Assembly: GCA_048885865.1 (NCBI GenBank) | Contig: JBHLLF010000008.1 | Span: 1 to 64,000 of the forward strand | Source: Candidatus Hermodarchaeota archaeon | GTDB taxonomy: Archaea; Asgardarchaeota; Thorarchaeia; Thorarchaeales; Thorarchaeaceae | Length of the DNA: 64,000 bases | Reading direction: 5' to 3' | Shown: positions 1 to 64,000 of the stretch, one piece after another | How the letters are laid out: every line of letters starts with the position of its first letter | Numbering within the stretch: position 1 is the first letter of the stretch | Made by a program: the position numbers and the translations under genes | The notes under the pieces: model-generated | The model's database searches: none | What the model saw: only the letters and a program-made list of their open reading frames with translations | Told to the model about the DNA's origin: nothing

Positions 1-501
1 GAGAATGCCTTCTCTGCTCCGAAACCTGTTCAAAAGCCGCATCCTCCGATACTCATTGGGGGTGACGGAGAAAAGCGAACTCTCAAAGCAGTAGCTAATT
101 ACGCCGACTACTGTAACCTCTTCTTGCGTCCCAACTTCGAAAGAAAGCTGGATGTGCTAAGGAATCACTGCAAGGATGTAGGCAGAGACTATGACGATGT
201 CGGGAAAAGCCTCTTCGCGCAGGGATGGCCTGGCGTCTTTGTAACAAAGGATGAGGATGAGCTAGGAAACCACTGGAGGAAGAGGGCTGAGATTCTTAAT
301 CGATCTGTAGATGAGGTTGCAGAACATGCTGGCGCGAATGCTCCAGGCTCATGGGTAGGATATCCAGAGGATCTCATTGAACGGTTTGAGTATCTGGTTG
401 GCCTAGGATTTGATTTCTTCCAAGTGATGTTTATGGGTTTGAGTGAGGACTATATCAAGTCATCTCAATCATTCTATGAATGGGTCATCAAGAAGCTCTA
501 G
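1..501 (+). CDS. Luciferase-like (LLM class) flavin/F420-dependent oxidoreductase, 5'-truncated by the window edge
   Basis: Frame 1 is open from base 1 and reads ENAFSAPKPVQKPHPPILIGGDGEKRTLKAVANYADYCN. The PKPVQxPHPPIxIGG..GEKRTL motif is typical of the LLM family. It continues into the ORF listed at 124..501. Confidence 0.85.
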   Translation, partial: ENAFSAPKPVQKPHPPILIGGDGEKRTLKAVANYADYCNLFLRPNFERKLDVLRNHCKDVGRDYDDVGKSLFAQGWPGVFVTKDEDELGNHWRKRAEILNRSVDEVAEHAGANAPGSWVGYPEDLIERFEYLVGLGFDFFQVMFMGLSEDYIKSSQSFYEWVIKKL

Positions 502-584
502 GAATCTTATGATTGTACTTGGGTGACAACGCTTTTCAGGTAGTTTGCTGTGGTGTTTCCGGTGAATCACTGGATTCGCTAAAA

Positions 585-1409
585 ATGGAGGAATTGAGAA
601 AATTGTCACAAGGCTACGGAAATACGATGTTAGCCGTGGTAATGATAGTTGGCCTGTGTGTTGGACTTGGGGTCGGCTTTTTCATACCGGGGCTACTCGG
701 ACCGCCTGCAGAGGTCCAAGATGACTATGACATAATCATGGACCGTGGTACGATTATAGTCGGAACCAACTCAGGTTGGCCGCCATTTGAAATGGTCAAT
801 ACGACCACAAATGAATTGGAAGGATTTGATATAGATCTTGCAGAATACGTCGCCGCAGATATGGGAGTCACAGTAGATTGGATTGACATGGACTTTGACG
901 CCCTAATTGCTGCGTGCGAGGGCGGAACCATCGATATGATTGCGTCAGCGACGTTCATCACCAGAGCGCGTTCAGAAGTGCTCCAGCCACTCGTGTGGTA
1001 CATTCGAACAAATGAAGTCATAGTGGTCAGCGCTAATTCAACCCTTGAGATAGACCAGCTCTCAGACCTTGTTGGTTACAATGTTGGAGTTCAGACTGGA
1101 ACAACAGAGGATGAGGGACTATCCGATATTGCTGGCATGGAAGCCACTCTGACTAGATACACCTTGGTTGAAACCATGTTTGCAGACTTGGACACGGGTA
1201 CTCTTGACGCTGTATTCGTTGACGAGCCAATAGTTGGTCTATATGGCTCAGTCTATAGCATCAAGATAATCTTCACGAACCCTGCTCCACCAACAGCATT
1301 CTATATCAGATACGGCAGCGATAGACTTTCAGCAGCAATAAATAGTGCAATTGCTGAAGGATTCGCTGATGGAACCATCGATACTTTGATTGAAAAGTGG
1401 TTTGCGTGA
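585..1409 (+). CDS. Polar amino-acid ABC transporter substrate-binding protein (family 3) with an N-terminal membrane anchor
   Basis: RGTIIVGT..WPPFE, GFDIDLA..VA, FDALI...G.IDMI and VGVQTGTT motifs, plus a hydrophobic N-terminal segment. The start is probably ATG 585 or TTG 603 rather than 513. Confidence 0.9.
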   Translation: MEELRKLSQGYGNTMLAVVMIVGLCVGLGVGFFIPGLLGPPAEVQDDYDIIMDRGTIIVGTNSGWPPFEMVNTTTNELEGFDIDLAEYVAADMGVTVDWIDMDFDALIAACEGGTIDMIASATFITRARSEVLQPLVWYIRTNEVIVVSANSTLEIDQLSDLVGYNVGVQTGTTEDEGLSDIAGMEATLTRYTLVETMFADLDTGTLDAVFVDEPIVGLYGSVYSIKIIFTNPAPPTAFYIRYGSDRLSAAINSAIAEGFADGTIDTLIEKWFA

Positions 1410-1415
1410 TTTAAA

Positions 1416-2111
1416 ATGCAAGAGGCCCAGAATCTATTTGATATTCTCATATTAATAATGATTCGGGGCCTCCCTACCACTATGGTTCTTACCCTGCTTG
1501 CTCTATTCTTTGGTTTTGCAGTAGGAATCATCCTTGCACTTACGCGTGTCTACGGCCCAAAGCCACTGGGTTGGATCTGTCAAGGATATGAGACCATATT
1601 TCGAGGAATCCCATTACTTGTTCTGCTCATGATTTTTGGAATTGGTCTATCACGATTTTTCGCTTGGGCAGGGCCTGGAGTTGGTGCGCTGTTTGTAGGC
1701 GCGATTGTTGCGCTGGCCTTGCGAAGTGCAGCATATCAATCAGAGATATTCCGCGGGGGGATATTGTCTGTTGACCCTGGACAGATGATGGCTGCGCGTT
1801 CAGTTGGAATGAATGAACTGCAGGCAACCAGACATATCATATTGCCACAGGCATTGCGACTGTCTATGCCCGGATGGGCCAATGAATATGCAGTTGTTAT
1901 CAAGGATTCATCACTTGCTGTGTCAATCGGCGTAATGGAGATAATATACCACAGTGACGCATTCCGATGGGTCTATCCCGAGCTCTTCTTTGGAATTATA
2001 GTGGTGGTCACGATAATCTATTTTCTATTCACATATCCCGTTACGAAATACGTTGGCGAAAGCATGACTACGAAACTAAGGCAACTCGGTCTTGGAGGTG
2101 GAAGGTATTGA
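1416..2111 (+). CDS. Amino-acid ABC transporter permease (HisM/GlnP type)
   Basis: [24 protein letters not shown]-like loop [11 protein letters not shown]...ILPQA, KDSSL. Confidence 0.92.
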
Positions 2112-2881
2112 CGAACGTTCTAGAAATAAAAGATGTATGGAAAGCATACGATCAACTTGAGGTGCTTAAGGGCATTTCATTTGACGTAGCAGAGAGAGAA
2201 GTCAAGGTGGTATTTGGTCCAAGCGGCTCAGGGAAAAGCACACTCCTGAGAGTCATTAACATGCTCACACCTCCAGACAAAGGCGAGGTATTCCTTCGTG
2301 GAGAGAGCCTCATGGCCCGTGATGCGGACCTCAGCAAACTAAGAGCACGAATAGGATTTGTGTTTCAGCACTTTAACCTCTTCGCTCATTTAAGGGCACT
2401 AGATAACGTGAGTATCGGACCACGTCTCGTCCTAGGGAAAACAAAGGAGGAAGCTCAAGAAATAGCACATAGGGCCTTGACAAGGGTCCATATGCAGGAC
2501 TGGAGCCATCACTATCCCGCTGAGTTGAGTGGAGGCCAACAGCAGCGTGTTGGCATAGCGCGGTCACTGGCTATGAATCCGGATGTCATTCTTTTCGATG
2601 AGCCGACATCAGCTCTCGATCCAGAACTAATAGGTGAAGTATTGCAGGTCATGCTTGAGCTCGCAGAAGAAGGAACAACTATGATTGTGGTCACACATGA
2701 AATGGGATTTGCCAGAGCAGTTTCCGATGAGATGATCTTCATGGACGATGGAGTTGTCGTGGAAAGAGGCACACCTCAACATTTCTTCAGAGGTCCCAAG
2801 ACAGAACGAGCAAATCGGTTCCTGCATAGACTAGAAGTTCTGTATGGCCAAGCAGAGGAGTCAAAGGACCAAAAACCGTAG
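2108..2881 (+). CDS. Amino-acid ABC transporter ATP-binding protein (GlnQ type)
   Basis: Walker [11 protein letters not shown]-loop FQHFNLF, signature LSGGQQQR, Walker [13 protein letters not shown]-loop VVTHEM. The likely start TTG 2108 overlaps the permease stop. Confidence 0.95.
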
Positions 2882-2904
2882 GAGGAATCCAACTGGCTTC
2901 TATA

Positions 2905-3675
2905 GTGTCATCACCCATTGGCGTGCTTCAACGTGCTCCATGGTGGGAACGAATAGCTCCGTTCTATGATGACTTAGTCAATGGATTCATGATGACGATG
3001 GGGCTCTACCTTTTCGCCATTCTGTTTGGACTTGTCCTCGCTATTTTCCTAGCGATTGCTCGACATTATGGTGGGCCAATTGTATCCAGACTTGCCACTG
3101 CATACATTGAGATCTTCAGAGGCACTCCCCTGCTAGCTCAAATCATCTTGGTTGTCTATGCACCGAATGCACTCAATCTGTTCCTTCAAAGTCAGGGATT
3201 GGCACCATTTGATTTCAGCTGGACGATATACCTTCCAGATTTTTGGGGAAATCCACAGGTAGTACTCAGCTTTCGAATTCTCCTATGTGCGATTACTTTA
3301 GGCTTAAACAGTGCTGCATACCAGGCTGAGTTCTTTCGAGGTGCCATGGGTTCCATATCCTCAGGTCAGTCACTCGCAGCTCTTTCGATTGGAATGACAA
3401 AGCGCCAAGAAATCAGGCATGTGATGCTTCCACAGAGTCTCAGACGTGCAATACCAGCTTGGACTAATGAGGCAGTGTATCTTCCCAAATACACTACAGT
3501 TGTTTACTATGTCGGAGTACAAGAGATCTTTCTTGTTTCAAGATTGATTGTTTCACGTACCTATGAGGTACTTCCAGTCTATATGATTCTCGCTGTTGTA
3601 TTCCTGGTTCTAATTAGTGCCATATCATATCTGATGAACTATCTCTATAATCGAGTCAAGATTCCTGGCATCTAG
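2905..3675 (+). CDS. Amino-acid ABC transporter permease (second subunit)
   Basis: YIEIFRGTPLLAQ, NSAAYQAEFFRG, GQSLAALSIGM...MLPQ. Confidence 0.92.
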   Translation: MSSPIGVLQRAPWWERIAPFYDDLVNGFMMTMGLYLFAILFGLVLAIFLAIARHYGGPIVSRLATAYIEIFRGTPLLAQIILVVYAPNALNLFLQSQGLAPFDFSWTIYLPDFWGNPQVVLSFRILLCAITLGLNSAAYQAEFFRGAMGSISSGQSLAALSIGMTKRQEIRHVMLPQSLRRAIPAWTNEAVYLPKYTTVVYYVGVQEIFLVSRLIVSRTYEVLPVYMILAVVFLVLISAISYLMNYLYNRVKIPGI

Positions 3676-3677
3676 AA

Positions 3678-4493
3678 CTATATGGTGCCGAATATTCCTT
3701 TCTCCTTTCTGATTTGCTCAAGGACATCCTTGTAGTTCTTACGAGCAAATTTGGCTTCTTCCAATCTCCCCAGCGACTCATACGCTTCCGCAAGAACTTT
3801 CCATCCTATTAGTGAATTTGGGGACATTTCAACAGCTCGTTTATAATAGTCAAGACCTTCATCCTTCCGACCACCGTCGAATGCAATCTGTCCCAAATAT
3901 AGAAGCAGACTATGTTCGTGGGGATCAAGTTCTCTCATCCTAAGGTAGGTCTTCTCAAGATCCTTTGTCCGTTTGAGTTTCATTTGTGCTCGAGCAAGTC
4001 CTTTCAGGATTTCATAGTCATCAGGCGCTAGGCGACTTGCTTCTTCCAGAGTGAAGACTGCCTCTTCCCAGTTCTCCATCAGATTATAGGTCATGCCTAA
4101 GAAGTACATAGACTCAATGTGTTCTGGCTTTATGGCAAGCGAGGTCTGGAGTGCTTCTACAGCATCTTGGAGGTTACTTACTTGCACATATGCATAACCA
4201 AGAGAAGACCAGAATTGATAGTTCTCAGGACTGATCTCGACGCACTTCTTGAGACTTTTCACAGCATCCTTTGGTTTATTCTTCTGCAAATGCAACTCTG
4301 CAAGTTTGCTTAGCGCAAGTGTATTGTCTTTTTCTATCTTAAGGCATCTCTTGAACGCTTTTTCTGCATCGCCAAGCCTATTCAAGGAGAGGCATGCCTC
4401 GCCAAGAAGAAGCCATCTCTCAATGTCTTCGGGATGTTGCTGGAGTTGGTTCAGCAGATTCTTGATTTCTTCTTCTGTATCTTGAATAGTCAT
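3678..4493 (-). CDS. Tetratricopeptide repeat protein
   Basis: About seven 34-aa repeats with the pattern W..LG..Y......A...(F/L)..AL...P. Confidence 0.88.
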   Translation of the reverse strand: MTIQDTEEEIKNLLNQLQQHPEDIERWLLLGEACLSLNRLGDAEKAFKRCLKIEKDNTLALSKLAELHLQKNKPKDAVKSLKKCVEISPENYQFWSSLGYAYVQVSNLQDAVEALQTSLAIKPEHIESMYFLGMTYNLMENWEEAVFTLEEASRLAPDDYEILKGLARAQMKLKRTKDLEKTYLRMRELDPHEHSLLLYLGQIAFDGGRKDEGLDYYKRAVEMSPNSLIGWKVLAEAYESLGRLEEAKFARKNYKDVLEQIRKEKGIFGTI

Positions 4494-4691
4494 TAGTCCA
4501 CATCAGCATTATCTGGGTCATAAGGGTAATCAGTGTTCTGCTGCCAATAGGCCAAAAAAGGGACGTCTCCCCATTTGGGCGATAGTCTTCAGATTTGGAG
4601 TGAAGTTGGCAGGACTTGGGCATCTACTTCTCCTATTCTTACTTTAATGCGACAATTCATTAGATTTCATCGAGCAGCCTCCAAACGCATC

Positions 4692-5510
4692 ATGACATCT
4701 TCAATTATTGAGTGGACTTCTCCTGACAAGGCTCGAGCAAAAGAAATCTTCAAATCTGTTGAGCCATATCGTGCGATTATTTTCGGTTCAATCGAGCATG
4801 GACGCGCAAAGATACATGTTGATTCCATAGATGACCCGAAGGTGGGTTGGTGGTCTTTCAGTTTCCTGAACGCTGTAGCTGGAAACAGCGACTCCGATTC
4901 AGCCAAGTACATCATTGAGCAGTTCCCCTACATGATGATCCTATGCGTTCCTGACAAGAGCTGGGAAGGCCTTGTGAGGTCAACATGGGGTGAGCATCTA
5001 TATGTGATGCCTCGCACACGGCTCTCGGAAAAGACACTCGACATCAATCATCTTCGCCAGTTGAAGAAATCCCTACCTGAAGGTTTCACGCTTCAGCAAG
5101 TGGATCGCGAGTCGCTAGAAAACCTCGCTGACAGAAAGATGGCGTATCATATCACTCAATTCTTTGGCACGCCAGAAGACTTTCTTGAGAACGGTTTTGG
5201 ATTCTGCATCAGGCATGGAGAGAAGGTAGTCAGTATGGCTTCGACTTTTACTCCTTATTCTGACGCGATTGAGATTGAGATTGAAACACTCGATTCTCCT
5301 GAATACAGAAGGAAGGGCTTGGCAACAGTTGTTGGAGCAGCTTTGCTTGAGCACGCGTTAGACAACGGAATAACTCCCTATTGGGACGCTCAGACACAGA
5401 TCTCCGTCAAATTAGCTCAGAAACTGGGATACACAAATCCAGAATCGTATGAATTATTCATTCGTGTGAAGCCCGAGGATAAGGAGAAAATAATCGCAGC
5501 CCTTGGCTAG
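4692..5510 (+). CDS. GNAT family N-acetyltransferase
   Basis: C-terminal EIEIET...EYRRKGLATVVGAALL (acetyl-CoA motif A) and PYWDA....SVKLAQKLGY. The start is probably ATG 4692. Confidence 0.85.
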   Translation: MTSSIIEWTSPDKARAKEIFKSVEPYRAIIFGSIEHGRAKIHVDSIDDPKVGWWSFSFLNAVAGNSDSDSAKYIIEQFPYMMILCVPDKSWEGLVRSTWGEHLYVMPRTRLSEKTLDINHLRQLKKSLPEGFTLQQVDRESLENLADRKMAYHITQFFGTPEDFLENGFGFCIRHGEKVVSMASTFTPYSDAIEIEIETLDSPEYRRKGLATVVGAALLEHALDNGITPYWDAQTQISVKLAQKLGYTNPESYELFIRVKPEDKEKIIAALG

Positions 5511-5632
5511 ATTCCAATAGCCCTTCATTAGGCGCCAACTAAAGGATTTTCGATTTCGATTTTCCGCATATTTCCTTAGTTTTATTAGAATTCCATGAGA
5601 GTTTCTTAGCAAGTGTATATCGGTGTAATACG

Positions 5633-6013
5633 TTGCCTGATACAAGGAAGCTGACTGAAAAGCCAAATCCAATCGAGTTAGACATTATCAGATCCTTTGG
5701 CTGGTCAATCATTGAAACCGAACTTATTCTATTCGAGAGATACGTAAAGCTCTCATCATTCCGGTCTCTCACAACAATCAAGGGCTTCAAGAAATATCTC
5801 AATGAAATGGTTGCTAAAGGATACTTAACACAAGAAACCCTTCACGGCCAGAGGGCTTACAGACGGCTTTTGCTTGAAGAGGATCTGCACGAAACCATCT
5901 CGCCCAGATTCCCCTTGGATGAGATGCGATTGGTCTTGGGAGCTCGTGAAGCAAAGAAGAAGGAACAACGATTTCGTAAATGGCTCGGGAGCCGCTCAGC
6001 TCCCAGTAGCTAG
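5633..6013 (+). CDS. Hypothetical protein, possibly with a winged-helix fold
   Basis: GGTG SD 7 nt before TTG. FKKYLNEMVAKGYLTQETLHGQRAYR resembles a recognition helix plus wing. Confidence 0.5.
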   Translation: MPDTRKLTEKPNPIELDIIRSFGWSIIETELILFERYVKLSSFRSLTTIKGFKKYLNEMVAKGYLTQETLHGQRAYRRLLLEEDLHETISPRFPLDEMRLVLGAREAKKKEQRFRKWLGSRSAPSS

Positions 6014-6074
6014 AATAATAAGCAGAAATCGAGACCTTAATATTCACTATTGTTAATATGTCGCCTTGATTAAA

Positions 6075-6443
6075 ATGGGGCGCGTAGTTCATTTTGAAAT
6101 AGTGGCTGATGATGCAGAACGCATCTCTAAGTTCTATAAGACTGTCTTCAACTGGAAGGTCCAGAAATGGGAAGGTCCAATGGATTACTGGTTTCTGATG
6201 ACTGGTGATGAGAAGGAGCCGGGAATTGATGGAGCCTTTGGAATTCGTCAGAGTCCTGATGATGTGGTCGTGAACACAATCGATGTTGACGATGTTGACA
6301 AGTATGTCAAACTAGTCGAAGAGAATGGCGGCGAGATAGTTCGACCAAAACAGGTCATTCCTGGAGTTGGATATCTGGCCTACTTCAAAGACACGGAAGG
6401 CAATCTCTGGGGTATGATGAAGGACGATCCTGAAGCAAAGTAG
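6075..6443 (+). CDS. VOC (glyoxalase/bleomycin-resistance) family protein
   Basis: VVHFEI.ADD.ER...FY..VF.W, IDVDDVD, GG.IV.PK..IPGVG..AYFKDTEGN. Confidence 0.92.
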   Translation: MGRVVHFEIVADDAERISKFYKTVFNWKVQKWEGPMDYWFLMTGDEKEPGIDGAFGIRQSPDDVVVNTIDVDDVDKYVKLVEENGGEIVRPKQVIPGVGYLAYFKDTEGNLWGMMKDDPEAK

Positions 6444-6480
6444 TTAACCTTTTCATCATGGCCGCCTAGCTCCACCATAT

Positions 6481-8661
6481 ATGACATTGTCTGAGTCTAG
6501 CAGCTTGGCCTGGGAGTTGGTTCGCGAGCAGAGGGAGGCCTCCGCACATTTAGCAGAGGACGATAAACACCTAGTAGCATTTATTCCCGAAATTGCTCGA
6601 CTTGCTGCATTGAATCGAGCTGTCCAAGCCTGGACTCGAAATTCGTATTTGAAGATCTCTCATGCCAAGAGGCTAATTTTCAAGACTCCCACTATGGCGG
6701 TAGGGCAGGAGCGTGTAATTAGGAATCGTGTGCATGATTCTGCTCGGGAGATATTATCCAATCAAGAATCAAGTAACACTGAGGACCACATAGGGGCTCT
6801 GTCCACAGATGACTTCTTAGAGCTAATTGCACATATTCACTCCATAGGCTCCTATCATCTACCTAACGATTACAGTTCCACTCTCCCACAAAAAGTTCTA
6901 GGTGCTTACTATACGCCTCGAGAGGTTTCTGATTACATTGCTGATCTAACACTCAGTCCAATAATCAAAAGCAAGGCCAAGAAAGACGACAAAGACGCTC
7001 TTGGAGAGAACATGAAGATAATTGATCCAGCTTGCGGACCCGGAGTCTTCCTGCTATCAGCAATTCGCACCTGTTGTAAGCAATTCCCGAAGATGTCACC
7101 CAGCGATGTAGCTGAAGCAATGAGGCCCAATTTATACGGCGTAGATTTGGATGGAGCTGCACTTGAGATTGCTGACATATCATTGGCAATTCTCTGCAGA
7201 GAGCAGATTGGTAATTCTTGGACATCCTGTTTTGGACTGACTCTGAAAGAAGGCAACTCCTTGATTTCACTGAATGGTTGGAATGGGTCGGAGAATCATG
7301 AAAGCTATTTCAAGGACCCAGAATCCCGCAACTCATTTGAGTGGCGGTCCCAATTCCCGACTGTTTTCGATGAAGGAGGTGGGTTCGATGCATTGCTGAT
7401 GAATCCACCCTATGAGCGACTGAAGCCAAACTTTGCTGAGTTCATGCGTGAGCGATTATTATCAGGCAGTAGGAAAGTTCATTCAGAAGAATTCGAGCAC
7501 TATAAGGCTCGACTCCTAGAGGACCTGCAATATTATAGAAAATCAGGAGAGTACTCGTTGGCTAACAAGCATACTCTAGATACCTACAGACTGTTTATCG
7601 AGAGGTCTCTAAGTCTAGTAAGGCGAGGGGGAGCAATTGGCTTCATAGTACCTTCGACCGTGTTAGGTGATCTCTCTGCGGAAAAGCTACGTCGCTCGCT
7701 TCTATTGGAGAATTCGGTCAAGGTTGTGAATGACTTTCCAGAAGGCAACAATCTCTTCGCGAATGTCACTCAATCAGTAACGATTATTTCATTGAAGAGA
7801 GGAGGAACCACGAAGAAGCTCAAGGCGGCCTTTGCGCTTTCATCAATGATTGATGCTCGTAGTAAAAGGAGCTACACCATTGAGGTTGGCAAGCTTCCTA
7901 CTTCTTTGCGAAAATCGATGGTAGTTCCCCGAATTAATAGAGATGAATGGCAGGTTTTAGCGAAAAATCACGCAAACCCAACACTCGACTCACTTGAATG
8001 GCTCTCCAACAAAAGAGGGGAGTTCGACCTTACTCTCCACAAGAGATACATTTCCAGCAAAGGTGCTCGTCTATTGAGAGGTTCTCACATTGGTAGGTAT
8101 ACATTGAGACCCGGCAGACGTAGACCTGAAGAATATGTAGACCTTGTTTCCTTCCACGCAAGCATTGGTTCCTCAACAAGGATTGAAGACTCCCAGAGGC
8201 CTAGAATCGCTTGCCAGCAGATATCTAATAGAAACCAAAGATGGAGACTTAAGTTCGCACCTGTAGATCCTGGTGTTGTTTTAGCCAATTCGTGCAACTA
8301 TATCGTGCTTTCGCATGATTCTGACCCCAAGCTGCTAGATTATCTCCTCGGCGTAATGAACTCTGAGCTATTGAATTGGAGGTTCGATATCACTAGCACA
8401 AATAATCACGTTTCGAATCGTGAATTGTCTGGCCTTCCTCTTCCCCTCTCTCCACCTTTGGAACTTGTGAAAGAGATAGGGCATAAAGCGAGAGAATGCT
8501 CCCGCAATGAAGGAATCTACGATCCTCAATTGGAGGCTCTCATTTTCCTATTATATGGTATAAAGCCGAGCAGCGCAAAACGAGTACTTTCCAATAGAGG
8601 CGCATCCACAGACGAATTAGCGAGTGTCCTCTCCGTGTTACAAGGGCTCATGAATCGCTGA
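6481..8661 (+). CDS. N6-adenine DNA methyltransferase (gamma class, Eco57I/Alw26I-Eco31I-like) with a C-terminal target-recognition domain
   Basis: GAYYTP (motif X), IIDPACGPGVFL (motif I), GFDALLMNPPY (motif IV), LFIER, and a TaqI-C-like C-terminus (YLLGVMNSELLNWRF). Confidence 0.88.
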   Translation: MTLSESSSLAWELVREQREASAHLAEDDKHLVAFIPEIARLAALNRAVQAWTRNSYLKISHAKRLIFKTPTMAVGQERVIRNRVHDSAREILSNQESSNTEDHIGALSTDDFLELIAHIHSIGSYHLPNDYSSTLPQKVLGAYYTPREVSDYIADLTLSPIIKSKAKKDDKDALGENMKIIDPACGPGVFLLSAIRTCCKQFPKMSPSDVAEAMRPNLYGVDLDGAALEIADISLAILCREQIGNSWTSCFGLTLKEGNSLISLNGWNGSENHESYFKDPESRNSFEWRSQFPTVFDEGGGFDALLMNPPYERLKPNFAEFMRERLLSGSRKVHSEEFEHYKARLLEDLQYYRKSGEYSLANKHTLDTYRLFIERSLSLVRRGGAIGFIVPSTVLGDLSAEKLRRSLLLENSVKVVNDFPEGNNLFANVTQSVTIISLKRGGTTKKLKAAFALSSMIDARSKRSYTIEVGKLPTSLRKSMVVPRINRDEWQVLAKNHANPTLDSLEWLSNKRGEFDLTLHKRYISSKGARLLRGSHIGRYTLRPGRRRPEEYVDLVSFHASIGSSTRIEDSQRPRIACQQISNRNQRWRLKFAPVDPGVVLANSCNYIVLSHDSDPKLLDYLLGVMNSELLNWRFDITSTNNHVSNRELSGLPLPLSPPLELVKEIGHKARECSRNEGIYDPQLEALIFLLYGIKPSSAKRVLSNRGASTDELASVLSVLQGLMNR

Positions 8662-8722
8662 GATTACTTCTCCACCGAACTGCGTTCGATTTAGCTATGC
8701 AGTTGTATATCGGTGAAACCGG

Positions 8723-9952
8723 ATGGGAATTGCTACTTCCGAGTACATCAGCAAGCAGTCCTCAGAAGAGATGCTTTACAACCATGTCTGTGCTAAGCTA
8801 AGCGAATTTGACATGGAAGTTATACGTACAGTCCGTCCGGGAGGAAATTGGAAGGACATCCCGCTAAACATAGCACGGAAATCAGCTCGCCTCAGTCAGA
8901 TACGAGCATCGGGAGGGCGCACAACATACTATGGTCGGCTGAGTGAGGACCTTCCGAGCTATACAATCAATACATACTTCAATCGACCAGGAAATGGGAC
9001 ATTCATTCATCCAGTGCAAGACAGATTAATCTCGATTCGAGAAGCAGCACGGCTCCAATCATTTCCTGATACTTACAGATTTCTAGGTAGTACAACTTCC
9101 ATGTACAAGCAAATCGGGAATGCAGTACCTCCTTTGCTTGCTTGTGCATTAGGAGAGCAAATCAAACCAGGAATCGTTGCTGATTTATTCTCAGGAGCTG
9201 GGGGTCTCTCAGAAGGACTTTCTCAGGCTGGCCATTCGGTCATTCTTGCTTCTGACTTCAATCTAAAGATGTGTGAAACCCACAAGCATAACCATCCTGA
9301 GACCACTGTACTCTGTTCTGACCTATCTAAGGAAGACAGCCCCAGAGAGATCGCAGAGGAGATTGAGGTTGCGTCCAGGGGAAAGAACCTGCGAATGATA
9401 GCTGGTGGCCCACCGTGCCAAGGCTTCTCAACTGCTGGGAAATGGAATTGCCTTGATGCACGGAATCAACTATTTCTTCCATTCATGGAAGTCGTTGAGA
9501 GAATGATGCCTGACTATGTGTTGATTGAAAATGTACCAGGTATTCAGTGGATGAAGAATGGAGGAATTCTCAAGAATATGCTCGCTCTTCTGAACGGACT
9601 CGAGTATGCAACATCAATTCATCTGCTAAGGGCTGAAGAATTCGGTGTTCCTCAAAGAAGACGTAGAGTGTTCATTCTTGGGTCAAGACAGGGAGCTGAC
9701 TTCAAGCCGCCCTTAGCTCACTTCTATTCGTTGGAACGTGGAAAGAGATATTCAGAGACCATGAGCAATAATGAATTAGCATCACCCGTGACTGTTGGAG
9801 AAGCTATCATGGATCTCCCCCCAATTCCTTCAGGAGGCGGGGTGCATGTTTCCAATTATGAGAGAAATGGGCATGCAAGTGTGTACCAGAGTCTTATGCG
9901 AGGGCGGATAACGAGAACCAAATTTCTGGAAGGGAGAGCTAGGGAAGACTGA
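8723..9952 (+). CDS. C5-cytosine DNA methyltransferase, circularly permuted (TRD-IX-X-I...VIII)
   Basis: RLISIREAARLQSFPD (IX) and YKQIGNAVPP (X) come before DLFSGAGG (I), GGPPCQGFS (IV), ENV (VI) and PQRRRRVF (VIII). Confidence 0.93.
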   Translation: MGIATSEYISKQSSEEMLYNHVCAKLSEFDMEVIRTVRPGGNWKDIPLNIARKSARLSQIRASGGRTTYYGRLSEDLPSYTINTYFNRPGNGTFIHPVQDRLISIREAARLQSFPDTYRFLGSTTSMYKQIGNAVPPLLACALGEQIKPGIVADLFSGAGGLSEGLSQAGHSVILASDFNLKMCETHKHNHPETTVLCSDLSKEDSPREIAEEIEVASRGKNLRMIAGGPPCQGFSTAGKWNCLDARNQLFLPFMEVVERMMPDYVLIENVPGIQWMKNGGILKNMLALLNGLEYATSIHLLRAEEFGVPQRRRRVFILGSRQGADFKPPLAHFYSLERGKRYSETMSNNELASPVTVGEAIMDLPPIPSGGGVHVSNYERNGHASVYQSLMRGRITRTKFLEGRARED

Positions 9953-10024
9953 TTTATCACCAATCCCACGCTCTTGAGCACCACTGACAGTGAATTTCAG
10001 ACAAGACTGGAGGAATTTCTAAGA

Positions 10025-11716
10025 GTGATCACTTGGGCGTTGCTATTCGATCTTCTGGGACCGAAGGTACTCGCCAAACGCGTTTTTGTCAAAGAGCAAA
10101 TTCCTCAAGATTTTCTCTTGCGTATTGTCGACAAGTATTCTGAAGTCATGTCTGATCTTGCGGGAAAACCCGTTGCTGCATCCATCGATGAAACACTAGT
10201 CTATCTCTCACGAGTAAATGAATCCACACTCGTTGTTGCCACAACTGATTCATTGGCGCCAGATAAAGAGGAGCTTCAAGTGGTTGAATCGATCGGTTCT
10301 GAGATGCGTGATGTCGCATCCCGCATGGCTATTAGAGACGCAAAGAACATGTTTGTGCCGCTGGTTGATGAGAAGCTTCGAGGAAAGATTCACATTTGCT
10401 TCATTTGTGCCTCAAATCCCCCACAACAGAATACCTCTGGAACTGCAGCAGTGAGGATTGCGAAACGACTCAATACAGGAGGGTCCACCTTCTCTAAACC
10501 AGCTAAAATTGGTCCATTTGATGTCCTTGTTTCCCAGATGACAATCGAGCACTTTGCTAGGTCGGAGTGGGATGAAAAAATGGACATTGTTGATGTCTTT
10601 GTGTATATTATTTTTCCACCCCTATCAGATAACGAAGTCATAGGTTTGATGACCCAGAAGATCAGAGCCAATTCATCTGCAAAGCTTCTGGTAGTTCCGG
10701 GTTCTGACAATGAATTGGAGGGTGCTAGAGACCTGGAGTCTTCCTATTTCATGGATTTATGTGATTCAGTTTCGCCTACTCCTTCCGATCTTGTCCTATC
10801 GGTTTTAGCTACCTCTGGATATACGGACATGCATCCAGAGCTGGCTCGCAAGAAGTGGTCAATCGACGAATCCATTGATTCAGAAATCGATACTGCTCCC
10901 TCAAGGGATGAACCATTGGGACACCAGGCTTTCTTCGTTATCGATAAGACAAAAGGTGAAGCACTCTTCACTTACCTATATGACAAGAATGCAGTCTACA
11001 TGGCTACGGCACCAAATGTGGTAGCGGCAATATCACAATTTCAGTTGGACGCCAGTCCAACGTCCACATCTGTCTTCTCAGCTGGTGGTCTCAAATACGC
11101 ACTAATTGAGCGAAGCGATGTCGTTTTCACATTGATAACTGGTGACAAAGAAGACGTAGAAGTTATGCGTGAACGATTCTCATTTCTGCCAGATCTCTAT
11201 CTGGATGAAACGCCAGAAAATAAGGAGAGCAGCGGAAGGCTTTTTGAATCACCTCCCTTTACACTGAAGCTTCTAGCGACACTCCCCCCGGAGGACTTGC
11301 CAGGTCGAATTGCTCCTCAAAAGCTTGAGCCGCCTGAATGGGAGCGTTTTGAATCAGAACTTGTGAAAGATTTCCTCCAGGCAGTATGGAATAATTTGGA
11401 TGGCCATAAGACTATTTCAGAGCTCTCGAGCAGTACGGGAGGTCCAGATATGGTCATGGGAGCAATCCATCTCTTGCGGAGAATGGAGGCTATAGAATGG
11501 AAGGTGCGAATCTACCCTGAAGACATTCCTCAGCTGGTGTATGAGGTTTCTGATGATGTTCGCAAACTCTATTCTCATATAGACAATATCATTGATCTTG
11601 TCGATGGCAAAAATACCATCAGTGCAATTGGCGCAAAGCTGGGATTTGATGAAAGCGTTCTATTGACTGTATTTGGCGAGCTTCATAGGCGAGGGAATAT
11701 TTCTTTCAAGGAGTAG
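10025..11716 (+). CDS. Longin-like / degenerate GTPase / longin-like / tandem winged-helix protein (paralog of 13576..15522)
   Basis: Collinear with the 648-aa GTPase, with C-terminal LDGHKTISEL and VDGKNTISAI wHTH repeats. The likely start is GTG 10025, after GGAGG. Confidence 0.6.
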   Translation: MITWALLFDLLGPKVLAKRVFVKEQIPQDFLLRIVDKYSEVMSDLAGKPVAASIDETLVYLSRVNESTLVVATTDSLAPDKEELQVVESIGSEMRDVASRMAIRDAKNMFVPLVDEKLRGKIHICFICASNPPQQNTSGTAAVRIAKRLNTGGSTFSKPAKIGPFDVLVSQMTIEHFARSEWDEKMDIVDVFVYIIFPPLSDNEVIGLMTQKIRANSSAKLLVVPGSDNELEGARDLESSYFMDLCDSVSPTPSDLVLSVLATSGYTDMHPELARKKWSIDESIDSEIDTAPSRDEPLGHQAFFVIDKTKGEALFTYLYDKNAVYMATAPNVVAAISQFQLDASPTSTSVFSAGGLKYALIERSDVVFTLITGDKEDVEVMRERFSFLPDLYLDETPENKESSGRLFESPPFTLKLLATLPPEDLPGRIAPQKLEPPEWERFESELVKDFLQAVWNNLDGHKTISELSSSTGGPDMVMGAIHLLRRMEAIEWKVRIYPEDIPQLVYEVSDDVRKLYSHIDNIIDLVDGKNTISAIGAKLGFDESVLLTVFGELHRRGNISFKE

Positions 11717-11730
11717 TGGAATCCACCTTA

Positions 11731-13311
11731 TTATAGACCAGATTGTTTTCGACTACCGATCCAGACTGTGACTAGGCTAGCAAACGCCACAATTGCCATA
11801 AGAGATCCTGAGGCAGCATAGAGGCTAATCCTAATCTCATCAGGGATGTTCTCCACTTCATATAAAGACACCATCAGCGTTGAATCCAAATAGTCTGAGG
11901 GATTGGAATTTGATATAAACCTGCAACGGACCTTAAACTCGTATTCTCCATCATAGAGATCCCTTGTGTCCACTTCGATTCGCCAGGTACGAGGATTTTC
12001 ATTTATCATACTACCATTGCTAGCTAGAGACTTAGATAGGCCGCTTGAGTCCTGTGGATTGATAAAAACACCAACCCATTCCAGAGAATAATATCTTTGA
12101 TTTTGAGCAATGATGCTAGTGCTGAAATTAACAAAGAACTTGACTTTTCCTGACAAGCGTGCCCCTTGTTCTACTTGGGTTCCATCTTCATAGAATATAC
12201 TGGTGAAGGACTGAAATGAATAGTCGTCGTGGAATGACCAACTTCCGACATCTCCCATTATCCCCATTCTGACAGCACATACCAGAAATGCCTGGAGGAA
12301 CTCTTCCCTACCCACCACGTCGCTTGCCATGATTCCAGTATGAAATACACTTCCTTCTCCGTACCTGTGCTGGTAAGCCACTACAGGGTCATTCGGCTCC
12401 TCGTCCGGATCAATGAAATGCCAATACCCAATAATTTGTGAGTCGGTGAAATTCTCCAGTCTATTCTCTTCGTGAGCACCGTAGCTAGAAATGATGTTCT
12501 GACCGTAGTTGTTTCTTAGATAGGTGCTGATTGGATGTGATGTGCTGGACTGAAAGTAGTCATAGTGATCACCTGTCCACCATTTCCAGTAGTTGCTAGC
12601 AACCCAGTTCCTGTTCTCCTCAGGCCATCTATGATATACTGATTTCCATGCATATGTGCCATTGAACTCCCATCCATGACCTTTGACTAGGCTAAGGTAA
12701 CCTACTTCGTCAGGTGAAGCCGGAGGGTAATATTTCACTTCAGCGAGGAAGTTGCATGCATCCATTATGATCAGTGTTCCGCCGGTTTCCACGAACCTCT
12801 TGTAGAAGTTGTACTCCTCAATTGTGACATACTCTGTGAATCCAAGAATTACTACATCATAGACTCGACTATTATTCTCAAATAATGCACCCATCGTGAC
12901 ATCAATTTCATCAATCAGCTCAACGTTCTCGCCCAAGGACAATCCCGCTATTCCTGCTTTGAAGCTTGTCAAGAAATTTGATAATCCTGCACTCCACCCC
13001 CATCCGTCCTTCACTGTCACATTGAGCAGATGTAAATCTGTATCGATGTAGTCCGTATATCCCATGTATTTTGAGTAGAAATTGTAGAATGCACTTGAAT
13101 ATGCTGTGTCAGTGAAGATAGGTTTCACAACGGCGATTCTCGGATTGCTATCATTAGCAAATAGGGGATCCAGAATTTTCGATTCTGGCAATGCCAATTC
13201 TACTTGAGAATTCGTCAAGGGGGCATTTACGACTCCTGCGATAATGACTGTAGTCATGACTAGGACGACTCCAATCAGACCCAAAACCTTGACCTCAAAA
13301 TTAGCCATCAA
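11731..13311 (-). CDS. Membrane-anchored secreted protein with an N,N-dimethylformamidase beta-subunit-like (class I GATase-like) domain and an Ig-like domain
   Basis: N-terminal hydrophobic segment, IAVVKPIFTDTAY, YDVVILGFTEYVT..EY....RFVETGGTLII, an Ig-like IEVDTRDLYDGEYEFKV segment and a C-terminal TM helix. Confidence 0.55.
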   Translation of the reverse strand: MMANFEVKVLGLIGVVLVMTTVIIAGVVNAPLTNSQVELALPESKILDPLFANDSNPRIAVVKPIFTDTAYSSAFYNFYSKYMGYTDYIDTDLHLLNVTVKDGWGWSAGLSNFLTSFKAGIAGLSLGENVELIDEIDVTMGALFENNSRVYDVVILGFTEYVTIEEYNFYKRFVETGGTLIIMDACNFLAEVKYYPPASPDEVGYLSLVKGHGWEFNGTYAWKSVYHRWPEENRNWVASNYWKWWTGDHYDYFQSSTSHPISTYLRNNYGQNIISSYGAHEENRLENFTDSQIIGYWHFIDPDEEPNDPVVAYQHRYGEGSVFHTGIMASDVVGREEFLQAFLVCAVRMGIMGDVGSWSFHDDYSFQSFTSIFYEDGTQVEQGARLSGKVKFFVNFSTSIIAQNQRYYSLEWVGVFINPQDSSGLSKSLASNGSMINENPRTWRIEVDTRDLYDGEYEFKVRCRFISNSNPSDYLDSTLMVSLYEVENIPDEIRISLYAASGSLMAIVAFASLVTVWIGSRKQSGL

Positions 13312-13575
13312 CGGTCCACCTCTGCTTCATACTAAAGCCGCAGCATACCTACTAAGGGTTCTTGGAAAAATCCACTCTTTAGGCTTTTTGTCAGGGCGAC
13401 AGTTTAAACGGAGTGTAGACATATTAGACAAGTTCTTTTACTCTTTGGCGAGGGGAGAATTACAAGGAAAGTACTATACCAGTAATCTTGATAGCAGGTT
13501 AGTTTATCTATGGAAATTGTAAGGCAGATGCAAGACTCATCAAGAGAATTGACTATCCTACGGAGTGAAAGATGA

Positions 13576-15522
13576 ATGATCCACAACGTTCTGTTGATTG
13601 ACAAGGTCGACGGTAGTGTTGTGACTAGAACCCGATTTTGGAAGATAGATTTCACAGATGCGGATATTCAAGAATTCTTGACCGGATGGAGAGACCTCCA
13701 TAGCACTGAAGGACTATCAGCAGATACACCAGTATACGTCGGCCCGCATAAGGTGTTTCACGGAGCAGTTGATGATGAGCTTGTCTTGATGTTTGTCACT
13801 GATGGCCGTGATGAGGAGAGAGCAATAAAGCACAAGATCCGTGAAGGAACTGCTCGAATATCTACAGCTCTCCGAGGTAACAGCATTGGTTATATCCGCG
13901 ACAACCTCGAGGACATTCTCGGTGAACTAATTTTCACCAGATTCAAGGTAAGCTATGTAGGAAGCGGTGGTGTTGGTAAGTCTACACTCTTGAGACTACT
14001 CTTTGGCAAGGAGCCTGCACCAGGCGGATACGTGCCTACAATCAATGTCGCTGTTGACTCCTCAGAAACAATTCAGTTCGGAACTTTTCTCGTGACCGTC
14101 TGGGATTTTGCTGGACAGGCTGTCTTCCAGGACCTCTGGCAATTCTACTTCGCTGGTACAGACGTGATCTTTCTAGTGACAGATTCCAGTTTCAGAAACG
14201 TGATGCAGACAAAGACTCTTCTCAGAACGATAAAGAAAGAGGCACCTGCAGTTCCGTTGTTCATCATTGCAAACAAGCAGGATCTGCCAGAATCAATGAG
14301 AGGCGAGAAAATCCAGCGTCTTCTTGGTGCACCGACATTCAGTATGGTGGCTACAGATAAGACTCGTAGGGAGGAATTCATCCGCCTTATGCTTGAAGTG
14401 GCCGCGAAAACCGTGGGCGTCCAATTGCCTGATAGGCCCATCAGCGAGATGATTACTGTCCGTAAGGGAACTGAAGAGATTGCACCAGTGCCTGAAGCAA
14501 GACGAACGGCTGCCGCAGGCGATGGAGAATACGTTGTAGAGCCCTATCAAGAAACAGCTAGCACAGCTAGTGACACAAGTACGGGTTCCGAATCAACACG
14601 AGTAGAAGCGGACGTATCGACCTCCAGCCACTCCGATGAAATAGTGACTCCACAAGTCGTGGATACACGCATTCTTGAACAGGCGCGGATCTTGCATCTA
14701 CTTCTGATTGTGCAGAAGGAAGGACTATCAGAGGTATCCTACCACCTGAATTACTCAGGGGAGGAGATTGACACAAACTCGGTGGCGTCCCTGATTTCAG
14801 CCTTGGACTCATTTGGTGGCATAGACGGAGATGCCAGTGGGATTGCAGATAAGACTGACGCATTGGAAACCATAGAACATGAAGGAAATCTTGTGATGGT
14901 GGAAAAGTCGGACCACTTCGTGATGGCACTGATAGTCACCAATGATTCAGCTGAGGATGAGCACAGGCGAATTATGGGCGGACTACTTCGTGAGATAGAG
15001 CATATGTTCGAAGGCGTCTGGGAAACATGGGATGGCTCACCAGCTAAGTTCGAAACCTCTATGTTCATGGTACTCAACCAGTTGCCTTTGCGTCCAGTGA
15101 GTTTCGATTATATTGCGCGTGCTCGCGAGGCTGGAAAGGCGCTGCCTTTTGACAACCGAGAAGTAGGGAAGGCTGTGGTAGAGGTGAAAGCCGCTATCGA
15201 CGGGACTGCGACTGTTGGTGGTCTTGTTAGGAGTCTTGACCTTCCACGAGAAACAGTTATTGGCTGTCTTCAATTGATGGAACGTTTCGGTTGGATTGAC
15301 TTCCAGGTTGAGATTCAGCCTGATAGTCATCTTCGGAAGAGTGGAGAGGTGGATGAGGAAACTCAGAAGGCCTATGGTGCAGTAGTGGTCAAGTTTGTGG
15401 ACCTTTGTGATGGTTCTACAGCACTGCAGGATGTTGTGAAGAAGCTAAATGTCAGCTTGCCCGCAATGAAGTTTGTAGCAACGAAGCTTGTTCTTGATGG
15501 CGTACTTGAGGTAGTAGCGTAG
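13576..15522 (+). CDS. Multidomain Arf-like small GTPase: longin-like + GTPase + acidic linker + longin-like + two winged helices
   Basis: G1 GSGGVGKST, G2 YVPTI, G3 WDFAGQ, LWQFYFAGTDVIFLVTDS and G4 ANKQDLP (Arf-like). The flanking beta-beta-alpha-beta-beta-beta-alpha segments fit longin domains, and IDGTATV / CDGSTAL mark wHTH repeats. Confidence 0.85.
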   Translation: MIHNVLLIDKVDGSVVTRTRFWKIDFTDADIQEFLTGWRDLHSTEGLSADTPVYVGPHKVFHGAVDDELVLMFVTDGRDEERAIKHKIREGTARISTALRGNSIGYIRDNLEDILGELIFTRFKVSYVGSGGVGKSTLLRLLFGKEPAPGGYVPTINVAVDSSETIQFGTFLVTVWDFAGQAVFQDLWQFYFAGTDVIFLVTDSSFRNVMQTKTLLRTIKKEAPAVPLFIIANKQDLPESMRGEKIQRLLGAPTFSMVATDKTRREEFIRLMLEVAAKTVGVQLPDRPISEMITVRKGTEEIAPVPEARRTAAAGDGEYVVEPYQETASTASDTSTGSESTRVEADVSTSSHSDEIVTPQVVDTRILEQARILHLLLIVQKEGLSEVSYHLNYSGEEIDTNSVASLISALDSFGGIDGDASGIADKTDALETIEHEGNLVMVEKSDHFVMALIVTNDSAEDEHRRIMGGLLREIEHMFEGVWETWDGSPAKFETSMFMVLNQLPLRPVSFDYIARAREAGKALPFDNREVGKAVVEVKAAIDGTATVGGLVRSLDLPRETVIGCLQLMERFGWIDFQVEIQPDSHLRKSGEVDEETQKAYGAVVVKFVDLCDGSTALQDVVKKLNVSLPAMKFVATKLVLDGVLEVVA

Positions 15523-15531
15523 AATCTTTCG

Positions 15532-17691
15532 CTAGGTTTTCAGGATGATGCGTCCCTGAAATTCTGGAATGATGATTCCTTTTGGAGTATCAGGATAAGG
15601 GGTATGAATCATCACTCTCTTTCCTTTGCAGGATTTAATATACTGCTCAAGATTTGTCGCCGAAGAGTGAGCGCTTAGTCTTGCATATTCTACTTGACAT
15701 TCATGTGGCTCATAACCATGCAGTAAGTTCCATCCGGGAGTTCTAGGTGCCAAGTATCCACACAAGATTATAGCAGCATTCGGATTCTTTCTATGTTCCT
15801 TGAAGTGCTGTCTAGCCAGGCCTCCCCCCATCATTCCACCACCAGCTACTAGTACATCTTCCTTGTCAAGAGTCACCTTGTTCTTCTTCATTCCTTGCCA
15901 GTCACCTGACACGCCAACTAGTTTGGTGACATGCTCGGCAAGGCCTGCAACCATCACATTCCTTTGCTTGGTTATGCCGAGATTGTCCAATGTCACAAGT
16001 ATCTCCTGTGACCTTCCGACTGCAAAACTTGGTATGATCACTGGCCCGCTATTCTGAACGACCTGCGTGATAATTTCTGCGACCTTCTGCCGATCAAAGT
16101 CCTCTCTCCCCCAATATGTTCCATCAAAGATTACCATGTCTGGGTCTGTGGGAAGGTTTGCACCGGGGAATAAGACTGACTTATCTAGATTGAAATCTCC
16201 GCTGTACAAAATCTTCACACCTTCAATATCCACAAGGTATGAAACGCTCCCTGGAATATGTGAGGCATCAATGGGTGTCACTACTATTCCGGGTCCAACT
16301 TCGCTGCTCTTTCCAAGCTCAAGACTGACATGATTCTTTGTGACTTTGTCCACGTTTGTCTGATTGAGACGCGATATCAAATCCCGCTTATTCTTCTTTC
16401 TAGGTGGATGAGGTGTACCTACTTTGATTGCATCTTCCAGAAGTGCCTTTGTGACTGCACCAGTGACTCCAACTGAACACCATTTCCCGATGTATTTCTC
16501 ATATAATACTGGCAGTCCTCCGATGTGGTCTAGGTGTGAATGACTCACCAGAATAGAATCAATCATCTCCAGTTCTGGAGCCCACTCAGGAATTCTTTGA
16601 TTTGCAACTGACAGGCCGAAGTCCATCAATACGCCGCCAGTATCTGTCTTAATGAGTATCCCACTATGACCTATCCTTGGCCCCCCGAGAAAAATGACCT
16701 CGATGCGTTTAGTTCTAGTTGAGTAAGCAACTGCAGGTAGTAAATCCATCCTTAGCTTCTGCGGAATCATCTCAAAGACGACGGGGTCAATAGCAGGAGG
16801 GTCAGGAGGCGATTCAAGATCCTGTAACCGCACCGGCAGAACAGAGTCCTCATTTGACTGGAAGCCTGTCTTCTTGAAGACCTCGCGCACCTTCTTGTTA
16901 GCATCTTTTGGATTTAGATCCTGACGAATGTTCTTTTGAGCTTCAGCATTGGCTCTTCTTCGATAAATAGTCAGTAGCTCGGATGAAAGCCCATCAGGGA
17001 GCCAATCTTTCGTTGCTGCTCGAGTTTCCAGATATGAGCGGTTTCCCAATGCCTCCTCCAAATATTCCGAATGTCTTCTAAGTGTGTCAACTAGCCTGAA
17101 TCCAGAATGTTCGGTGAATTCTTCAGCATTGATATCAAATTCCTGACAAGTTTCAACTAGTACCTTCGGATTGAAGATAGGTGCGCCCAGATATTTGAGC
17201 CAGAATAGAACTCTATTGAAAATCCATTCCAGATCATCGCGATGTAGGAGCGATTCGAAGACCAACGCTTTCTTCAGCCACTCCTCCACTATGCTGTATT
17301 TGCGAATTGCCCTCATGGCGTAGCGATAGATATACCTGAAGTCCTCATCATCGTATTTGCCGAATATGAAACCATAGAATCCCAATGTCAGGCAGGCAAT
17401 CATATCGCCTTCATTAATCTCCGCCACTTCGTCACGATACACTCGCTGCAAGAGCTCATCCGTAGCTGTTGCGTCAGTGAGTGATTCGATTTCATTTCCT
17501 GTAGACTGAATGAGCGCATAAGGGGCAAGTTCCCTATTCTCTCCAAAGAAACCAATTTCTGCAATATTGGCTTCTCCCTTGGAGGAACGCCTAGCTTCAC
17601 TGAGTATTGTGGTCAGGACATTTGCAACGATGTTGTTCTTTGATTTTGGCATCTTGGATGTACCTAAGTCCATATCAGTCACTCCTGTCAT
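15532..17691 (-). CDS. MBL-fold beta-CASP family ribonuclease (aCPSF-like) with a ~330-aa unknown N-terminal extension
   Basis: FLGG..IGHS, LMDFG, SHSHLDHIG, ASHIPGS, YSGDF, DGTY, IPSFAVGRSQE, LSAHS and a terminal H motif. Confidence 0.85.
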   Translation of the reverse strand: MTGVTDMDLGTSKMPKSKNNIVANVLTTILSEARRSSKGEANIAEIGFFGENRELAPYALIQSTGNEIESLTDATATDELLQRVYRDEVAEINEGDMIACLTLGFYGFIFGKYDDEDFRYIYRYAMRAIRKYSIVEEWLKKALVFESLLHRDDLEWIFNRVLFWLKYLGAPIFNPKVLVETCQEFDINAEEFTEHSGFRLVDTLRRHSEYLEEALGNRSYLETRAATKDWLPDGLSSELLTIYRRRANAEAQKNIRQDLNPKDANKKVREVFKKTGFQSNEDSVLPVRLQDLESPPDPPAIDPVVFEMIPQKLRMDLLPAVAYSTRTKRIEVIFLGGPRIGHSGILIKTDTGGVLMDFGLSVANQRIPEWAPELEMIDSILVSHSHLDHIGGLPVLYEKYIGKWCSVGVTGAVTKALLEDAIKVGTPHPPRKKNKRDLISRLNQTNVDKVTKNHVSLELGKSSEVGPGIVVTPIDASHIPGSVSYLVDIEGVKILYSGDFNLDKSVLFPGANLPTDPDMVIFDGTYWGREDFDRQKVAEIITQVVQNSGPVIIPSFAVGRSQEILVTLDNLGITKQRNVMVAGLAEHVTKLVGVSGDWQGMKKNKVTLDKEDVLVAGGGMMGGGLARQHFKEHRKNPNAAIILCGYLAPRTPGWNLLHGYEPHECQVEYARLSAHSSATNLEQYIKSCKGKRVMIHTPYPDTPKGIIIPEFQGRIILKT

Positions 17692-18694
17692 TTGCCATTC
17701 GATACAAGCCCTGACGGCTATCTCTTAGAGACACATGTTTAGAAACCAGTCCGTCTGATATGAGAATGGAGAGCGCGTATCTTACGGTTCTAGGGGGAAG
17801 TAAGGTTTCATCAACTATTTCTTTCTGTGTTAGTTGTCCTTGATATTCAAGAACCTTGAGTACAAGCTTAGCGCTTGGAGGAAGGTCTTGAGCTAGGTCT
17901 CCAAAAGCTTCAGTCATTTGATGGAGCTTTCCTCTCAATGCTGCTACTCTTTCTTCTGATAGCTTGACAAAGACCGCATCTGCATCGGCACGTTCGATGA
18001 GGACTGGTCCACTATTGACCTTTCTGCGCAATTGCCCATCAAGAACAGCCTCTATCGCTACAGAGCTTGTCAAATCCCGAATCTCAATGAGAGTGGTGTC
18101 CTCCACGATAAGAGGTCGTCTTGCTGGATTAACACTGTTGACGGGGATTATTGTCATGACCTTTGCAGGAGGTAGCACAACTGGCCCACCAACACTCATG
18201 GAGTATGCCGTGCTCCCGGTTGGAGTTGCGATGATTAAACCATCGCTCCCATCCTTCCAGAATCGTTCGTTGTCAAGATGGAGCGAATAGCGAATTAGTG
18301 TTGCACTTCGCCGAGCAAAGATTGCTGCATCATTCAGCAAGGGAGGACTTGATTTGCCTGCGATAGACACCTGAAGTCTAGTTCTTCGGTCCTGAGTCCA
18401 TCGTGCTTCAAGGAGATCTGGGATCACATCTTCGAATGTGGATGCAGTCACATCAAAAAGGAAGTCAGGCTGACCCTTAGATGAAACGGGCAGGAATGGC
18501 ACGGTTGAGTTGCCTAGCTGAAGTAATGCATTGAGCAGGGTTTTGTCGGAACCTATGATCACGATTAGGTCAGAATCGAGTTTCTTAATTGAGGCTCCCT
18601 TTTTCTTCAGTGCTTTTCCTGTTTTTTCCTCAATCTGAATATCGACATCGTTTGATTGGAGCACACGCATGATTTCACGAGTGTCCTCTATCAT
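17675..18694 (-). CDS. NAD kinase-like protein fused to a C-terminal winged-helix DNA-binding domain
   Basis: LND, SDGLIIATPTGSTAYSMSVGGP and DGQ (NAD kinase), with GGDGT replaced by GSDKT. The C-terminal LPPSAKLVLKVLEYQGQLTQKEI..ETLLPPRTVRYALSIL...GLV is an archaeal wHTH. The true start may be ATT at 18733. Confidence 0.85.
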   Translation of the reverse strand: MIEDTREIMRVLQSNDVDIQIEEKTGKALKKKGASIKKLDSDLIVIIGSDKTLLNALLQLGNSTVPFLPVSSKGQPDFLFDVTASTFEDVIPDLLEARWTQDRRTRLQVSIAGKSSPPLLNDAAIFARRSATLIRYSLHLDNERFWKDGSDGLIIATPTGSTAYSMSVGGPVVLPPAKVMTIIPVNSVNPARRPLIVEDTTLIEIRDLTSSVAIEAVLDGQLRRKVNSGPVLIERADADAVFVKLSEERVAALRGKLHQMTEAFGDLAQDLPPSAKLVLKVLEYQGQLTQKEIVDETLLPPRTVRYALSILISDGLVSKHVSLRDSRQGLYRMANDRSD

Positions 18695-18815
18695 GCTTGC
18701 CTCTAATCCTGATATGACGCCAATCTTCGTAATGGTGTCCTCCCATTTCTTCGAGAGTCTGCTTTTGTGGTCGTGTTCAACCTCTTAAATCAAGCTGGAA
18801 AACGGGCCTGAGCGA

Positions 18816-18857
18816 GGCAAAAGTTGCCAAACGAATATATGGAGGACAATGTTTGCC
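18816..18857. promoter_or_regulatory. Two palindromic putative operator sites (GGCAA-N3-TTGCC and GACAA-N3-TTGCC) flanking a TATA-like AATATAT upstream of nadA
   Basis: GGCAAaagTTGCC at 18816-18828, AATATAT at 18834-18840 and GACAAtgtTTGCC at 18845-18857. Confidence 0.55.
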
Positions 18858-18886
18858 GATTGTGATTTGGTTAATAGTTCAAAAAG

Positions 18887-19873
18887 ATGGAGCTTGCGTG
18901 GTGCAATCTGTTGACTAGTAAGATGACTGAAATGCAGCAAAAGGTCCTTGCATTAAAGAAAGAATGCAATGCATTGCTTCTGGCACATAATTATCAACCA
19001 ATGGAAATTCAAGAGGTTGCCGATTTCGTGGGTGATTCTCTGCAACTTGCCAGAAAGTCGGCTGAAGTCAGTGGCTATGACATGATTATCTTCGCAGGTG
19101 TCAAGTTTATGGCTGAGATGGCGGCAGTGCTCAATGATAAGACTCCTGTTTATATCCCTGCAACTGATGCGATTTGCCCATTGGCAGCCTGGGTCAGCGC
19201 TGATAAGGTGAGAGCTCTAAAGGAGAAGTACCCCGATGCTCCAGTGGTGGTCTATGTCAACACGACCGCAGAAACAAAATCAGTATCTGACGTTATTTGT
19301 ACATCAGGAAATGCGGTGAAAGTTGTATCAGCTCTGGGCGTAGCCAGAGTTCTATTCGGACCTGACAAAAACCTCGCTGATTATGTGCGTCGTCAGACTG
19401 GGGTGGAGCTGATTGATCTTGAGCCCAGAGGCCATTGCTATGTTCATCAGCAGTTCGACATTGCTCAAATAGAACTGCTTCGAGAGGAATATCCTGAAGC
19501 TGTAGTCATCGTTCATCCAGAATGCCCTGAAGAGGTTCAGGCTGCCGCGGATATTGTTGGGTCAACTGGAGCCATGGTCAAGATAGTGGCGGAATCAGCT
19601 GACGACACATTTGTCATCGCTACTGAGTTAGGACTGATAGAACAACTTCAGGCGAAACATCCGGATAAGAAGATTATCCCCGCCTACGAGCGAGCTGTCT
19701 GTCGCCAAATGAAGAAGAACAGCTTGGAAAAGGTCTTGCGAGTACTGGAAGAGCGGCCGGAGGAGAATCTTGTCACAGTTCCTGAGGAGATGATAGGGCA
19801 CATCCAAGAGATTCTGAACCAAATGAGTCGAGCACCAGATGCGAAATTTGCTGAAGCATCGGCATCTGACTGA
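18887..19873 (+). CDS. nadA: Quinolinate synthase
   Basis: LLAHNYQ, GDSL.LA, GVKFMAE, YVNT.AE.K, CTSGNA, PDKNL, HCYVH, HPEC, GST and C..MK, with three Fe-S cysteines. Confidence 0.96.
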   Translation: MELAWCNLLTSKMTEMQQKVLALKKECNALLLAHNYQPMEIQEVADFVGDSLQLARKSAEVSGYDMIIFAGVKFMAEMAAVLNDKTPVYIPATDAICPLAAWVSADKVRALKEKYPDAPVVVYVNTTAETKSVSDVICTSGNAVKVVSALGVARVLFGPDKNLADYVRRQTGVELIDLEPRGHCYVHQQFDIAQIELLREEYPEAVVIVHPECPEEVQAAADIVGSTGAMVKIVAESADDTFVIATELGLIEQLQAKHPDKKIIPAYERAVCRQMKKNSLEKVLRVLEERPEENLVTVPEEMIGHIQEILNQMSRAPDAKFAEASASD

Positions 19874-19877
19874 AGGA

Positions 19878-20537
19878 TTAATCGGAAATGAGTTCAAGAA
19901 TCTCTTTCAATTCGAGGAGATTCGAGATTACGTGGCCACTATGACCAGCCTGAATGAAATCGTCCTTGTTGAACATCCCCTCAAGTGCAACAAATTGTGT
20001 GTGATCTTTTGATCTTTCATAGTCCTTTAGCGAATCGCCAATGAACACAACATCGCTTAACGGAATATTATAATTGTCACGCACATGGTTGAAGTGATGA
20101 GCTCCCTTCTCGAATCCAGGTCTGTAGCCAAGAATCTCAGTGAAGAGCTCAGTCATACAAAGTCGATTGAAGTATTCAGTTATTGTACTCTGAAAAGTTG
20201 ACGATGATACGAACAGATTGAATCCCTTCAGTTTCAGTTGAGTTACTACACCCTTTGCTTCTGGAAAGAGTGCCTGCTCATAGATACGACTAATCTTCAA
20301 TTTCTCGAATATGTCAATGGCTTCCTCATTCGCTTTATGATCAGGAAAATTCAGTTTGATTTGATGCTCATAAGGAAGTCCTGTGGTGGACTTGTAGCGT
20401 TCCGCTGCCTCCTTCTTGGAAACGCCATAGAACTTCATCATGACTTCCACGCCTATCTCTGCCAGGAATGGCATGCTATCGGCAAGGGTCCCATCGAAGT
20501 CAAAGATCACGGCTCTGCATCGAAGCTTATCAGTCAT
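19878..20537 (-). CDS. HAD superfamily hydrolase (subfamily IA)
   Basis: IFDFDGTLADS (motif I), VSS (II), K (III), FIGDSLKD (IV). Confidence 0.9.
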   Translation of the reverse strand: MTDKLRCRAVIFDFDGTLADSMPFLAEIGVEVMMKFYGVSKKEAAERYKSTTGLPYEHQIKLNFPDHKANEEAIDIFEKLKISRIYEQALFPEAKGVVTQLKLKGFNLFVSSSTFQSTITEYFNRLCMTELFTEILGYRPGFEKGAHHFNHVRDNYNIPLSDVVFIGDSLKDYERSKDHTQFVALEGMFNKDDFIQAGHSGHVISNLLELKEILELISD

Positions 20538-20583
20538 CGTTTCTATCGCCCTGTGCTTTGCTTTAGATGATTTCGGTTCAATC

Positions 20584-21108
20584 TCATTTCTTCTGATTAT
20601 TGTAGTCTGCTATACATCGATTGATCGTTTGATAGGCATCGCCAAGCTCTTTGAACTTCTTTATCTCAGTGTGGCCTCCTTCCTGAATCTTGTAAGTTGC
20701 ATAAAACTGAGTCAGCTCCTCCATCTGACTCTTTGGCAAGTCCAAGATTGTCTTGATGTCACGGTAGTATGGGTCCTTCATGGGGACCGCAATTATCTTG
20801 TCATCTATTCTGCCCATGTCATCCATTTCCATGATGCCGATTGGTCTTGCATGGACCAAGCATGCAGTAAAGGTGGGTTGGTTGATTAGCAGAACTACAT
20901 CCAATGGGTCACCATCATGGTCAAGGGTCTGTGGGATGAATCCGTAGTCAAAAGGACTGAATGTATACAACACTCTGTCTAGCCTGAAGATGTTGAAATC
21001 TGAGTCATATTCATACTTGTTCTTGCTTGCTTTGGTCAGCTCAATGACTACATAGATCTCGCTTGGAGGTTCTGGCCCCGGTGGAATGTCATGCAAGTAG
21101 TTTGTCAT
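20584..21108 (-). CDS. ppa: Soluble inorganic pyrophosphatase (family I)
   Basis: KNKYEYD, LDRVL, YGFIPQT, DGDPLDV, DDKIIAVP, FYATYK. Confidence 0.95.
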   Translation of the reverse strand: MTNYLHDIPPGPEPPSEIYVVIELTKASKNKYEYDSDFNIFRLDRVLYTFSPFDYGFIPQTLDHDGDPLDVVLLINQPTFTACLVHARPIGIMEMDDMGRIDDKIIAVPMKDPYYRDIKTILDLPKSQMEELTQFYATYKIQEGGHTEIKKFKELGDAYQTINRCIADYNNQKK

Positions 21109-21220
21109 TCTAATCGACCACGAAGGATGAGTGCTGCATCCCTATTGAGCGTTGCCCATGACCGACAAGGCTTTTTGCAGAGACTGTTTTCTGAGTGACA
21201 ACAACTTGAGGTGACCTCAT

Positions 21221-21769
21221 TTGGCAAAGAAAGAAGCTGGAGAATCTATTGATGTGGGTTCGCTCTTTAGGGGGACCGCCACAATTACGTTCGTTGTCGA
21301 GATTGTTTCAGCAATCATGCTACTTGGATCGAGCATTGCTTTCCTCTTACGTGATCAACCCTGGCTGCAAGACCTTACGTTTGATTGGGCTATATTCCTT
21401 CTTCTCCTAGCCTCCATTATCACACTATTCTTCTTCCTGGGTGCGATTGGCTTCTTTGTCAGATTCAATCGACGAGTAACAAGAGCAGTCATGAGTGATG
21501 ATATTGGCAGTGTTGACCTTAGCATGCCTCGTGTTCGCACAGTTGTATTCATCTATGGCGTGGGGGCAGGTCTCATTCTGGTCTTAGGCACTTATGGGTA
21601 TTATCTGATTTACAAGTACTATTTTGCAGCGCTTGCTGCGACCTCATTGAGCTTCTTTGGAATGACACTTTCGCTTGGGATTTTCATTGTTGCTTTCCTA
21701 GTTCAGATAGTTGTCGCTGGCCTCGGAAGAACTGCTGCTTCAATGATAAGAACTATTCTCAACGAGTGA
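21221..21769 (+). CDS. Hypothetical 4-TM membrane protein
   Basis: Four hydrophobic segments and a GAGGTGA SD before TTG. Confidence 0.7.
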   Translation: MAKKEAGESIDVGSLFRGTATITFVVEIVSAIMLLGSSIAFLLRDQPWLQDLTFDWAIFLLLLASIITLFFFLGAIGFFVRFNRRVTRAVMSDDIGSVDLSMPRVRTVVFIYGVGAGLILVLGTYGYYLIYKYYFAALAATSLSFFGMTLSLGIFIVAFLVQIVVAGLGRTAASMIRTILNE

Positions 21770-21841
21770 GGTTCTTCGTGACAATACATACGTGAAGATT
21801 ATATTTGAAACAGGATTCGTCGAGTGCACAGGTGTGAACTG

Positions 21842-23026
21842 ATGTCAGAACGGGAGTCGGGACAATTCAAGAAGCCTGCATATTGGCAACTTGCATACCT
21901 GATAGGATTCATCATTGTCGGATCGATGCTAAGTCTTGAGTTCCTTGGAGCTCCTCTCCCTCACGATATTGTTGCTTGGGTGGAGCTACTTGGTGGTGTT
22001 CTACTTATCGGAGGTGCTTGTGAAGCCTTTGTCATTTCGGTTGAAGGCATCGCTCACAACTTCAATCTCACCGATTATGTTTCCGGCATCTATGCGAGTC
22101 TGGCCAGCACAATTCCCGAGCTTTCAGTCATCATCTTCTTGCTTCTGGCGCAACAGTTCGAGATGGCTTGGGTACTAGCCCTGGCTACGATATTCATGAA
22201 CTCGCTTGTATTCGCATTATACACTCTGATTCTACCCAAGGACGAGCAAGGCAATTTCAGACTGCCAGACGCAATCATGTGGGTTGGATCAGACCTGCTG
22301 ACTATGGGTTCGGTCATCAGCCTTGCAGTGGGATTATCAATGCTTCTTGTGGGAGTCTTTCCAATTGGTGAGGCTGGTTTCAGTCTAACTCATCTCCAAG
22401 CAGGAGAATTGGTGGTGTTTGGGCTTTGTCTACTTCTAGTATTCGTAGCATATCTCTTCACTATAACCAAATACTATGGCAAGACCGAGGAGCCTATAGA
22501 CCATGATGGAGATGATGAGGGAGTGATATATCATCATCTCAGCAAATCAAAACTGGCAACCTATCTCATTGTTGCCTCTGCTGGAGCATTGCTCGGCGGT
22601 GAGGCACTCTCAAGCTTCGCTAACTTCGCATCAGGCGCTGAAGGCCTGAATCTCTCCTTTATTCACACAGCACTGCTGCTGGTCCTCTTCGGCGGAACAC
22701 CTGAATACATTATCGTCGCCAGTAGCCACAGAAAGGAGGAGATTGAGGTTGCACTCTCAAATGCCTTTGGCGGCATTGTCCAGGTGTTCTTTGTGATATT
22801 CGGATTCACTCTCCTCGGCTCGGGTATCATAGGATTTGCGTTGAACATTCAAGATGTTGTGCCGATAGATTTGTTCTCTGTGGTATTGCTGTTCTTCGCT
22901 TTCCCCTCAATGTTTCTCTTGCGACAGATGATTACTGATGACGCCAGTGTTAACGCCTTAGAATCAATCGCAATGATAGCAGTCTTCATCATGATGCTCT
23001 ATATCCTATTGATGTATGGGGTCTAG
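21842..23026 (+). CDS. Ca2+/cation antiporter (CaCA family)
   Basis: About 10-11 TM helices, alpha-repeats ASTIPE...IFMNSL and GGTPE...SNAFGG, and an acidic/His central loop DHDGDDEG..YHH. Confidence 0.8.
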   Translation: MSERESGQFKKPAYWQLAYLIGFIIVGSMLSLEFLGAPLPHDIVAWVELLGGVLLIGGACEAFVISVEGIAHNFNLTDYVSGIYASLASTIPELSVIIFLLLAQQFEMAWVLALATIFMNSLVFALYTLILPKDEQGNFRLPDAIMWVGSDLLTMGSVISLAVGLSMLLVGVFPIGEAGFSLTHLQAGELVVFGLCLLLVFVAYLFTITKYYGKTEEPIDHDGDDEGVIYHHLSKSKLATYLIVASAGALLGGEALSSFANFASGAEGLNLSFIHTALLLVLFGGTPEYIIVASSHRKEEIEVALSNAFGGIVQVFFVIFGFTLLGSGIIGFALNIQDVVPIDLFSVVLLFFAFPSMFLLRQMITDDASVNALESIAMIAVFIMMLYILLMYGV

Positions 23027-23088
23027 CTAATCATCTTCATGTTGCTCTATGCTCCGCTCACAAATGGGCTTTCCCTTTGTCTTTGTCT

Positions 23089-23325
23089 TCAGTAGTGCCT
23101 GTACTCTCCCAGGACCTGAACTTTCGTGATACATTCGATTAGCACGAACTCAACAGCCTCGTCCTTGTCATGATGCCGAATTCCAACGACATCGTCACCC
23201 ACGAAGTCAATAAATCCTTCAGCCAATATCGTCATGCCATGGCTATAGAACCTAATGCGGTCTCCTGACTTAGCAGCTTCAATCAAAATGGTCCTGAGAG
23301 TGGAGTCCCTCTCAAATTCCGACAT
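23089..23325 (-). CDS. Small hypothetical protein, possibly with an Sm/SH3-like beta-barrel
   Basis: An N-terminal helix followed by beta strands ..EGFIDFVGDDVVGI......EFVLIECITKV. Confidence 0.6.
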   Translation of the reverse strand: MSEFERDSTLRTILIEAAKSGDRIRFYSHGMTILAEGFIDFVGDDVVGIRHHDKDEAVEFVLIECITKVQVLGEYRHY

Positions 23326-23426
23326 GTCTAGGAATATGTTGCTTAATTGTGATAAGCATTAGGTCTTAACGCAACTCTCTTAACTCATGAGTATATGAGG
23401 TATGGCAATTCGATGGAGATTGACCA

Positions 23427-23702
23427 ATGAAATACATCATGTTTTGGGAATACGATTCTGGAGACCATAATGTTGTGATGGACAAGCTCAAGGAGTTCCG
23501 TGCAATCGTGAAGAAGAATCCGGACCAACATGCAAAGTTCATCTCAAAGAACTACACCATGGTGGATGGCCCGGAGGGCTTTCAACTAGTTGAAACTGAG
23601 AATCCGGAGCACCTTGTCAAGATTACACGTCATTACAATCCAGAGGTTAGTTTCAGATTCGCTCCCATTGTTGAACTTGAAAAGGTTGACCAGAAAATCT
23701 AA
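23427..23702 (+). CDS. Small ferredoxin-like-fold protein (DUF3303-like)
   Basis: MKYIMFWE...GFQLVETENPE.L......Y.PE..F.F.PI pattern and a GGAG SD. Confidence 0.65.
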   Translation: MKYIMFWEYDSGDHNVVMDKLKEFRAIVKKNPDQHAKFISKNYTMVDGPEGFQLVETENPEHLVKITRHYNPEVSFRFAPIVELEKVDQKI

Positions 23703-23713
23703 TTGAGAATTGC

Positions 23714-23745
23714 GAGCCCCCGGTCTCTTCCAGAGCCGGCGGCTC
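23714..23745. terminator. GC-rich hairpin between convergent genes
   Basis: GAGCC-c-CCGG-t-CTCT-tcc-AGAG-CCGG-c-GGCTC. Confidence 0.5.
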
Positions 23746-23768
23746 AACATTTCTATTTCGCACGAAAT

Positions 23769-24965
23769 CTAGATGATACCCACTCTTTTACCTACTTTCT
23801 CATAGGCTGCTAGAGAGACATCGAGCTGTTCCATGGTCAGTCCGCTGTTCATCATGTTGCGGATTCGAGCCTTGTCACGAGCAACCATTGGGAACACAAT
23901 TGGAAGAGCAAGTATCCCCTCATCCATCAGTCCGTTGCTGAGTTCTACCGCTTTAGAGCTTTCGCCGCACATAGCTGGAATAATAGGTGTCTGGCTGGCA
24001 CCGGTATCAAAGCCCATCTGCTGTAGCCCCTTAACGAAGTATTCTCTATTCTCCCAGAGAGTCTTCACGTGCTCCTCCTCAGTTTCTAAGACGTCTATTG
24101 CTGCAATACAGGCTGCAGCAGTGGCCGGTGGATGAGATGCGCTCAAAAGCCATGATCTGCTCTTATTTAGAGCGTAGTTGACCATGTCCTGACTGCCTGA
24201 AACGTGTCCTCCCATTACCCCAAATGCTTTACTAAACGTTCCCATTTCCATATGAACATCGTGATGTGTTAGGTTGAAATGAGAAACAATTCCTCGGCCA
24301 CCCTTACCCAACACGGCTTCTCCGTGTGCATCATCTACATAGACCATCGCACCATGTTCCTTCGCGAGTTTCGCGATTCCATCAAGAGGCGCTATGTCCC
24401 CATCCATTGAGAATACACCGTCAGTGATGATGAGTATTTTTGGAGGGTTCTCCTTCTCTGCATCCTGTAGGACTTTTTCAAGGTGTCCTACATCATTGTG
24501 GTTATACACGAATCGGGTAGCTTTAGTAAGCCTGACTCCATCAATGATACTACCATGATTCAACTCGTCTGAAACGATTGCATCTCCCTTTTCCACAAGC
24601 TGTGGTATTAGACCCTCATTGGCTGTGAAGCCTGCGCTATATGTAAGGGCTGCCTCTGCTCCCTTGAATTTTGCGAGTCGGCGCTCAAGTTCAATATGTA
24701 AATCCATGGTTCCAGCAATCGCGCGGACTGAACCAGACCCTGCGCCGTGTGTTTCAATCGCCTTCATTGCAGCCTCCTTGATCTTGGGGTGATTGGTCAG
24801 GTTCAGGTAGTTGTTACTACAAAGCATGATGACATCTTTGCCATCAACCTTCGCCCTCGGGGTGCTTGGTCCCTGCAGTTCTCTAATCTTCCAATCAAGG
24901 TTGGCCTCAACTAGCTTGAGATATTCTTCCTTCATCCATCCTATGGGGTTTCTCATTACATTCAC
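23769..24965 (-). CDS. kbl: Glycine C-acetyltransferase / 8-amino-7-oxononanoate synthase family (PLP-dependent alpha-oxoamine synthase)
   Basis: CSNNYL, GAGSGSVR.I.GT, SDELNHGSIIDG.RL, TDGVFSMDGDIAPL, DDAHG, GTFSKAFG (PLP lysine), FPMV...KARIR. Confidence 0.85.
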   Translation of the reverse strand: MNVMRNPIGWMKEEYLKLVEANLDWKIRELQGPSTPRAKVDGKDVIMLCSNNYLNLTNHPKIKEAAMKAIETHGAGSGSVRAIAGTMDLHIELERRLAKFKGAEAALTYSAGFTANEGLIPQLVEKGDAIVSDELNHGSIIDGVRLTKATRFVYNHNDVGHLEKVLQDAEKENPPKILIITDGVFSMDGDIAPLDGIAKLAKEHGAMVYVDDAHGEAVLGKGGRGIVSHFNLTHHDVHMEMGTFSKAFGVMGGHVSGSQDMVNYALNKSRSWLLSASHPPATAAACIAAIDVLETEEEHVKTLWENREYFVKGLQQMGFDTGASQTPIIPAMCGESSKAVELSNGLMDEGILALPIVFPMVARDKARIRNMMNSGLTMEQLDVSLAAYEKVGKRVGII

Positions 24966-25089
24966 CGAAGTCCTACTTAGATTTATGACCTGAGTCGTCG
25001 TTTTCAGATTCGGTTCGCGAAAAATCAGCTATATATGCCCTTCGTTAGGCAATGCAATCTCTGCAGCAGGACTTTGGAGTCGTATCAGT

Positions 25090-28000
25090 CTATTTCTTCT
25101 CCCTTTCTGCGTCGATGCTATCAAGAAGATCTTGCACAAGAGCTTTAGGTAGGTTCTTTGCCTGTGCGACTATTGCCTCAATCTCCACTGCTGGAATCTT
25201 TCTCTTCTTGAGTTCATTGCGCAAATCTTCTACTTCCATCTCGCCAAGGGTGTCCTCGAACTCGATCTCCTCTGCAACTGAAACTGGAGCTGTTTCCTCA
25301 ACCTGTTTGATGAAATCAGCAGCCATTTCTTTAGGCACAGTCTTTGCCTGCTCAATTATTGCATCTATCTCATGCTCAGGAGTGCCTTTGATGAAAAGAC
25401 GGCCTCTTAAGGCAACAAGATCATCCTCAGACATGGTTTCAACGGGCTCTTTCTTCTTCTTTGCCCTCTTAGTTTCCTGCTCATGCCTGAATCCCTTAAG
25501 TAGCTCCATAGCTAGTGCTCTTGGGACTTCTCGTGCTTGCTCTAGAATCTTGTCGATTTCCTTTACGCTAGCACCTTCATCTGCAAGCTGCTGTCTGAGC
25601 ATCTCGATCTCCATATCGCTGAGTTTTGCCGTATCTACCTCAGTTTCATGCATGTCAACAGCTGAACCAAAGCTCTTGAGAAGCATCTCAGCCACATCCT
25701 TGGGCAAGCCTCTGGCCTGACTAATCACGGCATCAACCTCATGCATTGGAAGGCCTCTTTCAAGAAGGCCTGTTTTCATCTCCTGCAATTCCTTCTCACT
25801 GAGATGATCTTCGTCCACAGCGGGCTTCTCAATTGGAGCAAACAGAGCTGCTTCTTCAGCTTCAATATCAAAGCCAGGAAGCACGGTGCGTGTGGCTTCG
25901 CCGCCTATTCTCCTCTGGCGCTCCAACCGAACATCTTCCAACACCTGCTCAAATGACTTCTCTTCTGCTTGGGCAACTCTAGGGACTTCCTGCTTAATGA
26001 CTTCAGCAATGAAGTTGGTCTGCTGACTCATCTTCATCTTGGAGAGATCTCGTCGGAAGTCATCAATTTCCTCCGGAGTCATGTCTGTCAAAATGGCCAA
26101 GTCTAGGAGAAGCTGCTCAATCTCGGGGACATCGACAGTCACCGACTCGGGAGGTATCATCTCTGGCTTCTTGTCGATTTTCAAGTCTTCAGTGAGCTCT
26201 CTGAACAACTGTGCTATTAGCTCTGATCTGCTCAATACTTCTCCTGCTGGCTTCGGGACGCGCCTTCTTCGCAGACTTCTGATTTGAGCGCTCAGTGTAC
26301 GAATAATCTTTGGTACTCTGATAACTCGTACCCACACAATGGCGCTGAGGAGGATGATGAGTGTGAATGCACTTCCTAATGTCATAGCTGTCTGCATCAT
26401 GATGTCCGCATCAGACGGACTGATGGAGATTGTCAATACAACATTGCTTGATACATAATTCGACTTATTGAAGTGTATTGTGACCTCGATGACACCAGGT
26501 GTTGAAGCGCTGACCACTCTGAATTGATACAATCCAGGATTAACTGCATCTTCTCTACTGAACTCAATTATCGCCAAATCAGGATCATCACTAGTGATTA
26601 TGATAGTGGCTGTAGCACCGGGGATTCCTATGCCGCCATGTCCAGGCCAAATGTCAGAATATTGGACCCAGAATGTGGTTTCATTGCTGTAGGAAAGCGA
26701 GAATATTGATGGACCTAGAATCTCTGCTGTTGTTGGAATTTCAACAATGGTGACTACAAATGTAAGGGCTGCTGTTGAATAGTTCTCCAAAGAGAAGCGA
26801 ATGCTGAATTCGAACTCCGAATATAGTGTCCCCTGAGTGGTGTCAAACACGAATGAGTAGCTCCCACCCTCCCCAGCTATTAGACTCAAAGGCTCCTCGA
26901 AGAAGCCAGGTCCTGAATAAACCGACTTATTGAATATGGCACCGGGCACTCCACATGAATCCCAGGTGTTGTTGAAGAGGAGAACAACATTCAGGACATC
27001 TCCGTAAGGCACTTGAAGTTGCTCCCAGGTATCTCCTATCCGATATTCATCAGGTAGGTTGACCACTATTTCTGTGGGTACTGGGGCTATGCTTAATGCG
27101 ATTGTCAGCTGTTGGTCATTGTAGTTTATCTTCTGGAAGCCAACTGTGATTCGATATGTCCCTGGCCTAACTGTACTGGTGTTCAAAGGAACTCCATAGA
27201 CCCCATTACCGAAATCAAATGGTGCCCCAAAGCCTCCCGCCCACTGATATGTCGCTACATCTGCATCTATTCCCACACCATGGTATGTATTGAAGTATGT
27301 GAAGTTGATGTATCCAGTCCAGCCCCATACAACCTCTGGGGAGCCTGGGGATTGTATGACGGCAGGAAGGTTGTCAACAAGGACTATTGTCGAATTTTCA
27401 GCATCTGTATAGTCACTACTAGGCGGTTCCGCGGATATGACGAAATTATGAACTGAAGCGGTGCTATCACTAGTGTTGAAGAAGAAGAAGTAGTATCCTG
27501 GTCCTCCAATAAGTGAACCATTCAAGAGAGTTCCATTCAAGCCAAGTTCCGGTGAGAACCATCTTACTATGCAATTAGAGAGCCCAGTCGCGTAAGGATC
27601 CGAAGAATTCAATGCAGGTGCTAGCACGTAAACTCCAATTCTGACAGCCTCCGACCAATAGACGGGAGTGTATTCGTATGCAGCTGTAGCAGTATCAAGC
27701 CACACCTCCAAATTAATCTTGGAAACGCTCATGCTGATAGTGACAGTTGCATTCGCATAGTTTTCCTTGAAGGCAGAAACATGTATCTCATAGGTGCCAA
27801 ATGTTGCACCAATGGTGGGCATAATGATTGAGTAATATCCTGGTTGTCCGGGCACTTCTGCCAGAGTCAGGTTTGCAAATTCCCATCTCGCTGAAACATT
27901 AGCGTCCATTACCATGCCCCCAGATTCAGAATCCTCAAGGTATACAACTATTGATGCTTGTCCTCCATAGTCCACCGTGAAGAAATATCTGCTATCTTCG

Positions 28001-31000
28001 GGAATCACATCCATCGGCCTTGGTAGCAGCTGGAATGACACCTGAGCGGAGGCGTTTAGATAATTAGGTGCTTGACCCTCTATTCTAATAATAACCATGT
28101 CATAAGCGCTACCGGGACTTGTATCCACAATGGCTGTGTAATTGCCTGGCATACCTGTTAGCCCAAAGACATCTGATCCACCTGTCCATGAGTAGATGAC
28201 AGTAGCAGATGTGACTAGCTGATTTCTTAGAGTGTCATTGAAAGCTGCGTAGATTGTTATAGGCTCTCCCCAGTAAATCTCTAGTGGAGAATAGGCTCTT
28301 GGTCCACTCCATGTTACAATCAATTCCGAAGTAACCGCAAATAGCTCAATGTCTACTGAAAGCGAACTGATTGTGTAATGAGTCAGAATAGCGTCTATCG
28401 TCAGAGTCTGCGAGCCAAAACCCAAATTGCTAGTGAATAGAGTCACATTGTAGCTACCGTCACCTAAGTCTGAGAATGATGCAAAGTCACCCCAAATCAG
28501 GTTGAGAGTCGCTCCACTTCGAGGTGTTCCTCCTGCATCGTCATCTACAAGATACACAGTAACATAGGTGGGCTCTCCAGCATAGTTGGCTGCAGGAACA
28601 TCAGCAGATAGTCCTCCGACTCTGTTGCGGAGACTGACAGCAGTTTGGGTTGTTATTGATTGATAGGGGTAAAGTGTGATGTTGATGGTTATATAGTGGA
28701 GTCCTGGAGAAAGACTGTCAGTGAGATTGACTGAGATGTTGTAGACACCGGGTGCTAATGCATAGACTGACCAACTTGATGGTACGGGTCCTGAAAGATA
28801 TCTGAGAGAGATTGCTCCTTCAGCGCCGGGAATCCCAAGGGAATGATCAATGTCAGTGAATGTCACTGTAAATGAGATGTTTTGGTAGAATGCAGCAACA
28901 GACGGTGTAGGCAATTCGCTCGAAAGGGATACTTGGATTGCTCTGACAATGGCTTCCATCTGAATGTTTGTCACGTTATCGTAGTATGGAGAAATCAGTG
29001 GGTTCCATCGGACTTCGAGAATGAAGTTATAGAGACCTAGACTTCCGAGGGATGCACTACTCACATCGATTTCATACCTCCCTCCTGCTCCTGGAGTTAT
29101 CCAGTAGTCTACTCCTTCAATAAGTCCTGGAACTTCGACACAGGAGAAGACAATTGAAGCACCAGCAATTCCAGTTCCTTTAGCCTGGTCGAAGAAGGTC
29201 AGCCCTAGCACTATATCGTCACCAAGAGGTGTGTCTACAACTTGATCCAATTCCACGCTGCCAGTTCTCGAAACAGTGGTGACATAGACTGTGGACTGAT
29301 CGTCCTGATAGAATGGTGATCCTCCCGTCCAAGTAACGACAATTGTGATGTTCCAATTGCTGACTAATGCAGGACTGATTATAGTGGAGTTCAGATTGAC
29401 ACGCAACCCACTACCAGCTGTAGAGATGCTGTATTCCTGTGTGCCGAGCTGGATGGCATTGCTGAAAATGCTGACATCACTAGCTCCTATTACGATTGCC
29501 TGCCTCGTGACTATGTCGATAAATATGAAGTTGAATGTCACATTATCAAGGAACTGAGTTTCAGTTGGAGGTACCGTTATCTCAATGCTTGTCTGGCGTT
29601 CAGTGACTGCGAAAGTAACGTTGCGTGAAGCATCACTGTAGTGCGGTGCGCCTGCAGACCAATCAGCTGTCACTGTGATAGTCTTGATGCCGGGTGTACC
29701 TAGGAACGAGGTGTCAATAGATATCCTGTATTGGCCAACTCCGATGACAGAAATCTGATATTCCACACCCTGGCTTAGGAGATCCAAACCATGACGGAGG
29801 ATTATGCTTCCTCCGGTTATGCCTGATAGCGATAGGATATCCTTGTATTCGATCGTGAAATTAGCAGAGTCAGAATAGCTAGTAGGAAGTGCCGTTGTGA
29901 TGATATCCAAGGTGGTATCTCTCTCCCGGAGCCGGAATGAAACTAAAACCTCGGATGATTTGTAAAATGGTGCTTTGTCTTCGGCGCTGAAATTCAACCA
30001 GAGCTGATATGGGATTCCAATATTAAGCGCTTGATTGTAGGTTTCAACGATGAGCAGATAATTCTGCATGGATGGCCGCCACACACAGGTGAATATCCAC
30101 CCGGTCCCATTGAGTATCTCAATATGCGTATAGTGGCTACTCTCGTTTGCTATCGAGTCTAGCGAATTGAGATCTAGGTACTGAATGATAATTCTTAGAG
30201 ATGTATTATAAGCTGTATCACCCGGAGGTTCCACAATCAGAGTAGTTTCACGAGAATCAATTGTCAGAGTTCTTGATCCGCTCTTGGCAAGATAGTAGAA
30301 TGCTCCTGGCGTCGCGACAATTTCTAGATTGTATTCGCCAGGATTAGTGTAATATGAAGTGTTCAGTTCAATCAGATATTGCCCTTGGCCTTGTTCAATG
30401 ATACTCACGTAACTTTGCGGTATCTCGCTAGCACCATCATAGAGGCTTATACTTACAGATTCAACGCCCTTTGAAACTGATCCGGCAACATCTGTTAGGA
30501 CAACTATGAATGAAACATTGTCGCCATAGGATGTTAGTGGAGGCGTTGGATATGTCAGTACGGTCTGTCTGTCTGACACTGTAACTGATATCATCTGGCC
30601 GGTTTTATTGGCATAGAACGGAATTCCTGACCAAAACACACTGAGAGTGAATATCCTTTCACCTAGGGGTGCTCCGAATTGACTTGTATTGAACGAAACT
30701 GTGAATGTTCCTCCAAGAGAGTCATAAGACACCGTGAACTCAGCTAGACTCAATGAAATGGTCATTGCAGGATCATTAGCAATAGTGCTTGAGGTTCCTC
30801 CGGTAATGTCTTCGAATGTAAACATGAATGTCGCGTTCTCACCGAATGCCACGGTGGTGGGTGGTACTATAGAGAGTAGTGTGTCTCTGGGGAGAACCCT
30901 GACAGAAATCACATCCGTCCGGTTTGTATAATATGGCCAGGCACCTTGGGACCAATTGATGAACACCTTCATTGAGAATAGGCCGGTGGTGCCAAGGATT

Positions 31001-34000
31001 GTGTTGTTGAAGCCAATAGAGTACTGGCCAGGACTTAGAATGTTGTCAACTTCCAAGATATCGACCTGAGAGTAATCGATCGTCAGCCCACTGAATTCGA
31101 CATGGATTAGCACATCAAACGTATCGTTGGTTATGCCGAAACCGGATGAGTCCATGTAAAGAAATGTATAGTCCATATAGCCCAAACATGGGGTCGCAGG
31201 AGTAGCATCAATTAGCACCAGTTCAGAATCCTCACCTAATATCTCAGCCGAGGTGAGAATGAACTTGTCCTGGTACTTTTGTATGCTCCCTGTCCAGTTG
31301 AAAATAATGGTAAGCTGTTGAGTTCCAAGTCTTCCAAACTGTGATGCATCGATAGTGATATCATAATATCCATTGGCTGAACCATTGACCCATGAGATGA
31401 TGAGGGTGTCAGTGCTGTTTCTTACGGTGCAGGAAACATCGGATGAAACAATGCCTAGGGTGTGGTCTCGGTCGCCATAATAGACAGTTATCTGTATCTG
31501 ACCTGTTGCTGTTGTTGTTCCTGCTGGTGTTATTAGCCGCAATTCGGTATCAATAGTGCGAATGACTATTGACACATTGAAGTAGGCTGCTTCATACTCA
31601 GCACCAGCTGAGAAATCAAACATCAGAAGATATGATCCAAGGCTATCAGTATCAAAGGTGGTGATGGTGACCTTCCAACGAGTCCCTATCCAAACTATGT
31701 CATAGTGACTGACGGTCCAATTACATGAACCACTCGCACCATCGCCAGGTCCGATGGTCATGCCGTGGTCCATATCCATGTAATCTACATAGAACGTCCT
31801 TGAATCTCCCACTGGTATATCTAGGAAGCCTACAGTTGCTATTGCATAGGTTCTGATTTGCCGCACTTGTATGTATATAGTGATATTCTTGCTCTGGTAG
31901 TTCGGAGCAGAAACTATCAGGGTTACATTGTCTCCTCCAATGCTCCAGCTTGAAGTGTCTATAACAACCCTGTATCTACCGCTGCCTATCAAGTTCTCAC
32001 TCAATTCTGTGGCACCAACAACTGCAACAGATGCAGTATCGATCCCCTGCCCCCGATCTATGTCTACGAACTCCAGTGTGATTGCGGCGTCTGTACTATA
32101 CGATATCGTCATAGTCGGATAGTCTGGAGAAGTTAGTTCGCTACGTGCTTGACTATATACAAAATTGATGATGGGTGTTTGAGTGCTGGTGTAATTCTCA
32201 GCTGGTCCAAAGGTGACAATTATCCGAATTGTATAACTACCTATTGAGAAGAATGATTGAGAGATATTGAGAAGATATTCTCCATTGCCCAAGAATGAGA
32301 GATCTTGAATTGTATATGGTGTGCTATCCTTATCCTGTGCGTCGAAATAGCTGATGTCCAATCCATTTATGAAATCGCCATCATACAGTGATACTGATTC
32401 ATTCACTGTCAATTCGAGTGTGATTAGGAAGTCATCACCCACTGGAAAGCTGTCGATCGGAGTCCAACTAAGATCTGTTGTCACCTTCTTTATCTCAATA
32501 ATGACTGCGGTAGTCGCATCATAATAGAACCTAGGAGAGGTCGTTGCGAATAATGTCAGAGTCAAAGTGTGAGATCCAAGAGCCCACCCCTCTGTCTGAA
32601 GCCAAAAGTCCTTCGAACCAAATGGGGAGGACCCTCCACTCCACTGAGCTAGAACTGATGAAAAGTTGCTTGGAATTGTGGCACTGCCTGAATCCAAGTC
32701 ATAGTAAGATAGACTGATGTGGGTGTTAGTGCCTAGAGGAACAGAGCTATTATAGGAAACTACCAGAGCTGTCCGATGGGGAATCACACTCACTGCAACG
32801 GTGATTTGATCCATGACATAGTAGGACTTGCTGATTGAGAAGTTGAACAAGTAGATGCCAACTGCATACCCGCTCACATCAATCTCAATCGAATAGGTCC
32901 CATCCAAAACATCTGTGTACTGGAAGGTGGCATCACCAGTCAGTGTCCCACCAGCGATGCCAATCCCCCCATGGTCTTTGTCCTGCCATTTTAAGGTCGT
33001 ATTGACGGTTTCACCCCATGGGATATTTATCGGACTGGCTCCAAACTGAACAAGCTCTGTCCTAATAGCTCGGTATGCAAAGACAACAACAGTGCTACTT
33101 CCAAGCACGAAACTTTGACTGGGTAAAGCATTAATCTGGAAGCCATACGTGCCGAGCTCAAGACCTGCTGAGTCGATTTGAACCAAATAGGTGCCGTTTC
33201 CATAGTCGACTGGAATGCCAACAAGAGTGCCATTCGAAGTTATTCCGGCTGAAGGATATGGATTGCCGTTTATCGCATCATAAAGAGTCACTTTGACAGT
33301 GAAATCATCACCATAGGCAGTAGTATCTGGTGTTTGATATGAAACATATGTGGGATGCGAAAGCTCAAGGTCAAAGAATGTCGAGGAGTCTGCAAGATAA
33401 GGATGACTTGATTGGATATTGATTCTCCACATCCCTGGCAGGCCAAGATCTGAGGTGTTCAGAGCCTTACCATAGGAACCATCTCCATAATCCTCCAACT
33501 GCACCTGAGTCGGTGCACCTGAAATGGTCCAATTAATCATCATTGTAGAACCTGATATGCTTTCAGAGGTGTCTGTGTCCGTTAGTTGCACTTCGACTAG
33601 CAATAGATCGCCAGCTGTCTTCACAGACAACTGATCTCCAACCGCATCACCAGGTGCCTGAAGTTCCAGGGATGAAGAATGTTTCACAATGAACTCTCTA
33701 CTGTATCTGCCAACGTAAAGTGGGACTGCTCCGGCAGTATCGTTGAAATCAATATACGCAATCCATGTTCCACGTGGCCAAGTACCATCGACCGCAATAC
33801 TCAGCCACTCAAACTGCCCACTTCCATCCTGCGAAGAATCATCTGATGCATAAAAGACCTGGTCATTTGGATCAACAAGTGTAAGTCTCATTGCTGAACC
33901 GGGAATGATCGAAGCTGTACCTCTAAAGTCCAATGTCTGACCTGACTGCGCGACAGCAGTCATTTCATATGAACCAGCTCCTACAGCACATTCAAGATTA

Positions 34001-37000
34001 CTGGCTTCGTTTGAGGAAGTAAAATCAAAGCTCCAGATACCATAGACATCAATAGCGGATGATGGAACCATGACTTGCGTCGCTGTTGTCGTCACTTCGG
34101 ATGTCCGTATGTTATCAAAGGAGTCAGTGACACTCTGGAGCGTCCAAGTTGAGAGCTTATCAAGAGTTAGATTGATGTTGGCGACCCCTGGTGGAGGATT
34201 AATCAAGATATTCGCAGTCCATGTTGCTTCAGTTCCATTGGCAACAGAGAATGATGTCCCTGGAATCATGCTTGCATCTAGAGAGGTTTCCTGAGTGGTG
34301 ATACCAAGAGTCATTCTTGGAAGGATACTTACTACAGATGAGGAATCTGTCGTGAAGAACAACGTTGCGTTTTGTCCATATTGCACACTCTGCTCGGAGC
34401 CAACGCTGAGAAAGCTGGATGGGTCGTACTGATTTGCATATTCAGTCTGTATCCAGTCGGCTGACTTGTAGCCCATTATTGTGCGAAACTCGTCAATTCC
34501 TCCAAGGTGAACTTGGCCTCCGCCATATAGACCAAGAGAGAATATACTTGGATCATCTCTCAGCTTGGCTCCTGCTCCCATACCTGAATTAGCATTTGAG
34601 TCTGTAAGTGTGCCGTCTGCATAACTGTAGGCATGTAATGTTCCGTCCCCTGTGCTCTCATACTTGTACACAATGTAGTTCCAAGTCTGACGTTTCACCA
34701 ACACATTCAGGTAGCTGGTGTATCCGCCATCAAAATGTATGTCGGGCTGGAACGAGGCTTGGCCAGCTGGCCACCCTGTTGTGCCCCTGAATGTTCTACA
34801 TAGAGTGATGCTTGTGCCTTTCTCAAAGATTCGGGGCTCTACACTGGTCCATTCGGCATCACTTGAGTAATCGAAGTAGATCCAGAAGGAAAACTGGAAG
34901 TCTGTCCAGCCGTCAAGAATACTATCACTATCGATGAAGGGGATGTAATTGCCAGCCGCATCTTGGAAGTACCGGGCAGCACCAATTTTCGCATTCTGCA
35001 TGAAGGTTGTCTGGACAGGCATGCCATCGTGGTAATTCTGACTTGAGTCTTCTAAGAACGAGCCATTGCCAGACTGTTCTGAGAGGTGCCAAACACTGTT
35101 GTAGTCGTCCCAAATCCCATGTGGGTTTTCTGGGATGCTTCCATCTGGAGCTCCGTAGGACATCGTGACAGTTGTGTCAGTCGAGGAAGACAGCAAAGGA
35201 ACCCTCACCCAAGCTACAAGATGTGCGTGTGTTGAATTATGGTTAGAGTCATATAGTTCGAATTCATGGTCTAGTGTTTGTGAGCCAATTGTGAACTTGA
35301 TATCTTTCCCATCTGGTCGAGCATCAGTCTTGAGGTCACTGTCATAGATGTCCACCAAGACCGGGAAGTCCTCTAGGTCCGAGCTCACCTTTGTGTGGTC
35401 GATCGTCAGGTCCTTCTTGTATTCAAGAATGGAAATAGTGTCTTCTTCTTGAGGCACTAGGAAGTCGACGTAAAATGTAGCCAAGTCTAGGCCGCCATAG
35501 CCCCACGTACCCCTCATAGAGTTCCAATCGCGGTACTGGTCAGAGTTCATGTAGTCAATCATGACGCAGATATAGTTCCCATTACTCCAACCGGAACGAG
35601 ACACCAAACTTTGTACAAGCGATGACATGTCTGGTGTTCTATATCTGAAATAATTCTCCCAAGTATCTTGGATCCATGCGACACTTGTATTGCTCCAAGT
35701 GTACCTATTCTCCAAATTGGGTAGCCCATTTGTGAAAGGTGCAACATTATCTTCTTCTGCAACAAAAACTCGAAGGGAATTAGCCCCTCCGCCCCAGTAC
35801 CCTAATGCCTCTACTTCCAACGCCGCAGAAGTAATAATTGCGCCTTGAGGTATATCCAAAGGGAACTGGATTCCAATTTGATATTTGATGACATCATCCC
35901 AAGATGTGCCGCTGGAACTCCAAACACCAACCTCTAATGCGCTGGAAGTGCTGATTCCAGTGTCAGAGCGACTGAAGCAATCTCTTGAAGCCCCGTCTGG
36001 AACATATGTGGAAACACTTCCAGGAATAGAGCCAGTGATTACAGTCTGGTTCGCACTCAGACCAATCTGCTCCGGAAAGGGTCTTGCCTGCAAGACTACA
36101 TCGATCTCGTCAAGATACAACTGATGATCAACGGTAGAAGATGGTGTTCCAGAGTAGTCAGTCCCCACACCTATGTCAAGATCCAGTGTTCCAGGTATTG
36201 GATATGCATCGAATGCTGACATTGGCACTTGCACTGAATACTGGAGCCATTGATCAGTAGGGTCTCCAGACTCGAATAGATGTAGTTTGGCCACATAATT
36301 ACCCATTCGAACAAAAAGGTAGAAGTAGTCATTCAAAGTCGATTGACTCCGCACATAGTAGTAGAGTGATATTTGGGCCCCGTAGAGTTCTCTGTAGGGT
36401 AATTGCACACTCTGGGTCAGATACAACTTCATGCTTGGATTAATGGCATTTGTTGTTCCGAAGGTTGCAGTGTATCGCCATCCCATTGAACCATCTCTAC
36501 CTGAACCAGAATAGCTATGGAAGTAAAGGCGTCCATAGTATGGATGAATGGCCGATTCACCCTCTTCAATAATGCTCCATTCATCTGGCACATTATACTC
36601 CATCGCATTCCATGGCGAACCAGAAATAATCGTGCGTTCTGTGTGGTATGTGTCAAGAAGCCCATTTTTAATTGGCTGGAATGAAGTTGAGATTTGACTA
36701 ATCGATCCGCTCAAGGAGGTTCCGGTCCACCCTTGAGGTCCGCTTATTGTTACTGGAGTCGGTGCCAATGAGTCAAGTAAAACAATACCTTGAGAATCAT
36801 TGGAAATCGCCCCATTCAGTGTCACACTCTGGGAGGCCCCGCTTCCTCCATAGGATTGAGCTCCCGAAGAAGCCAATACGTTCGTGTTTCTTTCTTGAGA
36901 TGATGAAAACCTTTCTCCATTTTGAGCGGGCAAGGATCCAGGAATGGGGCAGCAAAGCAAGATCAGCATTCCTATCATAGCCAGCCTAAACGGCATACGC

Positions 37001-37053
37001 CTTGTGTGATTCCTAATTCTCGAAGAGGCGACATTATAATGAGTGGACATCAC
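25090..37053 (-). CDS. Giant (3987 aa) single-pass surface glycoprotein: signal peptide, carbohydrate-binding-like domains, one DUF2341+LamG module, ~25 Ig-like repeats, TM helix and a cytoplasmic tail with four helical repeats
   Basis: Hydrophobic N-terminus, IPQGAIITSA.L (DNRLRE-like), KKDLTIDHTKV..DL.DFPVLV (DUF2341), VWHL.E...GGIDEFR (LamG), recurring PYGD...Y.D....I.GA....G.G.Y.I.IDT..L repeats, TM at ~26325-26400 followed by a basic segment, and many NxS/T sequons. Confidence 0.85.
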   Translation of the reverse strand: MMSTHYNVASSRIRNHTRRMPFRLAMIGMLILLCCPIPGSLPAQNGERFSSSQERNTNVLASSGAQSYGGSGASQSVTLNGAISNDSQGIVLLDSLAPTPVTISGPQGWTGTSLSGSISQISTSFQPIKNGLLDTYHTERTIISGSPWNAMEYNVPDEWSIIEEGESAIHPYYGRLYFHSYSGSGRDGSMGWRYTATFGTTNAINPSMKLYLTQSVQLPYRELYGAQISLYYYVRSQSTLNDYFYLFVRMGNYVAKLHLFESGDPTDQWLQYSVQVPMSAFDAYPIPGTLDLDIGVGTDYSGTPSSTVDHQLYLDEIDVVLQARPFPEQIGLSANQTVITGSIPGSVSTYVPDGASRDCFSRSDTGISTSSALEVGVWSSSGTSWDDVIKYQIGIQFPLDIPQGAIITSAALEVEALGYWGGGANSLRVFVAEEDNVAPFTNGLPNLENRYTWSNTSVAWIQDTWENYFRYRTPDMSSLVQSLVSRSGWSNGNYICVMIDYMNSDQYRDWNSMRGTWGYGGLDLATFYVDFLVPQEEDTISILEYKKDLTIDHTKVSSDLEDFPVLVDIYDSDLKTDARPDGKDIKFTIGSQTLDHEFELYDSNHNSTHAHLVAWVRVPLLSSSTDTTVTMSYGAPDGSIPENPHGIWDDYNSVWHLSEQSGNGSFLEDSSQNYHDGMPVQTTFMQNAKIGAARYFQDAAGNYIPFIDSDSILDGWTDFQFSFWIYFDYSSDAEWTSVEPRIFEKGTSITLCRTFRGTTGWPAGQASFQPDIHFDGGYTSYLNVLVKRQTWNYIVYKYESTGDGTLHAYSYADGTLTDSNANSGMGAGAKLRDDPSIFSLGLYGGGQVHLGGIDEFRTIMGYKSADWIQTEYANQYDPSSFLSVGSEQSVQYGQNATLFFTTDSSSVVSILPRMTLGITTQETSLDASMIPGTSFSVANGTEATWTANILINPPPGVANINLTLDKLSTWTLQSVTDSFDNIRTSEVTTTATQVMVPSSAIDVYGIWSFDFTSSNEASNLECAVGAGSYEMTAVAQSGQTLDFRGTASIIPGSAMRLTLVDPNDQVFYASDDSSQDGSGQFEWLSIAVDGTWPRGTWIAYIDFNDTAGAVPLYVGRYSREFIVKHSSSLELQAPGDAVGDQLSVKTAGDLLLVEVQLTDTDTSESISGSTMMINWTISGAPTQVQLEDYGDGSYGKALNTSDLGLPGMWRINIQSSHPYLADSSTFFDLELSHPTYVSYQTPDTTAYGDDFTVKVTLYDAINGNPYPSAGITSNGTLVGIPVDYGNGTYLVQIDSAGLELGTYGFQINALPSQSFVLGSSTVVVFAYRAIRTELVQFGASPINIPWGETVNTTLKWQDKDHGGIGIAGGTLTGDATFQYTDVLDGTYSIEIDVSGYAVGIYLFNFSISKSYYVMDQITVAVSVIPHRTALVVSYNSSVPLGTNTHISLSYYDLDSGSATIPSNFSSVLAQWSGGSSPFGSKDFWLQTEGWALGSHTLTLTLFATTSPRFYYDATTAVIIEIKKVTTDLSWTPIDSFPVGDDFLITLELTVNESVSLYDGDFINGLDISYFDAQDKDSTPYTIQDLSFLGNGEYLLNISQSFFSIGSYTIRIIVTFGPAENYTSTQTPIINFVYSQARSELTSPDYPTMTISYSTDAAITLEFVDIDRGQGIDTASVAVVGATELSENLIGSGRYRVVIDTSSWSIGGDNVTLIVSAPNYQSKNITIYIQVRQIRTYAIATVGFLDIPVGDSRTFYVDYMDMDHGMTIGPGDGASGSCNWTVSHYDIVWIGTRWKVTITTFDTDSLGSYLLMFDFSAGAEYEAAYFNVSIVIRTIDTELRLITPAGTTTATGQIQITVYYGDRDHTLGIVSSDVSCTVRNSTDTLIISWVNGSANGYYDITIDASQFGRLGTQQLTIIFNWTGSIQKYQDKFILTSAEILGEDSELVLIDATPATPCLGYMDYTFLYMDSSGFGITNDTFDVLIHVEFSGLTIDYSQVDILEVDNILSPGQYSIGFNNTILGTTGLFSMKVFINWSQGAWPYYTNRTDVISVRVLPRDTLLSIVPPTTVAFGENATFMFTFEDITGGTSSTIANDPAMTISLSLAEFTVSYDSLGGTFTVSFNTSQFGAPLGERIFTLSVFWSGIPFYANKTGQMISVTVSDRQTVLTYPTPPLTSYGDNVSFIVVLTDVAGSVSKGVESVSISLYDGASEIPQSYVSIIEQGQGQYLIELNTSYYTNPGEYNLEIVATPGAFYYLAKSGSRTLTIDSRETTLIVEPPGDTAYNTSLRIIIQYLDLNSLDSIANESSHYTHIEILNGTGWIFTCVWRPSMQNYLLIVETYNQALNIGIPYQLWLNFSAEDKAPFYKSSEVLVSFRLRERDTTLDIITTALPTSYSDSANFTIEYKDILSLSGITGGSIILRHGLDLLSQGVEYQISVIGVGQYRISIDTSFLGTPGIKTITVTADWSAGAPHYSDASRNVTFAVTERQTSIEITVPPTETQFLDNVTFNFIFIDIVTRQAIVIGASDVSIFSNAIQLGTQEYSISTAGSGLRVNLNSTIISPALVSNWNITIVVTWTGGSPFYQDDQSTVYVTTVSRTGSVELDQVVDTPLGDDIVLGLTFFDQAKGTGIAGASIVFSCVEVPGLIEGVDYWITPGAGGRYEIDVSSASLGSLGLYNFILEVRWNPLISPYYDNVTNIQMEAIVRAIQVSLSSELPTPSVAAFYQNISFTVTFTDIDHSLGIPGAEGAISLRYLSGPVPSSWSVYALAPGVYNISVNLTDSLSPGLHYITINITLYPYQSITTQTAVSLRNRVGGLSADVPAANYAGEPTYVTVYLVDDDAGGTPRSGATLNLIWGDFASFSDLGDGSYNVTLFTSNLGFGSQTLTIDAILTHYTISSLSVDIELFAVTSELIVTWSGPRAYSPLEIYWGEPITIYAAFNDTLRNQLVTSATVIYSWTGGSDVFGLTGMPGNYTAIVDTSPGSAYDMVIIRIEGQAPNYLNASAQVSFQLLPRPMDVIPEDSRYFFTVDYGGQASIVVYLEDSESGGMVMDANVSARWEFANLTLAEVPGQPGYYSIIMPTIGATFGTYEIHVSAFKENYANATVTISMSVSKINLEVWLDTATAAYEYTPVYWSEAVRIGVYVLAPALNSSDPYATGLSNCIVRWFSPELGLNGTLLNGSLIGGPGYYFFFFNTSDSTASVHNFVISAEPPSSDYTDAENSTIVLVDNLPAVIQSPGSPEVVWGWTGYINFTYFNTYHGVGIDADVATYQWAGGFGAPFDFGNGVYGVPLNTSTVRPGTYRITVGFQKINYNDQQLTIALSIAPVPTEIVVNLPDEYRIGDTWEQLQVPYGDVLNVVLLFNNTWDSCGVPGAIFNKSVYSGPGFFEEPLSLIAGEGGSYSFVFDTTQGTLYSEFEFSIRFSLENYSTAALTFVVTIVEIPTTAEILGPSIFSLSYSNETTFWVQYSDIWPGHGGIGIPGATATIIITSDDPDLAIIEFSREDAVNPGLYQFRVVSASTPGVIEVTIHFNKSNYVSSNVVLTISISPSDADIMMQTAMTLGSAFTLIILLSAIVWVRVIRVPKIIRTLSAQIRSLRRRRVPKPAGEVLSRSELIAQLFRELTEDLKIDKKPEMIPPESVTVDVPEIEQLLLDLAILTDMTPEEIDDFRRDLSKMKMSQQTNFIAEVIKQEVPRVAQAEEKSFEQVLEDVRLERQRRIGGEATRTVLPGFDIEAEEAALFAPIEKPAVDEDHLSEKELQEMKTGLLERGLPMHEVDAVISQARGLPKDVAEMLLKSFGSAVDMHETEVDTAKLSDMEIEMLRQQLADEGASVKEIDKILEQAREVPRALAMELLKGFRHEQETKRAKKKKEPVETMSEDDLVALRGRLFIKGTPEHEIDAIIEQAKTVPKEMAADFIKQVEETAPVSVAEEIEFEDTLGEMEVEDLRNELKKRKIPAVEIEAIVAQAKNLPKALVQDLLDSIDAEREKK

Positions 37054-40000
37054 GGCTTGCCACCTCCCTTCTTGAGAATGCTATTGATGAGGTCTTCAAC
37101 AAGATCTCTTGGAAGATCTTGGACTTGCTCCATGATCGTTTCTAGTTCATGTCCTCCAATGCCTGCTTCAACCAGCCTCTTACGGATTTGTTCAATCTCT
37201 TCCTGGCTGACTAATTCTGGTGGTAATTCATCCTTTGCTTTTGAGAGGTCAGGTTTCTTCAGTTCTGTTTTCTCTGGAGGTTCTTCCTTTTCACCAACTA
37301 CTGGCTCTGTTGGAGGAGCAATCACTTTTCCGGCGATCAGTGCTCTTGCCTGTTCCAGAGTTTCTTTGTGAATCTTCTCTATACTCTTCTTCTCTATCTT
37401 GGCGCGTTTGATCACTTCTTGACTGATTACTTCTTTAATGAAGGCAGCCTGCTCGCTGAGCTTCATTTTGGTTACATCCGCTCTGAAGTCATCGAGCTCT
37501 TCTGGTGTCAACTGCGTAAGGATGGATAGCTGAATTAGCAGTTCTTCCATCTCAGGAACTTCAGCAACCAAGGAGTATTCAGGCATACTATCTGCTGATC
37601 TGACAATCCCAATCGGTTCTATGATTTCATTGAAGAGCTCAGTAAGTATGTCCCTTCTGTTCTGGACGCCATCAGGCACCTTCGGAATGCGACCCCGGTT
37701 GATGTCTTTCACCATTCCACGAATTTCTCTTAGTCGTTTTGGCAGACTGAACAGTCTGGACCATAGGACTGCCCCAATAATACATATGATTCCGATTGGA
37801 AGTCCATAGAGTATTGAACGTTCCAGAAGAAGATTGATATCAGAAGGCTCAACTGATACAGCAACCGTAACTACAGCCGAATCATAATTCTCCTTTGACA
37901 GCTCTATAAGGATAACTGCAGACCCTTGTGCCCATTCTGACCTTAGAGTGATTTCGTACCACCCCGGATTTGATGGATCAGGTTGTCTGCTTTCGACTTT
38001 GACATAGTCAAGATTCAAGCTGGTAGCGTTCGGAAAGCCACCTGGAATTCCTTGATTGTTGTGGCCTTCCCAAATGTCATAGTAGAAGACACGAATAGTA
38101 AATGTTTCAATATAGTTCATCAAAACTATTTCATGATCAGCTGTGAGTGCTGTTGGGATGTTGATTATTGTGATATAGAGATTGAGAGTGGCTCTGCTCC
38201 GATTCTCAAGACCGAGATTTGCGACGACTCGATAAGGAGTAGAACTGATTATCCATTGAGAGGAATCAATGACTAGACTATAATTCCCAAATGATAATTC
38301 TGACATCAACAAGATGTCTTTATCCGAAATTGATGGATGCAATATCACAGCTGTGAGATCTGAAGCATTTGATATGCCTTGGTTATACCAAGTGTCGTTA
38401 TAGAACAGAGTAATCGGGAGGCTGTCACCGTACGGAATCTGAAGATTCAAGACATTTCCGTCGATTTGATACTGCGATGGAGTGTAGGCTACAATTTCTG
38501 TAGGAACCTCTCTCACTGTTAGTGTGAAGACTCCAGTACCCGCTTCATAGTTATGCTTCCAGAAACTGACAACCACTGGGTATACGCCGGGACTTACTAG
38601 GGATGTGTTGATCCATACCTGATATACACCATCGATGATGTACCTGGACTGTTGTTCCATTCCTTCCCAATCGATTCCAACCTCAGCTGCAACAACTCCC
38701 CTATCTTCCAAAAGGTTCCAATATGTCAGGTTCACCCAACCTGCCCAACCCCACACCTTGGGTGCCACGAAGGTGGATTCAACTGTTGTCTGAATGAGTC
38801 TGATTGTTATGGTTGTCATGTTGTTAGAAGGAGCATAAGCACCAACCAATGGGTACGCTGTAAACCTTAGGGTGTAAGTAGTTGCATTATACTCATAGGT
38901 ATAGAAGTCAAAGTAGAAGTACCCTGGCCCTCCAATTGACGAACCGTTCAGGAATTCTCCTGTTAGGAATGTTCCTGAAAGCGACCAAGTTACTGTGCAG
39001 TTTGACAATCCAGTGTCGTTCAAAGTAGGTGCAAGTACAAACACGCCAATTCGAATAGTGTCGGTCCAATCGAAGACCTGGCTGCTATAGGTTTCAGTCA
39101 ACGGATCCAGATTCACCTTGGTCAGAATCTGCTTGATATTGACTTCTGCAGAGGAGGTCATAGTGAGATAGTTGGTCTTCTCAGCGCTCACAACAATAGA
39201 ATACGTCTTCGTACTGGCCGCTACTGTTGCTATGAGCCCTGTGTAATATCCATTCATTCCTGGAACTGGTGCTAAGGACACACCATTCATATCAAAGATC
39301 CATTTTGCCGATACCGAGGCTCCCGTTAGAGGCACATCATTGTATGCGTCACGGACAAATACGGTGATGTTTATTGGTTCACCTTTGTAGAGCACCTGAC
39401 TATTCAGACCATCCACTATTGTAAGTTCAAGATTCAATCTCAATATATTCACGGTGACCTGCCCTGAAACCGTGTCATAATTATCCAGCCTGGCGGTTAT
39501 CGACACCAGATAGGTAGTAGCAAGAGGAAGGTTTCCAGTATCAACGGTAAACGAGTAATTACCAGGTGTTCCCTCCGTAAGGCTTCCACTCAATATGCCA
39601 AATTGATAGTTAACAGCGGCTCCAGGAATGAGAGTGCCACTCCGGGTGTCATTGAAGAGAGCCCATATCGAAACGCTTTCTCCCCAATGGACATCTGGGA
39701 CAGTCTGCGGCAATATAATCCCTGTTGGAATGTTAAGTACTTTTATTGAGATGGAAATTTCAGGAATGAAGTAGTCAGCCTTTTGAGCACTCACTACAAG
39801 AGTGTAGAGGTCTGCACCCAAAGTAGTTGTGTCCAGCGTAATGTTATACATTCCGCTGCCAATATAGACGTAGCTTGAAGTTTCAGGCCATATTAGATTC
39901 AGCATAGCGTCATGTATTGGTGCAGACGATGCATCAATATCAACAAGTTCAACAATCGCATAGGTCTGCTCACCAAAGTAAGCATCGGGCGATTCTATCT

Positions 40001-43000
40001 TTGTCAATTCACCTTGCCTTGCCCGAATCTGTATTGGTACCTGAACCTCAGCAAATTGATAATTACTCAAGTTAATTTGTATCACAAGTGCATTTGTACC
40101 GGTGGAGCCTGCGTCAGTGCAGTTCACAGTTAGTTCGTAAATCCCTGGAGCGATTACAGTTATGCACCAAATGGATGGCACAGAGCCATCGGACTTGTAG
40201 GTGACACTGATATCGCTCTCAGCTCCTGCTATAGCCAGCAAATGATCTGTATCAGTAAATGTAAGGACCACGCTAACATTATCTCTGATTGGTACCGTTG
40301 TTGGGCTTGGTTCGTAATAGTACAATTGCGATTGAATCAATCTGACCGAACCAATGAGAAATATCTCAGAGGCATTCCGATAATAGGGCGCTATGGACTG
40401 ATTCCATTGCAAAAGTAAGGAGAATGTGTATAGCCCAACTCCACCAAGCTTGTTTGTATCTACTATGATTGTATATTCGCCAAACTCAGGGCCAAAACCC
40501 CTAACAATCCAGAAGTCCGTGTTCTCGACAAGCCCGCTCGGATTTAGACAATCAAACACGATTATGGCATCACCTATTCCCAATCCATTGTCCTGATCTT
40601 GATAGGAGAAAGTCAGTGTCATATTGTCGCCAATTGGGATTGTAGGAGCATTGCCAAGGCTAATGGATCCAACTCTATTGGTGACTGTGACTCCCACTGA
40701 TGCTGCATCATCCGAATAATAGGGAGGATCAGTGGAAGACCAATCGACAAAGACTGTGACATTCCAATTGGTTACTAGGTATGGGCTCAAAATTGCTGAA
40801 TTGATTCCGATTCTATATCCATTGCCAGCAAAAGACATGGCGAAGTCGCTGCTTTGAAGAAGGCTGCCTCCGCTGTAAATTGATACCATGTTCTTTGTTA
40901 ATGTGATGAAATCATCTGTGCTATCGTCATTATAGCTAAATGTGAATGTGATATTATCAAGGAACCTGACTTGTGTAGGTGAGCTGATAATTCTGACACT
41001 TGCGGGCCGTACAACTACCGATACAGTCAATGAAATCGTCGTATCGGTGTAATAAGGAGCTCCTGAGGGCCACTCAGCACTTACTACAAGGCTTTTTGTG
41101 GTGCCCGGAATTCCTATTGCAGTTGCATTTATCGAGATCTGATAGATGCCATCTCCACTTGTCTGTAGAATGTATTCAGTGCCCTCCATCAGATTAATTG
41201 CGTCAATGGAGAGGACAATGTTTGCACCTCCAATCGCAGTAGATGATTCCAAGTCGCGATATGCAACAGTGAAATTGACAAAGTCAAGATACGGAGTAGG
41301 AAGTGGTGACTCAGTGACATCTAGATATGTTGTACGCTCCCTAAGTCTGAACGACACGAAAGTTTCTGCAGCAAGGTAGAATGGTGATGCATCTGCATAT
41401 GTGAATCGAATCCAAAGCACATAGTCTGTATCAACATCAAGGATTTGATTGAACGTCTGCACAGTGACCAGGTAATCTTGAGAAACTCCGCGCCAATTTG
41501 ATGTGAAGATCCAAGAGCTTCCATTTAGAATCTCTATGCTTGTCAGCAAGGAGATATTGCTGATTGGTGAAAGAGAGAATAAATCACTGTAATGCAATAC
41601 TAATGGGATTGACGAATTGTAGGAAACAATTCCAGCTGATTCAGCTGCTAGCGTAGTGATTCTATATCGAACATTGAGCGTCCGTGAACCTGTGACATCA
41701 GGATAGTAGAATTGGGTCGTGGTGATTTGAATTTCAAGACTATAAGAATCCGGTCTTGAGAAGTAGCTTGTATTCAGCTCAATGGTGTATTTCCCGCTTC
41801 CAAGAGGAATATAGCTATAGAAAGAAACGGGAATTGGCTGTGAGTCGTTGTATAGTGTTATTGTTCCATCATCAATTGGGCTGGGAATTGCTCCTGCGAC
41901 ATCCAGATAGGTCACAGTGAAAGTAGCCATTTCTCCATATGAAGTGGGACTGGGTGTTGCGAAATCGAATGACGTTTCTCTACTAGCTACTGTGATAAAG
42001 ATGGTCCTTGCCGTAATATTAGCGTAGAATGGTGAGCCTGTCCAAGTAATGCTGATGGTGAACTGTTTGCTTCCAAGAGACGCTCCTAGAACACTAGTGT
42101 TGAAGGACACATGGAACTCCCTAGTTGTGGAATTATAGCTTATTGAATAGTCTGGCAGGTTGACTACAACAGTCATCCTTGCATCATTAGGAATTGTGAC
42201 AGGAATTACATTTGACACATCATCATACGAGAATGAGAAGGTGGCATTAATGCCATAGGATGTGCTGTCAGGCGGAGTCACAGATACTACAGTGTTCCTC
42301 GGAATCACTCGCACTGAAATTGTATCAGTTCGGTTGTCATAGAATGGAGAAGCAGATGCAGACCAGTTCACTTGCACAACCATGGTAAATACGCCTGGCT
42401 TTGCGAATATGGTTGTGTTGAACTCCAAGGTGTAATGCCCAGGCATGCCCTCTAAGATGGATACCAATGATGTATCAATGGATTCACCCACGAACTCAAT
42501 GAAGATGAATACATCACCAGTTGCGTTTGATATCCCTACCCCGCTATAGAGCTCACCATAGAAATACGTATAGCTCATATTCTCCAAATATGGAGTTGGA
42601 CCGGGAGAGTCCTCGAGACTCAGTTCCGATTCTTCACCAATGATATTGACTGATGTTCTAATCATTCCATTGTAGAACTGCTGAGTAGGTCCAGTCCAAT
42701 TGACATAGACTGTGAAATTGTATAATCCACTCTCTCCAAGTACTAAAGCTGGGAATCTAATGATATAGTAGCCATTACCCGAAGCTGTATCATTTTCAAG
42801 GGTCGAGTCGATCCATCCAGCTACTCCATAGACAGAAACATTGACGTATTGCGAAGCAACTCCAACATCGTTGTCCAAGTCACCATAGTACAGAGAAACA
42901 TTGACCATGCCAACATAGGTCGTGGGCTCAACTGCACTGCCGAGTCTAACCTCTGTGTAGTGAGTCCTGAGAGTCAAGCTCAAATTGAAGTAGCCAAATT

Positions 43001-46000
43001 GGTAGTTTGAACCCTTTGATACGTTGAATAAAATGAAATAGCTACCCAACGAATCTGTCTGGAGGCTTGGCAGCTCCACTCTGTATTGCGATCCTGTCCA
43101 AATCACAGTTAATGCATGGGTCCAGTTGTGGTCTATTGATGCACCAAGAATAGGCTCATCGTGAATTATGTCCCAGTAGTCCACGTATAAGACTGCTGTA
43201 TCACCTAATGGAAGATCTATCGACGAATCTGAGGAACGAGCGTAGGCATAAGCTATCTGGACTATCACTTCGAATGTTAGTGTCTTCGCTTTATAGCTTA
43301 GAGCATCTGCTGTGATATTGACTTCGTGTGTTCCGAGATTCCATCCTTGCACAATTACCAATACTTCGTAGACACCATTGCCAAGATGTTGCCATGTGAT
43401 TGATGCGCCTTCTGCTGTTATCGAACCTGTGGTGATATTGACATTATTGTCTATGTCTACATAATTCAGGGTGATAGTGACATTTGTGTCGTAGGTTGTT
43501 GTCACAGTGGGATAATCATCAGACGACAAATAAGTCAAGATTGGCCTATAGGTGAATGTTATCACTGGTGTCTGTGAATCGATATAGTTCTCTGCAGGCA
43601 AAAAGTCGACATACACTACGATGGTATATTCCCCTTCTAGGAAGTTGCTTTGGTCAATGATAAGCTGGTATCGTCCTTCGCCGAGGAATGCAAAGCTCTC
43701 AAATGTGTATTGCCAGCCAGTTTCATTCTTTGCAGTGAAGTATGCTTGAGTCAGTCCATTAATGGGATCTCCATCAATTGAAGACCCTGGTTCGCTGATA
43801 TTCAAATGAGCAAACATGACGAAGTCATCACCGTTCGGGAATGGCTCAAGATGTTCCCAGCTCACATAGACCTCAAGCTTTCTGATTTCCAGGTCTACGG
43901 ATATTGTTGCATCTGAATAGTATCGAGGTGCGGTAGTTGCATAGACAGTGATGTTGATTGTATATACCCCTACTGACCAAGCACTTGTATCCAGCCAGAA
44001 GCCATATGGGAAGAATGCTTGCGGTCCACTTCCCCAATCTAGAGTCACCTGGCTCAGATTGCCAACGCCTATTCCAACTGAACCTCCATCGACATCTAGG
44101 AATGAGATGTCGAAATGGGTGCTCGTTCCCACTGGCGTGGACGGACTATAATCTGCACTTACTGAAGTGCTATGTACTTTCACTATCACCGTAACACTTG
44201 CTGTTGCATCCTCATAGTTCGCCTCCGAGAGAGTCACATCAAATACATAGGTGCCTGGGAGATACGAACTTGTGTCAATTGTGAGAGCATAATCCCCTCC
44301 ACCAATATCTGCTGTTTGAAGAGCAACAGGGGGATTGATGCTAGCTGTACCTCCATCTATTCCAATTCCTGAGTGGTCTATATCATACCAGTGTATCGTG
44401 ACAGTGGCTTGTTCTCCCCATGGGACTTCAACTGGATCAGAGCTAAGTGCATACGCATCTGTAGAAACTTGTCTATAGTCGAATTGCACGTCGATTGAGC
44501 TACTCAACAGATATGAATCCGATGGGGTTGCTGTGAATCTAAATGCATGTGTGCCAGTTGACAGTGCCGAGCTGTCAATAGTCAAGAGATATGTACCGTT
44601 GCCATAATCTACGGGCGCGCCTATGATGGTCCCATTGCTAGCGAATCCCGCATTTGCAAGCGGCTGGCTGTTGAATGAGTCTCTTAAGGTGATTTTTACT
44701 GTGAAGTCATCACCATATGGAGCAGCTGATGGCGGTTCATATGTGAGATATGTCTGATGCGATAAATCCAGAAAGAAGACATTGAATGCATCACCATAGA
44801 ACTGGTGAGAAGACGTAAGTTCAATACGCCAACGTTGAGCAGTACCCAGGTCTGTCGTATTTAGGACTCTTCCGTAGCTACCATCGCCGTAATCATTGAG
44901 TTGAATCTGAGTAGGAGCCCCACTGACAGTCCAGTTCATGGTCATTGTGGCACCGCTGATTGGTAGAGAGGTTAGTGTATCGGAAAGCTCGAATTCAACA
45001 TACAAGCCTTCACCGATGAGCTTGGCTGAGATACCATCCGATACTGCATCACCAGGCGCCGTTAGGCTCATAGAAGCTCCTCGTTTTACAATAAAGTTCC
45101 TACTGAATATCCCCACACTTTGATCAACATTGGCTCCATCATCGTAATACCGAGCAGTGGCTTGCCAGACTCCTGCTTGGGCTGAAGAATCAAGTGTGAT
45201 TGCCGCGGATTCTGAATATCCTGGAGACTGCTCTATACTAATTGAGAAGAAGCTGCTTGGATCATTTTGGTTCTTAAATTGTGTTTCAATCCATCCAGCA
45301 GGACGTGCAACATCTGAGATACGAACCTCGTCGATTTGTCCCTCATATTCGGCACTCCAGACAACATCCTTTGGCTGATCTCCATGACCAATCCAGAAGC
45401 CTTGCTCAGCTGTGGAGGGTAATATTGCATCAGTCTTCTGGAGAACATTCGGATCCTGCACTCCGTCAACATAGATTCTCATCAAGCTGCCATCGTACGT
45501 GGCCACGATGTGATGCCAAGATCCTCCCATAACATCATTCGCTCCCACTAACTGGTGGGTCTCTCCTTGCACATTGAAGACAGGCTTGAGAGTCGATACG
45601 CCTCCCTCATTAATGAAGAGGCTATAACCATTATACCACCCCTTGTGATTCATTATTCCATAGATGTGGGTGTTAGGTGTGATATCATGTTGGACCCACG
45701 CCTCCAGAGTTAGTTGATACCCGTCAATATTCCAAAGCGGGCTATCACCGCAGTCAATAAGGTCATAGTTTCCATCAAGATTATTGAAATCTTGGCCAAA
45801 GCCAATCTTGCCGGAAACTTGGGTTGGCACATAGGTGGCTTGGCCTTCTCCACCCTGGCCATGATGTTTGTATTGACTGCTGTCTGTATATTCATCAAGT
45901 GCTCCAGTTCCACTCTCTGCAAGGTGCCAGACGCCTAGATAGCCAGAATCCCATACCGGTCCTGAATCGTAGACTATTGGTGCTATGGGATTGCCGTAAT

Positions 46001-49000
46001 ACATGCTAATTGCGGTATCACTTGAACCAGATAGCAATGGGACCTTAACCCATGCTGCGAGATGTGCATGTGTCGAGTTGAAAGTCTGGTCGAAGAGTTC
46101 AATCTCATGTGCAAGTGTTTCTTCTCCAATTGCGAAGGCTATATCTCTACCATCTGCACGAACATCTGTGCGTAGGTCAGCGTCATATATGTCAACAAGT
46201 ACCGGGAAGTTGACAAGATCTGTAGCGACATTTTCATGGCTGATAGTAAGATATTTCCTGTGGGAGTAGGGCAGAGCGAATTTTTGGCCTTGAAATGTTG
46301 CTGCGCCTGAATACCAGGTTGAGCCGTATGGATCAGTCAAATCAAGTGATATGCCTGAGCTCATGGTTCCAGAACTCCATATCCGGAACTGGATTTCTTC
46401 TCCTATCAAGAAAGTGCCTGATGGAGTATAAGGTCCTCCTGACAGACCCATTTGTGTGTCAAAAACATGATTCCTGTCTTGGAATCGAATCCGCCACATA
46501 CCATATTCATCAATCGCTGTTGAAGCAACGATGAGTTTCCCGTCGAAGCATGTCCAGTCAGTTGCGAATGATTTCTCTACCCCTGAAGGACTCATGACAG
46601 AAAATGGATACCATTCGCCTTCTGGATAAGACAGCTCAAATGAAATTGATTCTATCTCAGGAGGAGGAGAAACCAGTACATTTGCTGTCCAGACGGCCAA
46701 GCTGCCATTTACTATTGAAAACGATGTTCCTGGAATATAGTCATCTGTGTAGCTAAACCCTGAAGTGTGGGTTCCAAGCGAAGAACTTAATCCAATTGTA
46801 ATGGCAACATCCGAGCTCGTGCTAAATTTGTATCCTGATGCGTCCAGCAAGCTTGGTTCGCTTGGCTCTTCTGGAATGGCAATTTGCTCTTCCGCTCCAA
46901 CAGAGTAGAAGCTAGCCGGGTCATTCTGATTTGCGTATTCTGTTGCAATCCACTCAGGAGAAAGGACGGCACCGAGAATTCTAAACTCTGAAATCGCACC
47001 AGGACCCCACATATTTCCGGCGCTGAAATCGGACAGAATTGCTAGCTGGTCCCATGGCAGATGTGGATTTGCATTATCTGCGCTATTGTCTGATGCATCC
47101 AATGAGCCATTTATGTAGTGATATGCCATTACAGCAGCCGTCGACCTTACAAATGAGAATTGAAACCATGAGTCTGCAGCCCAGGAATTCTTAGTCCCAG
47201 TACAACTATCATCATTATCTGATGTAACTTCTATGTGTGTTACAACGATTCCACTACTCGCGAATCTCATTAACGGATAATCATTTGTGAGACTGTTGCC
47301 CCGGAAAAAGTGCATCTCACTTCCTGGCGGAAACGTATTGTCGAACTTGAACCATGACTGAAATGTAGTGTCAAGCAACGGACCTGAGATACTGCTAACA
47401 GCAAACCTATCATTAATCCCGTCAACTGAAATCGCTGTTCCTAATCTACCATCATAAACCCGTGAATCAGAATCAAATCCCAGTGCAGTCAAGTGATACC
47501 CATTGGCTGTGCTATCCAAGATGCTAGTGGATGATGGGTCCTGATTAAAGTGCCAAACTGCAACATAGTTGCTATTCCATACCTCAGATGGCCTCTCTTG
47601 ATTGTTTATGCTTGGATTTCCATAGTACATGGTAATTGTAGTGTCCACTGAGGAGGATAGGTCTATCTTAACCCAAGCGACAAGATGTGCATGTGTCGAG
47701 TTGTAGGTCTGGTCGAACAGCTCAATTTCATGTGGTAGAGATGAGGTCCCAATTTTGAAGATGATGTCGTCTCCGTCCGGCTGAACATCACTTCTGAGAT
47801 CAGAGTCGAAGATGTCAATGAGCAACGGAAAGTCTGTCAGGTCTGAACCAACCTTGGTGTGGTCTATTGTAATGTTCTTCATGTAATTATACTCAGGTGC
47901 CACACCCAAGAATTCAGCAGCGCTAATAGAATAGAAGCTAGACGGATCATTCTGATTATTGAACTCGGTGAGTATCCAATCTGAAGAACGAGCAATTTTG
48001 GAAATTCGGACTTCATCCAACATTCCATCGAACATATCATCTGTGGTTGGACTGCTTTCGCCATTCAGCCTGAAATTAGCGCTGTTCTGAAGAGAACCTA
48101 CACTGCCTATAGTTCCCCAAATGGAACTCTTGTCATCTATCCCATCAACATAGATTGTCGAAATAGTATCGCTATCCTGATCAAACACATAGACAACATG
48201 GCGCCAGCCCGTGTTGAGAACAGGAGAGCTTGCATCAACGCCAAATTGGGGTCCATCAGACGATATGCTGTAACCAGGGTATCCATTGTTATCGTCCGAT
48301 ACAAACGCAGCATAGCCTGGACTTGAAGAAGCTAGGCCATTCCGCTTGCTTACCAAGAAAGGTTCATAGTAGTAGAAGTAGTCCAGATCCACCCAGAATT
48401 CGATAGTGAAATCATCCGTATTTCCGAAGTCGAGATGTCCATCTGCGGGATCTCCCATATTTACAGTGCCTAGCCCATCACGGTCGAAATAGTAAGCATT
48501 GCCTATGCGTCCCGATACTCCTTGAGTGAGCAGTCCTGATGGAGTTCCATGTGTTTGATATGGTGTAGAATCTTGAGCATTGCCACTTGTTTCTGAGAGA
48601 TGCCATACGCCCATATAGCTACTATCCCAGACGCCATCAGAATCCTCTTGATTTGTTGCTTCAGGATTTCCGTAGTACATAGTAACAATCGTATCAGATG
48701 ATGATGAGAGGTCGGTTTTGACCCAGGCAACCAGGTGAGCGTGAGTAGAGTTGTAATCTCGGTCGAAGAGCTCTATCTCATGTGATAGTGATACATCACC
48801 TGTCTTGAAGATAATATCATCACCATCAACTTGTGTTTCAATCTTGAGATCAGTGTCATAAATGTCGATTAGTAATGGGAATCCAACAAGATCTGAACTG
48901 ACCTTTGTATTGTCAATCGTGATATTCTTTCTGTAGTTGAAACCTTTGGGCTGGGGAGTTAGTTCATATCCCACCGTATAGAAGCTTGTGGGATCGTTCT

Positions 49001-52000
49001 GGTTTCTGAATTCCGCCAGAATCCACTCGGCTGATCTGTCAATATTTGATACACGGACTTCATCGATGCGGCCATCATAATATTGATCTTCGAGACCTAT
49101 GTTTAGGGGGGATCCAGAAACAGCGAGAGTGCCAGAATTAGGGATAGATGCTATCTCAGTACCATCCACATAAATGAATGTGGTTGTACCATCGTAGACT
49201 CCTACTACATGGTACCACCTGTTGATGTCATTATTGGTCCGGGCAATCCAGGTCTGTCCAGTTCCGGTTGTTGTCACACTAAATGTGATTCTCCTAGTTG
49301 CATCCCAATCTTGAAAGATTTCGTATGAGCCATACTTAACAACAATCCCTGAGCCCCATCCAGGCCCTATGTCCTCATTGAGGTATGCCCACGCTTCAAG
49401 TGTCACAACATCACCAGCAATATTCAGACTTGGCCCATTACCACAATTGATTGAGTCATCTACCCCATCGAATAGAATTGCATTGCCTATTGGTCCGTTT
49501 ATTCCTAATGTGGGGGCGCCTGCATCAGTTCCATGATTGTTATTGGAAGTTGAGTCCTTGAATGCTCCGCTCCCTCCACTGGTTTCTCCCAGATGCCAGA
49601 CTCCCATGTAATTGTCGTTCCACACACTATTCGGGTTCTCTTGATTTGATGCTTGGGGACTGCCATAGTACATTGTAACTGCTGAATCAACAGTGGATGA
49701 GAGATCAGTCTTGACCCAGGCGACCAGATGAGCATGAGTTAGGTTGTAATCTTGGTCAAAGAGTTCTATCTCATGCGGAACCAAAGCATCATTCATCTTG
49801 AAGATGATGTCATCTCCATCTGCTTGAACGTCTGTCTTGAGATCAGTGTCATAGATGTCGATAAGCATTGGAAAATCTGAAAGGTCGGCATCAATCTGCG
49901 TATGGTCTACTACAATGTCCTTCCTGAATGCGAACTCAACTGGTTGGGTTATTATTTCAGCTCCAACCGAATAGAAGCTGGATGGATTGAGTTGATTGTT
50001 GTACTCAGTGATAACCCAGCCATCTGAACGTGCGGTGTTGGATACACGAACCTCATCGATTAATCCATCAACTGGATTGGGAGAAGATAATCCGCGTGAG
50101 ATTGTGAAGTTGTCTGTGCTAGACACACTTCCTATGCCACTAATATCTACATCTCCACTATAACTCCCATCTTTAAACAGATGCATTGTATTACTGCTTG
50201 TATCAACACAAGCAACAAGATGCATCCATTCACCGAATGTGACGCTGTAACTGCCAGTAGATTCGTAACTAGTTCCATCACCTATCTGGAAGTAAATGTT
50301 TTGTCCGAGTGTGTTGGTTTCAAATCTATAGCCGCTTTTAAGACCACTTGGATGTCCTTTGTTAAGAGGAGCTTGCCAAGAACCTGTGCTCGCATCAATC
50401 TTCAGCCATATACTAATGGTGAAACTGTTTAGGCCAAAATCAAGATGACCATCTGCGGGGTCTTCCATGTTTATATAGCCATCAATCCCGTCGAAATCGC
50501 TGGCACTTCCTATTCTTCCTAAAACTCCTAAAGTAACTCCACCAAACGGAGTCCCATCTTGACCATATGGTGTTGAGTCTTGAACACTACCGCTAGCTTC
50601 ACCCAAATGCCAGACTCCAACGTAGCCATTGCTCCATACAGCTGAAGGGTTCTCTTGTTTCGATGCCTCTGGATTTCCGTAATGCATCGTGATTGTTGTA
50701 TCAATAGTGGATGAGAGATCAGTCTTGACCCAGGCAACTAGGTGGGCATGAGTGGAGTTGTACTCCTGATCGAATATTTCTATTTCATGAACCAAAGGTG
50801 TCGTGCCAATCTTGAAGATGATGTCATCGCCATCCGATTGTACATCAGTTCTTAAATCAGCGTCAAATACGTCAATGAGGAGTGGAAAATCTGTCAAGTC
50901 TGCAGAGACCTTAGTATGATCGACCACTATATCCTTTTCATATGCGAACTCCACAGGTTGCGTGAATGTTTCTGAGCCTACGGAATAGAAACTGGCTGGG
51001 TCGTATTGATTATTAAATTCGGTCGCAATCCACTCTGGCGAGTATGCCATATTGGCAACCCGTACTTCATCTGTGTTTGCAGTGGACCAATAGCCAATAG
51101 TGCCACCAACTTCACTACGGAATGCGCCTATATAGAAGGACTCTGACTCGTCAAGACTACCATAGCCTGTAATATCCGTTGGAGAATTGGGATCTTCTAC
51201 TCCATCAATGTATAATCGAAGATAATTCCCATCCCTTACCAAAGATACATGGTGCCACAAATTGTCACCATATGTAGAAGTCGAGGTGACGCTCTTCGCT
51301 ACGGTATTGTCGTCAATTTGCGCCATCAACATTCCTGGACCTGATTCTATGCTAAGTCGATATCTCTTGGCGTTAAGTACAGCACCTTTTCCAGCAAGAA
51401 CTCCCATGTCTACACCATCATACTTGAACCACAGGGACAGCGAGAAATCATTGGAGCCTACATTCAGCGAACTATCACTTCCACAATCGATGTGATCTTG
51501 ATTATTATCGAAATCGATGCTTCCATCGATTTGTCCATCTACTTGGTCATCGGACTGCAGATTATAGCCTGTTCCATGATTCGAATTTGATGTTGAATCA
51601 TGAATCGCACCTGTGGGGTCTTCTTTTAGATGCCAGACGCCTGCATAATTGGAATCCCAAACGCCTGCTGCATTCTCTTGATTTACAGCCGTCGGATTGC
51701 CATAATACATCGTAATTACGGTGTCAGTTGATGATAGAAGGTTTGTCTTCACCCAAGCCACTAGATGTGCATGACTGGTATTATAGGACTGTTCAAAGAC
51801 CTCAATCTCGTGAGGAATGATGAAGCCATCTTTAGCAAAAACGATGTCATCGCCATCAGCTTGGACATCTGTCTTCAGATCTGTGTCATAGATGTTGATT
51901 AACACTGGGAACTCTGTCAAGTCTGCATCGACCTTCGTGTGATCAATGACTATGTCCTTTTTGTAAGTAAGCTCAATTTGCTGGATATATTGTTCAGCTC

Positions 52001-55000
52001 CTATAGAGTAGAAACCAGCAGGATCATTCTGGTTCTCAAACTCAGTGAGAATCCATCCAGGAGTGCGAGCGATTTCAGCGACACGAACCTCATCGATGAT
52101 TCCATCCGTAGTTCCTGTCCATTCTTGCCTACCTATAATCAGGGGCTCTGTGTTAGTATCGATGTTTCCAGACATTGCAGAGTAGTCCTGTTCATAGCCA
52201 TCAATGTACAGCCTACGATTTACGCCATCATATGTATATACGACATAGTGCCACCCTGCTGTCCCAATATTGTAGCCTGTATTCCAATTCCAGTCTGGAG
52301 GATTCCCTGGAACATCTGTATATACCCAGATAGCTGAGGTTTCGAATGTAAGGCCGTAATAACCGCTGCCAGAGTCGTCCGACTTGATTGCAATCCCGCC
52401 ACTAGGCGAGATGTCCGCTGAGTAGATCCAACCTCCGACAGTTATCTTGTCCGTCGTTATATCAAGACTCACACTGTTTTGCATCTCAATGAAATCGTCT
52501 GCGCCATCGAATTGCTGTCCGCCCGCAATCCTTCCTGCTATCAGATTCGGGACATATCCCGCCGTTCCACCCCCTCCTCTCCCATGATTCCCATAGGCGC
52601 TACTATCTTTGTACTCACCTGATGTTCCATCGCCAATCTCCTTCAGATGCCACACTCCCCTAAAGTTGCTAGTCCAGACACCATCTGGGTCCTGCTGATT
52701 TGTTGCCGCAGGATTGCCATAGTACATTACAATCGTTGTATCAATTGTGGAGGAAAGATCGGTTTTCACCCAGGCAACTAAATGGGCATGAGTTGTGTTG
52801 TAGTTTTGATCAAAAAGCTCTATCTCATGCGACAGGAGTTTTGTGCCCATTTTGAAGATGATGTCGTCTCCATCGGGTTGAGCATCAGTCTTGAGATCCA
52901 TGTCATAGATATTAACCAATAATGGAAAATCCATAAGGTCTGCATTGACTTTGTTATGGTCAACCACTATGTCTTTCTTATATTGACCTTCAATAGGCTG
53001 TGAGAATCCTTCTACTCCGACTGCGTAGAAGCCTGATGGATCATATTGGTTGCTGTATTCAGTGAGAATCCATTCTGATGAGCGAGCTTCACTTATCACG
53101 CGAACTTCATCAATCAAGCCCTCTACCGGATATGAAAAAGGCGATAATTGCAGGCTCTGAGAGCTACTTACATCTCCCAATGAACTGATGCTTTGTGGTG
53201 ATCCGACTGAGGCACCATTTGCATAGAATCGGAGAAAGCCTCCTGGAACATCCACAACTGCTACTATGTATATCCATTGGCCAAATGTCACAGAGGTTGA
53301 ATCAGAAATGACCTGTACTGTTCCATCTGCAACCTCAGCTTTTAGATCTGATCCTGCAGTGTTTGTTTCAAACTCGTATCCCGCATCGGTAGTCATAGTC
53401 CCTCCCTTGAATAGCGGTAGCTGATAATTCCCCGTGCTTTGATCAACACGAACCCAAAGACTATAGGAAAAGGTGTTCAAGCCGAAATCAAGATGACTGT
53501 CAGAGGGATTTCCAAAGTTGACATTCCCATTTACACCATTGAATTCATAGCAATTCCCAGCAATGCCGGTTTGGCTATAAATCACGCTTGCACTTACTGA
53601 ACCTGACAAGCCAAATTGAGTAGAGTCTATAGCATCTCCATTGGATTCACCAAGATGCCAGACGCCTGCGTAGTCAGCGCGCCATACTTCTGCAGGGTTC
53701 TCCTGATTTCCTATCGATGGATTACCATAGTGCATTGAGATAATAGTATCAGATGTGGAAGAGAGGTCTGTTTTGACCCAAGCTATGAGATGGGCGTGGG
53801 TTGAGTTGTGCTGTTGATTGAATAGCTCTATCTCATGCGGAAGATAGCCGCTGCTAGAAGTGAATATAATGTCATCCCCATCTGCTTGAACATCTGTTCG
53901 CAAGTCAGTGTCATAAATATCAATCAACATAGGAAAGTCCGTAAGGTCTCCCGCGACTTTGCTGTGGTCAATTGTGATGTCCTTCTTGTAGAGGAAATTG
54001 ACTCCCTCATCGCCAACTGAAATGAATAGCTCAGGATTTCTCTGATTGATGTATTGTGTCCTTATCCAAGCATCAGACCTGGCAATGCTTGATATACGAA
54101 CCTCGTCGACAATTCCATCAAAGTAAGATGTTGCACCAGCACTATCGGATCTTCGGCCTATTCTTACAGGCCGGTTAGGGTCATTCACTGATGCAGGGAC
54201 TCCACTTGTCACCTCTCCAACAAGCTTACCATTCAGATAGAACCTCGTATATTCGGATGGGCTAAACACGCCTACAGCATGATACCACTGGCCAGTATCA
54301 ACGCGTTCGTATCCAACAAGATCCGTAGCTACTCCATCAGGACTCCACCGAAACATGACCCATCCCGCAGGACTGATGCTAGGATCGTTATCAAAACTGA
54401 TATCCCATCCTCGATAGTTGAATTCTCCTGATTTAACCACTAGATAGTCATTGTCAACATAATCAGCATAAAACCAAGCCTCCACCGTAAAAGCACCATT
54501 CAACTGTAGCTCAGTTGGATTGCCAAAATCTAGATAGTCATTCGACCCCTCAAGATCGATTGCCCCTCCAATGATTCCATCAACGAGGTCACTTGATGTC
54601 ATGCTCCCATATGAGGTGCCACTACTCTCGGGTGAAGTCACATCCAATATCTGTGGTTGATGAGGCATATAGTCAGCATAGGTTGAGTCCCACTGAGGTT
54701 GGGCTGGATTCTCACTCAGATGCCACACTGCGGAATAGTCTGAGTCCCAAACATCTACAGTTATTTCTTGGCCTCCAAGGTCATCGTCTCCGTAGACCAT
54801 CACTATTGTGGTATCCTGAGTAGAAGAAACATAAGGCACATTCACCCAAGCCGAGAGATGAGCATGTGTTCCATTTCCCAGCTTGTCGAAGACATCTATT
54901 TCGTGGGGGATTACCTGGCCATCATATAGAAACGCGATATCATCACCATCAGGCTGAACATCTAGATGCAGATCAGCATCCCAAATGTCTACCAGAACTG

Positions 55001-56675
55001 GAAAGTTCTGTAGGTCTGCGGCAACCTTGCGATGATCGATGACTATGTTCTTGTTATATCTAAAGCTTGGAATGACGTCACTTGGGTCAGGCGCAGTAAA
55101 ATCAACAAACAGTCTGGCAAGATCAGCCTGCGGATACCCAGCTGAGCCCTTTATGTTATTGTACTCATAATCCAGAGTGGAGTATGCGTAATCAATCATT
55201 ATACAGATGTAGTTGCCACTCTGCCACCCGGGTCTGGATACCACCTCTTGGATTAGAGCTGACAAGTCGGGCGTGCTATATCTTCCGTTGGTAAGCCACG
55301 TTGTGGGGCGCCAATAGACACTAGTGTTGACCCAATCATATCTGTCTTCCAAAAGAGGATATCCTGTTGTGAATGCAGATACATCATCCTCATCTGCAAC
55401 ATAGATTCGCATTCCAGGATGCCCAGTTGAGTCGAAGGCTGCTTCCACCTGCAGGACAGCAGATGCAATTGTGGATCCCTGTGGCACATGTAATGGAAAC
55501 TGAAGTCCGACATTATAGGGATCTGCGGTAGTCCAGTCGCCCGGGGTGAGCAAATCACAACCCACGTCAATGTAGCCGCCATCATCGTATCCATTCAAAT
55601 CCACGCCTCCTGCACCCCAATTTGACGAGTCAGCGCTATAGCAGTCTCTGTTGCTCCCGTCGGGAACATACGGTGAAACACGTCCTTCAGTTGATCCCGT
55701 CACTCGGGCTCCATTTGCTAGTAGGTCAATCTCTTCTGGATAAGGTCGTACAAGAAGCCTCAACTCAAGCTCGTCAATGTACATTTCATGGGTCCCGCTG
55801 GCGGGAGGATTGCCACTCAAGTCTGTTCCAACACCAATGTCAAAGAGCAATGCATCCTTCGTTTCCAGTGACTGCAAATAGGAAGCGGGAACAGTGGCTT
55901 TGGCTTGCAGCCATGTGTCAGTGGGTGTGCCAACTTCATATACATGGTGTTTAGTAACATAGCCTTCCACCCTAGTAAAGACATGAACCATGTCATCCAT
56001 ACTAGAAAGACTGGAAACATAATACCGGAAAGTGATTTCAGCAGAGTAGACTTCTCTCCAAGGCGCAGGGATCTGTTGACTGATGTAGATTCCCATGGTT
56101 GGGTCGAAGATAGCGCCAGTATTATAGTTTGCATCAAACCTCCAACCCATGGAAGCATCATATCCTTCTCCAGACCTGCCGTTGAGCTCAAAATAGCCGT
56201 GTTGAGGATGTGGAGTCCCGCTAGGAGGTGCATCGTTCTTTACTATGGTCCAGCCATTCGGAACATAGAAGGGATCTCCGTTGTATTCTGGATAGCCATC
56301 AATGGGAATCCATAACTCTTCGTGATTGGCGTCAAGATTTGGATTGACTAGAACATCTTCGACCCACATCGAGAGGTGCTCAAGATCTGCTTCCAGTTGC
56401 TCCGAGCTCCATCCCAAGGGTGGGTCGACACCAATAATCCAAGGATGGTCTGCGTCAATCACAGAGGTCCCGCTTGAAACAGTCATTCCTTGATAGTCGA
56501 CAGGCCTGGGTGCACCTGTCCCTGATGAAAGATCATGCCAATCGGAAGGTGCTGACTCAGAGTCACGATTCCCAGTAGCATCCAAATATGGAACGACATG
56601 GTCGAACTCTGGACCTCCGATTGTGGGGAGGAGAAAGATGATAAACAGCATCATCGCTGCGGCCGGCTTTCGCAT
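37050..56675 (-). CDS. Giant (~6540 aa) single-pass surface glycoprotein, paralog of 25090..37053, with nine DUF2341+LamG modules
   Basis: Uninterrupted 19.6-kb ORF with the same domain order. The likely start is ATG 56675 (MRKPAAAMMLFIIFLL signal peptide, GGGAG SD). TM at ~37745-37815. Confidence 0.87.
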   Translation of the reverse strand: MRKPAAAMMLFIIFLLPTIGGPEFDHVVPYLDATGNRDSESAPSDWHDLSSGTGAPRPVDYQGMTVSSGTSVIDADHPWIIGVDPPLGWSSEQLEADLEHLSMWVEDVLVNPNLDANHEELWIPIDGYPEYNGDPFYVPNGWTIVKNDAPPSGTPHPQHGYFELNGRSGEGYDASMGWRFDANYNTGAIFDPTMGIYISQQIPAPWREVYSAEITFRYYVSSLSSMDDMVHVFTRVEGYVTKHHVYEVGTPTDTWLQAKATVPASYLQSLETKDALLFDIGVGTDLSGNPPASGTHEMYIDELELRLLVRPYPEEIDLLANGARVTGSTEGRVSPYVPDGSNRDCYSADSSNWGAGGVDLNGYDDGGYIDVGCDLLTPGDWTTADPYNVGLQFPLHVPQGSTIASAVLQVEAAFDSTGHPGMRIYVADEDDVSAFTTGYPLLEDRYDWVNTSVYWRPTTWLTNGRYSTPDLSALIQEVVSRPGWQSGNYICIMIDYAYSTLDYEYNNIKGSAGYPQADLARLFVDFTAPDPSDVIPSFRYNKNIVIDHRKVAADLQNFPVLVDIWDADLHLDVQPDGDDIAFLYDGQVIPHEIDVFDKLGNGTHAHLSAWVNVPYVSSTQDTTIVMVYGDDDLGGQEITVDVWDSDYSAVWHLSENPAQPQWDSTYADYMPHQPQILDVTSPESSGTSYGSMTSSDLVDGIIGGAIDLEGSNDYLDFGNPTELQLNGAFTVEAWFYADYVDNDYLVVKSGEFNYRGWDISFDNDPSISPAGWVMFRWSPDGVATDLVGYERVDTGQWYHAVGVFSPSEYTRFYLNGKLVGEVTSGVPASVNDPNRPVRIGRRSDSAGATSYFDGIVDEVRISSIARSDAWIRTQYINQRNPELFISVGDEGVNFLYKKDITIDHSKVAGDLTDFPMLIDIYDTDLRTDVQADGDDIIFTSSSGYLPHEIELFNQQHNSTHAHLIAWVKTDLSSTSDTIISMHYGNPSIGNQENPAEVWRADYAGVWHLGESNGDAIDSTQFGLSGSVSASVIYSQTGIAGNCYEFNGVNGNVNFGNPSDSHLDFGLNTFSYSLWVRVDQSTGNYQLPLFKGGTMTTDAGYEFETNTAGSDLKAEVADGTVQVISDSTSVTFGQWIYIVAVVDVPGGFLRFYANGASVGSPQSISSLGDVSSSQSLQLSPFSYPVEGLIDEVRVISEARSSEWILTEYSNQYDPSGFYAVGVEGFSQPIEGQYKKDIVVDHNKVNADLMDFPLLVNIYDMDLKTDAQPDGDDIIFKMGTKLLSHEIELFDQNYNTTHAHLVAWVKTDLSSTIDTTIVMYYGNPAATNQQDPDGVWTSNFRGVWHLKEIGDGTSGEYKDSSAYGNHGRGGGGTAGYVPNLIAGRIAGGQQFDGADDFIEMQNSVSLDITTDKITVGGWIYSADISPSGGIAIKSDDSGSGYYGLTFETSAIWVYTDVPGNPPDWNWNTGYNIGTAGWHYVVYTYDGVNRRLYIDGYEQDYSAMSGNIDTNTEPLIIGRQEWTGTTDGIIDEVRVAEIARTPGWILTEFENQNDPAGFYSIGAEQYIQQIELTYKKDIVIDHTKVDADLTEFPVLINIYDTDLKTDVQADGDDIVFAKDGFIIPHEIEVFEQSYNTSHAHLVAWVKTNLLSSTDTVITMYYGNPTAVNQENAAGVWDSNYAGVWHLKEDPTGAIHDSTSNSNHGTGYNLQSDDQVDGQIDGSIDFDNNQDHIDCGSDSSLNVGSNDFSLSLWFKYDGVDMGVLAGKGAVLNAKRYRLSIESGPGMLMAQIDDNTVAKSVTSTSTYGDNLWHHVSLVRDGNYLRLYIDGVEDPNSPTDITGYGSLDESESFYIGAFRSEVGGTIGYWSTANTDEVRVANMAYSPEWIATEFNNQYDPASFYSVGSETFTQPVEFAYEKDIVVDHTKVSADLTDFPLLIDVFDADLRTDVQSDGDDIIFKIGTTPLVHEIEIFDQEYNSTHAHLVAWVKTDLSSTIDTTITMHYGNPEASKQENPSAVWSNGYVGVWHLGEASGSVQDSTPYGQDGTPFGGVTLGVLGRIGSASDFDGIDGYINMEDPADGHLDFGLNSFTISIWLKIDASTGSWQAPLNKGHPSGLKSGYRFETNTLGQNIYFQIGDGTSYESTGSYSVTFGEWMHLVACVDTSSNTMHLFKDGSYSGDVDISGIGSVSSTDNFTISRGLSSPNPVDGLIDEVRVSNTARSDGWVITEYNNQLNPSSFYSVGAEIITQPVEFAFRKDIVVDHTQIDADLSDFPMLIDIYDTDLKTDVQADGDDIIFKMNDALVPHEIELFDQDYNLTHAHLVAWVKTDLSSTVDSAVTMYYGSPQASNQENPNSVWNDNYMGVWHLGETSGGSGAFKDSTSNNNHGTDAGAPTLGINGPIGNAILFDGVDDSINCGNGPSLNIAGDVVTLEAWAYLNEDIGPGWGSGIVVKYGSYEIFQDWDATRRITFSVTTTGTGQTWIARTNNDINRWYHVVGVYDGTTTFIYVDGTEIASIPNSGTLAVSGSPLNIGLEDQYYDGRIDEVRVSNIDRSAEWILAEFRNQNDPTSFYTVGYELTPQPKGFNYRKNITIDNTKVSSDLVGFPLLIDIYDTDLKIETQVDGDDIIFKTGDVSLSHEIELFDRDYNSTHAHLVAWVKTDLSSSSDTIVTMYYGNPEATNQEDSDGVWDSSYMGVWHLSETSGNAQDSTPYQTHGTPSGLLTQGVSGRIGNAYYFDRDGLGTVNMGDPADGHLDFGNTDDFTIEFWVDLDYFYYYEPFLVSKRNGLASSSPGYAAFVSDDNNGYPGYSISSDGPQFGVDASSPVLNTGWRHVVYVFDQDSDTISTIYVDGIDDKSSIWGTIGSVGSLQNSANFRLNGESSPTTDDMFDGMLDEVRISKIARSSDWILTEFNNQNDPSSFYSISAAEFLGVAPEYNYMKNITIDHTKVGSDLTDFPLLIDIFDSDLRSDVQPDGDDIIFKIGTSSLPHEIELFDQTYNSTHAHLVAWVKIDLSSSVDTTITMYYGNPSINNQERPSEVWNSNYVAVWHFNQDPSSTSILDSTANGYHLTALGFDSDSRVYDGRLGTAISVDGINDRFAVSSISGPLLDTTFQSWFKFDNTFPPGSEMHFFRGNSLTNDYPLMRFASSGIVVTHIEVTSDNDDSCTGTKNSWAADSWFQFSFVRSTAAVMAYHYINGSLDASDNSADNANPHLPWDQLAILSDFSAGNMWGPGAISEFRILGAVLSPEWIATEYANQNDPASFYSVGAEEQIAIPEEPSEPSLLDASGYKFSTSSDVAITIGLSSSLGTHTSGFSYTDDYIPGTSFSIVNGSLAVWTANVLVSPPPEIESISFELSYPEGEWYPFSVMSPSGVEKSFATDWTCFDGKLIVASTAIDEYGMWRIRFQDRNHVFDTQMGLSGGPYTPSGTFLIGEEIQFRIWSSGTMSSGISLDLTDPYGSTWYSGAATFQGQKFALPYSHRKYLTISHENVATDLVNFPVLVDIYDADLRTDVRADGRDIAFAIGEETLAHEIELFDQTFNSTHAHLAAWVKVPLLSGSSDTAISMYYGNPIAPIVYDSGPVWDSGYLGVWHLAESGTGALDEYTDSSQYKHHGQGGEGQATYVPTQVSGKIGFGQDFNNLDGNYDLIDCGDSPLWNIDGYQLTLEAWVQHDITPNTHIYGIMNHKGWYNGYSLFINEGGVSTLKPVFNVQGETHQLVGANDVMGGSWHHIVATYDGSLMRIYVDGVQDPNVLQKTDAILPSTAEQGFWIGHGDQPKDVVWSAEYEGQIDEVRISDVARPAGWIETQFKNQNDPSSFFSISIEQSPGYSESAAITLDSSAQAGVWQATARYYDDGANVDQSVGIFSRNFIVKRGASMSLTAPGDAVSDGISAKLIGEGLYVEFELSDTLTSLPISGATMTMNWTVSGAPTQIQLNDYGDGSYGRVLNTTDLGTAQRWRIELTSSHQFYGDAFNVFFLDLSHQTYLTYEPPSAAPYGDDFTVKITLRDSFNSQPLANAGFASNGTIIGAPVDYGNGTYLLTIDSSALSTGTHAFRFTATPSDSYLLSSSIDVQFDYRQVSTDAYALSSDPVEVPWGEQATVTIHWYDIDHSGIGIDGGTASINPPVALQTADIGGGDYALTIDTSSYLPGTYVFDVTLSEANYEDATASVTVIVKVHSTSVSADYSPSTPVGTSTHFDISFLDVDGGSVGIGVGNLSQVTLDWGSGPQAFFPYGFWLDTSAWSVGVYTINITVYATTAPRYYSDATISVDLEIRKLEVYVSWEHLEPFPNGDDFVMFAHLNISEPGSSIDGDPINGLTQAYFTAKNETGWQYTFESFAFLGEGRYQLIIDQSNFLEGEYTIVVYVDFLPAENYIDSQTPVITFTYRPILTYLSSDDYPTVTTTYDTNVTITLNYVDIDNNVNITTGSITAEGASITWQHLGNGVYEVLVIVQGWNLGTHEVNITADALSYKAKTLTFEVIVQIAYAYARSSDSSIDLPLGDTAVLYVDYWDIIHDEPILGASIDHNWTHALTVIWTGSQYRVELPSLQTDSLGSYFILFNVSKGSNYQFGYFNLSLTLRTHYTEVRLGSAVEPTTYVGMVNVSLYYGDLDNDVGVASQYVNVSVYGVAGWIDSTLENDTASGNGYYIIRFPALVLGESGLYNFTVYVNWTGPTQQFYNGMIRTSVNIIGEESELSLEDSPGPTPYLENMSYTYFYGELYSGVGISNATGDVFIFIEFVGESIDTSLVSILEGMPGHYTLEFNTTIFAKPGVFTMVVQVNWSASASPFYDNRTDTISVRVIPRNTVVSVTPPDSTSYGINATFSFSYDDVSNVIPVTIPNDARMTVVVNLPDYSISYNSTTREFHVSFNTSVLGASLGSKQFTISITWTGSPFYANITARTIFITVASRETSFDFATPSPTSYGEMATFTVTYLDVAGAIPSPIDDGTITLYNDSQPIPVSFYSYIPLGSGKYTIELNTSYFSRPDSYSLEIQITTTQFYYPDVTGSRTLNVRYRITTLAAESAGIVSYNSSIPLVLHYSDLFSLSPISNISLLTSIEILNGSSWIFTSNWRGVSQDYLVTVQTFNQILDVDTDYVLWIRFTYADASPFYLAAETFVSFRLRERTTYLDVTESPLPTPYLDFVNFTVAYRDLESSTAIGGANIVLSIDAINLMEGTEYILQTSGDGIYQISINATAIGIPGTTKSLVVSAEWPSGAPYYTDTTISLTVSVVVRPASVRIISSPTQVRFLDNITFTFSYNDDSTDDFITLTKNMVSIYSGGSLLQSSDFAMSFAGNGYRIGINSAILSPYLVTNWNVTVFVDWSSTDPPYYSDDAASVGVTVTNRVGSISLGNAPTIPIGDNMTLTFSYQDQDNGLGIGDAIIVFDCLNPSGLVENTDFWIVRGFGPEFGEYTIIVDTNKLGGVGLYTFSLLLQWNQSIAPYYRNASEIFLIGSVRLIQSQLYYYEPSPTTVPIRDNVSVVLTFTDTDHLLAIAGAESDISVTYKSDGSVPSIWCITVIAPGIYELTVNCTDAGSTGTNALVIQINLSNYQFAEVQVPIQIRARQGELTKIESPDAYFGEQTYAIVELVDIDASSAPIHDAMLNLIWPETSSYVYIGSGMYNITLDTTTLGADLYTLVVSAQKADYFIPEISISIKVLNIPTGIILPQTVPDVHWGESVSIWALFNDTRSGTLIPGAAVNYQFGILSGSLTEGTPGNYSFTVDTGNLPLATTYLVSITARLDNYDTVSGQVTVNILRLNLELTIVDGLNSQVLYKGEPINITVFVRDAYNDVPLTGASVSAKWIFDMNGVSLAPVPGMNGYYTGLIATVAASTKTYSIVVSAEKTNYLTMTSSAEVNIKQILTKVNLDPLTETYSSQVFDWTDTIRIGVFVLAPTLNDTGLSNCTVTWSLSGTFLTGEFLNGSSIGGPGYFYFDFYTYEYNATTYTLRFTAYPLVGAYAPSNNMTTITIRLIQTTVESTFVAPKVWGWAGWVNLTYWNLLEDRGVVAAEVGIDWEGMEQQSRYIIDGVYQVWINTSLVSPGVYPVVVSFWKHNYEAGTGVFTLTVREVPTEIVAYTPSQYQIDGNVLNLQIPYGDSLPITLFYNDTWYNQGISNASDLTAVILHPSISDKDILLMSELSFGNYSLVIDSSQWIISSTPYRVVANLGLENRSRATLNLYITIINIPTALTADHEIVLMNYIETFTIRVFYYDIWEGHNNQGIPGGFPNATSLNLDYVKVESRQPDPSNPGWYEITLRSEWAQGSAVILIELSKENYDSAVVTVAVSVEPSDINLLLERSILYGLPIGIICIIGAVLWSRLFSLPKRLREIRGMVKDINRGRIPKVPDGVQNRRDILTELFNEIIEPIGIVRSADSMPEYSLVAEVPEMEELLIQLSILTQLTPEELDDFRADVTKMKLSEQAAFIKEVISQEVIKRAKIEKKSIEKIHKETLEQARALIAGKVIAPPTEPVVGEKEEPPEKTELKKPDLSKAKDELPPELVSQEEIEQIRKRLVEAGIGGHELETIMEQVQDLPRDLVEDLINSILKKGGGKP
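45230..46265 (-). repeat. Ninth DUF2341+LamG module, separated from the tandem array
   Basis: YSHRKYLTISHENVATDLVNFPVLVDIYD ... GQIDEVRISDVARPAGWIETQFKNQNDP. Confidence 0.85.
46890..55065 (-). repeat. Eight tandem ~1.0-kb coding repeats (DUF2341+LamG modules)
   Basis: Module starts (x-Y/F-K/R-K-D/N-I-x-I/V-D-H..V..DL..FP) near 55060, 53995, 52980, 51965, 50940, 49925, 48935 and 47885. A 30-nt stretch is identical at 49692-49721 and 50706-50735. Confidence 0.88.
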
Positions 56676-56714
56676 GTTTACAACTCCCACTAAGCAATGC
56701 AGGGATGGGACCAA

Positions 56715-56810
56715 CAGAACTGACCGAATAAATTAAGATAAGATATTCTTGTACATTGATTTGAGTTAATATATACGAATATAATATATTAGGTGTTTGT
56801 TTGGTTTGAT
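56715..56810 (-). promoter_or_regulatory. AT-rich putative promoter region of the giant-protein operon
   Basis: Sharp AT enrichment with TATA-like tracts (ttaatatata, ataatatatt) upstream of the 56675 start. Confidence 0.4.
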
Positions 56811-56822
56811 TTGGCTCGTCGT

Positions 56823-57446
56823 CTAGAGGTATTCGATTCTCCCCATGTCAGTCAAGGCGTTAAGTGCTGGGGGGTTGAGAATCTCTATATTTGGCTCCCT
56901 CCAAGATACGAGTTTTGTTTTCTCTGGAACGGAAAGCTTGTGCAATGACGCACATGAAAAAAGAGCACTTAGGTCAAGTCGCATGATGTCATTTCCAAGT
57001 AGGTTCAGCTCCTCAAGTCTTGGACACTTAGAAAGCGGGGTGAGATCTAATGCTTTCATTTGATTATCCTGTAGATACAGAGTTGTGAGGTTCTGACATT
57101 GAGCCAGTGGTTCCAAGTCCAATCTGAACAGTGCATTGTTGCTGAGGTCCAAATGCTTCATATCGCAATACTTCAGTGAATCAATGTCAATCACTCGTAA
57201 ATGATTTGAATTGAGTCTAAGGCTGTGCAGAGATTTGCAGAATGCCAACGCCACCAAATCCAGGGTCATTAGGCTATTATTGGCTAGATTCAATTCCTCC
57301 AAACCGGTCATATTGTCCAAGGGGCCAAGGTCGATTGCCATAATTGACTCGTTTGAGAAGTCCAAGGATAAACTGTCCGGCACCACTGGTATCTTCCTCG
57401 ATGTTCCATCTGCCAATGTCACCTTAAAGTGTATCAAGACCTTCAC
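56823..57446 (-). CDS. Leucine-rich repeat protein
   Basis: About six 22-23-aa repeats of the form LxxLxLxxNxLxxLDLxPLxxCxx. Confidence 0.9.
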   Translation of the reverse strand: MKVLIHFKVTLADGTSRKIPVVPDSLSLDFSNESIMAIDLGPLDNMTGLEELNLANNSLMTLDLVALAFCKSLHSLRLNSNHLRVIDIDSLKYCDMKHLDLSNNALFRLDLEPLAQCQNLTTLYLQDNQMKALDLTPLSKCPRLEELNLLGNDIMRLDLSALFSCASLHKLSVPEKTKLVSWREPNIEILNPPALNALTDMGRIEYL

Positions 57447-57653
57447 TCACTCTACGATTCATCCAATCTTAATCCTGGGTGAATAATCGCCTATTCATTT
57501 CAATATATGGCGCTTCTCCAGATTGAGTTTGGCTAGTCAGAATTTCCCATTTTGGCACATATAGAGATAAGCGAAGAATTAATATGATATAATAGCATAA
57601 AATTTAATGTATTATTATATGACATAAGGTATTGTGTGGAGTGTGACGTCATC

Positions 57654-58955
57654 ATGAAGGTCCCTGGAACTACCATGGACATAAGTCTCAAGACCAACAA
57701 AATATTCGCTGTTGATCAAGGAGTCATGAAGCGAATCAAATACGCTGGACGGACCTTCATGGAAGTACTCGAAGAGCTTCAAAGATTCGCATATCTAAGG
57801 GGATACAACGCTCCAACTACTATATTGAAATTCATTCTCAAGCGAATCGGCCTTCCTGATGTTGAGGTGTTCCCGTCTGAAGATGAACTGACGAAAGATG
57901 ATATCACTGAACTCTCGAAAGCACTCAATATTGTTGACAGCCTCAAGGATGAATTCCTATCTGCGACGCCAGAGCCCATAGTGCCTGAGGATCTAAAGAA
58001 TTACACTGTCATAAAACCGAAGCAATCAGACGACTTCACCCTAGAGGGCATAGCTCCTGATGACACTATGCCTATAGATGTGACTCCTGATGCTCCCATT
58101 GAAGCAGAGGCTGCTGCAGAAACTCCCGCGTTTGATAGATCCTCTATCTGGGATGATGTGCCTCAGAGTGAGGAAGCTGTGAAGCTAATCTACAATTTCC
58201 ACTGGGAGAACCTTCCAGTAAATACCCCCACACCCAGAACCAAATCCTCTGAAGAACAAGAAACCAAGAAACCGAAGTTCATCTGGGATGATGAGGGTGA
58301 GTTGGAATCTTTCGAGGATGTCAGACCAACTGAGGAGCCAGCTCCCGAACTCCTCGGAGACTCCCATGAACTAAAATCTCTGTTCCTTGGAGAAGCACAA
58401 GTAGGTGTGAAAAGCATACTCTTTGAATGCAACCTCAAAGAAGCAGAAGATCTATCCTATGTCTATCGGGATGTTGTTCAACACGATGAAAACCTTGTCG
58501 GGGTAAATGTCTGGACCTTTGAAGGCTCGCAGGCAGCAAGAATCCCGCGCCAGGAGTTCTTTACTGGTACGGGAATTGCAGTCCTTGTGTATTCAGTAGC
58601 TGACAGATGGAGCTTCGATAGTCTTGATTTCTGGATTAAAGAACTAACCAGTGTCTTCTTGGTTCCACCTCCAATGATTATCGTAGGCAACAAGACAGAC
58701 CTTAGAGACCATCCCGTATACGGTGAGGACGATGAGTTTGAACCTCCAGTTACTACAGCAGAAGGCGAAGAGTTCTGCAAGAAAATGGCAAATGAACTAG
58801 GTGAAAACGGCGAAGCTCATCCAATAGTGTTCATGGAAACTTCCAGCATTACAGGTGCAGGTATCTCCGACCTACTAAGCACGATGATTGATCTTTGGCT
58901 GACAAGTGAGAGGCCAAGCATGCCAGCTGTGGAATCGCATGTCATTAAGCGTTGA
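57654..58955 (+). CDS. Rab-like pseudo-GTPase with an N-terminal unknown domain and an acidic linker
   Basis: VLVYSVADRWSFDSLDFWIKEL, IIVGNKTDL (G4) and FMETSS.TG (G5) are Rab/Ras-like, while G1 reads GEAQVGVKS and G3 reads WTFEG. The start is probably ATG 57654. Confidence 0.8.
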   Translation: MKVPGTTMDISLKTNKIFAVDQGVMKRIKYAGRTFMEVLEELQRFAYLRGYNAPTTILKFILKRIGLPDVEVFPSEDELTKDDITELSKALNIVDSLKDEFLSATPEPIVPEDLKNYTVIKPKQSDDFTLEGIAPDDTMPIDVTPDAPIEAEAAAETPAFDRSSIWDDVPQSEEAVKLIYNFHWENLPVNTPTPRTKSSEEQETKKPKFIWDDEGELESFEDVRPTEEPAPELLGDSHELKSLFLGEAQVGVKSILFECNLKEAEDLSYVYRDVVQHDENLVGVNVWTFEGSQAARIPRQEFFTGTGIAVLVYSVADRWSFDSLDFWIKELTSVFLVPPPMIIVGNKTDLRDHPVYGEDDEFEPPVTTAEGEEFCKKMANELGENGEAHPIVFMETSSITGAGISDLLSTMIDLWLTSERPSMPAVESHVIKR

Positions 58956-59004
58956 TTCTGTACACTTTGAATCATGCTAGTTCTCCACGGACTTATTTGA
59001 AAGG

Positions 59005-62000
59005 CTATTTCTTTTCAGAATCAATGCTCTTCAGAAGCTCGTCAACTAGAGCTGCGGGTAGGTTACGTGCTTGTTTCAAGATGGATTTTATCTCTTCCTC
59101 TGGGAGTCCTCTCTTTTTCAATTCCTTTCTAAGGTCCTCAATATCCATTTCACTAAGCCTATCCTCGAATTCTACTACATCTTCGTCTACGGGGGCAAGT
59201 CCCTCCACTTCTTGAAGGAATTCCGAAACCAGGTCTCTTGGAACCTTCTTGGCCTGTTCTATGATATTCTCTATCTCTTCCTCTGGTGTTCCCTTGATGA
59301 ACAACCTACCTCGAAGCGCAACCAGCTCATCCTCGGTCATAGTTTCAGGAGGTTCTGGTTTCTTCTTAACTTCATGATCCTCTCTGAATCCTTCCAGCAG
59401 CTCCATTGCCAATGCTCTAGGCACACCCCTAGCTTGATCAAGAATCTTCTCTATCTCTTGGAGTTCCGCTCCTTCTTCTCTAAGTTGCACCCTCAGCATT
59501 TCGATTTCTGAATCAGTAAGATATGCTACATCCTCTTTTGTTTCATGCATGTCAACAGCTTGCCCTACACCCTTAAGCAGCATTTCCCCTACATCCTTGG
59601 GTAGCTGTCTTGCTTGTTCAATCAATGAATCAACTTCATGAATTGGAAGTCCTCTAGCTATGAGTTGGGAGCGCATCTCAGCTAGCTCTGACTCTGTGAG
59701 CCGGGCCTCAGGTGCTTTCTCAACCTCTGCCCATTCGGTTGGTTCACTTATTCCATATATTTGTGCAAGGGGCCTGCTATCTGTAACTTCTCCACCAATC
59801 AAGCTAATTCTCTCTTGACGTACCTCCTCAAGAACCTCTTCCACAGTCGTATTCCTTTCCTGGGCAATTCGAACGGCTTCCTGTGCAATAACTTCGCGGG
59901 CAAAGGAAACTTGCTCGCTTCCCTTCATTTTTGATACAGCTTGTCTAAACTCCTCAAGCTCCTCTGGTGTCATGTCCGTGAGTATCGAAAGGTCAATGAT
60001 CATTTCTTCAATCACTGGAATATCAATTACAATAGGTTCAGCTGCAAGACCTTCAATTCCCCTTGAGAGACCTATAGGGTCACCCATTTCGTTGAATAAT
60101 TCAGAAACAAGCTCATGTCTGCTTTTTATCGTCTTGTCTGTTTTGGGTATCTTCCCTCGTGTCAGTTGTCTTAGCATGGCGGAGATTCTTCTGACCATTT
60201 TCGGAACCTTAAGAACTCTTCTCCAGAACACACCAATCAACGCGAGGGCGATAATGAACGCAGGCCCATAGGCCAGCATGTTCTGAACCAATATATCGGT
60301 TTCAGAAGGACTTACAGATATGGTGAATCGTATTCGTTGTTCTTGGAAGTTGGTCCTATTGACGACAACATCGAGCTCGGCCGTCCCTGGTCTACTCAAT
60401 GCAACAAGAGTGATAATATAGTAGCCATCAGCACCAGCTGGTGTTACACTTGTAATATCTAGATATGAATCAATGTCGCCCGTGACTACAAGATTGGCAT
60501 CAATTATGCCCTCTGAATCATGACCTGGCCAAGTATCATAGTAGAACACTTCGATAGATATCTCTTGGTTGTAAAGAACTGATAGAACTGAGCTGCCAAT
60601 TACTTCCAGTCCTGTAGGAATCTCGATGATCTTGATTTCAAAGACTAAGCTGGCTGAAGTTCGATTCTCAAGAGATAAAGCAATAGTGAATACAAACTGG
60701 TCAAGCAATTCCCAATCATTTGAATCAAAGTTGAATGAGTAAGTCCCCAATGGTGTACCTTGAATTTCAAGTTCCCTTTCAAAGAAGCCCGGCCCAGAAT
60801 AATGGGCCGTAACAATGGTTGCACCAGCAATGCCTCTGTTCAGGTATGTATTATTATAGAGAATAGACACCAGCAATGCCTCTCCGTAGGGAACATGCAA
60901 CAGAGTTCCGCTCTCATCCCCAAAATAATAGGATGATGCTACTATCACTGCTTCAGTTGGCGCAGGTTCGACACGAAAAGTGATGCTACTCTCAGAATCA
61001 TCATAGTTTAGCTTACTAAATCCAATTGATATGCGATAAGTTCCAGGTCTCACCAAGCTCGTGTTTACGGGAATACTATAGACTCCGTTGCCTTGATGTT
61101 GAAGAACACCAGAACCGAGAGCCCAAGAGAATGATGAGTCTGCATCAATAATGCCAACTCCGTTATACAGGTCTTGATATGTCACATTTATGATACCACT
61201 CCATCCCCAATTGATACTCATATACCCTGGGGCAAGAGTAGTGGTTGGCAAATTCCCTATGACTAACACAAGTGAATACACGGCCTCAGTGAAGTTACGT
61301 CCAATAGCATTGGCTGTTATCCTGAAATTATGGATTGTAGCTGTTGTAAGAGATGTATCGAAGTCGAAGTAGAAATATCCCGGCCCTCCAATTGATGAGC
61401 CATTTACGAGGGTACCATTTGCTGCTAATTCAGGGGAGTACCATGTTACGCTACATGTTGGAATAGTTATGTTCGCCTCTGGAACTACAACATACACTCC
61501 TATCCTAACTACTTGCGACCAGTTAATTGACGTGTATTGATATGTGCTTGTAAGGGCATCTGGTTCAAGTTCAATTAGTATCTGCGTGACAGTCATGGTG
61601 AGAGCAAGAGAAGCTGAGGTGTAGTTTTGCTTTGAGGCACTGATAATGATTTGATAAGACATCGTTTCAGCAAGCTTGGTGGATATAGTAAACCAGTAGT
61701 ATCCCGGCATACCCGGTACATCAACTAGACTAATGTTACTACCAAATTCCCAATTTGCATGAAGGGTAGCTCCATCAACAAGTATCCCGCTTAGCGTGTC
61801 TTCCAAAAAGACTGTGATGTTCTTGTCGCTTTGTTGATTCACATTGAAAGAATACATACCACCCTCGGGTGCCAAGTCCATGGGCCGTGGAAGCAACCTG
61901 AATGCAATCTGTTCTGTTGCCAGAAGATAGTTTGGAGCTCTTGCGCTGACAGTAAGTACCATAGTGCCTGTAGTCGAACCATGAATTGTGTCAATAAAGG

Positions 62001-64000
62001 AAGTGTAGTTGCCTGGAATCAGTGTACCGGAAAAGCTACCATTTCCTCCAACCCACGAGTAGGTCACCTGCGCGCCTGCAATCAGGACTCCACGAAGAGT
62101 GTCATTATATGCCGCATATACCTCTAGCATTTCTCCCCAGTAAATCTCAGTTGGATTGTAGGATCTCGGCCCAGTCCAAGAAATCGCCAAGTCAGAGGGT
62201 ACACTTAGAAGAATTACTGACATTCTTAGTGTCTGGATATCGTAGTAGTCAAGTGTAGCTGTGATATTCAGACTCTGAGTGCCATAGTTCAAATTAGTAG
62301 TATCCAGAGTGATGTTGTAGACTCCATTTCCCAAACCAATCCACCCAACTGCATCACCCCATTCGATATCCAAGTCTGCACCATCAAGAGATCTATCTCC
62401 TGCATCAAAATCAGAGATGGTGACGAGAGCGTAAGTGGAGTATCCTGCATAGTTTGTAGGACCAATGGTTCCAGTCACGATGGCATTTCGGAGTCGAACT
62501 TGTACCGGTGTTTCAAACTGGAGACTCTGGTATGGCATGTAATCAATTCTGATGATGAACGTCTGGAGTCCAGGAGCTATCAAATCAGACATATTCGCGG
62601 TTATATTATACAAACCTCCGCCAAGTGGAACTACATTCCAACTCTGCGGCTCCAGACCAGTAGATTTGTACTCCAAGGTGATGAAAGCTTCAGCACCGCC
62701 AATTGGCTGGGCATGATCTATATCCGTAAAATTCAGCACAAAAGAAACGATCTCAAGATATGGCACAACTGATGGTGAGGGAAGATCATAAGATACTGAT
62801 GCATATACCAACCTTACCACTCCTGTCATTCTGATGCCGGTCAAGTTTGCATAATAGGGGCTGACACCAGGGTTCCAAGATACACTTAACAAGAAAGTGA
62901 ATTGTCCAGTTTGTCCTAGTGCGTTACTGTCCACATGGACAGTGTAGATTCCCCTTTCTGGTCCAACTCCCTCAAGAATCCAGTAATCAATTCCTTCTAA
63001 AAGCGCAGGTCGTTCAATGCATGAGAAGCCAATTATTGCTCCTGAGATAGCAGCTCCAGTATCTCTGTCATTATATGCGAAATTCAGAGTGACATTATCT
63101 CCCATGGGTGTTGCAATGATTTGAGATGGGCTGACCACTCCTTGTCGACTTGAAGTTGTCACGAGGACCGCAGTTCTATCATCAAGGTAGTACGGGGATG
63201 TTCCATTCCAATTCACCAAAACTGTAACATTCCATTTGTAGACAAGATTTGAACTCAGAACTGTGGAATTAATGCTAGCCTCAAAAGCTGTTCCTAATCT
63301 TGCTATCATGTAATCTGAGCTAATTAGCAATACGCCTCCGCTATAGATCGCAACCTCGTCTGTGGAGATTGCAATCGCTTGACCGGTTTCAATATCAACA
63401 TAAGCAAATTGGAACGTAACGTTATCGAGGTATTGAGTTTGGGAAGGTGGAAGGAGGATTTCTACATTGGTGGGTCGTCCAGTCACTGAAAGCCCAACAT
63501 TGAGAACTGCGGCGCCATAGAATGGAGATCCAGCTGTCCAGTTTGCTGTCACTTCTATAGACTTCGCTCCGGGAATTCCTAGTGATGTTGTTTTAATCGA
63601 GATGAGGTATTGCCCATTCATCAAGTCATCCACAGTGAAATCTACTAGCTCTGCAAGCTGAATTATGCCATGGTGAATTATGATTTCTCCTCCAGAAATG
63701 CCTGAAAGGCTTACGGAATCTCGATAGACTACGGTGAAATTCACCCGATCAAGATAGGGCGCTGGGGATGGAGCTGATTCTAGTGTAGTTTGTGTGTCTC
63801 TGAATGTCAGCTTGAATGAAATATCGATGCTTGCCCAAGTATAGAATGGCACTTGTTCTTCATAGCTGAAGTTTAATGAAAGCAAATACGGTCTGTGAAT
63901 ATCTAGACCCTGATTGTATGTTTCTACGACGAGCAGATAGTCTTGGAATGAATCGCGCCATGTGCAGGTGAATATCCAGTCGGTTCCGTTTAGTATGCTG
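59005..64000 (-). CDS. Third giant single-pass surface protein paralog (5' part outside the window): Ig-like stalk, TM helix and four-repeat cytoplasmic tail
   Basis: The frame stays open to the window end (SILNGTDWIFTCTWRDSFQDYLLVVETYNQ) and is collinear with the other two giants. TM at ~60215-60280, and the tail motifs AVDMHET and LVALRGRLFIKGTPE are shared with 25090..37053. Confidence 0.87.
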   Translation of the reverse strand, partial: SILNGTDWIFTCTWRDSFQDYLLVVETYNQGLDIHRPYLLSLNFSYEEQVPFYTWASIDISFKLTFRDTQTTLESAPSPAPYLDRVNFTVVYRDSVSLSGISGGEIIIHHGIIQLAELVDFTVDDLMNGQYLISIKTTSLGIPGAKSIEVTANWTAGSPFYGAAVLNVGLSVTGRPTNVEILLPPSQTQYLDNVTFQFAYVDIETGQAIAISTDEVAIYSGGVLLISSDYMIARLGTAFEASINSTVLSSNLVYKWNVTVLVNWNGTSPYYLDDRTAVLVTTSSRQGVVSPSQIIATPMGDNVTLNFAYNDRDTGAAISGAIIGFSCIERPALLEGIDYWILEGVGPERGIYTVHVDSNALGQTGQFTFLLSVSWNPGVSPYYANLTGIRMTGVVRLVYASVSYDLPSPSVVPYLEIVSFVLNFTDIDHAQPIGGAEAFITLEYKSTGLEPQSWNVVPLGGGLYNITANMSDLIAPGLQTFIIRIDYMPYQSLQFETPVQVRLRNAIVTGTIGPTNYAGYSTYALVTISDFDAGDRSLDGADLDIEWGDAVGWIGLGNGVYNITLDTTNLNYGTQSLNITATLDYYDIQTLRMSVILLSVPSDLAISWTGPRSYNPTEIYWGEMLEVYAAYNDTLRGVLIAGAQVTYSWVGGNGSFSGTLIPGNYTSFIDTIHGSTTGTMVLTVSARAPNYLLATEQIAFRLLPRPMDLAPEGGMYSFNVNQQSDKNITVFLEDTLSGILVDGATLHANWEFGSNISLVDVPGMPGYYWFTISTKLAETMSYQIIISASKQNYTSASLALTMTVTQILIELEPDALTSTYQYTSINWSQVVRIGVYVVVPEANITIPTCSVTWYSPELAANGTLVNGSSIGGPGYFYFDFDTSLTTATIHNFRITANAIGRNFTEAVYSLVLVIGNLPTTTLAPGYMSINWGWSGIINVTYQDLYNGVGIIDADSSFSWALGSGVLQHQGNGVYSIPVNTSLVRPGTYRISIGFSKLNYDDSESSITFRVEPAPTEAVIVASSYYFGDESGTLLHVPYGEALLVSILYNNTYLNRGIAGATIVTAHYSGPGFFERELEIQGTPLGTYSFNFDSNDWELLDQFVFTIALSLENRTSASLVFEIKIIEIPTGLEVIGSSVLSVLYNQEISIEVFYYDTWPGHDSEGIIDANLVVTGDIDSYLDITSVTPAGADGYYIITLVALSRPGTAELDVVVNRTNFQEQRIRFTISVSPSETDILVQNMLAYGPAFIIALALIGVFWRRVLKVPKMVRRISAMLRQLTRGKIPKTDKTIKSRHELVSELFNEMGDPIGLSRGIEGLAAEPIVIDIPVIEEMIIDLSILTDMTPEELEEFRQAVSKMKGSEQVSFAREVIAQEAVRIAQERNTTVEEVLEEVRQERISLIGGEVTDSRPLAQIYGISEPTEWAEVEKAPEARLTESELAEMRSQLIARGLPIHEVDSLIEQARQLPKDVGEMLLKGVGQAVDMHETKEDVAYLTDSEIEMLRVQLREEGAELQEIEKILDQARGVPRALAMELLEGFREDHEVKKKPEPPETMTEDELVALRGRLFIKGTPEEEIENIIEQAKKVPRDLVSEFLQEVEGLAPVDEDVVEFEDRLSEMDIEDLRKELKKRGLPEEEIKSILKQARNLPAALVDELLKSIDSEKK

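What the first reader, a model, noticed from the sequence alone, without database searches (positions are those of the whole stretch)
17675..19873. NAD-kinase-fold/winged-helix fusion with an altered GGDG motif, divergent from nadA: candidate NAD(P)-sensing transcription regulator
Seen: the NAD-binding motifs (ND, TPTGSTAY..S.GGP, DG) are intact, but the signature GGDGT reads GSDKT and the usual G.LGFL reads GQPDFL. A complete wHTH is fused at the C-terminus, and the gene is head-to-head with quinolinate synthase. Established: known NAD regulators (NadR, NrtR, NiaR) are enzyme-like ligand domains fused to HTHs, and regulators are commonly divergent from their targets. Inference: a regulator class that uses an NAD kinase fold as the sensor, or a bifunctional kinase/repressor. 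I recall similar fusions annotated simply as NAD kinase in other archaea but know of no demonstrated regulatory role.
Basis: partly seen in the sequence, partly recalled or inferred. Interest (0 to 1): 0.72.

Follow-up and report, generated by a model that had tools for sequence, protein, structure and literature searches.

The report
NAD-kinase-derived regulator facing nadA
A Thorarchaeota (Asgard archaeon) gene joins a remodelled spare copy of NAD kinase to a DNA-binding winged helix and faces the NAD-synthesis gene nadA across a conserved palindrome, so it is very probably an undescribed transcription factor that tunes NAD synthesis to the cell's NAD(P) level.

Summary
The gene at 17675-18694 (-) has an NAD-kinase fold and a C-terminal MarR-type winged helix. 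GGDGT reads GSDKT and NxGxLGFL reads SSKGQPDFLF, while the NAD-contact motifs (ND, TPTGSTAY, DG) are intact.

The genome also has a canonical NAD kinase on contig C104. The fusion has been lost from several related genomes, so it is not the housekeeping enzyme.

The family spans Asgard lineages, Thermofilaceae and Nitrososphaerales. It lies divergent from nadA (or nadA-nadC, or nadA-nadC-nadX). In lineages where I found no nadA it sits beside a nicotinate-phosphoribosyltransferase-like gene.

A 13-bp palindrome, GGCAA-N3-TTGCC (18816-18828), was present in all 26 Thorarchaeota loci that carry the fusion. A weaker copy follows 29 bp downstream. Variants occur in relatives only 31-35% identical. 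It is the only intergenic copy in this 3.6-Mb assembly and is mostly lost where the fusion is lost.

Best reading: an NAD(P)-sensing transcription factor of nadA, parallel to bacterial NrtR and archaeal RbkR. Ligand, activator-versus-repressor sign and residual kinase activity are untested.

I found no paper describing it. This scan has already flagged the same family in at least 24 other genomes.

Gene models need correction: the regulator probably starts at a non-AUG codon (18730/18733), and nadA at 18923.

The parts
17675..18733 (-). Coding sequence of the NAD-kinase-fold/winged-helix fusion. The first ATG is at 18694; the probable true start is ACG 18730 or ATT 18733.
   Evidence: AlphaFold2 model mean pLDDT 86; Foldseek best matches are NAD kinases, target-normalised TM 0.81-0.85
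18539..18553 (-). GSDKT, the altered GGDGT catalytic loop (Asp kept, both flanking Gly lost)
   Evidence: role of the motif from PMC9763689
18455..18484 (-). SSKGQPDFLF, the altered NxGxLGFL loop. The altered form is itself nearly invariant within Thorarchaeota.
18032..18334 (-). NAD-contact motifs retained: ND (18329-18334), TPTGSTAYS (18200-18226), GGP (18182-18190), DGQ (18032-18040)
   Evidence: invariant or nearly invariant columns; residue roles from PMC9763689
17696..17884 (-). C-terminal winged helix-turn-helix (LPPSAK ... RTVRYALS ... RDSRQGLY), the most conserved part of the protein
   Evidence: Pfam MarR_2/HTH_24; helix-helix-helix-strand-strand in the model; 50% identity to Heimdall-type members against 19% for the N-domain
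18728..18744 (-). Ribosome-binding site GGGAGGA (18738-18744) and the ATT-ACG pair (18728-18733) where translation probably starts
18785..18791 (-). Conserved TATA-like box (ATTTAAG on the minus strand) for the regulator gene
   Evidence: conserved block CTTAAAT in 26 Thorarchaeota loci; assignment as TATA box is inference
18816..18828 (.). Operator site 1, perfect palindrome GGCAA-aag-TTGCC
   Evidence: present in 26/26 Thorarchaeota loci with the fusion, in the f2 locus and in 7/7 Heimdall-type loci; only intergenic strict copy in the 3.58-Mb assembly
18845..18857 (.). Site 2, GACAA-tgt-TTGCC, always 29 bp after site 1. The right half is strongly conserved and the left half weakly.
18858..18877 (+). 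Conserved block GATTGtGATTTgg followed by the nadA TATA-like box TTAATAG (18871-18877)
   Evidence: also kept in relatives that lack the fusion. Assignment as BRE/TATA is inference.
18923..19873 (+). nadA, quinolinate synthase (the ORF is open from 18887; the probable start is ATG 18923)
   Evidence: Pfam NadA E 6.9e-105 and NCBIfam equivalogs above cut-off; start
15532..17691 (-). 719-aa metallo-beta-lactamase/beta-CASP gene. It overlaps the regulator's stop by 17 nt and is probably co-transcribed. Its membership of the system is doubtful.
   Evidence: synteny in Thorarchaeota and family f2 only. It stays next to nadA when the regulator is deleted.

Best explanation
The gene encodes a transcription factor built from a duplicated NAD kinase.

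The kinase-fold part keeps the pocket that recognises NAD(P) but has remodelled the two loops of the phosphoryl-transfer cleft. I infer that it now serves mainly as a pyridine-nucleotide sensor.

The protein probably dimerises through the kinase C-domain, as NAD kinases do. That would place two C-terminal winged helices on the palindrome GGCAA-N3-TTGCC, which lies upstream of the nadA core promoter, with a second, weaker site 29 bp closer to it. Occupancy of the NAD(P) site is proposed to change DNA binding, so that transcription of nadA, and probably of the regulator's own operon, follows the cellular NAD(P) level.

Shown here: the domain architecture, the motif pattern, the paralogy with a canonical kinase, the conserved gene linkage and the conserved palindrome. 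Inferred: DNA binding, the ligand, and the direction of control. On direction, the site geometry favours activation, whereas repeated clean loss of the gene with an unchanged core promoter favours a dispensable repressor or modulator.
For: 1. Architecture: NAD_kinase_C plus MarR-type winged helix. The AlphaFold2 model has pLDDT 86, and the best Foldseek matches are NAD kinases.

2. Not the housekeeping enzyme. A canonical NadK (GGDGT, NRGNVGFL) lies on C104, and a third, 409-aa paralogue lies on C65. In 10 Thorarchaeota genomes without the fusion, 7 have nadA directly facing the beta-CASP gene. One of these (G155) keeps a decayed winged-helix remnant between the two genes. In two, no beta-CASP gene was found beside nadA.

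3. Constraint pattern.
- Among the best 150 cluster representatives, 86 are fusions and 78 of those cover the motif region. Only about 20 of the 78 keep GGDG, against 56 of 64 non-fusion kinases.
- NE/D, TPTGSTAY and DG are kept throughout.
- Identity between Thorarchaeota and Heimdall-type members is 19% in the N-domain, 34% in the NAD-binding domain and 50% in the winged helix.

4. Linkage to NAD genes across large distances.
- Divergent nadA at 26 of the 28 Thorarchaeota loci fetched; the other two contigs end before it.
- Divergent nadA in families f2 and f15.
- nadA-nadC in Heimdall-type genomes at 31-36% identity.
- nadA-nadC-nadX in a Thermofilaceae MAG.
- Next to an NAPRTase-like gene in f20 and f16. 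nadA was found in 0/7 sampled f20 genomes and 1/5 sampled f16 genomes.

5. Operator.
- GGCAA-N3-TTGCC is present in 26/26 Thorarchaeota loci, at a fixed distance from the nadA TATA-like box.
- GG[CT]AA-N3-TTGCT is present in 7/7 Heimdall-type loci.
- A perfect copy lies 112 bp upstream of the NAPRTase-like gene in one f20 genome.
- GGAAA-N3-TTGCC occurs in f15 and upstream of an unlinked nadA in f8.
- The whole assembly holds 5 strict copies (2.9 expected), and only this one is intergenic.
- The full site 1 is gone in 8 of 10 fusion-less Thorarchaeota loci.
- It is absent upstream of nadA in 6 Asgard families that lack the fusion.

6. Homodimer model: score 0.44, best of 3 controls 0.00.
- That mark was reached by 20 of 30 proteins solved as pairs of one chain and by 1 of 23 solved as single chains.
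- The runs agree in at least 64% of contacts, and partner pLDDT is at least 79.
- The interface is residues 153, 171-194 and 206-211 of the kinase C-domain.
- NAD-kinase dimers have been solved, so this pass may reflect likeness to those structures.
Against: - Nothing here shows DNA binding or ligand binding directly.
- The catalytic Asp is retained in GSDK, so residual or full kinase activity is not excluded.
- The right half of site 2 plus the following block (TTGCC-N2-TTGAGATT) is kept in relatives that have lost the fusion. One such genome (G137) still has a perfect palindrome. Part of the conserved DNA may therefore serve something else.
- In f20/f16 only 1 of 6 loci shows a clear palindrome.
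- In Nitrososphaerales the gene is not next to NAD genes.
- No other NAD gene of this genome carries the site: nadB on C6 and the NAPRTase-like gene on C3 do not.
- Related genomes are not independent samples, so the counts overstate the statistical support.
Confidence: 0.72

Rival explanations
1. Bifunctional 'trigger enzyme'. The protein is still an active NAD kinase and also regulates nadA, like RbkR, BirA or NadR, with substrate or product occupancy of the active site controlling DNA binding.
For: - The Asp of the GGDG loop and all NAD-contact residues are kept.
- Some family members keep GGDGT and NxGxLGFL intact. One such genome (G007, family f8, 96% complete) has no ordinary short NadK beside the fusion.
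- In a quick tree, the GGDGT-bearing fusions lie nearest the canonical kinases.
Against: - In this genome a canonical NadK coexists with the fusion.
- Both catalytic-cleft loops are changed, and the N-domain falls below the Pfam cut-off.
- The gene has been lost repeatedly in close relatives.
- RbkR never co-occurs with its monofunctional paralogue (PMC5397151). That pattern is not met here.
Confidence: 0.2
2. Ordinary NAD kinase paralogue whose extra winged helix has no gene-regulatory role (for example protein-protein contact). On this reading the nadA neighbourhood is inherited synteny only.
For: - Sources annotate members as 'NAD+ kinase' or 'sugar kinase'.
- Synteny within one family could be inheritance alone.
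Against: - The winged helix is the best conserved part of the protein.
- Linkage switches from nadA to an NAPRTase-like gene in the lineages where nadA was rarely or never found.
- A palindrome is conserved between families whose intergenic DNA is otherwise unalignable.
Confidence: 0.04
3. A transcription factor of nadA whose effector is not NAD(P)(H) but another nucleotide or pathway intermediate (ATP/polyphosphate, NaAD, ADP-ribose).
For: - The remodelled, family-conserved loops GSDK and SSKGQPDFLF suggest a changed rather than merely decayed pocket near the phosphoryl-donor site.
- NrtR senses ADP-ribose rather than NAD itself (PMC2330246).
Against: The residues that recognise the adenine, ribose and nicotinamide of NAD in solved kinases are the invariant ones.
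Confidence: 0.12

Closest known systems
NrtR, the bacterial Nudix-related regulator of NAD metabolism (Rodionov et al. 2008, PMC2330246)
   Same: - N-terminal enzyme-like effector domain taken from NAD metabolism, with a C-terminal winged helix.
- The catalytic signature is perturbed in most members and intact in a few.
- It controls NAD synthesis and salvage genes, is often encoded next to them, and its regulon content shifts between lineages.
   Different: - No sequence or fold relation: a Nudix fold against an NAD-kinase fold.
- Bacterial, not archaeal.
- NrtR's effector and DNA binding have been demonstrated. Nothing has been demonstrated here.
RbkR, the archaeal riboflavin kinase/winged-helix regulator (Rodionova et al. 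2017, PMC5397151)
   Same: - An archaeal cofactor-pathway kinase fused to a winged helix.
- Palindromic operators upstream of the promoters of biosynthesis genes.
- It was found by the same comparative-genomic logic, and it is a proposed activator.
   Different: - The kinase domain of RbkR is C-terminal. Here the winged helix is C-terminal.
- RbkR is an active kinase, with conserved catalytic residues, and never co-occurs with RibK. Here the catalytic loops are degenerate and a canonical NadK coexists.
- I detected no sequence similarity: the winged helix alone gives only weak PDB matches (E 0.08 or worse) to Lrp/MarR/TFE-type proteins.
Canonical NAD kinase (NadK/PpnK; e.g. PDB 7MH7, 2AN1, 1Z0S)
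   Same: Same fold, the same NE/D and TxxGSTAY NAD-contact motifs, and the same predicted dimer interface.
   Different: - GGDG reads GSDK and NxGxLGFL reads SSKGQPDFLF.
- An extra linker helix and winged helix are present.
- The scores fall below all NCBIfam equivalog cut-offs.
- The gene is dispensable in relatives.
NadR and NiaR (bacterial NAD regulators)
   Same: They control de novo or salvage NAD genes in response to a pathway metabolite. NadR is an enzyme-regulator fusion.
   Different: Unrelated domains, and no Pfam or NCBIfam match to either family.

Membership tests
NAD kinase (EC 2.7.1.23) | NAD_kinase C-terminal domain (PF20143) above the Pfam cut-off | tested here: met
   71.4 bits vs 23.7
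NAD kinase (EC 2.7.1.23) | NAD_kinase N-terminal domain (PF01513) above the Pfam cut-off | tested here: not met
   21.1 bits vs 25.5
NAD kinase (EC 2.7.1.23) | Score above an NCBIfam NAD-kinase equivalog cut-off | tested here: not met
   best 143 bits vs cut-off 326; none of 18 models is reached
NAD kinase (EC 2.7.1.23) | GGDG catalytic motif | tested here: not met
   Reads GSDK: the Asp is kept and both flanking Gly are replaced. Motif definition from PMC9763689.
NAD kinase (EC 2.7.1.23) | NE/D motif and conserved region II (T..GSTAY) | tested here: met
   ND and TPTGSTAYS are present and invariant in the family
NAD kinase (EC 2.7.1.23) | Phosphorylates NAD to NADP | not testable with these tools
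   needs an enzyme assay
MarR-type winged-helix transcription factor | Winged helix-turn-helix domain | tested here: met
   MarR_2 27.6 bits vs 27 and HTH_24 22.4 vs 21.9, both only just above cut-off; three helices plus a two-strand wing in the model
MarR-type winged-helix transcription factor | Stand-alone ~150-aa protein whose N- and C-terminal helices form the dimer | tested here: not met
   Only the ~60-aa winged-helix core is present. Dimerisation is predicted through the kinase domain.
MarR-type winged-helix transcription factor | Binds a palindromic operator near its own or a divergent gene | tested here: inconclusive
   A conserved palindrome is there, but binding itself was not testable.
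RbkR-like bifunctional kinase/regulator ('trigger enzyme') | Catalytic residues of the kinase conserved | tested here: not met
   The GGDG and NxGxLGFL loops are altered here, and in most of the 78 fusion representatives that cover the motif.
RbkR-like bifunctional kinase/regulator ('trigger enzyme') | Never co-occurs with the monofunctional kinase | tested here: not met
   A canonical NadK is in the same genome, and most Thorarchaeota genomes show two matches.
NrtR / NadR / NiaR | Nudix-like, NadR-type or 3H sensor domain | tested here: not met
   No such Pfam or NCBIfam match.

The most novel reading that the evidence does not exclude
This is a family-wide, previously undescribed archaeal NAD-homeostasis transcription factor. 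It was born as a bifunctional NAD kinase/regulator, and members with intact GGDGT still exist. It was then repeatedly turned into a pseudo-kinase sensor once a second kinase was available. It spans Asgard archaea and Thermoproteota and retargets from de novo (nadA) to salvage (NAPRTase-like) genes as pathways are lost. It would be the first NAD regulator known in Archaea, and a natural series from enzyme to sensor.
Probability: 0.55. Interest if true: 0.72.

Novelty: new variant of a known kind. Interest (0 to 1): 0.62.

Why it matters
In the papers I could search, all described NAD-synthesis regulators (NadR, NiaR, NrtR) are bacterial and none is archaeal. This family would fill that gap, and it occurs in the Asgard lineage.

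It would also add the NAD-kinase fold to the short list of enzyme folds recruited as transcription-factor sensors.

The family contains members with intact catalytic motifs and members with degenerate ones. It therefore offers a testable series for how an enzyme becomes a sensor.

The 13-bp operator and a soluble ~350-aa protein make the hypothesis directly testable in vitro, even though Thorarchaeota are uncultured.

On the practical side, database names for these proteins ('NAD+ kinase', 'sugar kinase') are probably misleading for metabolic reconstructions.

Tried and rejected
- **Wider regulon in this genome.** Allowing one mismatch gave 140 genome hits. Fourteen are intergenic and near gene starts, and two of those are the nadA sites. 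The neighbours I scanned of the other twelve are unrelated genes: MFS transporter, GNAT, PLP enzyme, ABC ATPase, TPR proteins, radical SAM, luciferase-like enzyme and a histidine kinase. I read these as chance hits.
- **Other NAD genes.** The upstream regions of the NAPRTase-like gene (C3) and of nadB (C6) carry no full site.
- **TATA box between the two sites.** Another first-reader note took AATATAT (18834-18840) for the nadA TATA box. That spacer is not conserved. The conserved TATA-like box is TTAATAG at 18871-18877.
- **Is the fusion the only NAD kinase in family f20?** Three genomes show only the fusion, but two of the same genus also have an ordinary NadK. Completeness is 76-91%, so the test is inconclusive.
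- **Structured RNA.** Rfam gave no match in 17500-20000.
- **Literature.** Five full-text searches found no description of an NAD kinase/HTH regulator.
- **Window-only statistics.** Two hits at up to 1 mismatch in 64 kb is not above chance by count (1.54 expected). The evidence lies in their co-location and their conservation.

Full report
**What is there**

The window comes from an Asgard MAG: 3.58 Mb in 117 contigs, 87% complete, 5.3% contamination. The closest database proteins are labelled Candidatus Thorarchaeota.

The ORF at 17675-18694 (-) matches Pfam NAD_kinase_C strongly. It matches MarR_2/HTH_24 at residues 270-328. The N-terminal kinase domain falls below the Pfam cut-off, and no NCBIfam NAD-kinase equivalog cut-off is reached.

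An AlphaFold2 model built on a 26-row alignment has mean pLDDT 86. It shows the two-domain kinase fold, a linker helix and a three-helix, two-strand winged helix. Foldseek's best matches are solved NAD kinases, with target-normalised TM 0.81-0.85.

- GSDKT in place of GGDGT;
- SSKGQPDFLF in place of NxGxLGFL;
- ND, TPTGSTAYS..GGP and DGQ intact.

A review of NAD kinases states that the Asp of GGDG is the catalytic centre. It also states that the NE/D motif and the T and Y of conserved region II recognise NAD (PMC9763689). The gene is head-to-head with a clear nadA.

**Gene-model corrections**

The regulator's frame is open for 13 codons above ATG 18694 and encodes the first strand of the kinase fold. 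Homologues begin there with Met.

Within this genus the stretch changes almost only synonymously. The ATG of the next relative aligns with ACG 18730, 8 nt after GGAGG, and ATT 18733 lies one codon upstream. Translation therefore probably starts at a non-AUG codon.

nadA probably starts at ATG 18923. Relatives start at the equivalent Met, and several have stops upstream of it.

**It is a spare copy, not the housekeeping kinase**

The genome has a canonical 292-aa NadK on C104, with GGDGT and NRGNVGFL. It also has a third, 409-aa kinase-like paralogue on C65.

Among 43 sampled genomes of the same family, about a dozen have only the ordinary kinase. I fetched the nadA locus of ten of these.
- In seven, nadA directly faces the beta-CASP gene that here lies downstream of the regulator.
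- One of those seven (G155) keeps a decayed winged-helix remnant between the two genes.
- In two, no beta-CASP gene was found beside nadA.

The gene is therefore dispensable and has been lost several times.

**Constraint pattern**

A profile search of 1.84 billion representatives returned 86 fusion clusters among the best 150 hits. Of these, 78 cover the motif region. Only about 20 of the 78 keep GGDG, against 56 of 64 non-fusion kinases. NE/D, TPTGSTAY and DG are kept in all of them.

Identity between Thorarchaeota and Heimdall-type members differs by region:

| Region | Identity |
|---|---|
| N-domain | 19% |
| NAD-binding domain | 34% |
| Winged helix | 50% |

The altered loops are themselves nearly invariant inside Thorarchaeota. 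That looks like a new function rather than decay.

A quick, unrooted tree puts the canonical kinases in one supported clade (52 rows, SH-aLRT 97). The GGDGT-bearing fusions lie nearest to that clade. This fits an origin as an active kinase/regulator, but the tree has no outgroup root.

**Gene neighbourhood**

| Lineage | Identity to the window protein | What lies beside the fusion |
|---|---|---|
| Thorarchaeota (f1) | 54-92% | Divergent nadA in 26 of 28 fetched loci; the other two contigs end before it |
| f2 and f15 | about 44% | Divergent nadA |
| Heimdall-type; one locus is Ca. Heimdallarchaeum aukensis | 31-36% | Divergent nadA-nadC |
| Thermofilaceae MAG | about 38% | Divergent nadA-nadC-nadX |
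| f20 and f16 | 36-41% | An NAPRTase-like gene; nadA found in 0/7 (f20) and 1/5 (f16) sampled genomes |
| Nitrososphaerales MAGs | 39-44% | No NAD genes nearby |

**Operator**

GGCAA-N3-TTGCC (18816-18828) is present in all 26 Thorarchaeota intergenic regions. A weaker copy lies exactly 29 bp further on. Its right half is followed at a fixed distance by a conserved block and a TATA-like box.

The distance from site 1 to the regulator's own TATA-like box varies. The geometry is therefore anchored on the nadA promoter.

Variants elsewhere:
- GG[CT]AA-N3-TTGCT in 7/7 Heimdall-type loci;
- GGTAA-N3-TTGCC in f2;
- GGAAA-N3-TTGCC in f15, and upstream of an unlinked nadA in f8;
- a perfect copy 112 bp upstream of the NAPRTase-like gene in one f20 genome.

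In this assembly there are five strict copies (2.9 expected), and only this one is intergenic. One-mismatch copies lie next to unrelated genes.

The full site 1 is gone in 8 of 10 Thorarchaeota loci that lack the fusion. It is absent upstream of nadA in six other Asgard families that lack it.

**What does not fit neatly**

The right half of site 2 with the following block (TTGCC-N2-TTGAGATT) survives in genomes without the fusion, and G137 even keeps a perfect palindrome. That element may belong to the core promoter or to another factor.

In f20/f16 only one of six loci shows a clear site.

**Mechanism and its limits**

A homodimer model passed its controls.
- The score was 0.44, with the best of 3 controls at 0.00.
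- That mark was reached by 20 of 30 proteins solved as pairs of one chain and by 1 of 23 solved as single chains.
- The runs agree in at least 64% of contacts, and partner pLDDT is at least 79.
- The interface lies in the kinase C-domain.

NAD-kinase dimers have been solved, so the pass may only reflect that likeness.

A dimer on a 13-bp palindrome, with the NAD pocket near the interface, is a plausible way for nucleotide binding to be coupled to DNA binding. This is inference.

The direction of control is open.
- For activation: the sites lie upstream of the BRE/TATA region, centred roughly 23 and 52 bp from the TATA centre. This is the geometry used to argue that RbkR is an activator (PMC5397151).
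- For a repressor or modulator: the regulator has been lost cleanly several times while the core promoter stayed almost unchanged. That is easier to reconcile with a dispensable repressor or modulator.

**Comparison with known systems**

The closest parallel in logic is bacterial NrtR. It has an enzyme-like N-terminal domain from NAD metabolism whose catalytic signature is mostly perturbed, a C-terminal winged helix, and control of NAD genes (PMC2330246).

The closest archaeal parallel is RbkR, a riboflavin kinase fused to a winged helix. RbkR is an active kinase and never co-occurs with its paralogue (PMC5397151). Neither protein is related in sequence to this one.

Five literature searches found no description of this family.

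The scan's own index shows the same family flagged in at least 24 other genomes, with the same reading. I re-derived the evidence here independently, on this window's relatives.

Noticed in passing
window 18728-18744 (-): The regulator gene in this genus has no ATG/GTG/TTG at its conserved N-terminus. ACG (18730) aligns with the ATG of the next relative, 8 nt after GGAGG, and ATT/ATA lies one codon upstream. The 11 codons after it change almost only synonymously among four genomes. This suggests non-AUG initiation, possibly keeping the regulator at a low level.
   Followed up: partly
window 18887-18925: The nadA ORF starts 36 nt too early. The conserved TATA-like box (18871-18877) is only 10 nt before ATG 18887. 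Relatives start at the Met equivalent to ATG 18923, and several have in-frame stops upstream of it.
   Followed up: yes
window 15532-17691 (-): A 719-aa metallo-beta-lactamase/beta-CASP protein with a ~340-aa N-terminal extension that matches no Pfam family. It overlaps the regulator's stop by 17 nt. Synteny is conserved in Thorarchaeota and one sister family. It remains head-to-head with nadA when the regulator is deleted. Its function, and any link to NAD, are unknown.
   Followed up: partly
window 18853-18870; loci L062-L071: The element TTGCC-N2-TTGAGATT just upstream of the nadA TATA-like box is retained in Thorarchaeota genomes that have lost the regulator. It is either part of the core promoter or the site of another factor.
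   Followed up: partly
L070:897-1364 (genome G155): A decayed remnant of the regulator's winged helix lies between nadA and the beta-CASP gene. It matches residues 283-339 at about 60% identity, and the LPPSAK helix is lost. This catches a gene loss in progress.
   Followed up: yes
G000 contigs C65 (L003:1492-2721), C3:102373-103557, C6:111979-113487: - A third NAD-kinase-like paralogue of 409 aa with GGDGT lies on C65.
- The only QRPTase-family gene in the assembly is a 396-aa NAPRTase-like protein on C3. No short nadC and no aspartate dehydrogenase was found.
- nadB is present on C6.
- Which enzyme converts quinolinate here is unclear. The genome is 87% complete.
   Followed up: partly
L086:2810-2900 (Thermofilaceae MAG): The short gap between the fusion gene and nadA-nadC-nadX holds GCAAG-CC-CTTGC. 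This is a palindrome with the same GCAA/TTGC core as the Thorarchaeota site but a 4-nt spacer.
   Followed up: no

Follow-up and report, generated by a model that had tools for sequence, protein, structure and literature searches.

Integrins with talin and cadherins with catenin are adhesion receptors that act with cytoplasmic adaptors, and longin subunits occur in the AP complexes. In bacteria, giant adhesins such as SiiE and the MpAFP/RTX adhesins are exported by type I secretion and present their ligand-binding domains on a long extender of Ig repeats (PMC6272769, PMC5550230). According to the accessible text of a recent preprint, cultured Asgard archaea have abundant giant single-pass proteins of adhesin-like type, which are proposed to form an irregular coat (bioRxiv 10.1101/2025.07.22.663070). 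One of them, LOKIASV2_19760 of Nerearchaeum marumarumayae (5416 aa), shares with the proteins analysed here an Asgard host, a signal peptide, a long run of repeats of apparent beta-sandwich type, one membrane span and a similar size, but that text mentions neither a conserved cytoplasmic tail nor LamG units for it, and neither gene pairs nor a partner inside the cell. An 'NPRL2-like' Asgard longin family, found in most Thorarchaeia and few Lokiarchaeia MAGs, has been published separately (Liu et al., bioRxiv 10.1101/2020.10.19.343400). The literature searched, in which subscription journals were thinly covered, contained no description of the tail motif, of the gene pairs or of the receptor-adaptor coupling reported below.

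The window analysed is a stretch of 64,000 nucleotides from a contig of a Thorarchaeote, an Asgard archaeon. Three genes for giant single-pass surface proteins lie in it, all on the minus strand, and were defined by open reading frames, hydrophobicity and alignment. G1 (25090..37053) is a B-type giant of 3987 aa. G2 (37050..56714) is an A-type giant of 6554 aa if read from its first TTG, although an ATG at 56675 is the likelier start. G3 is a second B-type giant, and the C-terminal 1664 aa of it are inside the window (59005..64000). With the windowed part of G3 included, the ORF list gives 36.6 kb of giant coding sequence, in agreement with the initial annotation, which had reported about 37 kb encoding three collinear paralogs. 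The count on the contig, however, is four. G3 is incomplete only by the window edge, and the full gene (C8:59005-70965, 3986 aa) has a signal-peptide-like start and its own upstream partner, G4 (70962-87440, 5492 aa), which lies beyond the window. Pairwise alignment of all four confirmed collinear paralogs with 38-49 % identity across 2700-3300 aa. They are arranged as two pairs in which an A-type gene is followed by a B-type gene (G2 then G1, and G4 then G3), and in each pair the stop of the first gene overlaps the start of the second by 4 nt.

The giants belong to a Thorarchaeia family with multiple copies, for which tandem pairs are the usual gene arrangement. This genome carries no fewer than nine members, spread over four loci, and the family occupies ~110 kb, some 3 % of the genome. 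Three other genomes from the same genus lack the pair formed by G4 and G3 at the corresponding site. Two single-contig genomes (G004 and G039) look scaffolded and have truncated giants, and were excluded as evidence of rearrangement. At the level of genes, the overlapping pairs and the fused double proteins found among homologs recall heterodimeric receptors.

All four giants consist of a signal-peptide-like start (called from hydrophobicity and charge only), a head of ~540 aa, LamG/DUF2341 units, a stalk, one transmembrane (TM) helix and a tail. LamG units number nine in G2, five in G4 and one each in G1 and G3, and each unit includes a DUF2341 part. The nine-unit array of G2 (45225..55067, minus strand) gave a Laminin_G_3 match with E 1.5e-140. 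The single unit of G1 (34384..35433, minus strand; residues ~541-890), located with profiles built from the G2 units, is putatively carbohydrate-binding and has a weak Pfam match to DUF2341. Such lectin-fold domains, predicted on the ectodomains of all four, suggest adhesin-like proteins. The initial annotation had proposed a signal peptide and a lectin-like head; the signal-peptide-like starts and the LamG units bear this out, while the ~540-aa N-terminal head belongs to no clear family. It was not adopted as a lectin because a CBM96 match was seen in only 1 of 11 members (E 0.06) and searches of the PDB gave no match. The stalks of G1 (26419..33831) and G2 (37860..45227), both on the minus strand, are built from beta-rich repeats of ~105 aa. 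Twenty-two repeats were detected in G2, and 20-22 in the giants generally, or about 24, as in G1, with gaps counted. The best PDB matches of the stalk (E 0.008-0.05) were all to beta-sandwich proteins, the Big_3_5 match had E 0.013, and homologs of the giants carry Big_1/PKD matches in Pfam. The repeat array of the stalk predicted in the initial annotation is present, and an Ig-like fold is a tentative reading of these weak sequence matches. At about 4 nm per repeat, we infer that the stalk would span roughly 100 nm.

Each giant has a single strong C-terminal hydrophobic segment, and the 30 residues that follow it contain 8-9 K/R, consistent with the positive-inside rule. N-glycosylation sequons number 69-81 in the ectodomain and 0-1 in the tail, and fused double homologs have an out-in-out-in topology. 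Hydrophobicity, charge and sequon asymmetry together point to a signal peptide and one C-terminal TM helix in an N-out/C-in orientation. In G1 the TM helix and basic juxtamembrane segment (26122..26385) carry the motif P..IR.I...I..L..G+.P....R and are followed by a three-helix core, a linker and four three-helix repeats of ~45 aa (25093..26133). In G2 the TM helix and juxtamembrane segment (37551..37817; residues 6318-6388), the predicted docking site of the adaptor described below, precede a three-helix core, an acidic linker and one terminal three-helix repeat (37053..37559); the juxtamembrane segment of G3 is at 60013..60225. All of these features are on the minus strand. In an alignment of 38 sequences, a conserved juxtamembrane motif is followed by a three-helix core, a variable acidic linker and a terminal three-helix repeat of ~45 aa. 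The initial annotation had reported one large conserved cytoplasmic domain for all three giants, but A-type tails (about 230 aa, one terminal repeat) differ from B-type tails (about 400 aa, four repeats).

The core of the tail is 49-64 % identical between paralogs, compared with 22-45 % for the adjacent last stalk repeats, so that the large, conserved cytoplasmic domain anticipated for these proteins was recovered, and tails that are unconserved or extracellular were not seen. A structural model of the tail is all-helical, with three-helix bundles (pLDDT 87). Searches of Pfam, PDB sequences and the ESM Atlas assigned it to no family; weak matches to RecX_HTH1, Pex14_N and KIX/protein-A-like folds (Z 6.5 or less) were regarded as generic three-helix bundles. 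In layout the giants resemble eukaryotic adhesion receptors, with a long ectodomain, one TM helix and a membrane-proximal tail predicted here to dock an adaptor, although no homology to these receptors was found for either ectodomain or tail. The long repeat extender presenting ligand-binding domains is shared with SiiE and the MpAFP/RTX adhesins. To our knowledge those adhesins have no cytoplasmic domain, and the giants, unlike them, end in an inner-facing tail of 230-400 aa. Most S-layer proteins have little cytoplasmic sequence past the anchor, whereas the giants carry a conserved tail of 220-403 residues. No S-layer Pfam match was found in the giants, and no database names the family an S-layer protein, its homologs being unnamed or called 'hypothetical'.

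A profile search with the TM and tail region, as proposed in the initial annotation, found the tail in 84 of 86 Thorarchaeia genomes, and the TM-plus-juxtamembrane part of the profile also matched large single-pass proteins in other Asgard lineages. A dedicated juxtamembrane profile matched 303 of 400 Asgard genomes: 84/86 in Thorarchaeia, 14/14 and 133/135 in the large Loki families, 18/19 in Hermodarchaeia, 4/4 in Odin and 6/6 in Freyarchaeum. It matched only 3 of 82 genomes in six other families, which are Heimdallarchaeia where named. The near absence of the motif, as detected with these profiles, from most Heimdallarchaeia is a difference from the adhesion receptors of eukaryotes. The motif is specific, with only 10 matching ORFs in this genome, and the named database matches of the motif and tail family were all Asgard in a search that was limited beyond this group. 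Tandem arrangement is common among motif genes of the Loki and Hel lineages, and about 25 fused double proteins carry the motif twice.

Outside Thorarchaeia and Hermodarchaeia, the gene downstream of a motif gene very often encodes a soluble protein of ~370 aa, here called the adaptor. At loci chosen by the juxtamembrane match alone, 23 motif genes outside Thorarchaeia had an adaptor gene no more than 70 nt downstream, and at least four were fused to it. An adaptor profile matched 310 of 400 Asgard genomes and, like the motif, 3 of 82 in the same six Heimdallarchaeia-type families; two of these three exceptions are on the same small contigs as the motif exceptions. This co-distribution largely reflects one lineage-level gain or loss and not many independent events, and gene adjacency and fusions were therefore given more weight. 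No adaptor gene was next to any Thorarchaeia giant examined, and the pairing in this genome therefore rests on homology and one complex model. The genome has three adaptor paralogs, and those on C90 and C52 lie close to other genes with the motif. The remaining one, at C20:34109-35248, is unlinked to giants and is closest to the copy that adjoins an Odin receptor gene. It is present in 82 of 87 Thorarchaeia genomes, nearly always as a single copy, with 84-100 % identity within the family. All three paralogs are followed by a gene for an Arf/Rag-like GTPase with intact G1, G3 and G4 motifs, and the neighbour of the C20 copy (C20:35797-37548) is kept in 27 of 30 orthologous C20 loci.

The adaptor (~370-380 aa) was modelled as an N-terminal longin domain followed by two winged helices (pLDDT 88.6). 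Its longin domain matched GATOR1 chain 8fw5_B with Z 12.7 (rmsd 2.6, 128 aligned residues), and its C-terminal winged helices, supported by both secondary structure and fold matches, reached Z 9.7 to 2p4w. In domain order, in similar length and in the neighbouring small GTPase the adaptor resembles NPRL2/NPRL3 of GATOR1. However, neither single-sequence nor profile searches against Pfam NPR2 and PDB chains gave an NPRL2 match, full-length Foldseek matches to GATOR1/SEA chains were weak (E 2e-3 to 1e-2, TM-scores 0.2-0.3), and an Atlas cluster in which 19 % of the members carry NPR2 matched the longin part only. GATOR1 is also not known to bind an adhesin tail, unlike what is proposed here for the adaptor. 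The adaptor is found in nearly all Asgard archaea other than Heimdallarchaeia, as against most Thorarchaeia and few Lokiarchaeia for the family of Liu et al., so these may be different families.

When G2 residues 6318-6388 were modelled together with the C20 adaptor, the complex scored 0.84, while the best of three controls scored 0.00. The score mark was reached by 58 of 80 solved pairs and 2 of 110 mismatched pairs, a calibration that holds only roughly for this complex, which used its own row-matched alignments. Close cousins of a true partner can also pass the mark, and C20 was the only one of the three paralogs modelled. The runs shared at least 93 % of contacts, with a partner pLDDT of at least 76. 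The modelled interface involves adaptor residues 147-377 and excludes the longin domain, and an Arg of the tail that is invariant in Thorarchaeia (Arg6353 in G2) contacts the near-invariant adaptor residues Asp215 and Tyr344. Interface residues were only slightly more conserved than the rest, and the difference was not significant (p = 0.08). Searches of the PDB found no solved complex resembling the model. Unlike the longin subunits of AP complexes, the predicted contact uses the winged helices and not the longin domain. The model supports a predicted binding of tail and adaptor.

Gene order, fusions, distribution and the controlled complex model agree in making the longin/winged-helix protein a better-supported partner than the neighbouring genes. 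The giants are thus probably adhesin-like receptors whose juxtamembrane helices dock this adaptor, which would anchor or position them and link them to a small GTPase. The stalk of ~24 repeats would keep the LamG units, whose number varies, at a distance from the membrane, and the two helices directly after the TM helix would form the docking site for the ~380-aa longin and double winged-helix protein, supplied in trans from the single, very conserved C20 gene. Its winged-helix half may clamp the tail while the longin domain stays accessible, its most likely binding partner being the intact Arf/Rag-like GTPase of the adjacent gene. The likely job of such a complex would be to anchor, cluster or position adhesins from inside and to tie them to a small-GTPase switch, and the three-helix bundles farther down the tail could act as extra binding modules. 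Architecture, gene order, fusions, distribution and folds were observed directly; beyond them we infer that the giants may bind glycans or partner cells, that a GTPase step may follow and that some signalling may result.

A more far-reaching version, which is possible but doubtful, is that the giants form an outside-in module. Contact with a cell or surface would be relayed through the docking site to the NPRL2-like adaptor, acting as a GAP or GEF for the linked Arf/Rag-like GTPase, with the proteins encoded beside the giants as lineage-specific modifiers. If true, archaea would have their own counterpart of adhesion-receptor-to-GTPase signalling, ancient in Asgard archaea and missing from most Heimdallarchaeia.

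The only genes between the giants are those reported in the initial annotation, for a leucine-rich repeat (LRR) protein and a degenerate Rab-like protein, neither with a TM segment. The LRR protein (56823..57446, minus strand) is a cytoplasmic protein of 207 aa with an LRR_8 match of E 4e-22. An AT-rich gap separates its gene from G2, and in four genera the gene immediately precedes that of the A-type giant. The Rab-like protein (57636..58955, plus strand; 439 aa, Ras E 4e-13) consists of an unnamed N-terminal domain, an acidic linker and a C-terminal Rab fold. The C-terminal domain resembles the Rab family (Ypt6/Rab6, Rab1), with a Ypt6 match of E 6e-18, and G4 (NKxD, with N, K and D invariant in aligned orthologs) and G5 (ETS) are kept. 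In contrast to Rab proteins, however, an N-terminal domain is added, and the P-loop Lys and the DxxG motif are absent in all clade orthologs. In place of GxxxxGK[S/T] there is a GExxVGV/I-type loop, with Lys replaced by Val/Ile in all 13 clade members aligned, and W-T-F-E stands in place of DxxG. The protein therefore classifies, by sequence, as a pseudo-GTPase. Its gene is on the strand opposite to the giants and is transcribed towards G3 and away from the LRR gene, so the two small genes, described as embedded in the initial annotation, do not lie within an operon.

The initial annotation went on to name these two proteins as possible partners to which the giants couple recognition. The receptor-like layout and the conserved cytoplasmic tail were upheld, and the evidence on partners favours the longin/winged-helix adaptor. 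A dedicated four-gene system, in which the pseudo-Rab and LRR proteins encoded nearby would transmit the signal of the tails, is consistent with conserved synteny: genera g1, g24 and g26 share the arrangement Rab(←)/LRR(→)/A(→)/B(→) and g20 retains Rab/LRR/A, between flanking genes that differ. Among 87 Thorarchaeia genomes, orthologs of the pseudo-Rab gene were found in 27, of the LRR gene in 23 and of the four-repeat giant in 30, mostly the same genomes. The four-repeat giant is present in 24 of the 27 Rab-positive genomes, 54 of the 87 lack all three, and on a 30-genome tree the block-negative genomes are scattered among positive ones. This co-presence is weakened as evidence by the fact that any deletion removes adjacent genes together. 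The synteny is thus kept across genera but extends to about a third of the genomes, and three of the four giant loci in this genome are without LRR and pseudo-Rab genes. The genome also contains 15 LRR ORFs and 44 small-GTPase-like ORFs, and the pseudo-Rab, despite the retained NKxD, is unlikely to act as a switch because the P-loop Lys and DxxG are missing. The linkage of these genes to the giants is real but local, and therefore gives no explanation for a tail that is nearly universal in Thorarchaeia (84/86, against 23/87 and 27/87). As the main model, the four-gene system is unlikely. In a weaker form, compatible with docking of the longin/winged-helix adaptor, binding by the two proteins would be restricted to this block, to its B tail with four repeats or to its A tail. 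In the preferred reading the two genes are probably accessories of one paralogous block.

The winged helices of the adaptor bear on a further alternative, in which the tail holds a membrane-tethered regulator and releases it to DNA when the ectodomain binds ligand, a logic known from RsgI/SigI of Clostridium thermocellum. The C-terminal domains of the adaptor resemble ArsR/heat-shock-type transcription regulators (Z 8-9.7; HTH_5 E 5e-4 in one paralog), the predicted interface is on this half of the protein, and many Lokiarchaeia giants have their own adjacent adaptor copy. However, winged helices are also present in the non-DNA-binding GATOR1 and ESCRT-II chains that match the adaptor model, several genomes encode tail and adaptor as one fused protein, the adaptor gene adjoins a small GTPase gene, and at least eight giants of this genome would have to share one near-invariant copy. 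Release of a regulator is accordingly improbable. It is very unlikely that the giants are merely a passive structural coat or adhesins, with the basic segment a stop-transfer anchor and the tail having no specific partner: such a role fits the abundant giant single-pass proteins proposed as coat builders in cultured Asgard archaea (bioRxiv 10.1101/2025.07.22.663070, accessible text) and a tail model with no catalytic fold seen and generic fold matches (Z 6.5 or less), but a generic TM-plus-basic pattern would not be confined to 10 ORFs in this genome and almost absent from Heimdallarchaeia, conservation is higher in the tail core than in the stalk next to it, there is translational coupling as well as fusion with the adaptor, and the complex model passes its controls.

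Docking of the longin/winged-helix adaptor thus offers the preferred reading of the giant tails. The locus contributes an in-trans case, in which giants without an adjacent adaptor have a tail that fits the conserved copy of the genome, and a measured limit on the linkage of the LRR and pseudo-Rab genes. Receptor-adaptor gene pairs are present in two closed Lokiarchaeia genomes, which we take to be perhaps those of the cultured P. syntrophicum and Ca. L. ossiferum; if so, pull-downs, structures and localisation would be feasible. The near absence from Heimdallarchaeia bears on possible eukaryotic inheritance. The unusual coat of Asgard archaea contains unidentified surface proteins, and no inputs are known for many of the small GTPases and longin proteins of these organisms; the giants would tie both together through one short interface.

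G4 (5492 aa, five LamG units), the fourth giant single-pass surface protein on the contig and the partner of G3, is encoded beyond the window at G000 C8:70962-87440 (L001/L002). Locus comparison revealed no G4-G3 pair at the corresponding position in G001, G014 or G016, and the pair is therefore a variable duplicate. The immediate upstream neighbour of G4 (C8:87580-88152; L002:11580-12152) encodes a DUF4332/helix-hairpin-helix protein of 190 aa whose N-terminus is hydrophobic. A gene for a 164-aa protein follows at C8:88275-88769 (L002:12275-12769), and this protein carries the unnamed N-terminal domain of the window's Rab-fold pseudo-GTPase (pseudo-Rab), these two proteins having the only copies of the domain in G000. 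At loci without G4-G3, the gene for the 164-aa protein was located two genes away from the Rab gene.

A paralog of pseudo-Rab, of a type present in most Thorarchaeia, was identified at G000 C48:1-1488 (L122); like pseudo-Rab it has no DxxG, and GKK occupies the position where GK[S/T] is expected. The pseudo-Rab gene was tandemly duplicated in several genomes of genus g26 (L051, L055 and L060), and L008 had a copy downstream of the B-type giant (the type of G1 and G3).

The TM-plus-juxtamembrane motif of the giants, the predicted dock for the longin and double winged-helix adaptor, also occurred elsewhere in G000. A 180-aa protein (C52:1953-2495; L121) has the motif with almost no ectodomain, and an adaptor paralog and GTPase gene lie ~5 kb away. 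At C90:2323-7998 (L120), consecutive genes encode a surface protein that carries the motif and whose tail is long and acidic, a thiolase, an adaptor paralog and an Arf-like GTPase. The window gene at 13576-15522 (+ strand) encodes a 648-aa protein that combines an Arf/Rag-like GTPase domain with an N-terminal extension, a layout resembling that of the GTPase encoded beside the C20 adaptor. A 1587-aa single-pass surface protein (C93:912-5675) was devoid of the motif; its cytoplasmic part looks longin-like.

Two of the few matches in Heimdallarchaeia were adjoining receptor-adaptor pairs (L176, G132:C317; L178, G177:C43), with Loki-like sequence and on small contigs, and are possibly contamination. 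Among Loki and Hel proteins, ~25 were fused doubles (P0196-P0216 and P0141-P0151; L127 and L205) ordered ectodomain-TM-motif-TM-ectodomain-TM-motif, with 40-59 % identity between the two halves in those compared. A longer adaptor subfamily (~415 aa) was encoded upstream, rather than downstream, of Loki receptor arrays (L123, L126, L187, L192 and L197), divergently in L123, L126 and L192. At L189/L190 (G229:C1:1853000-1888900), three consecutive giants of 2000-2400 aa are each followed within 2 nt by their own adaptor gene, these genes being near-identical.
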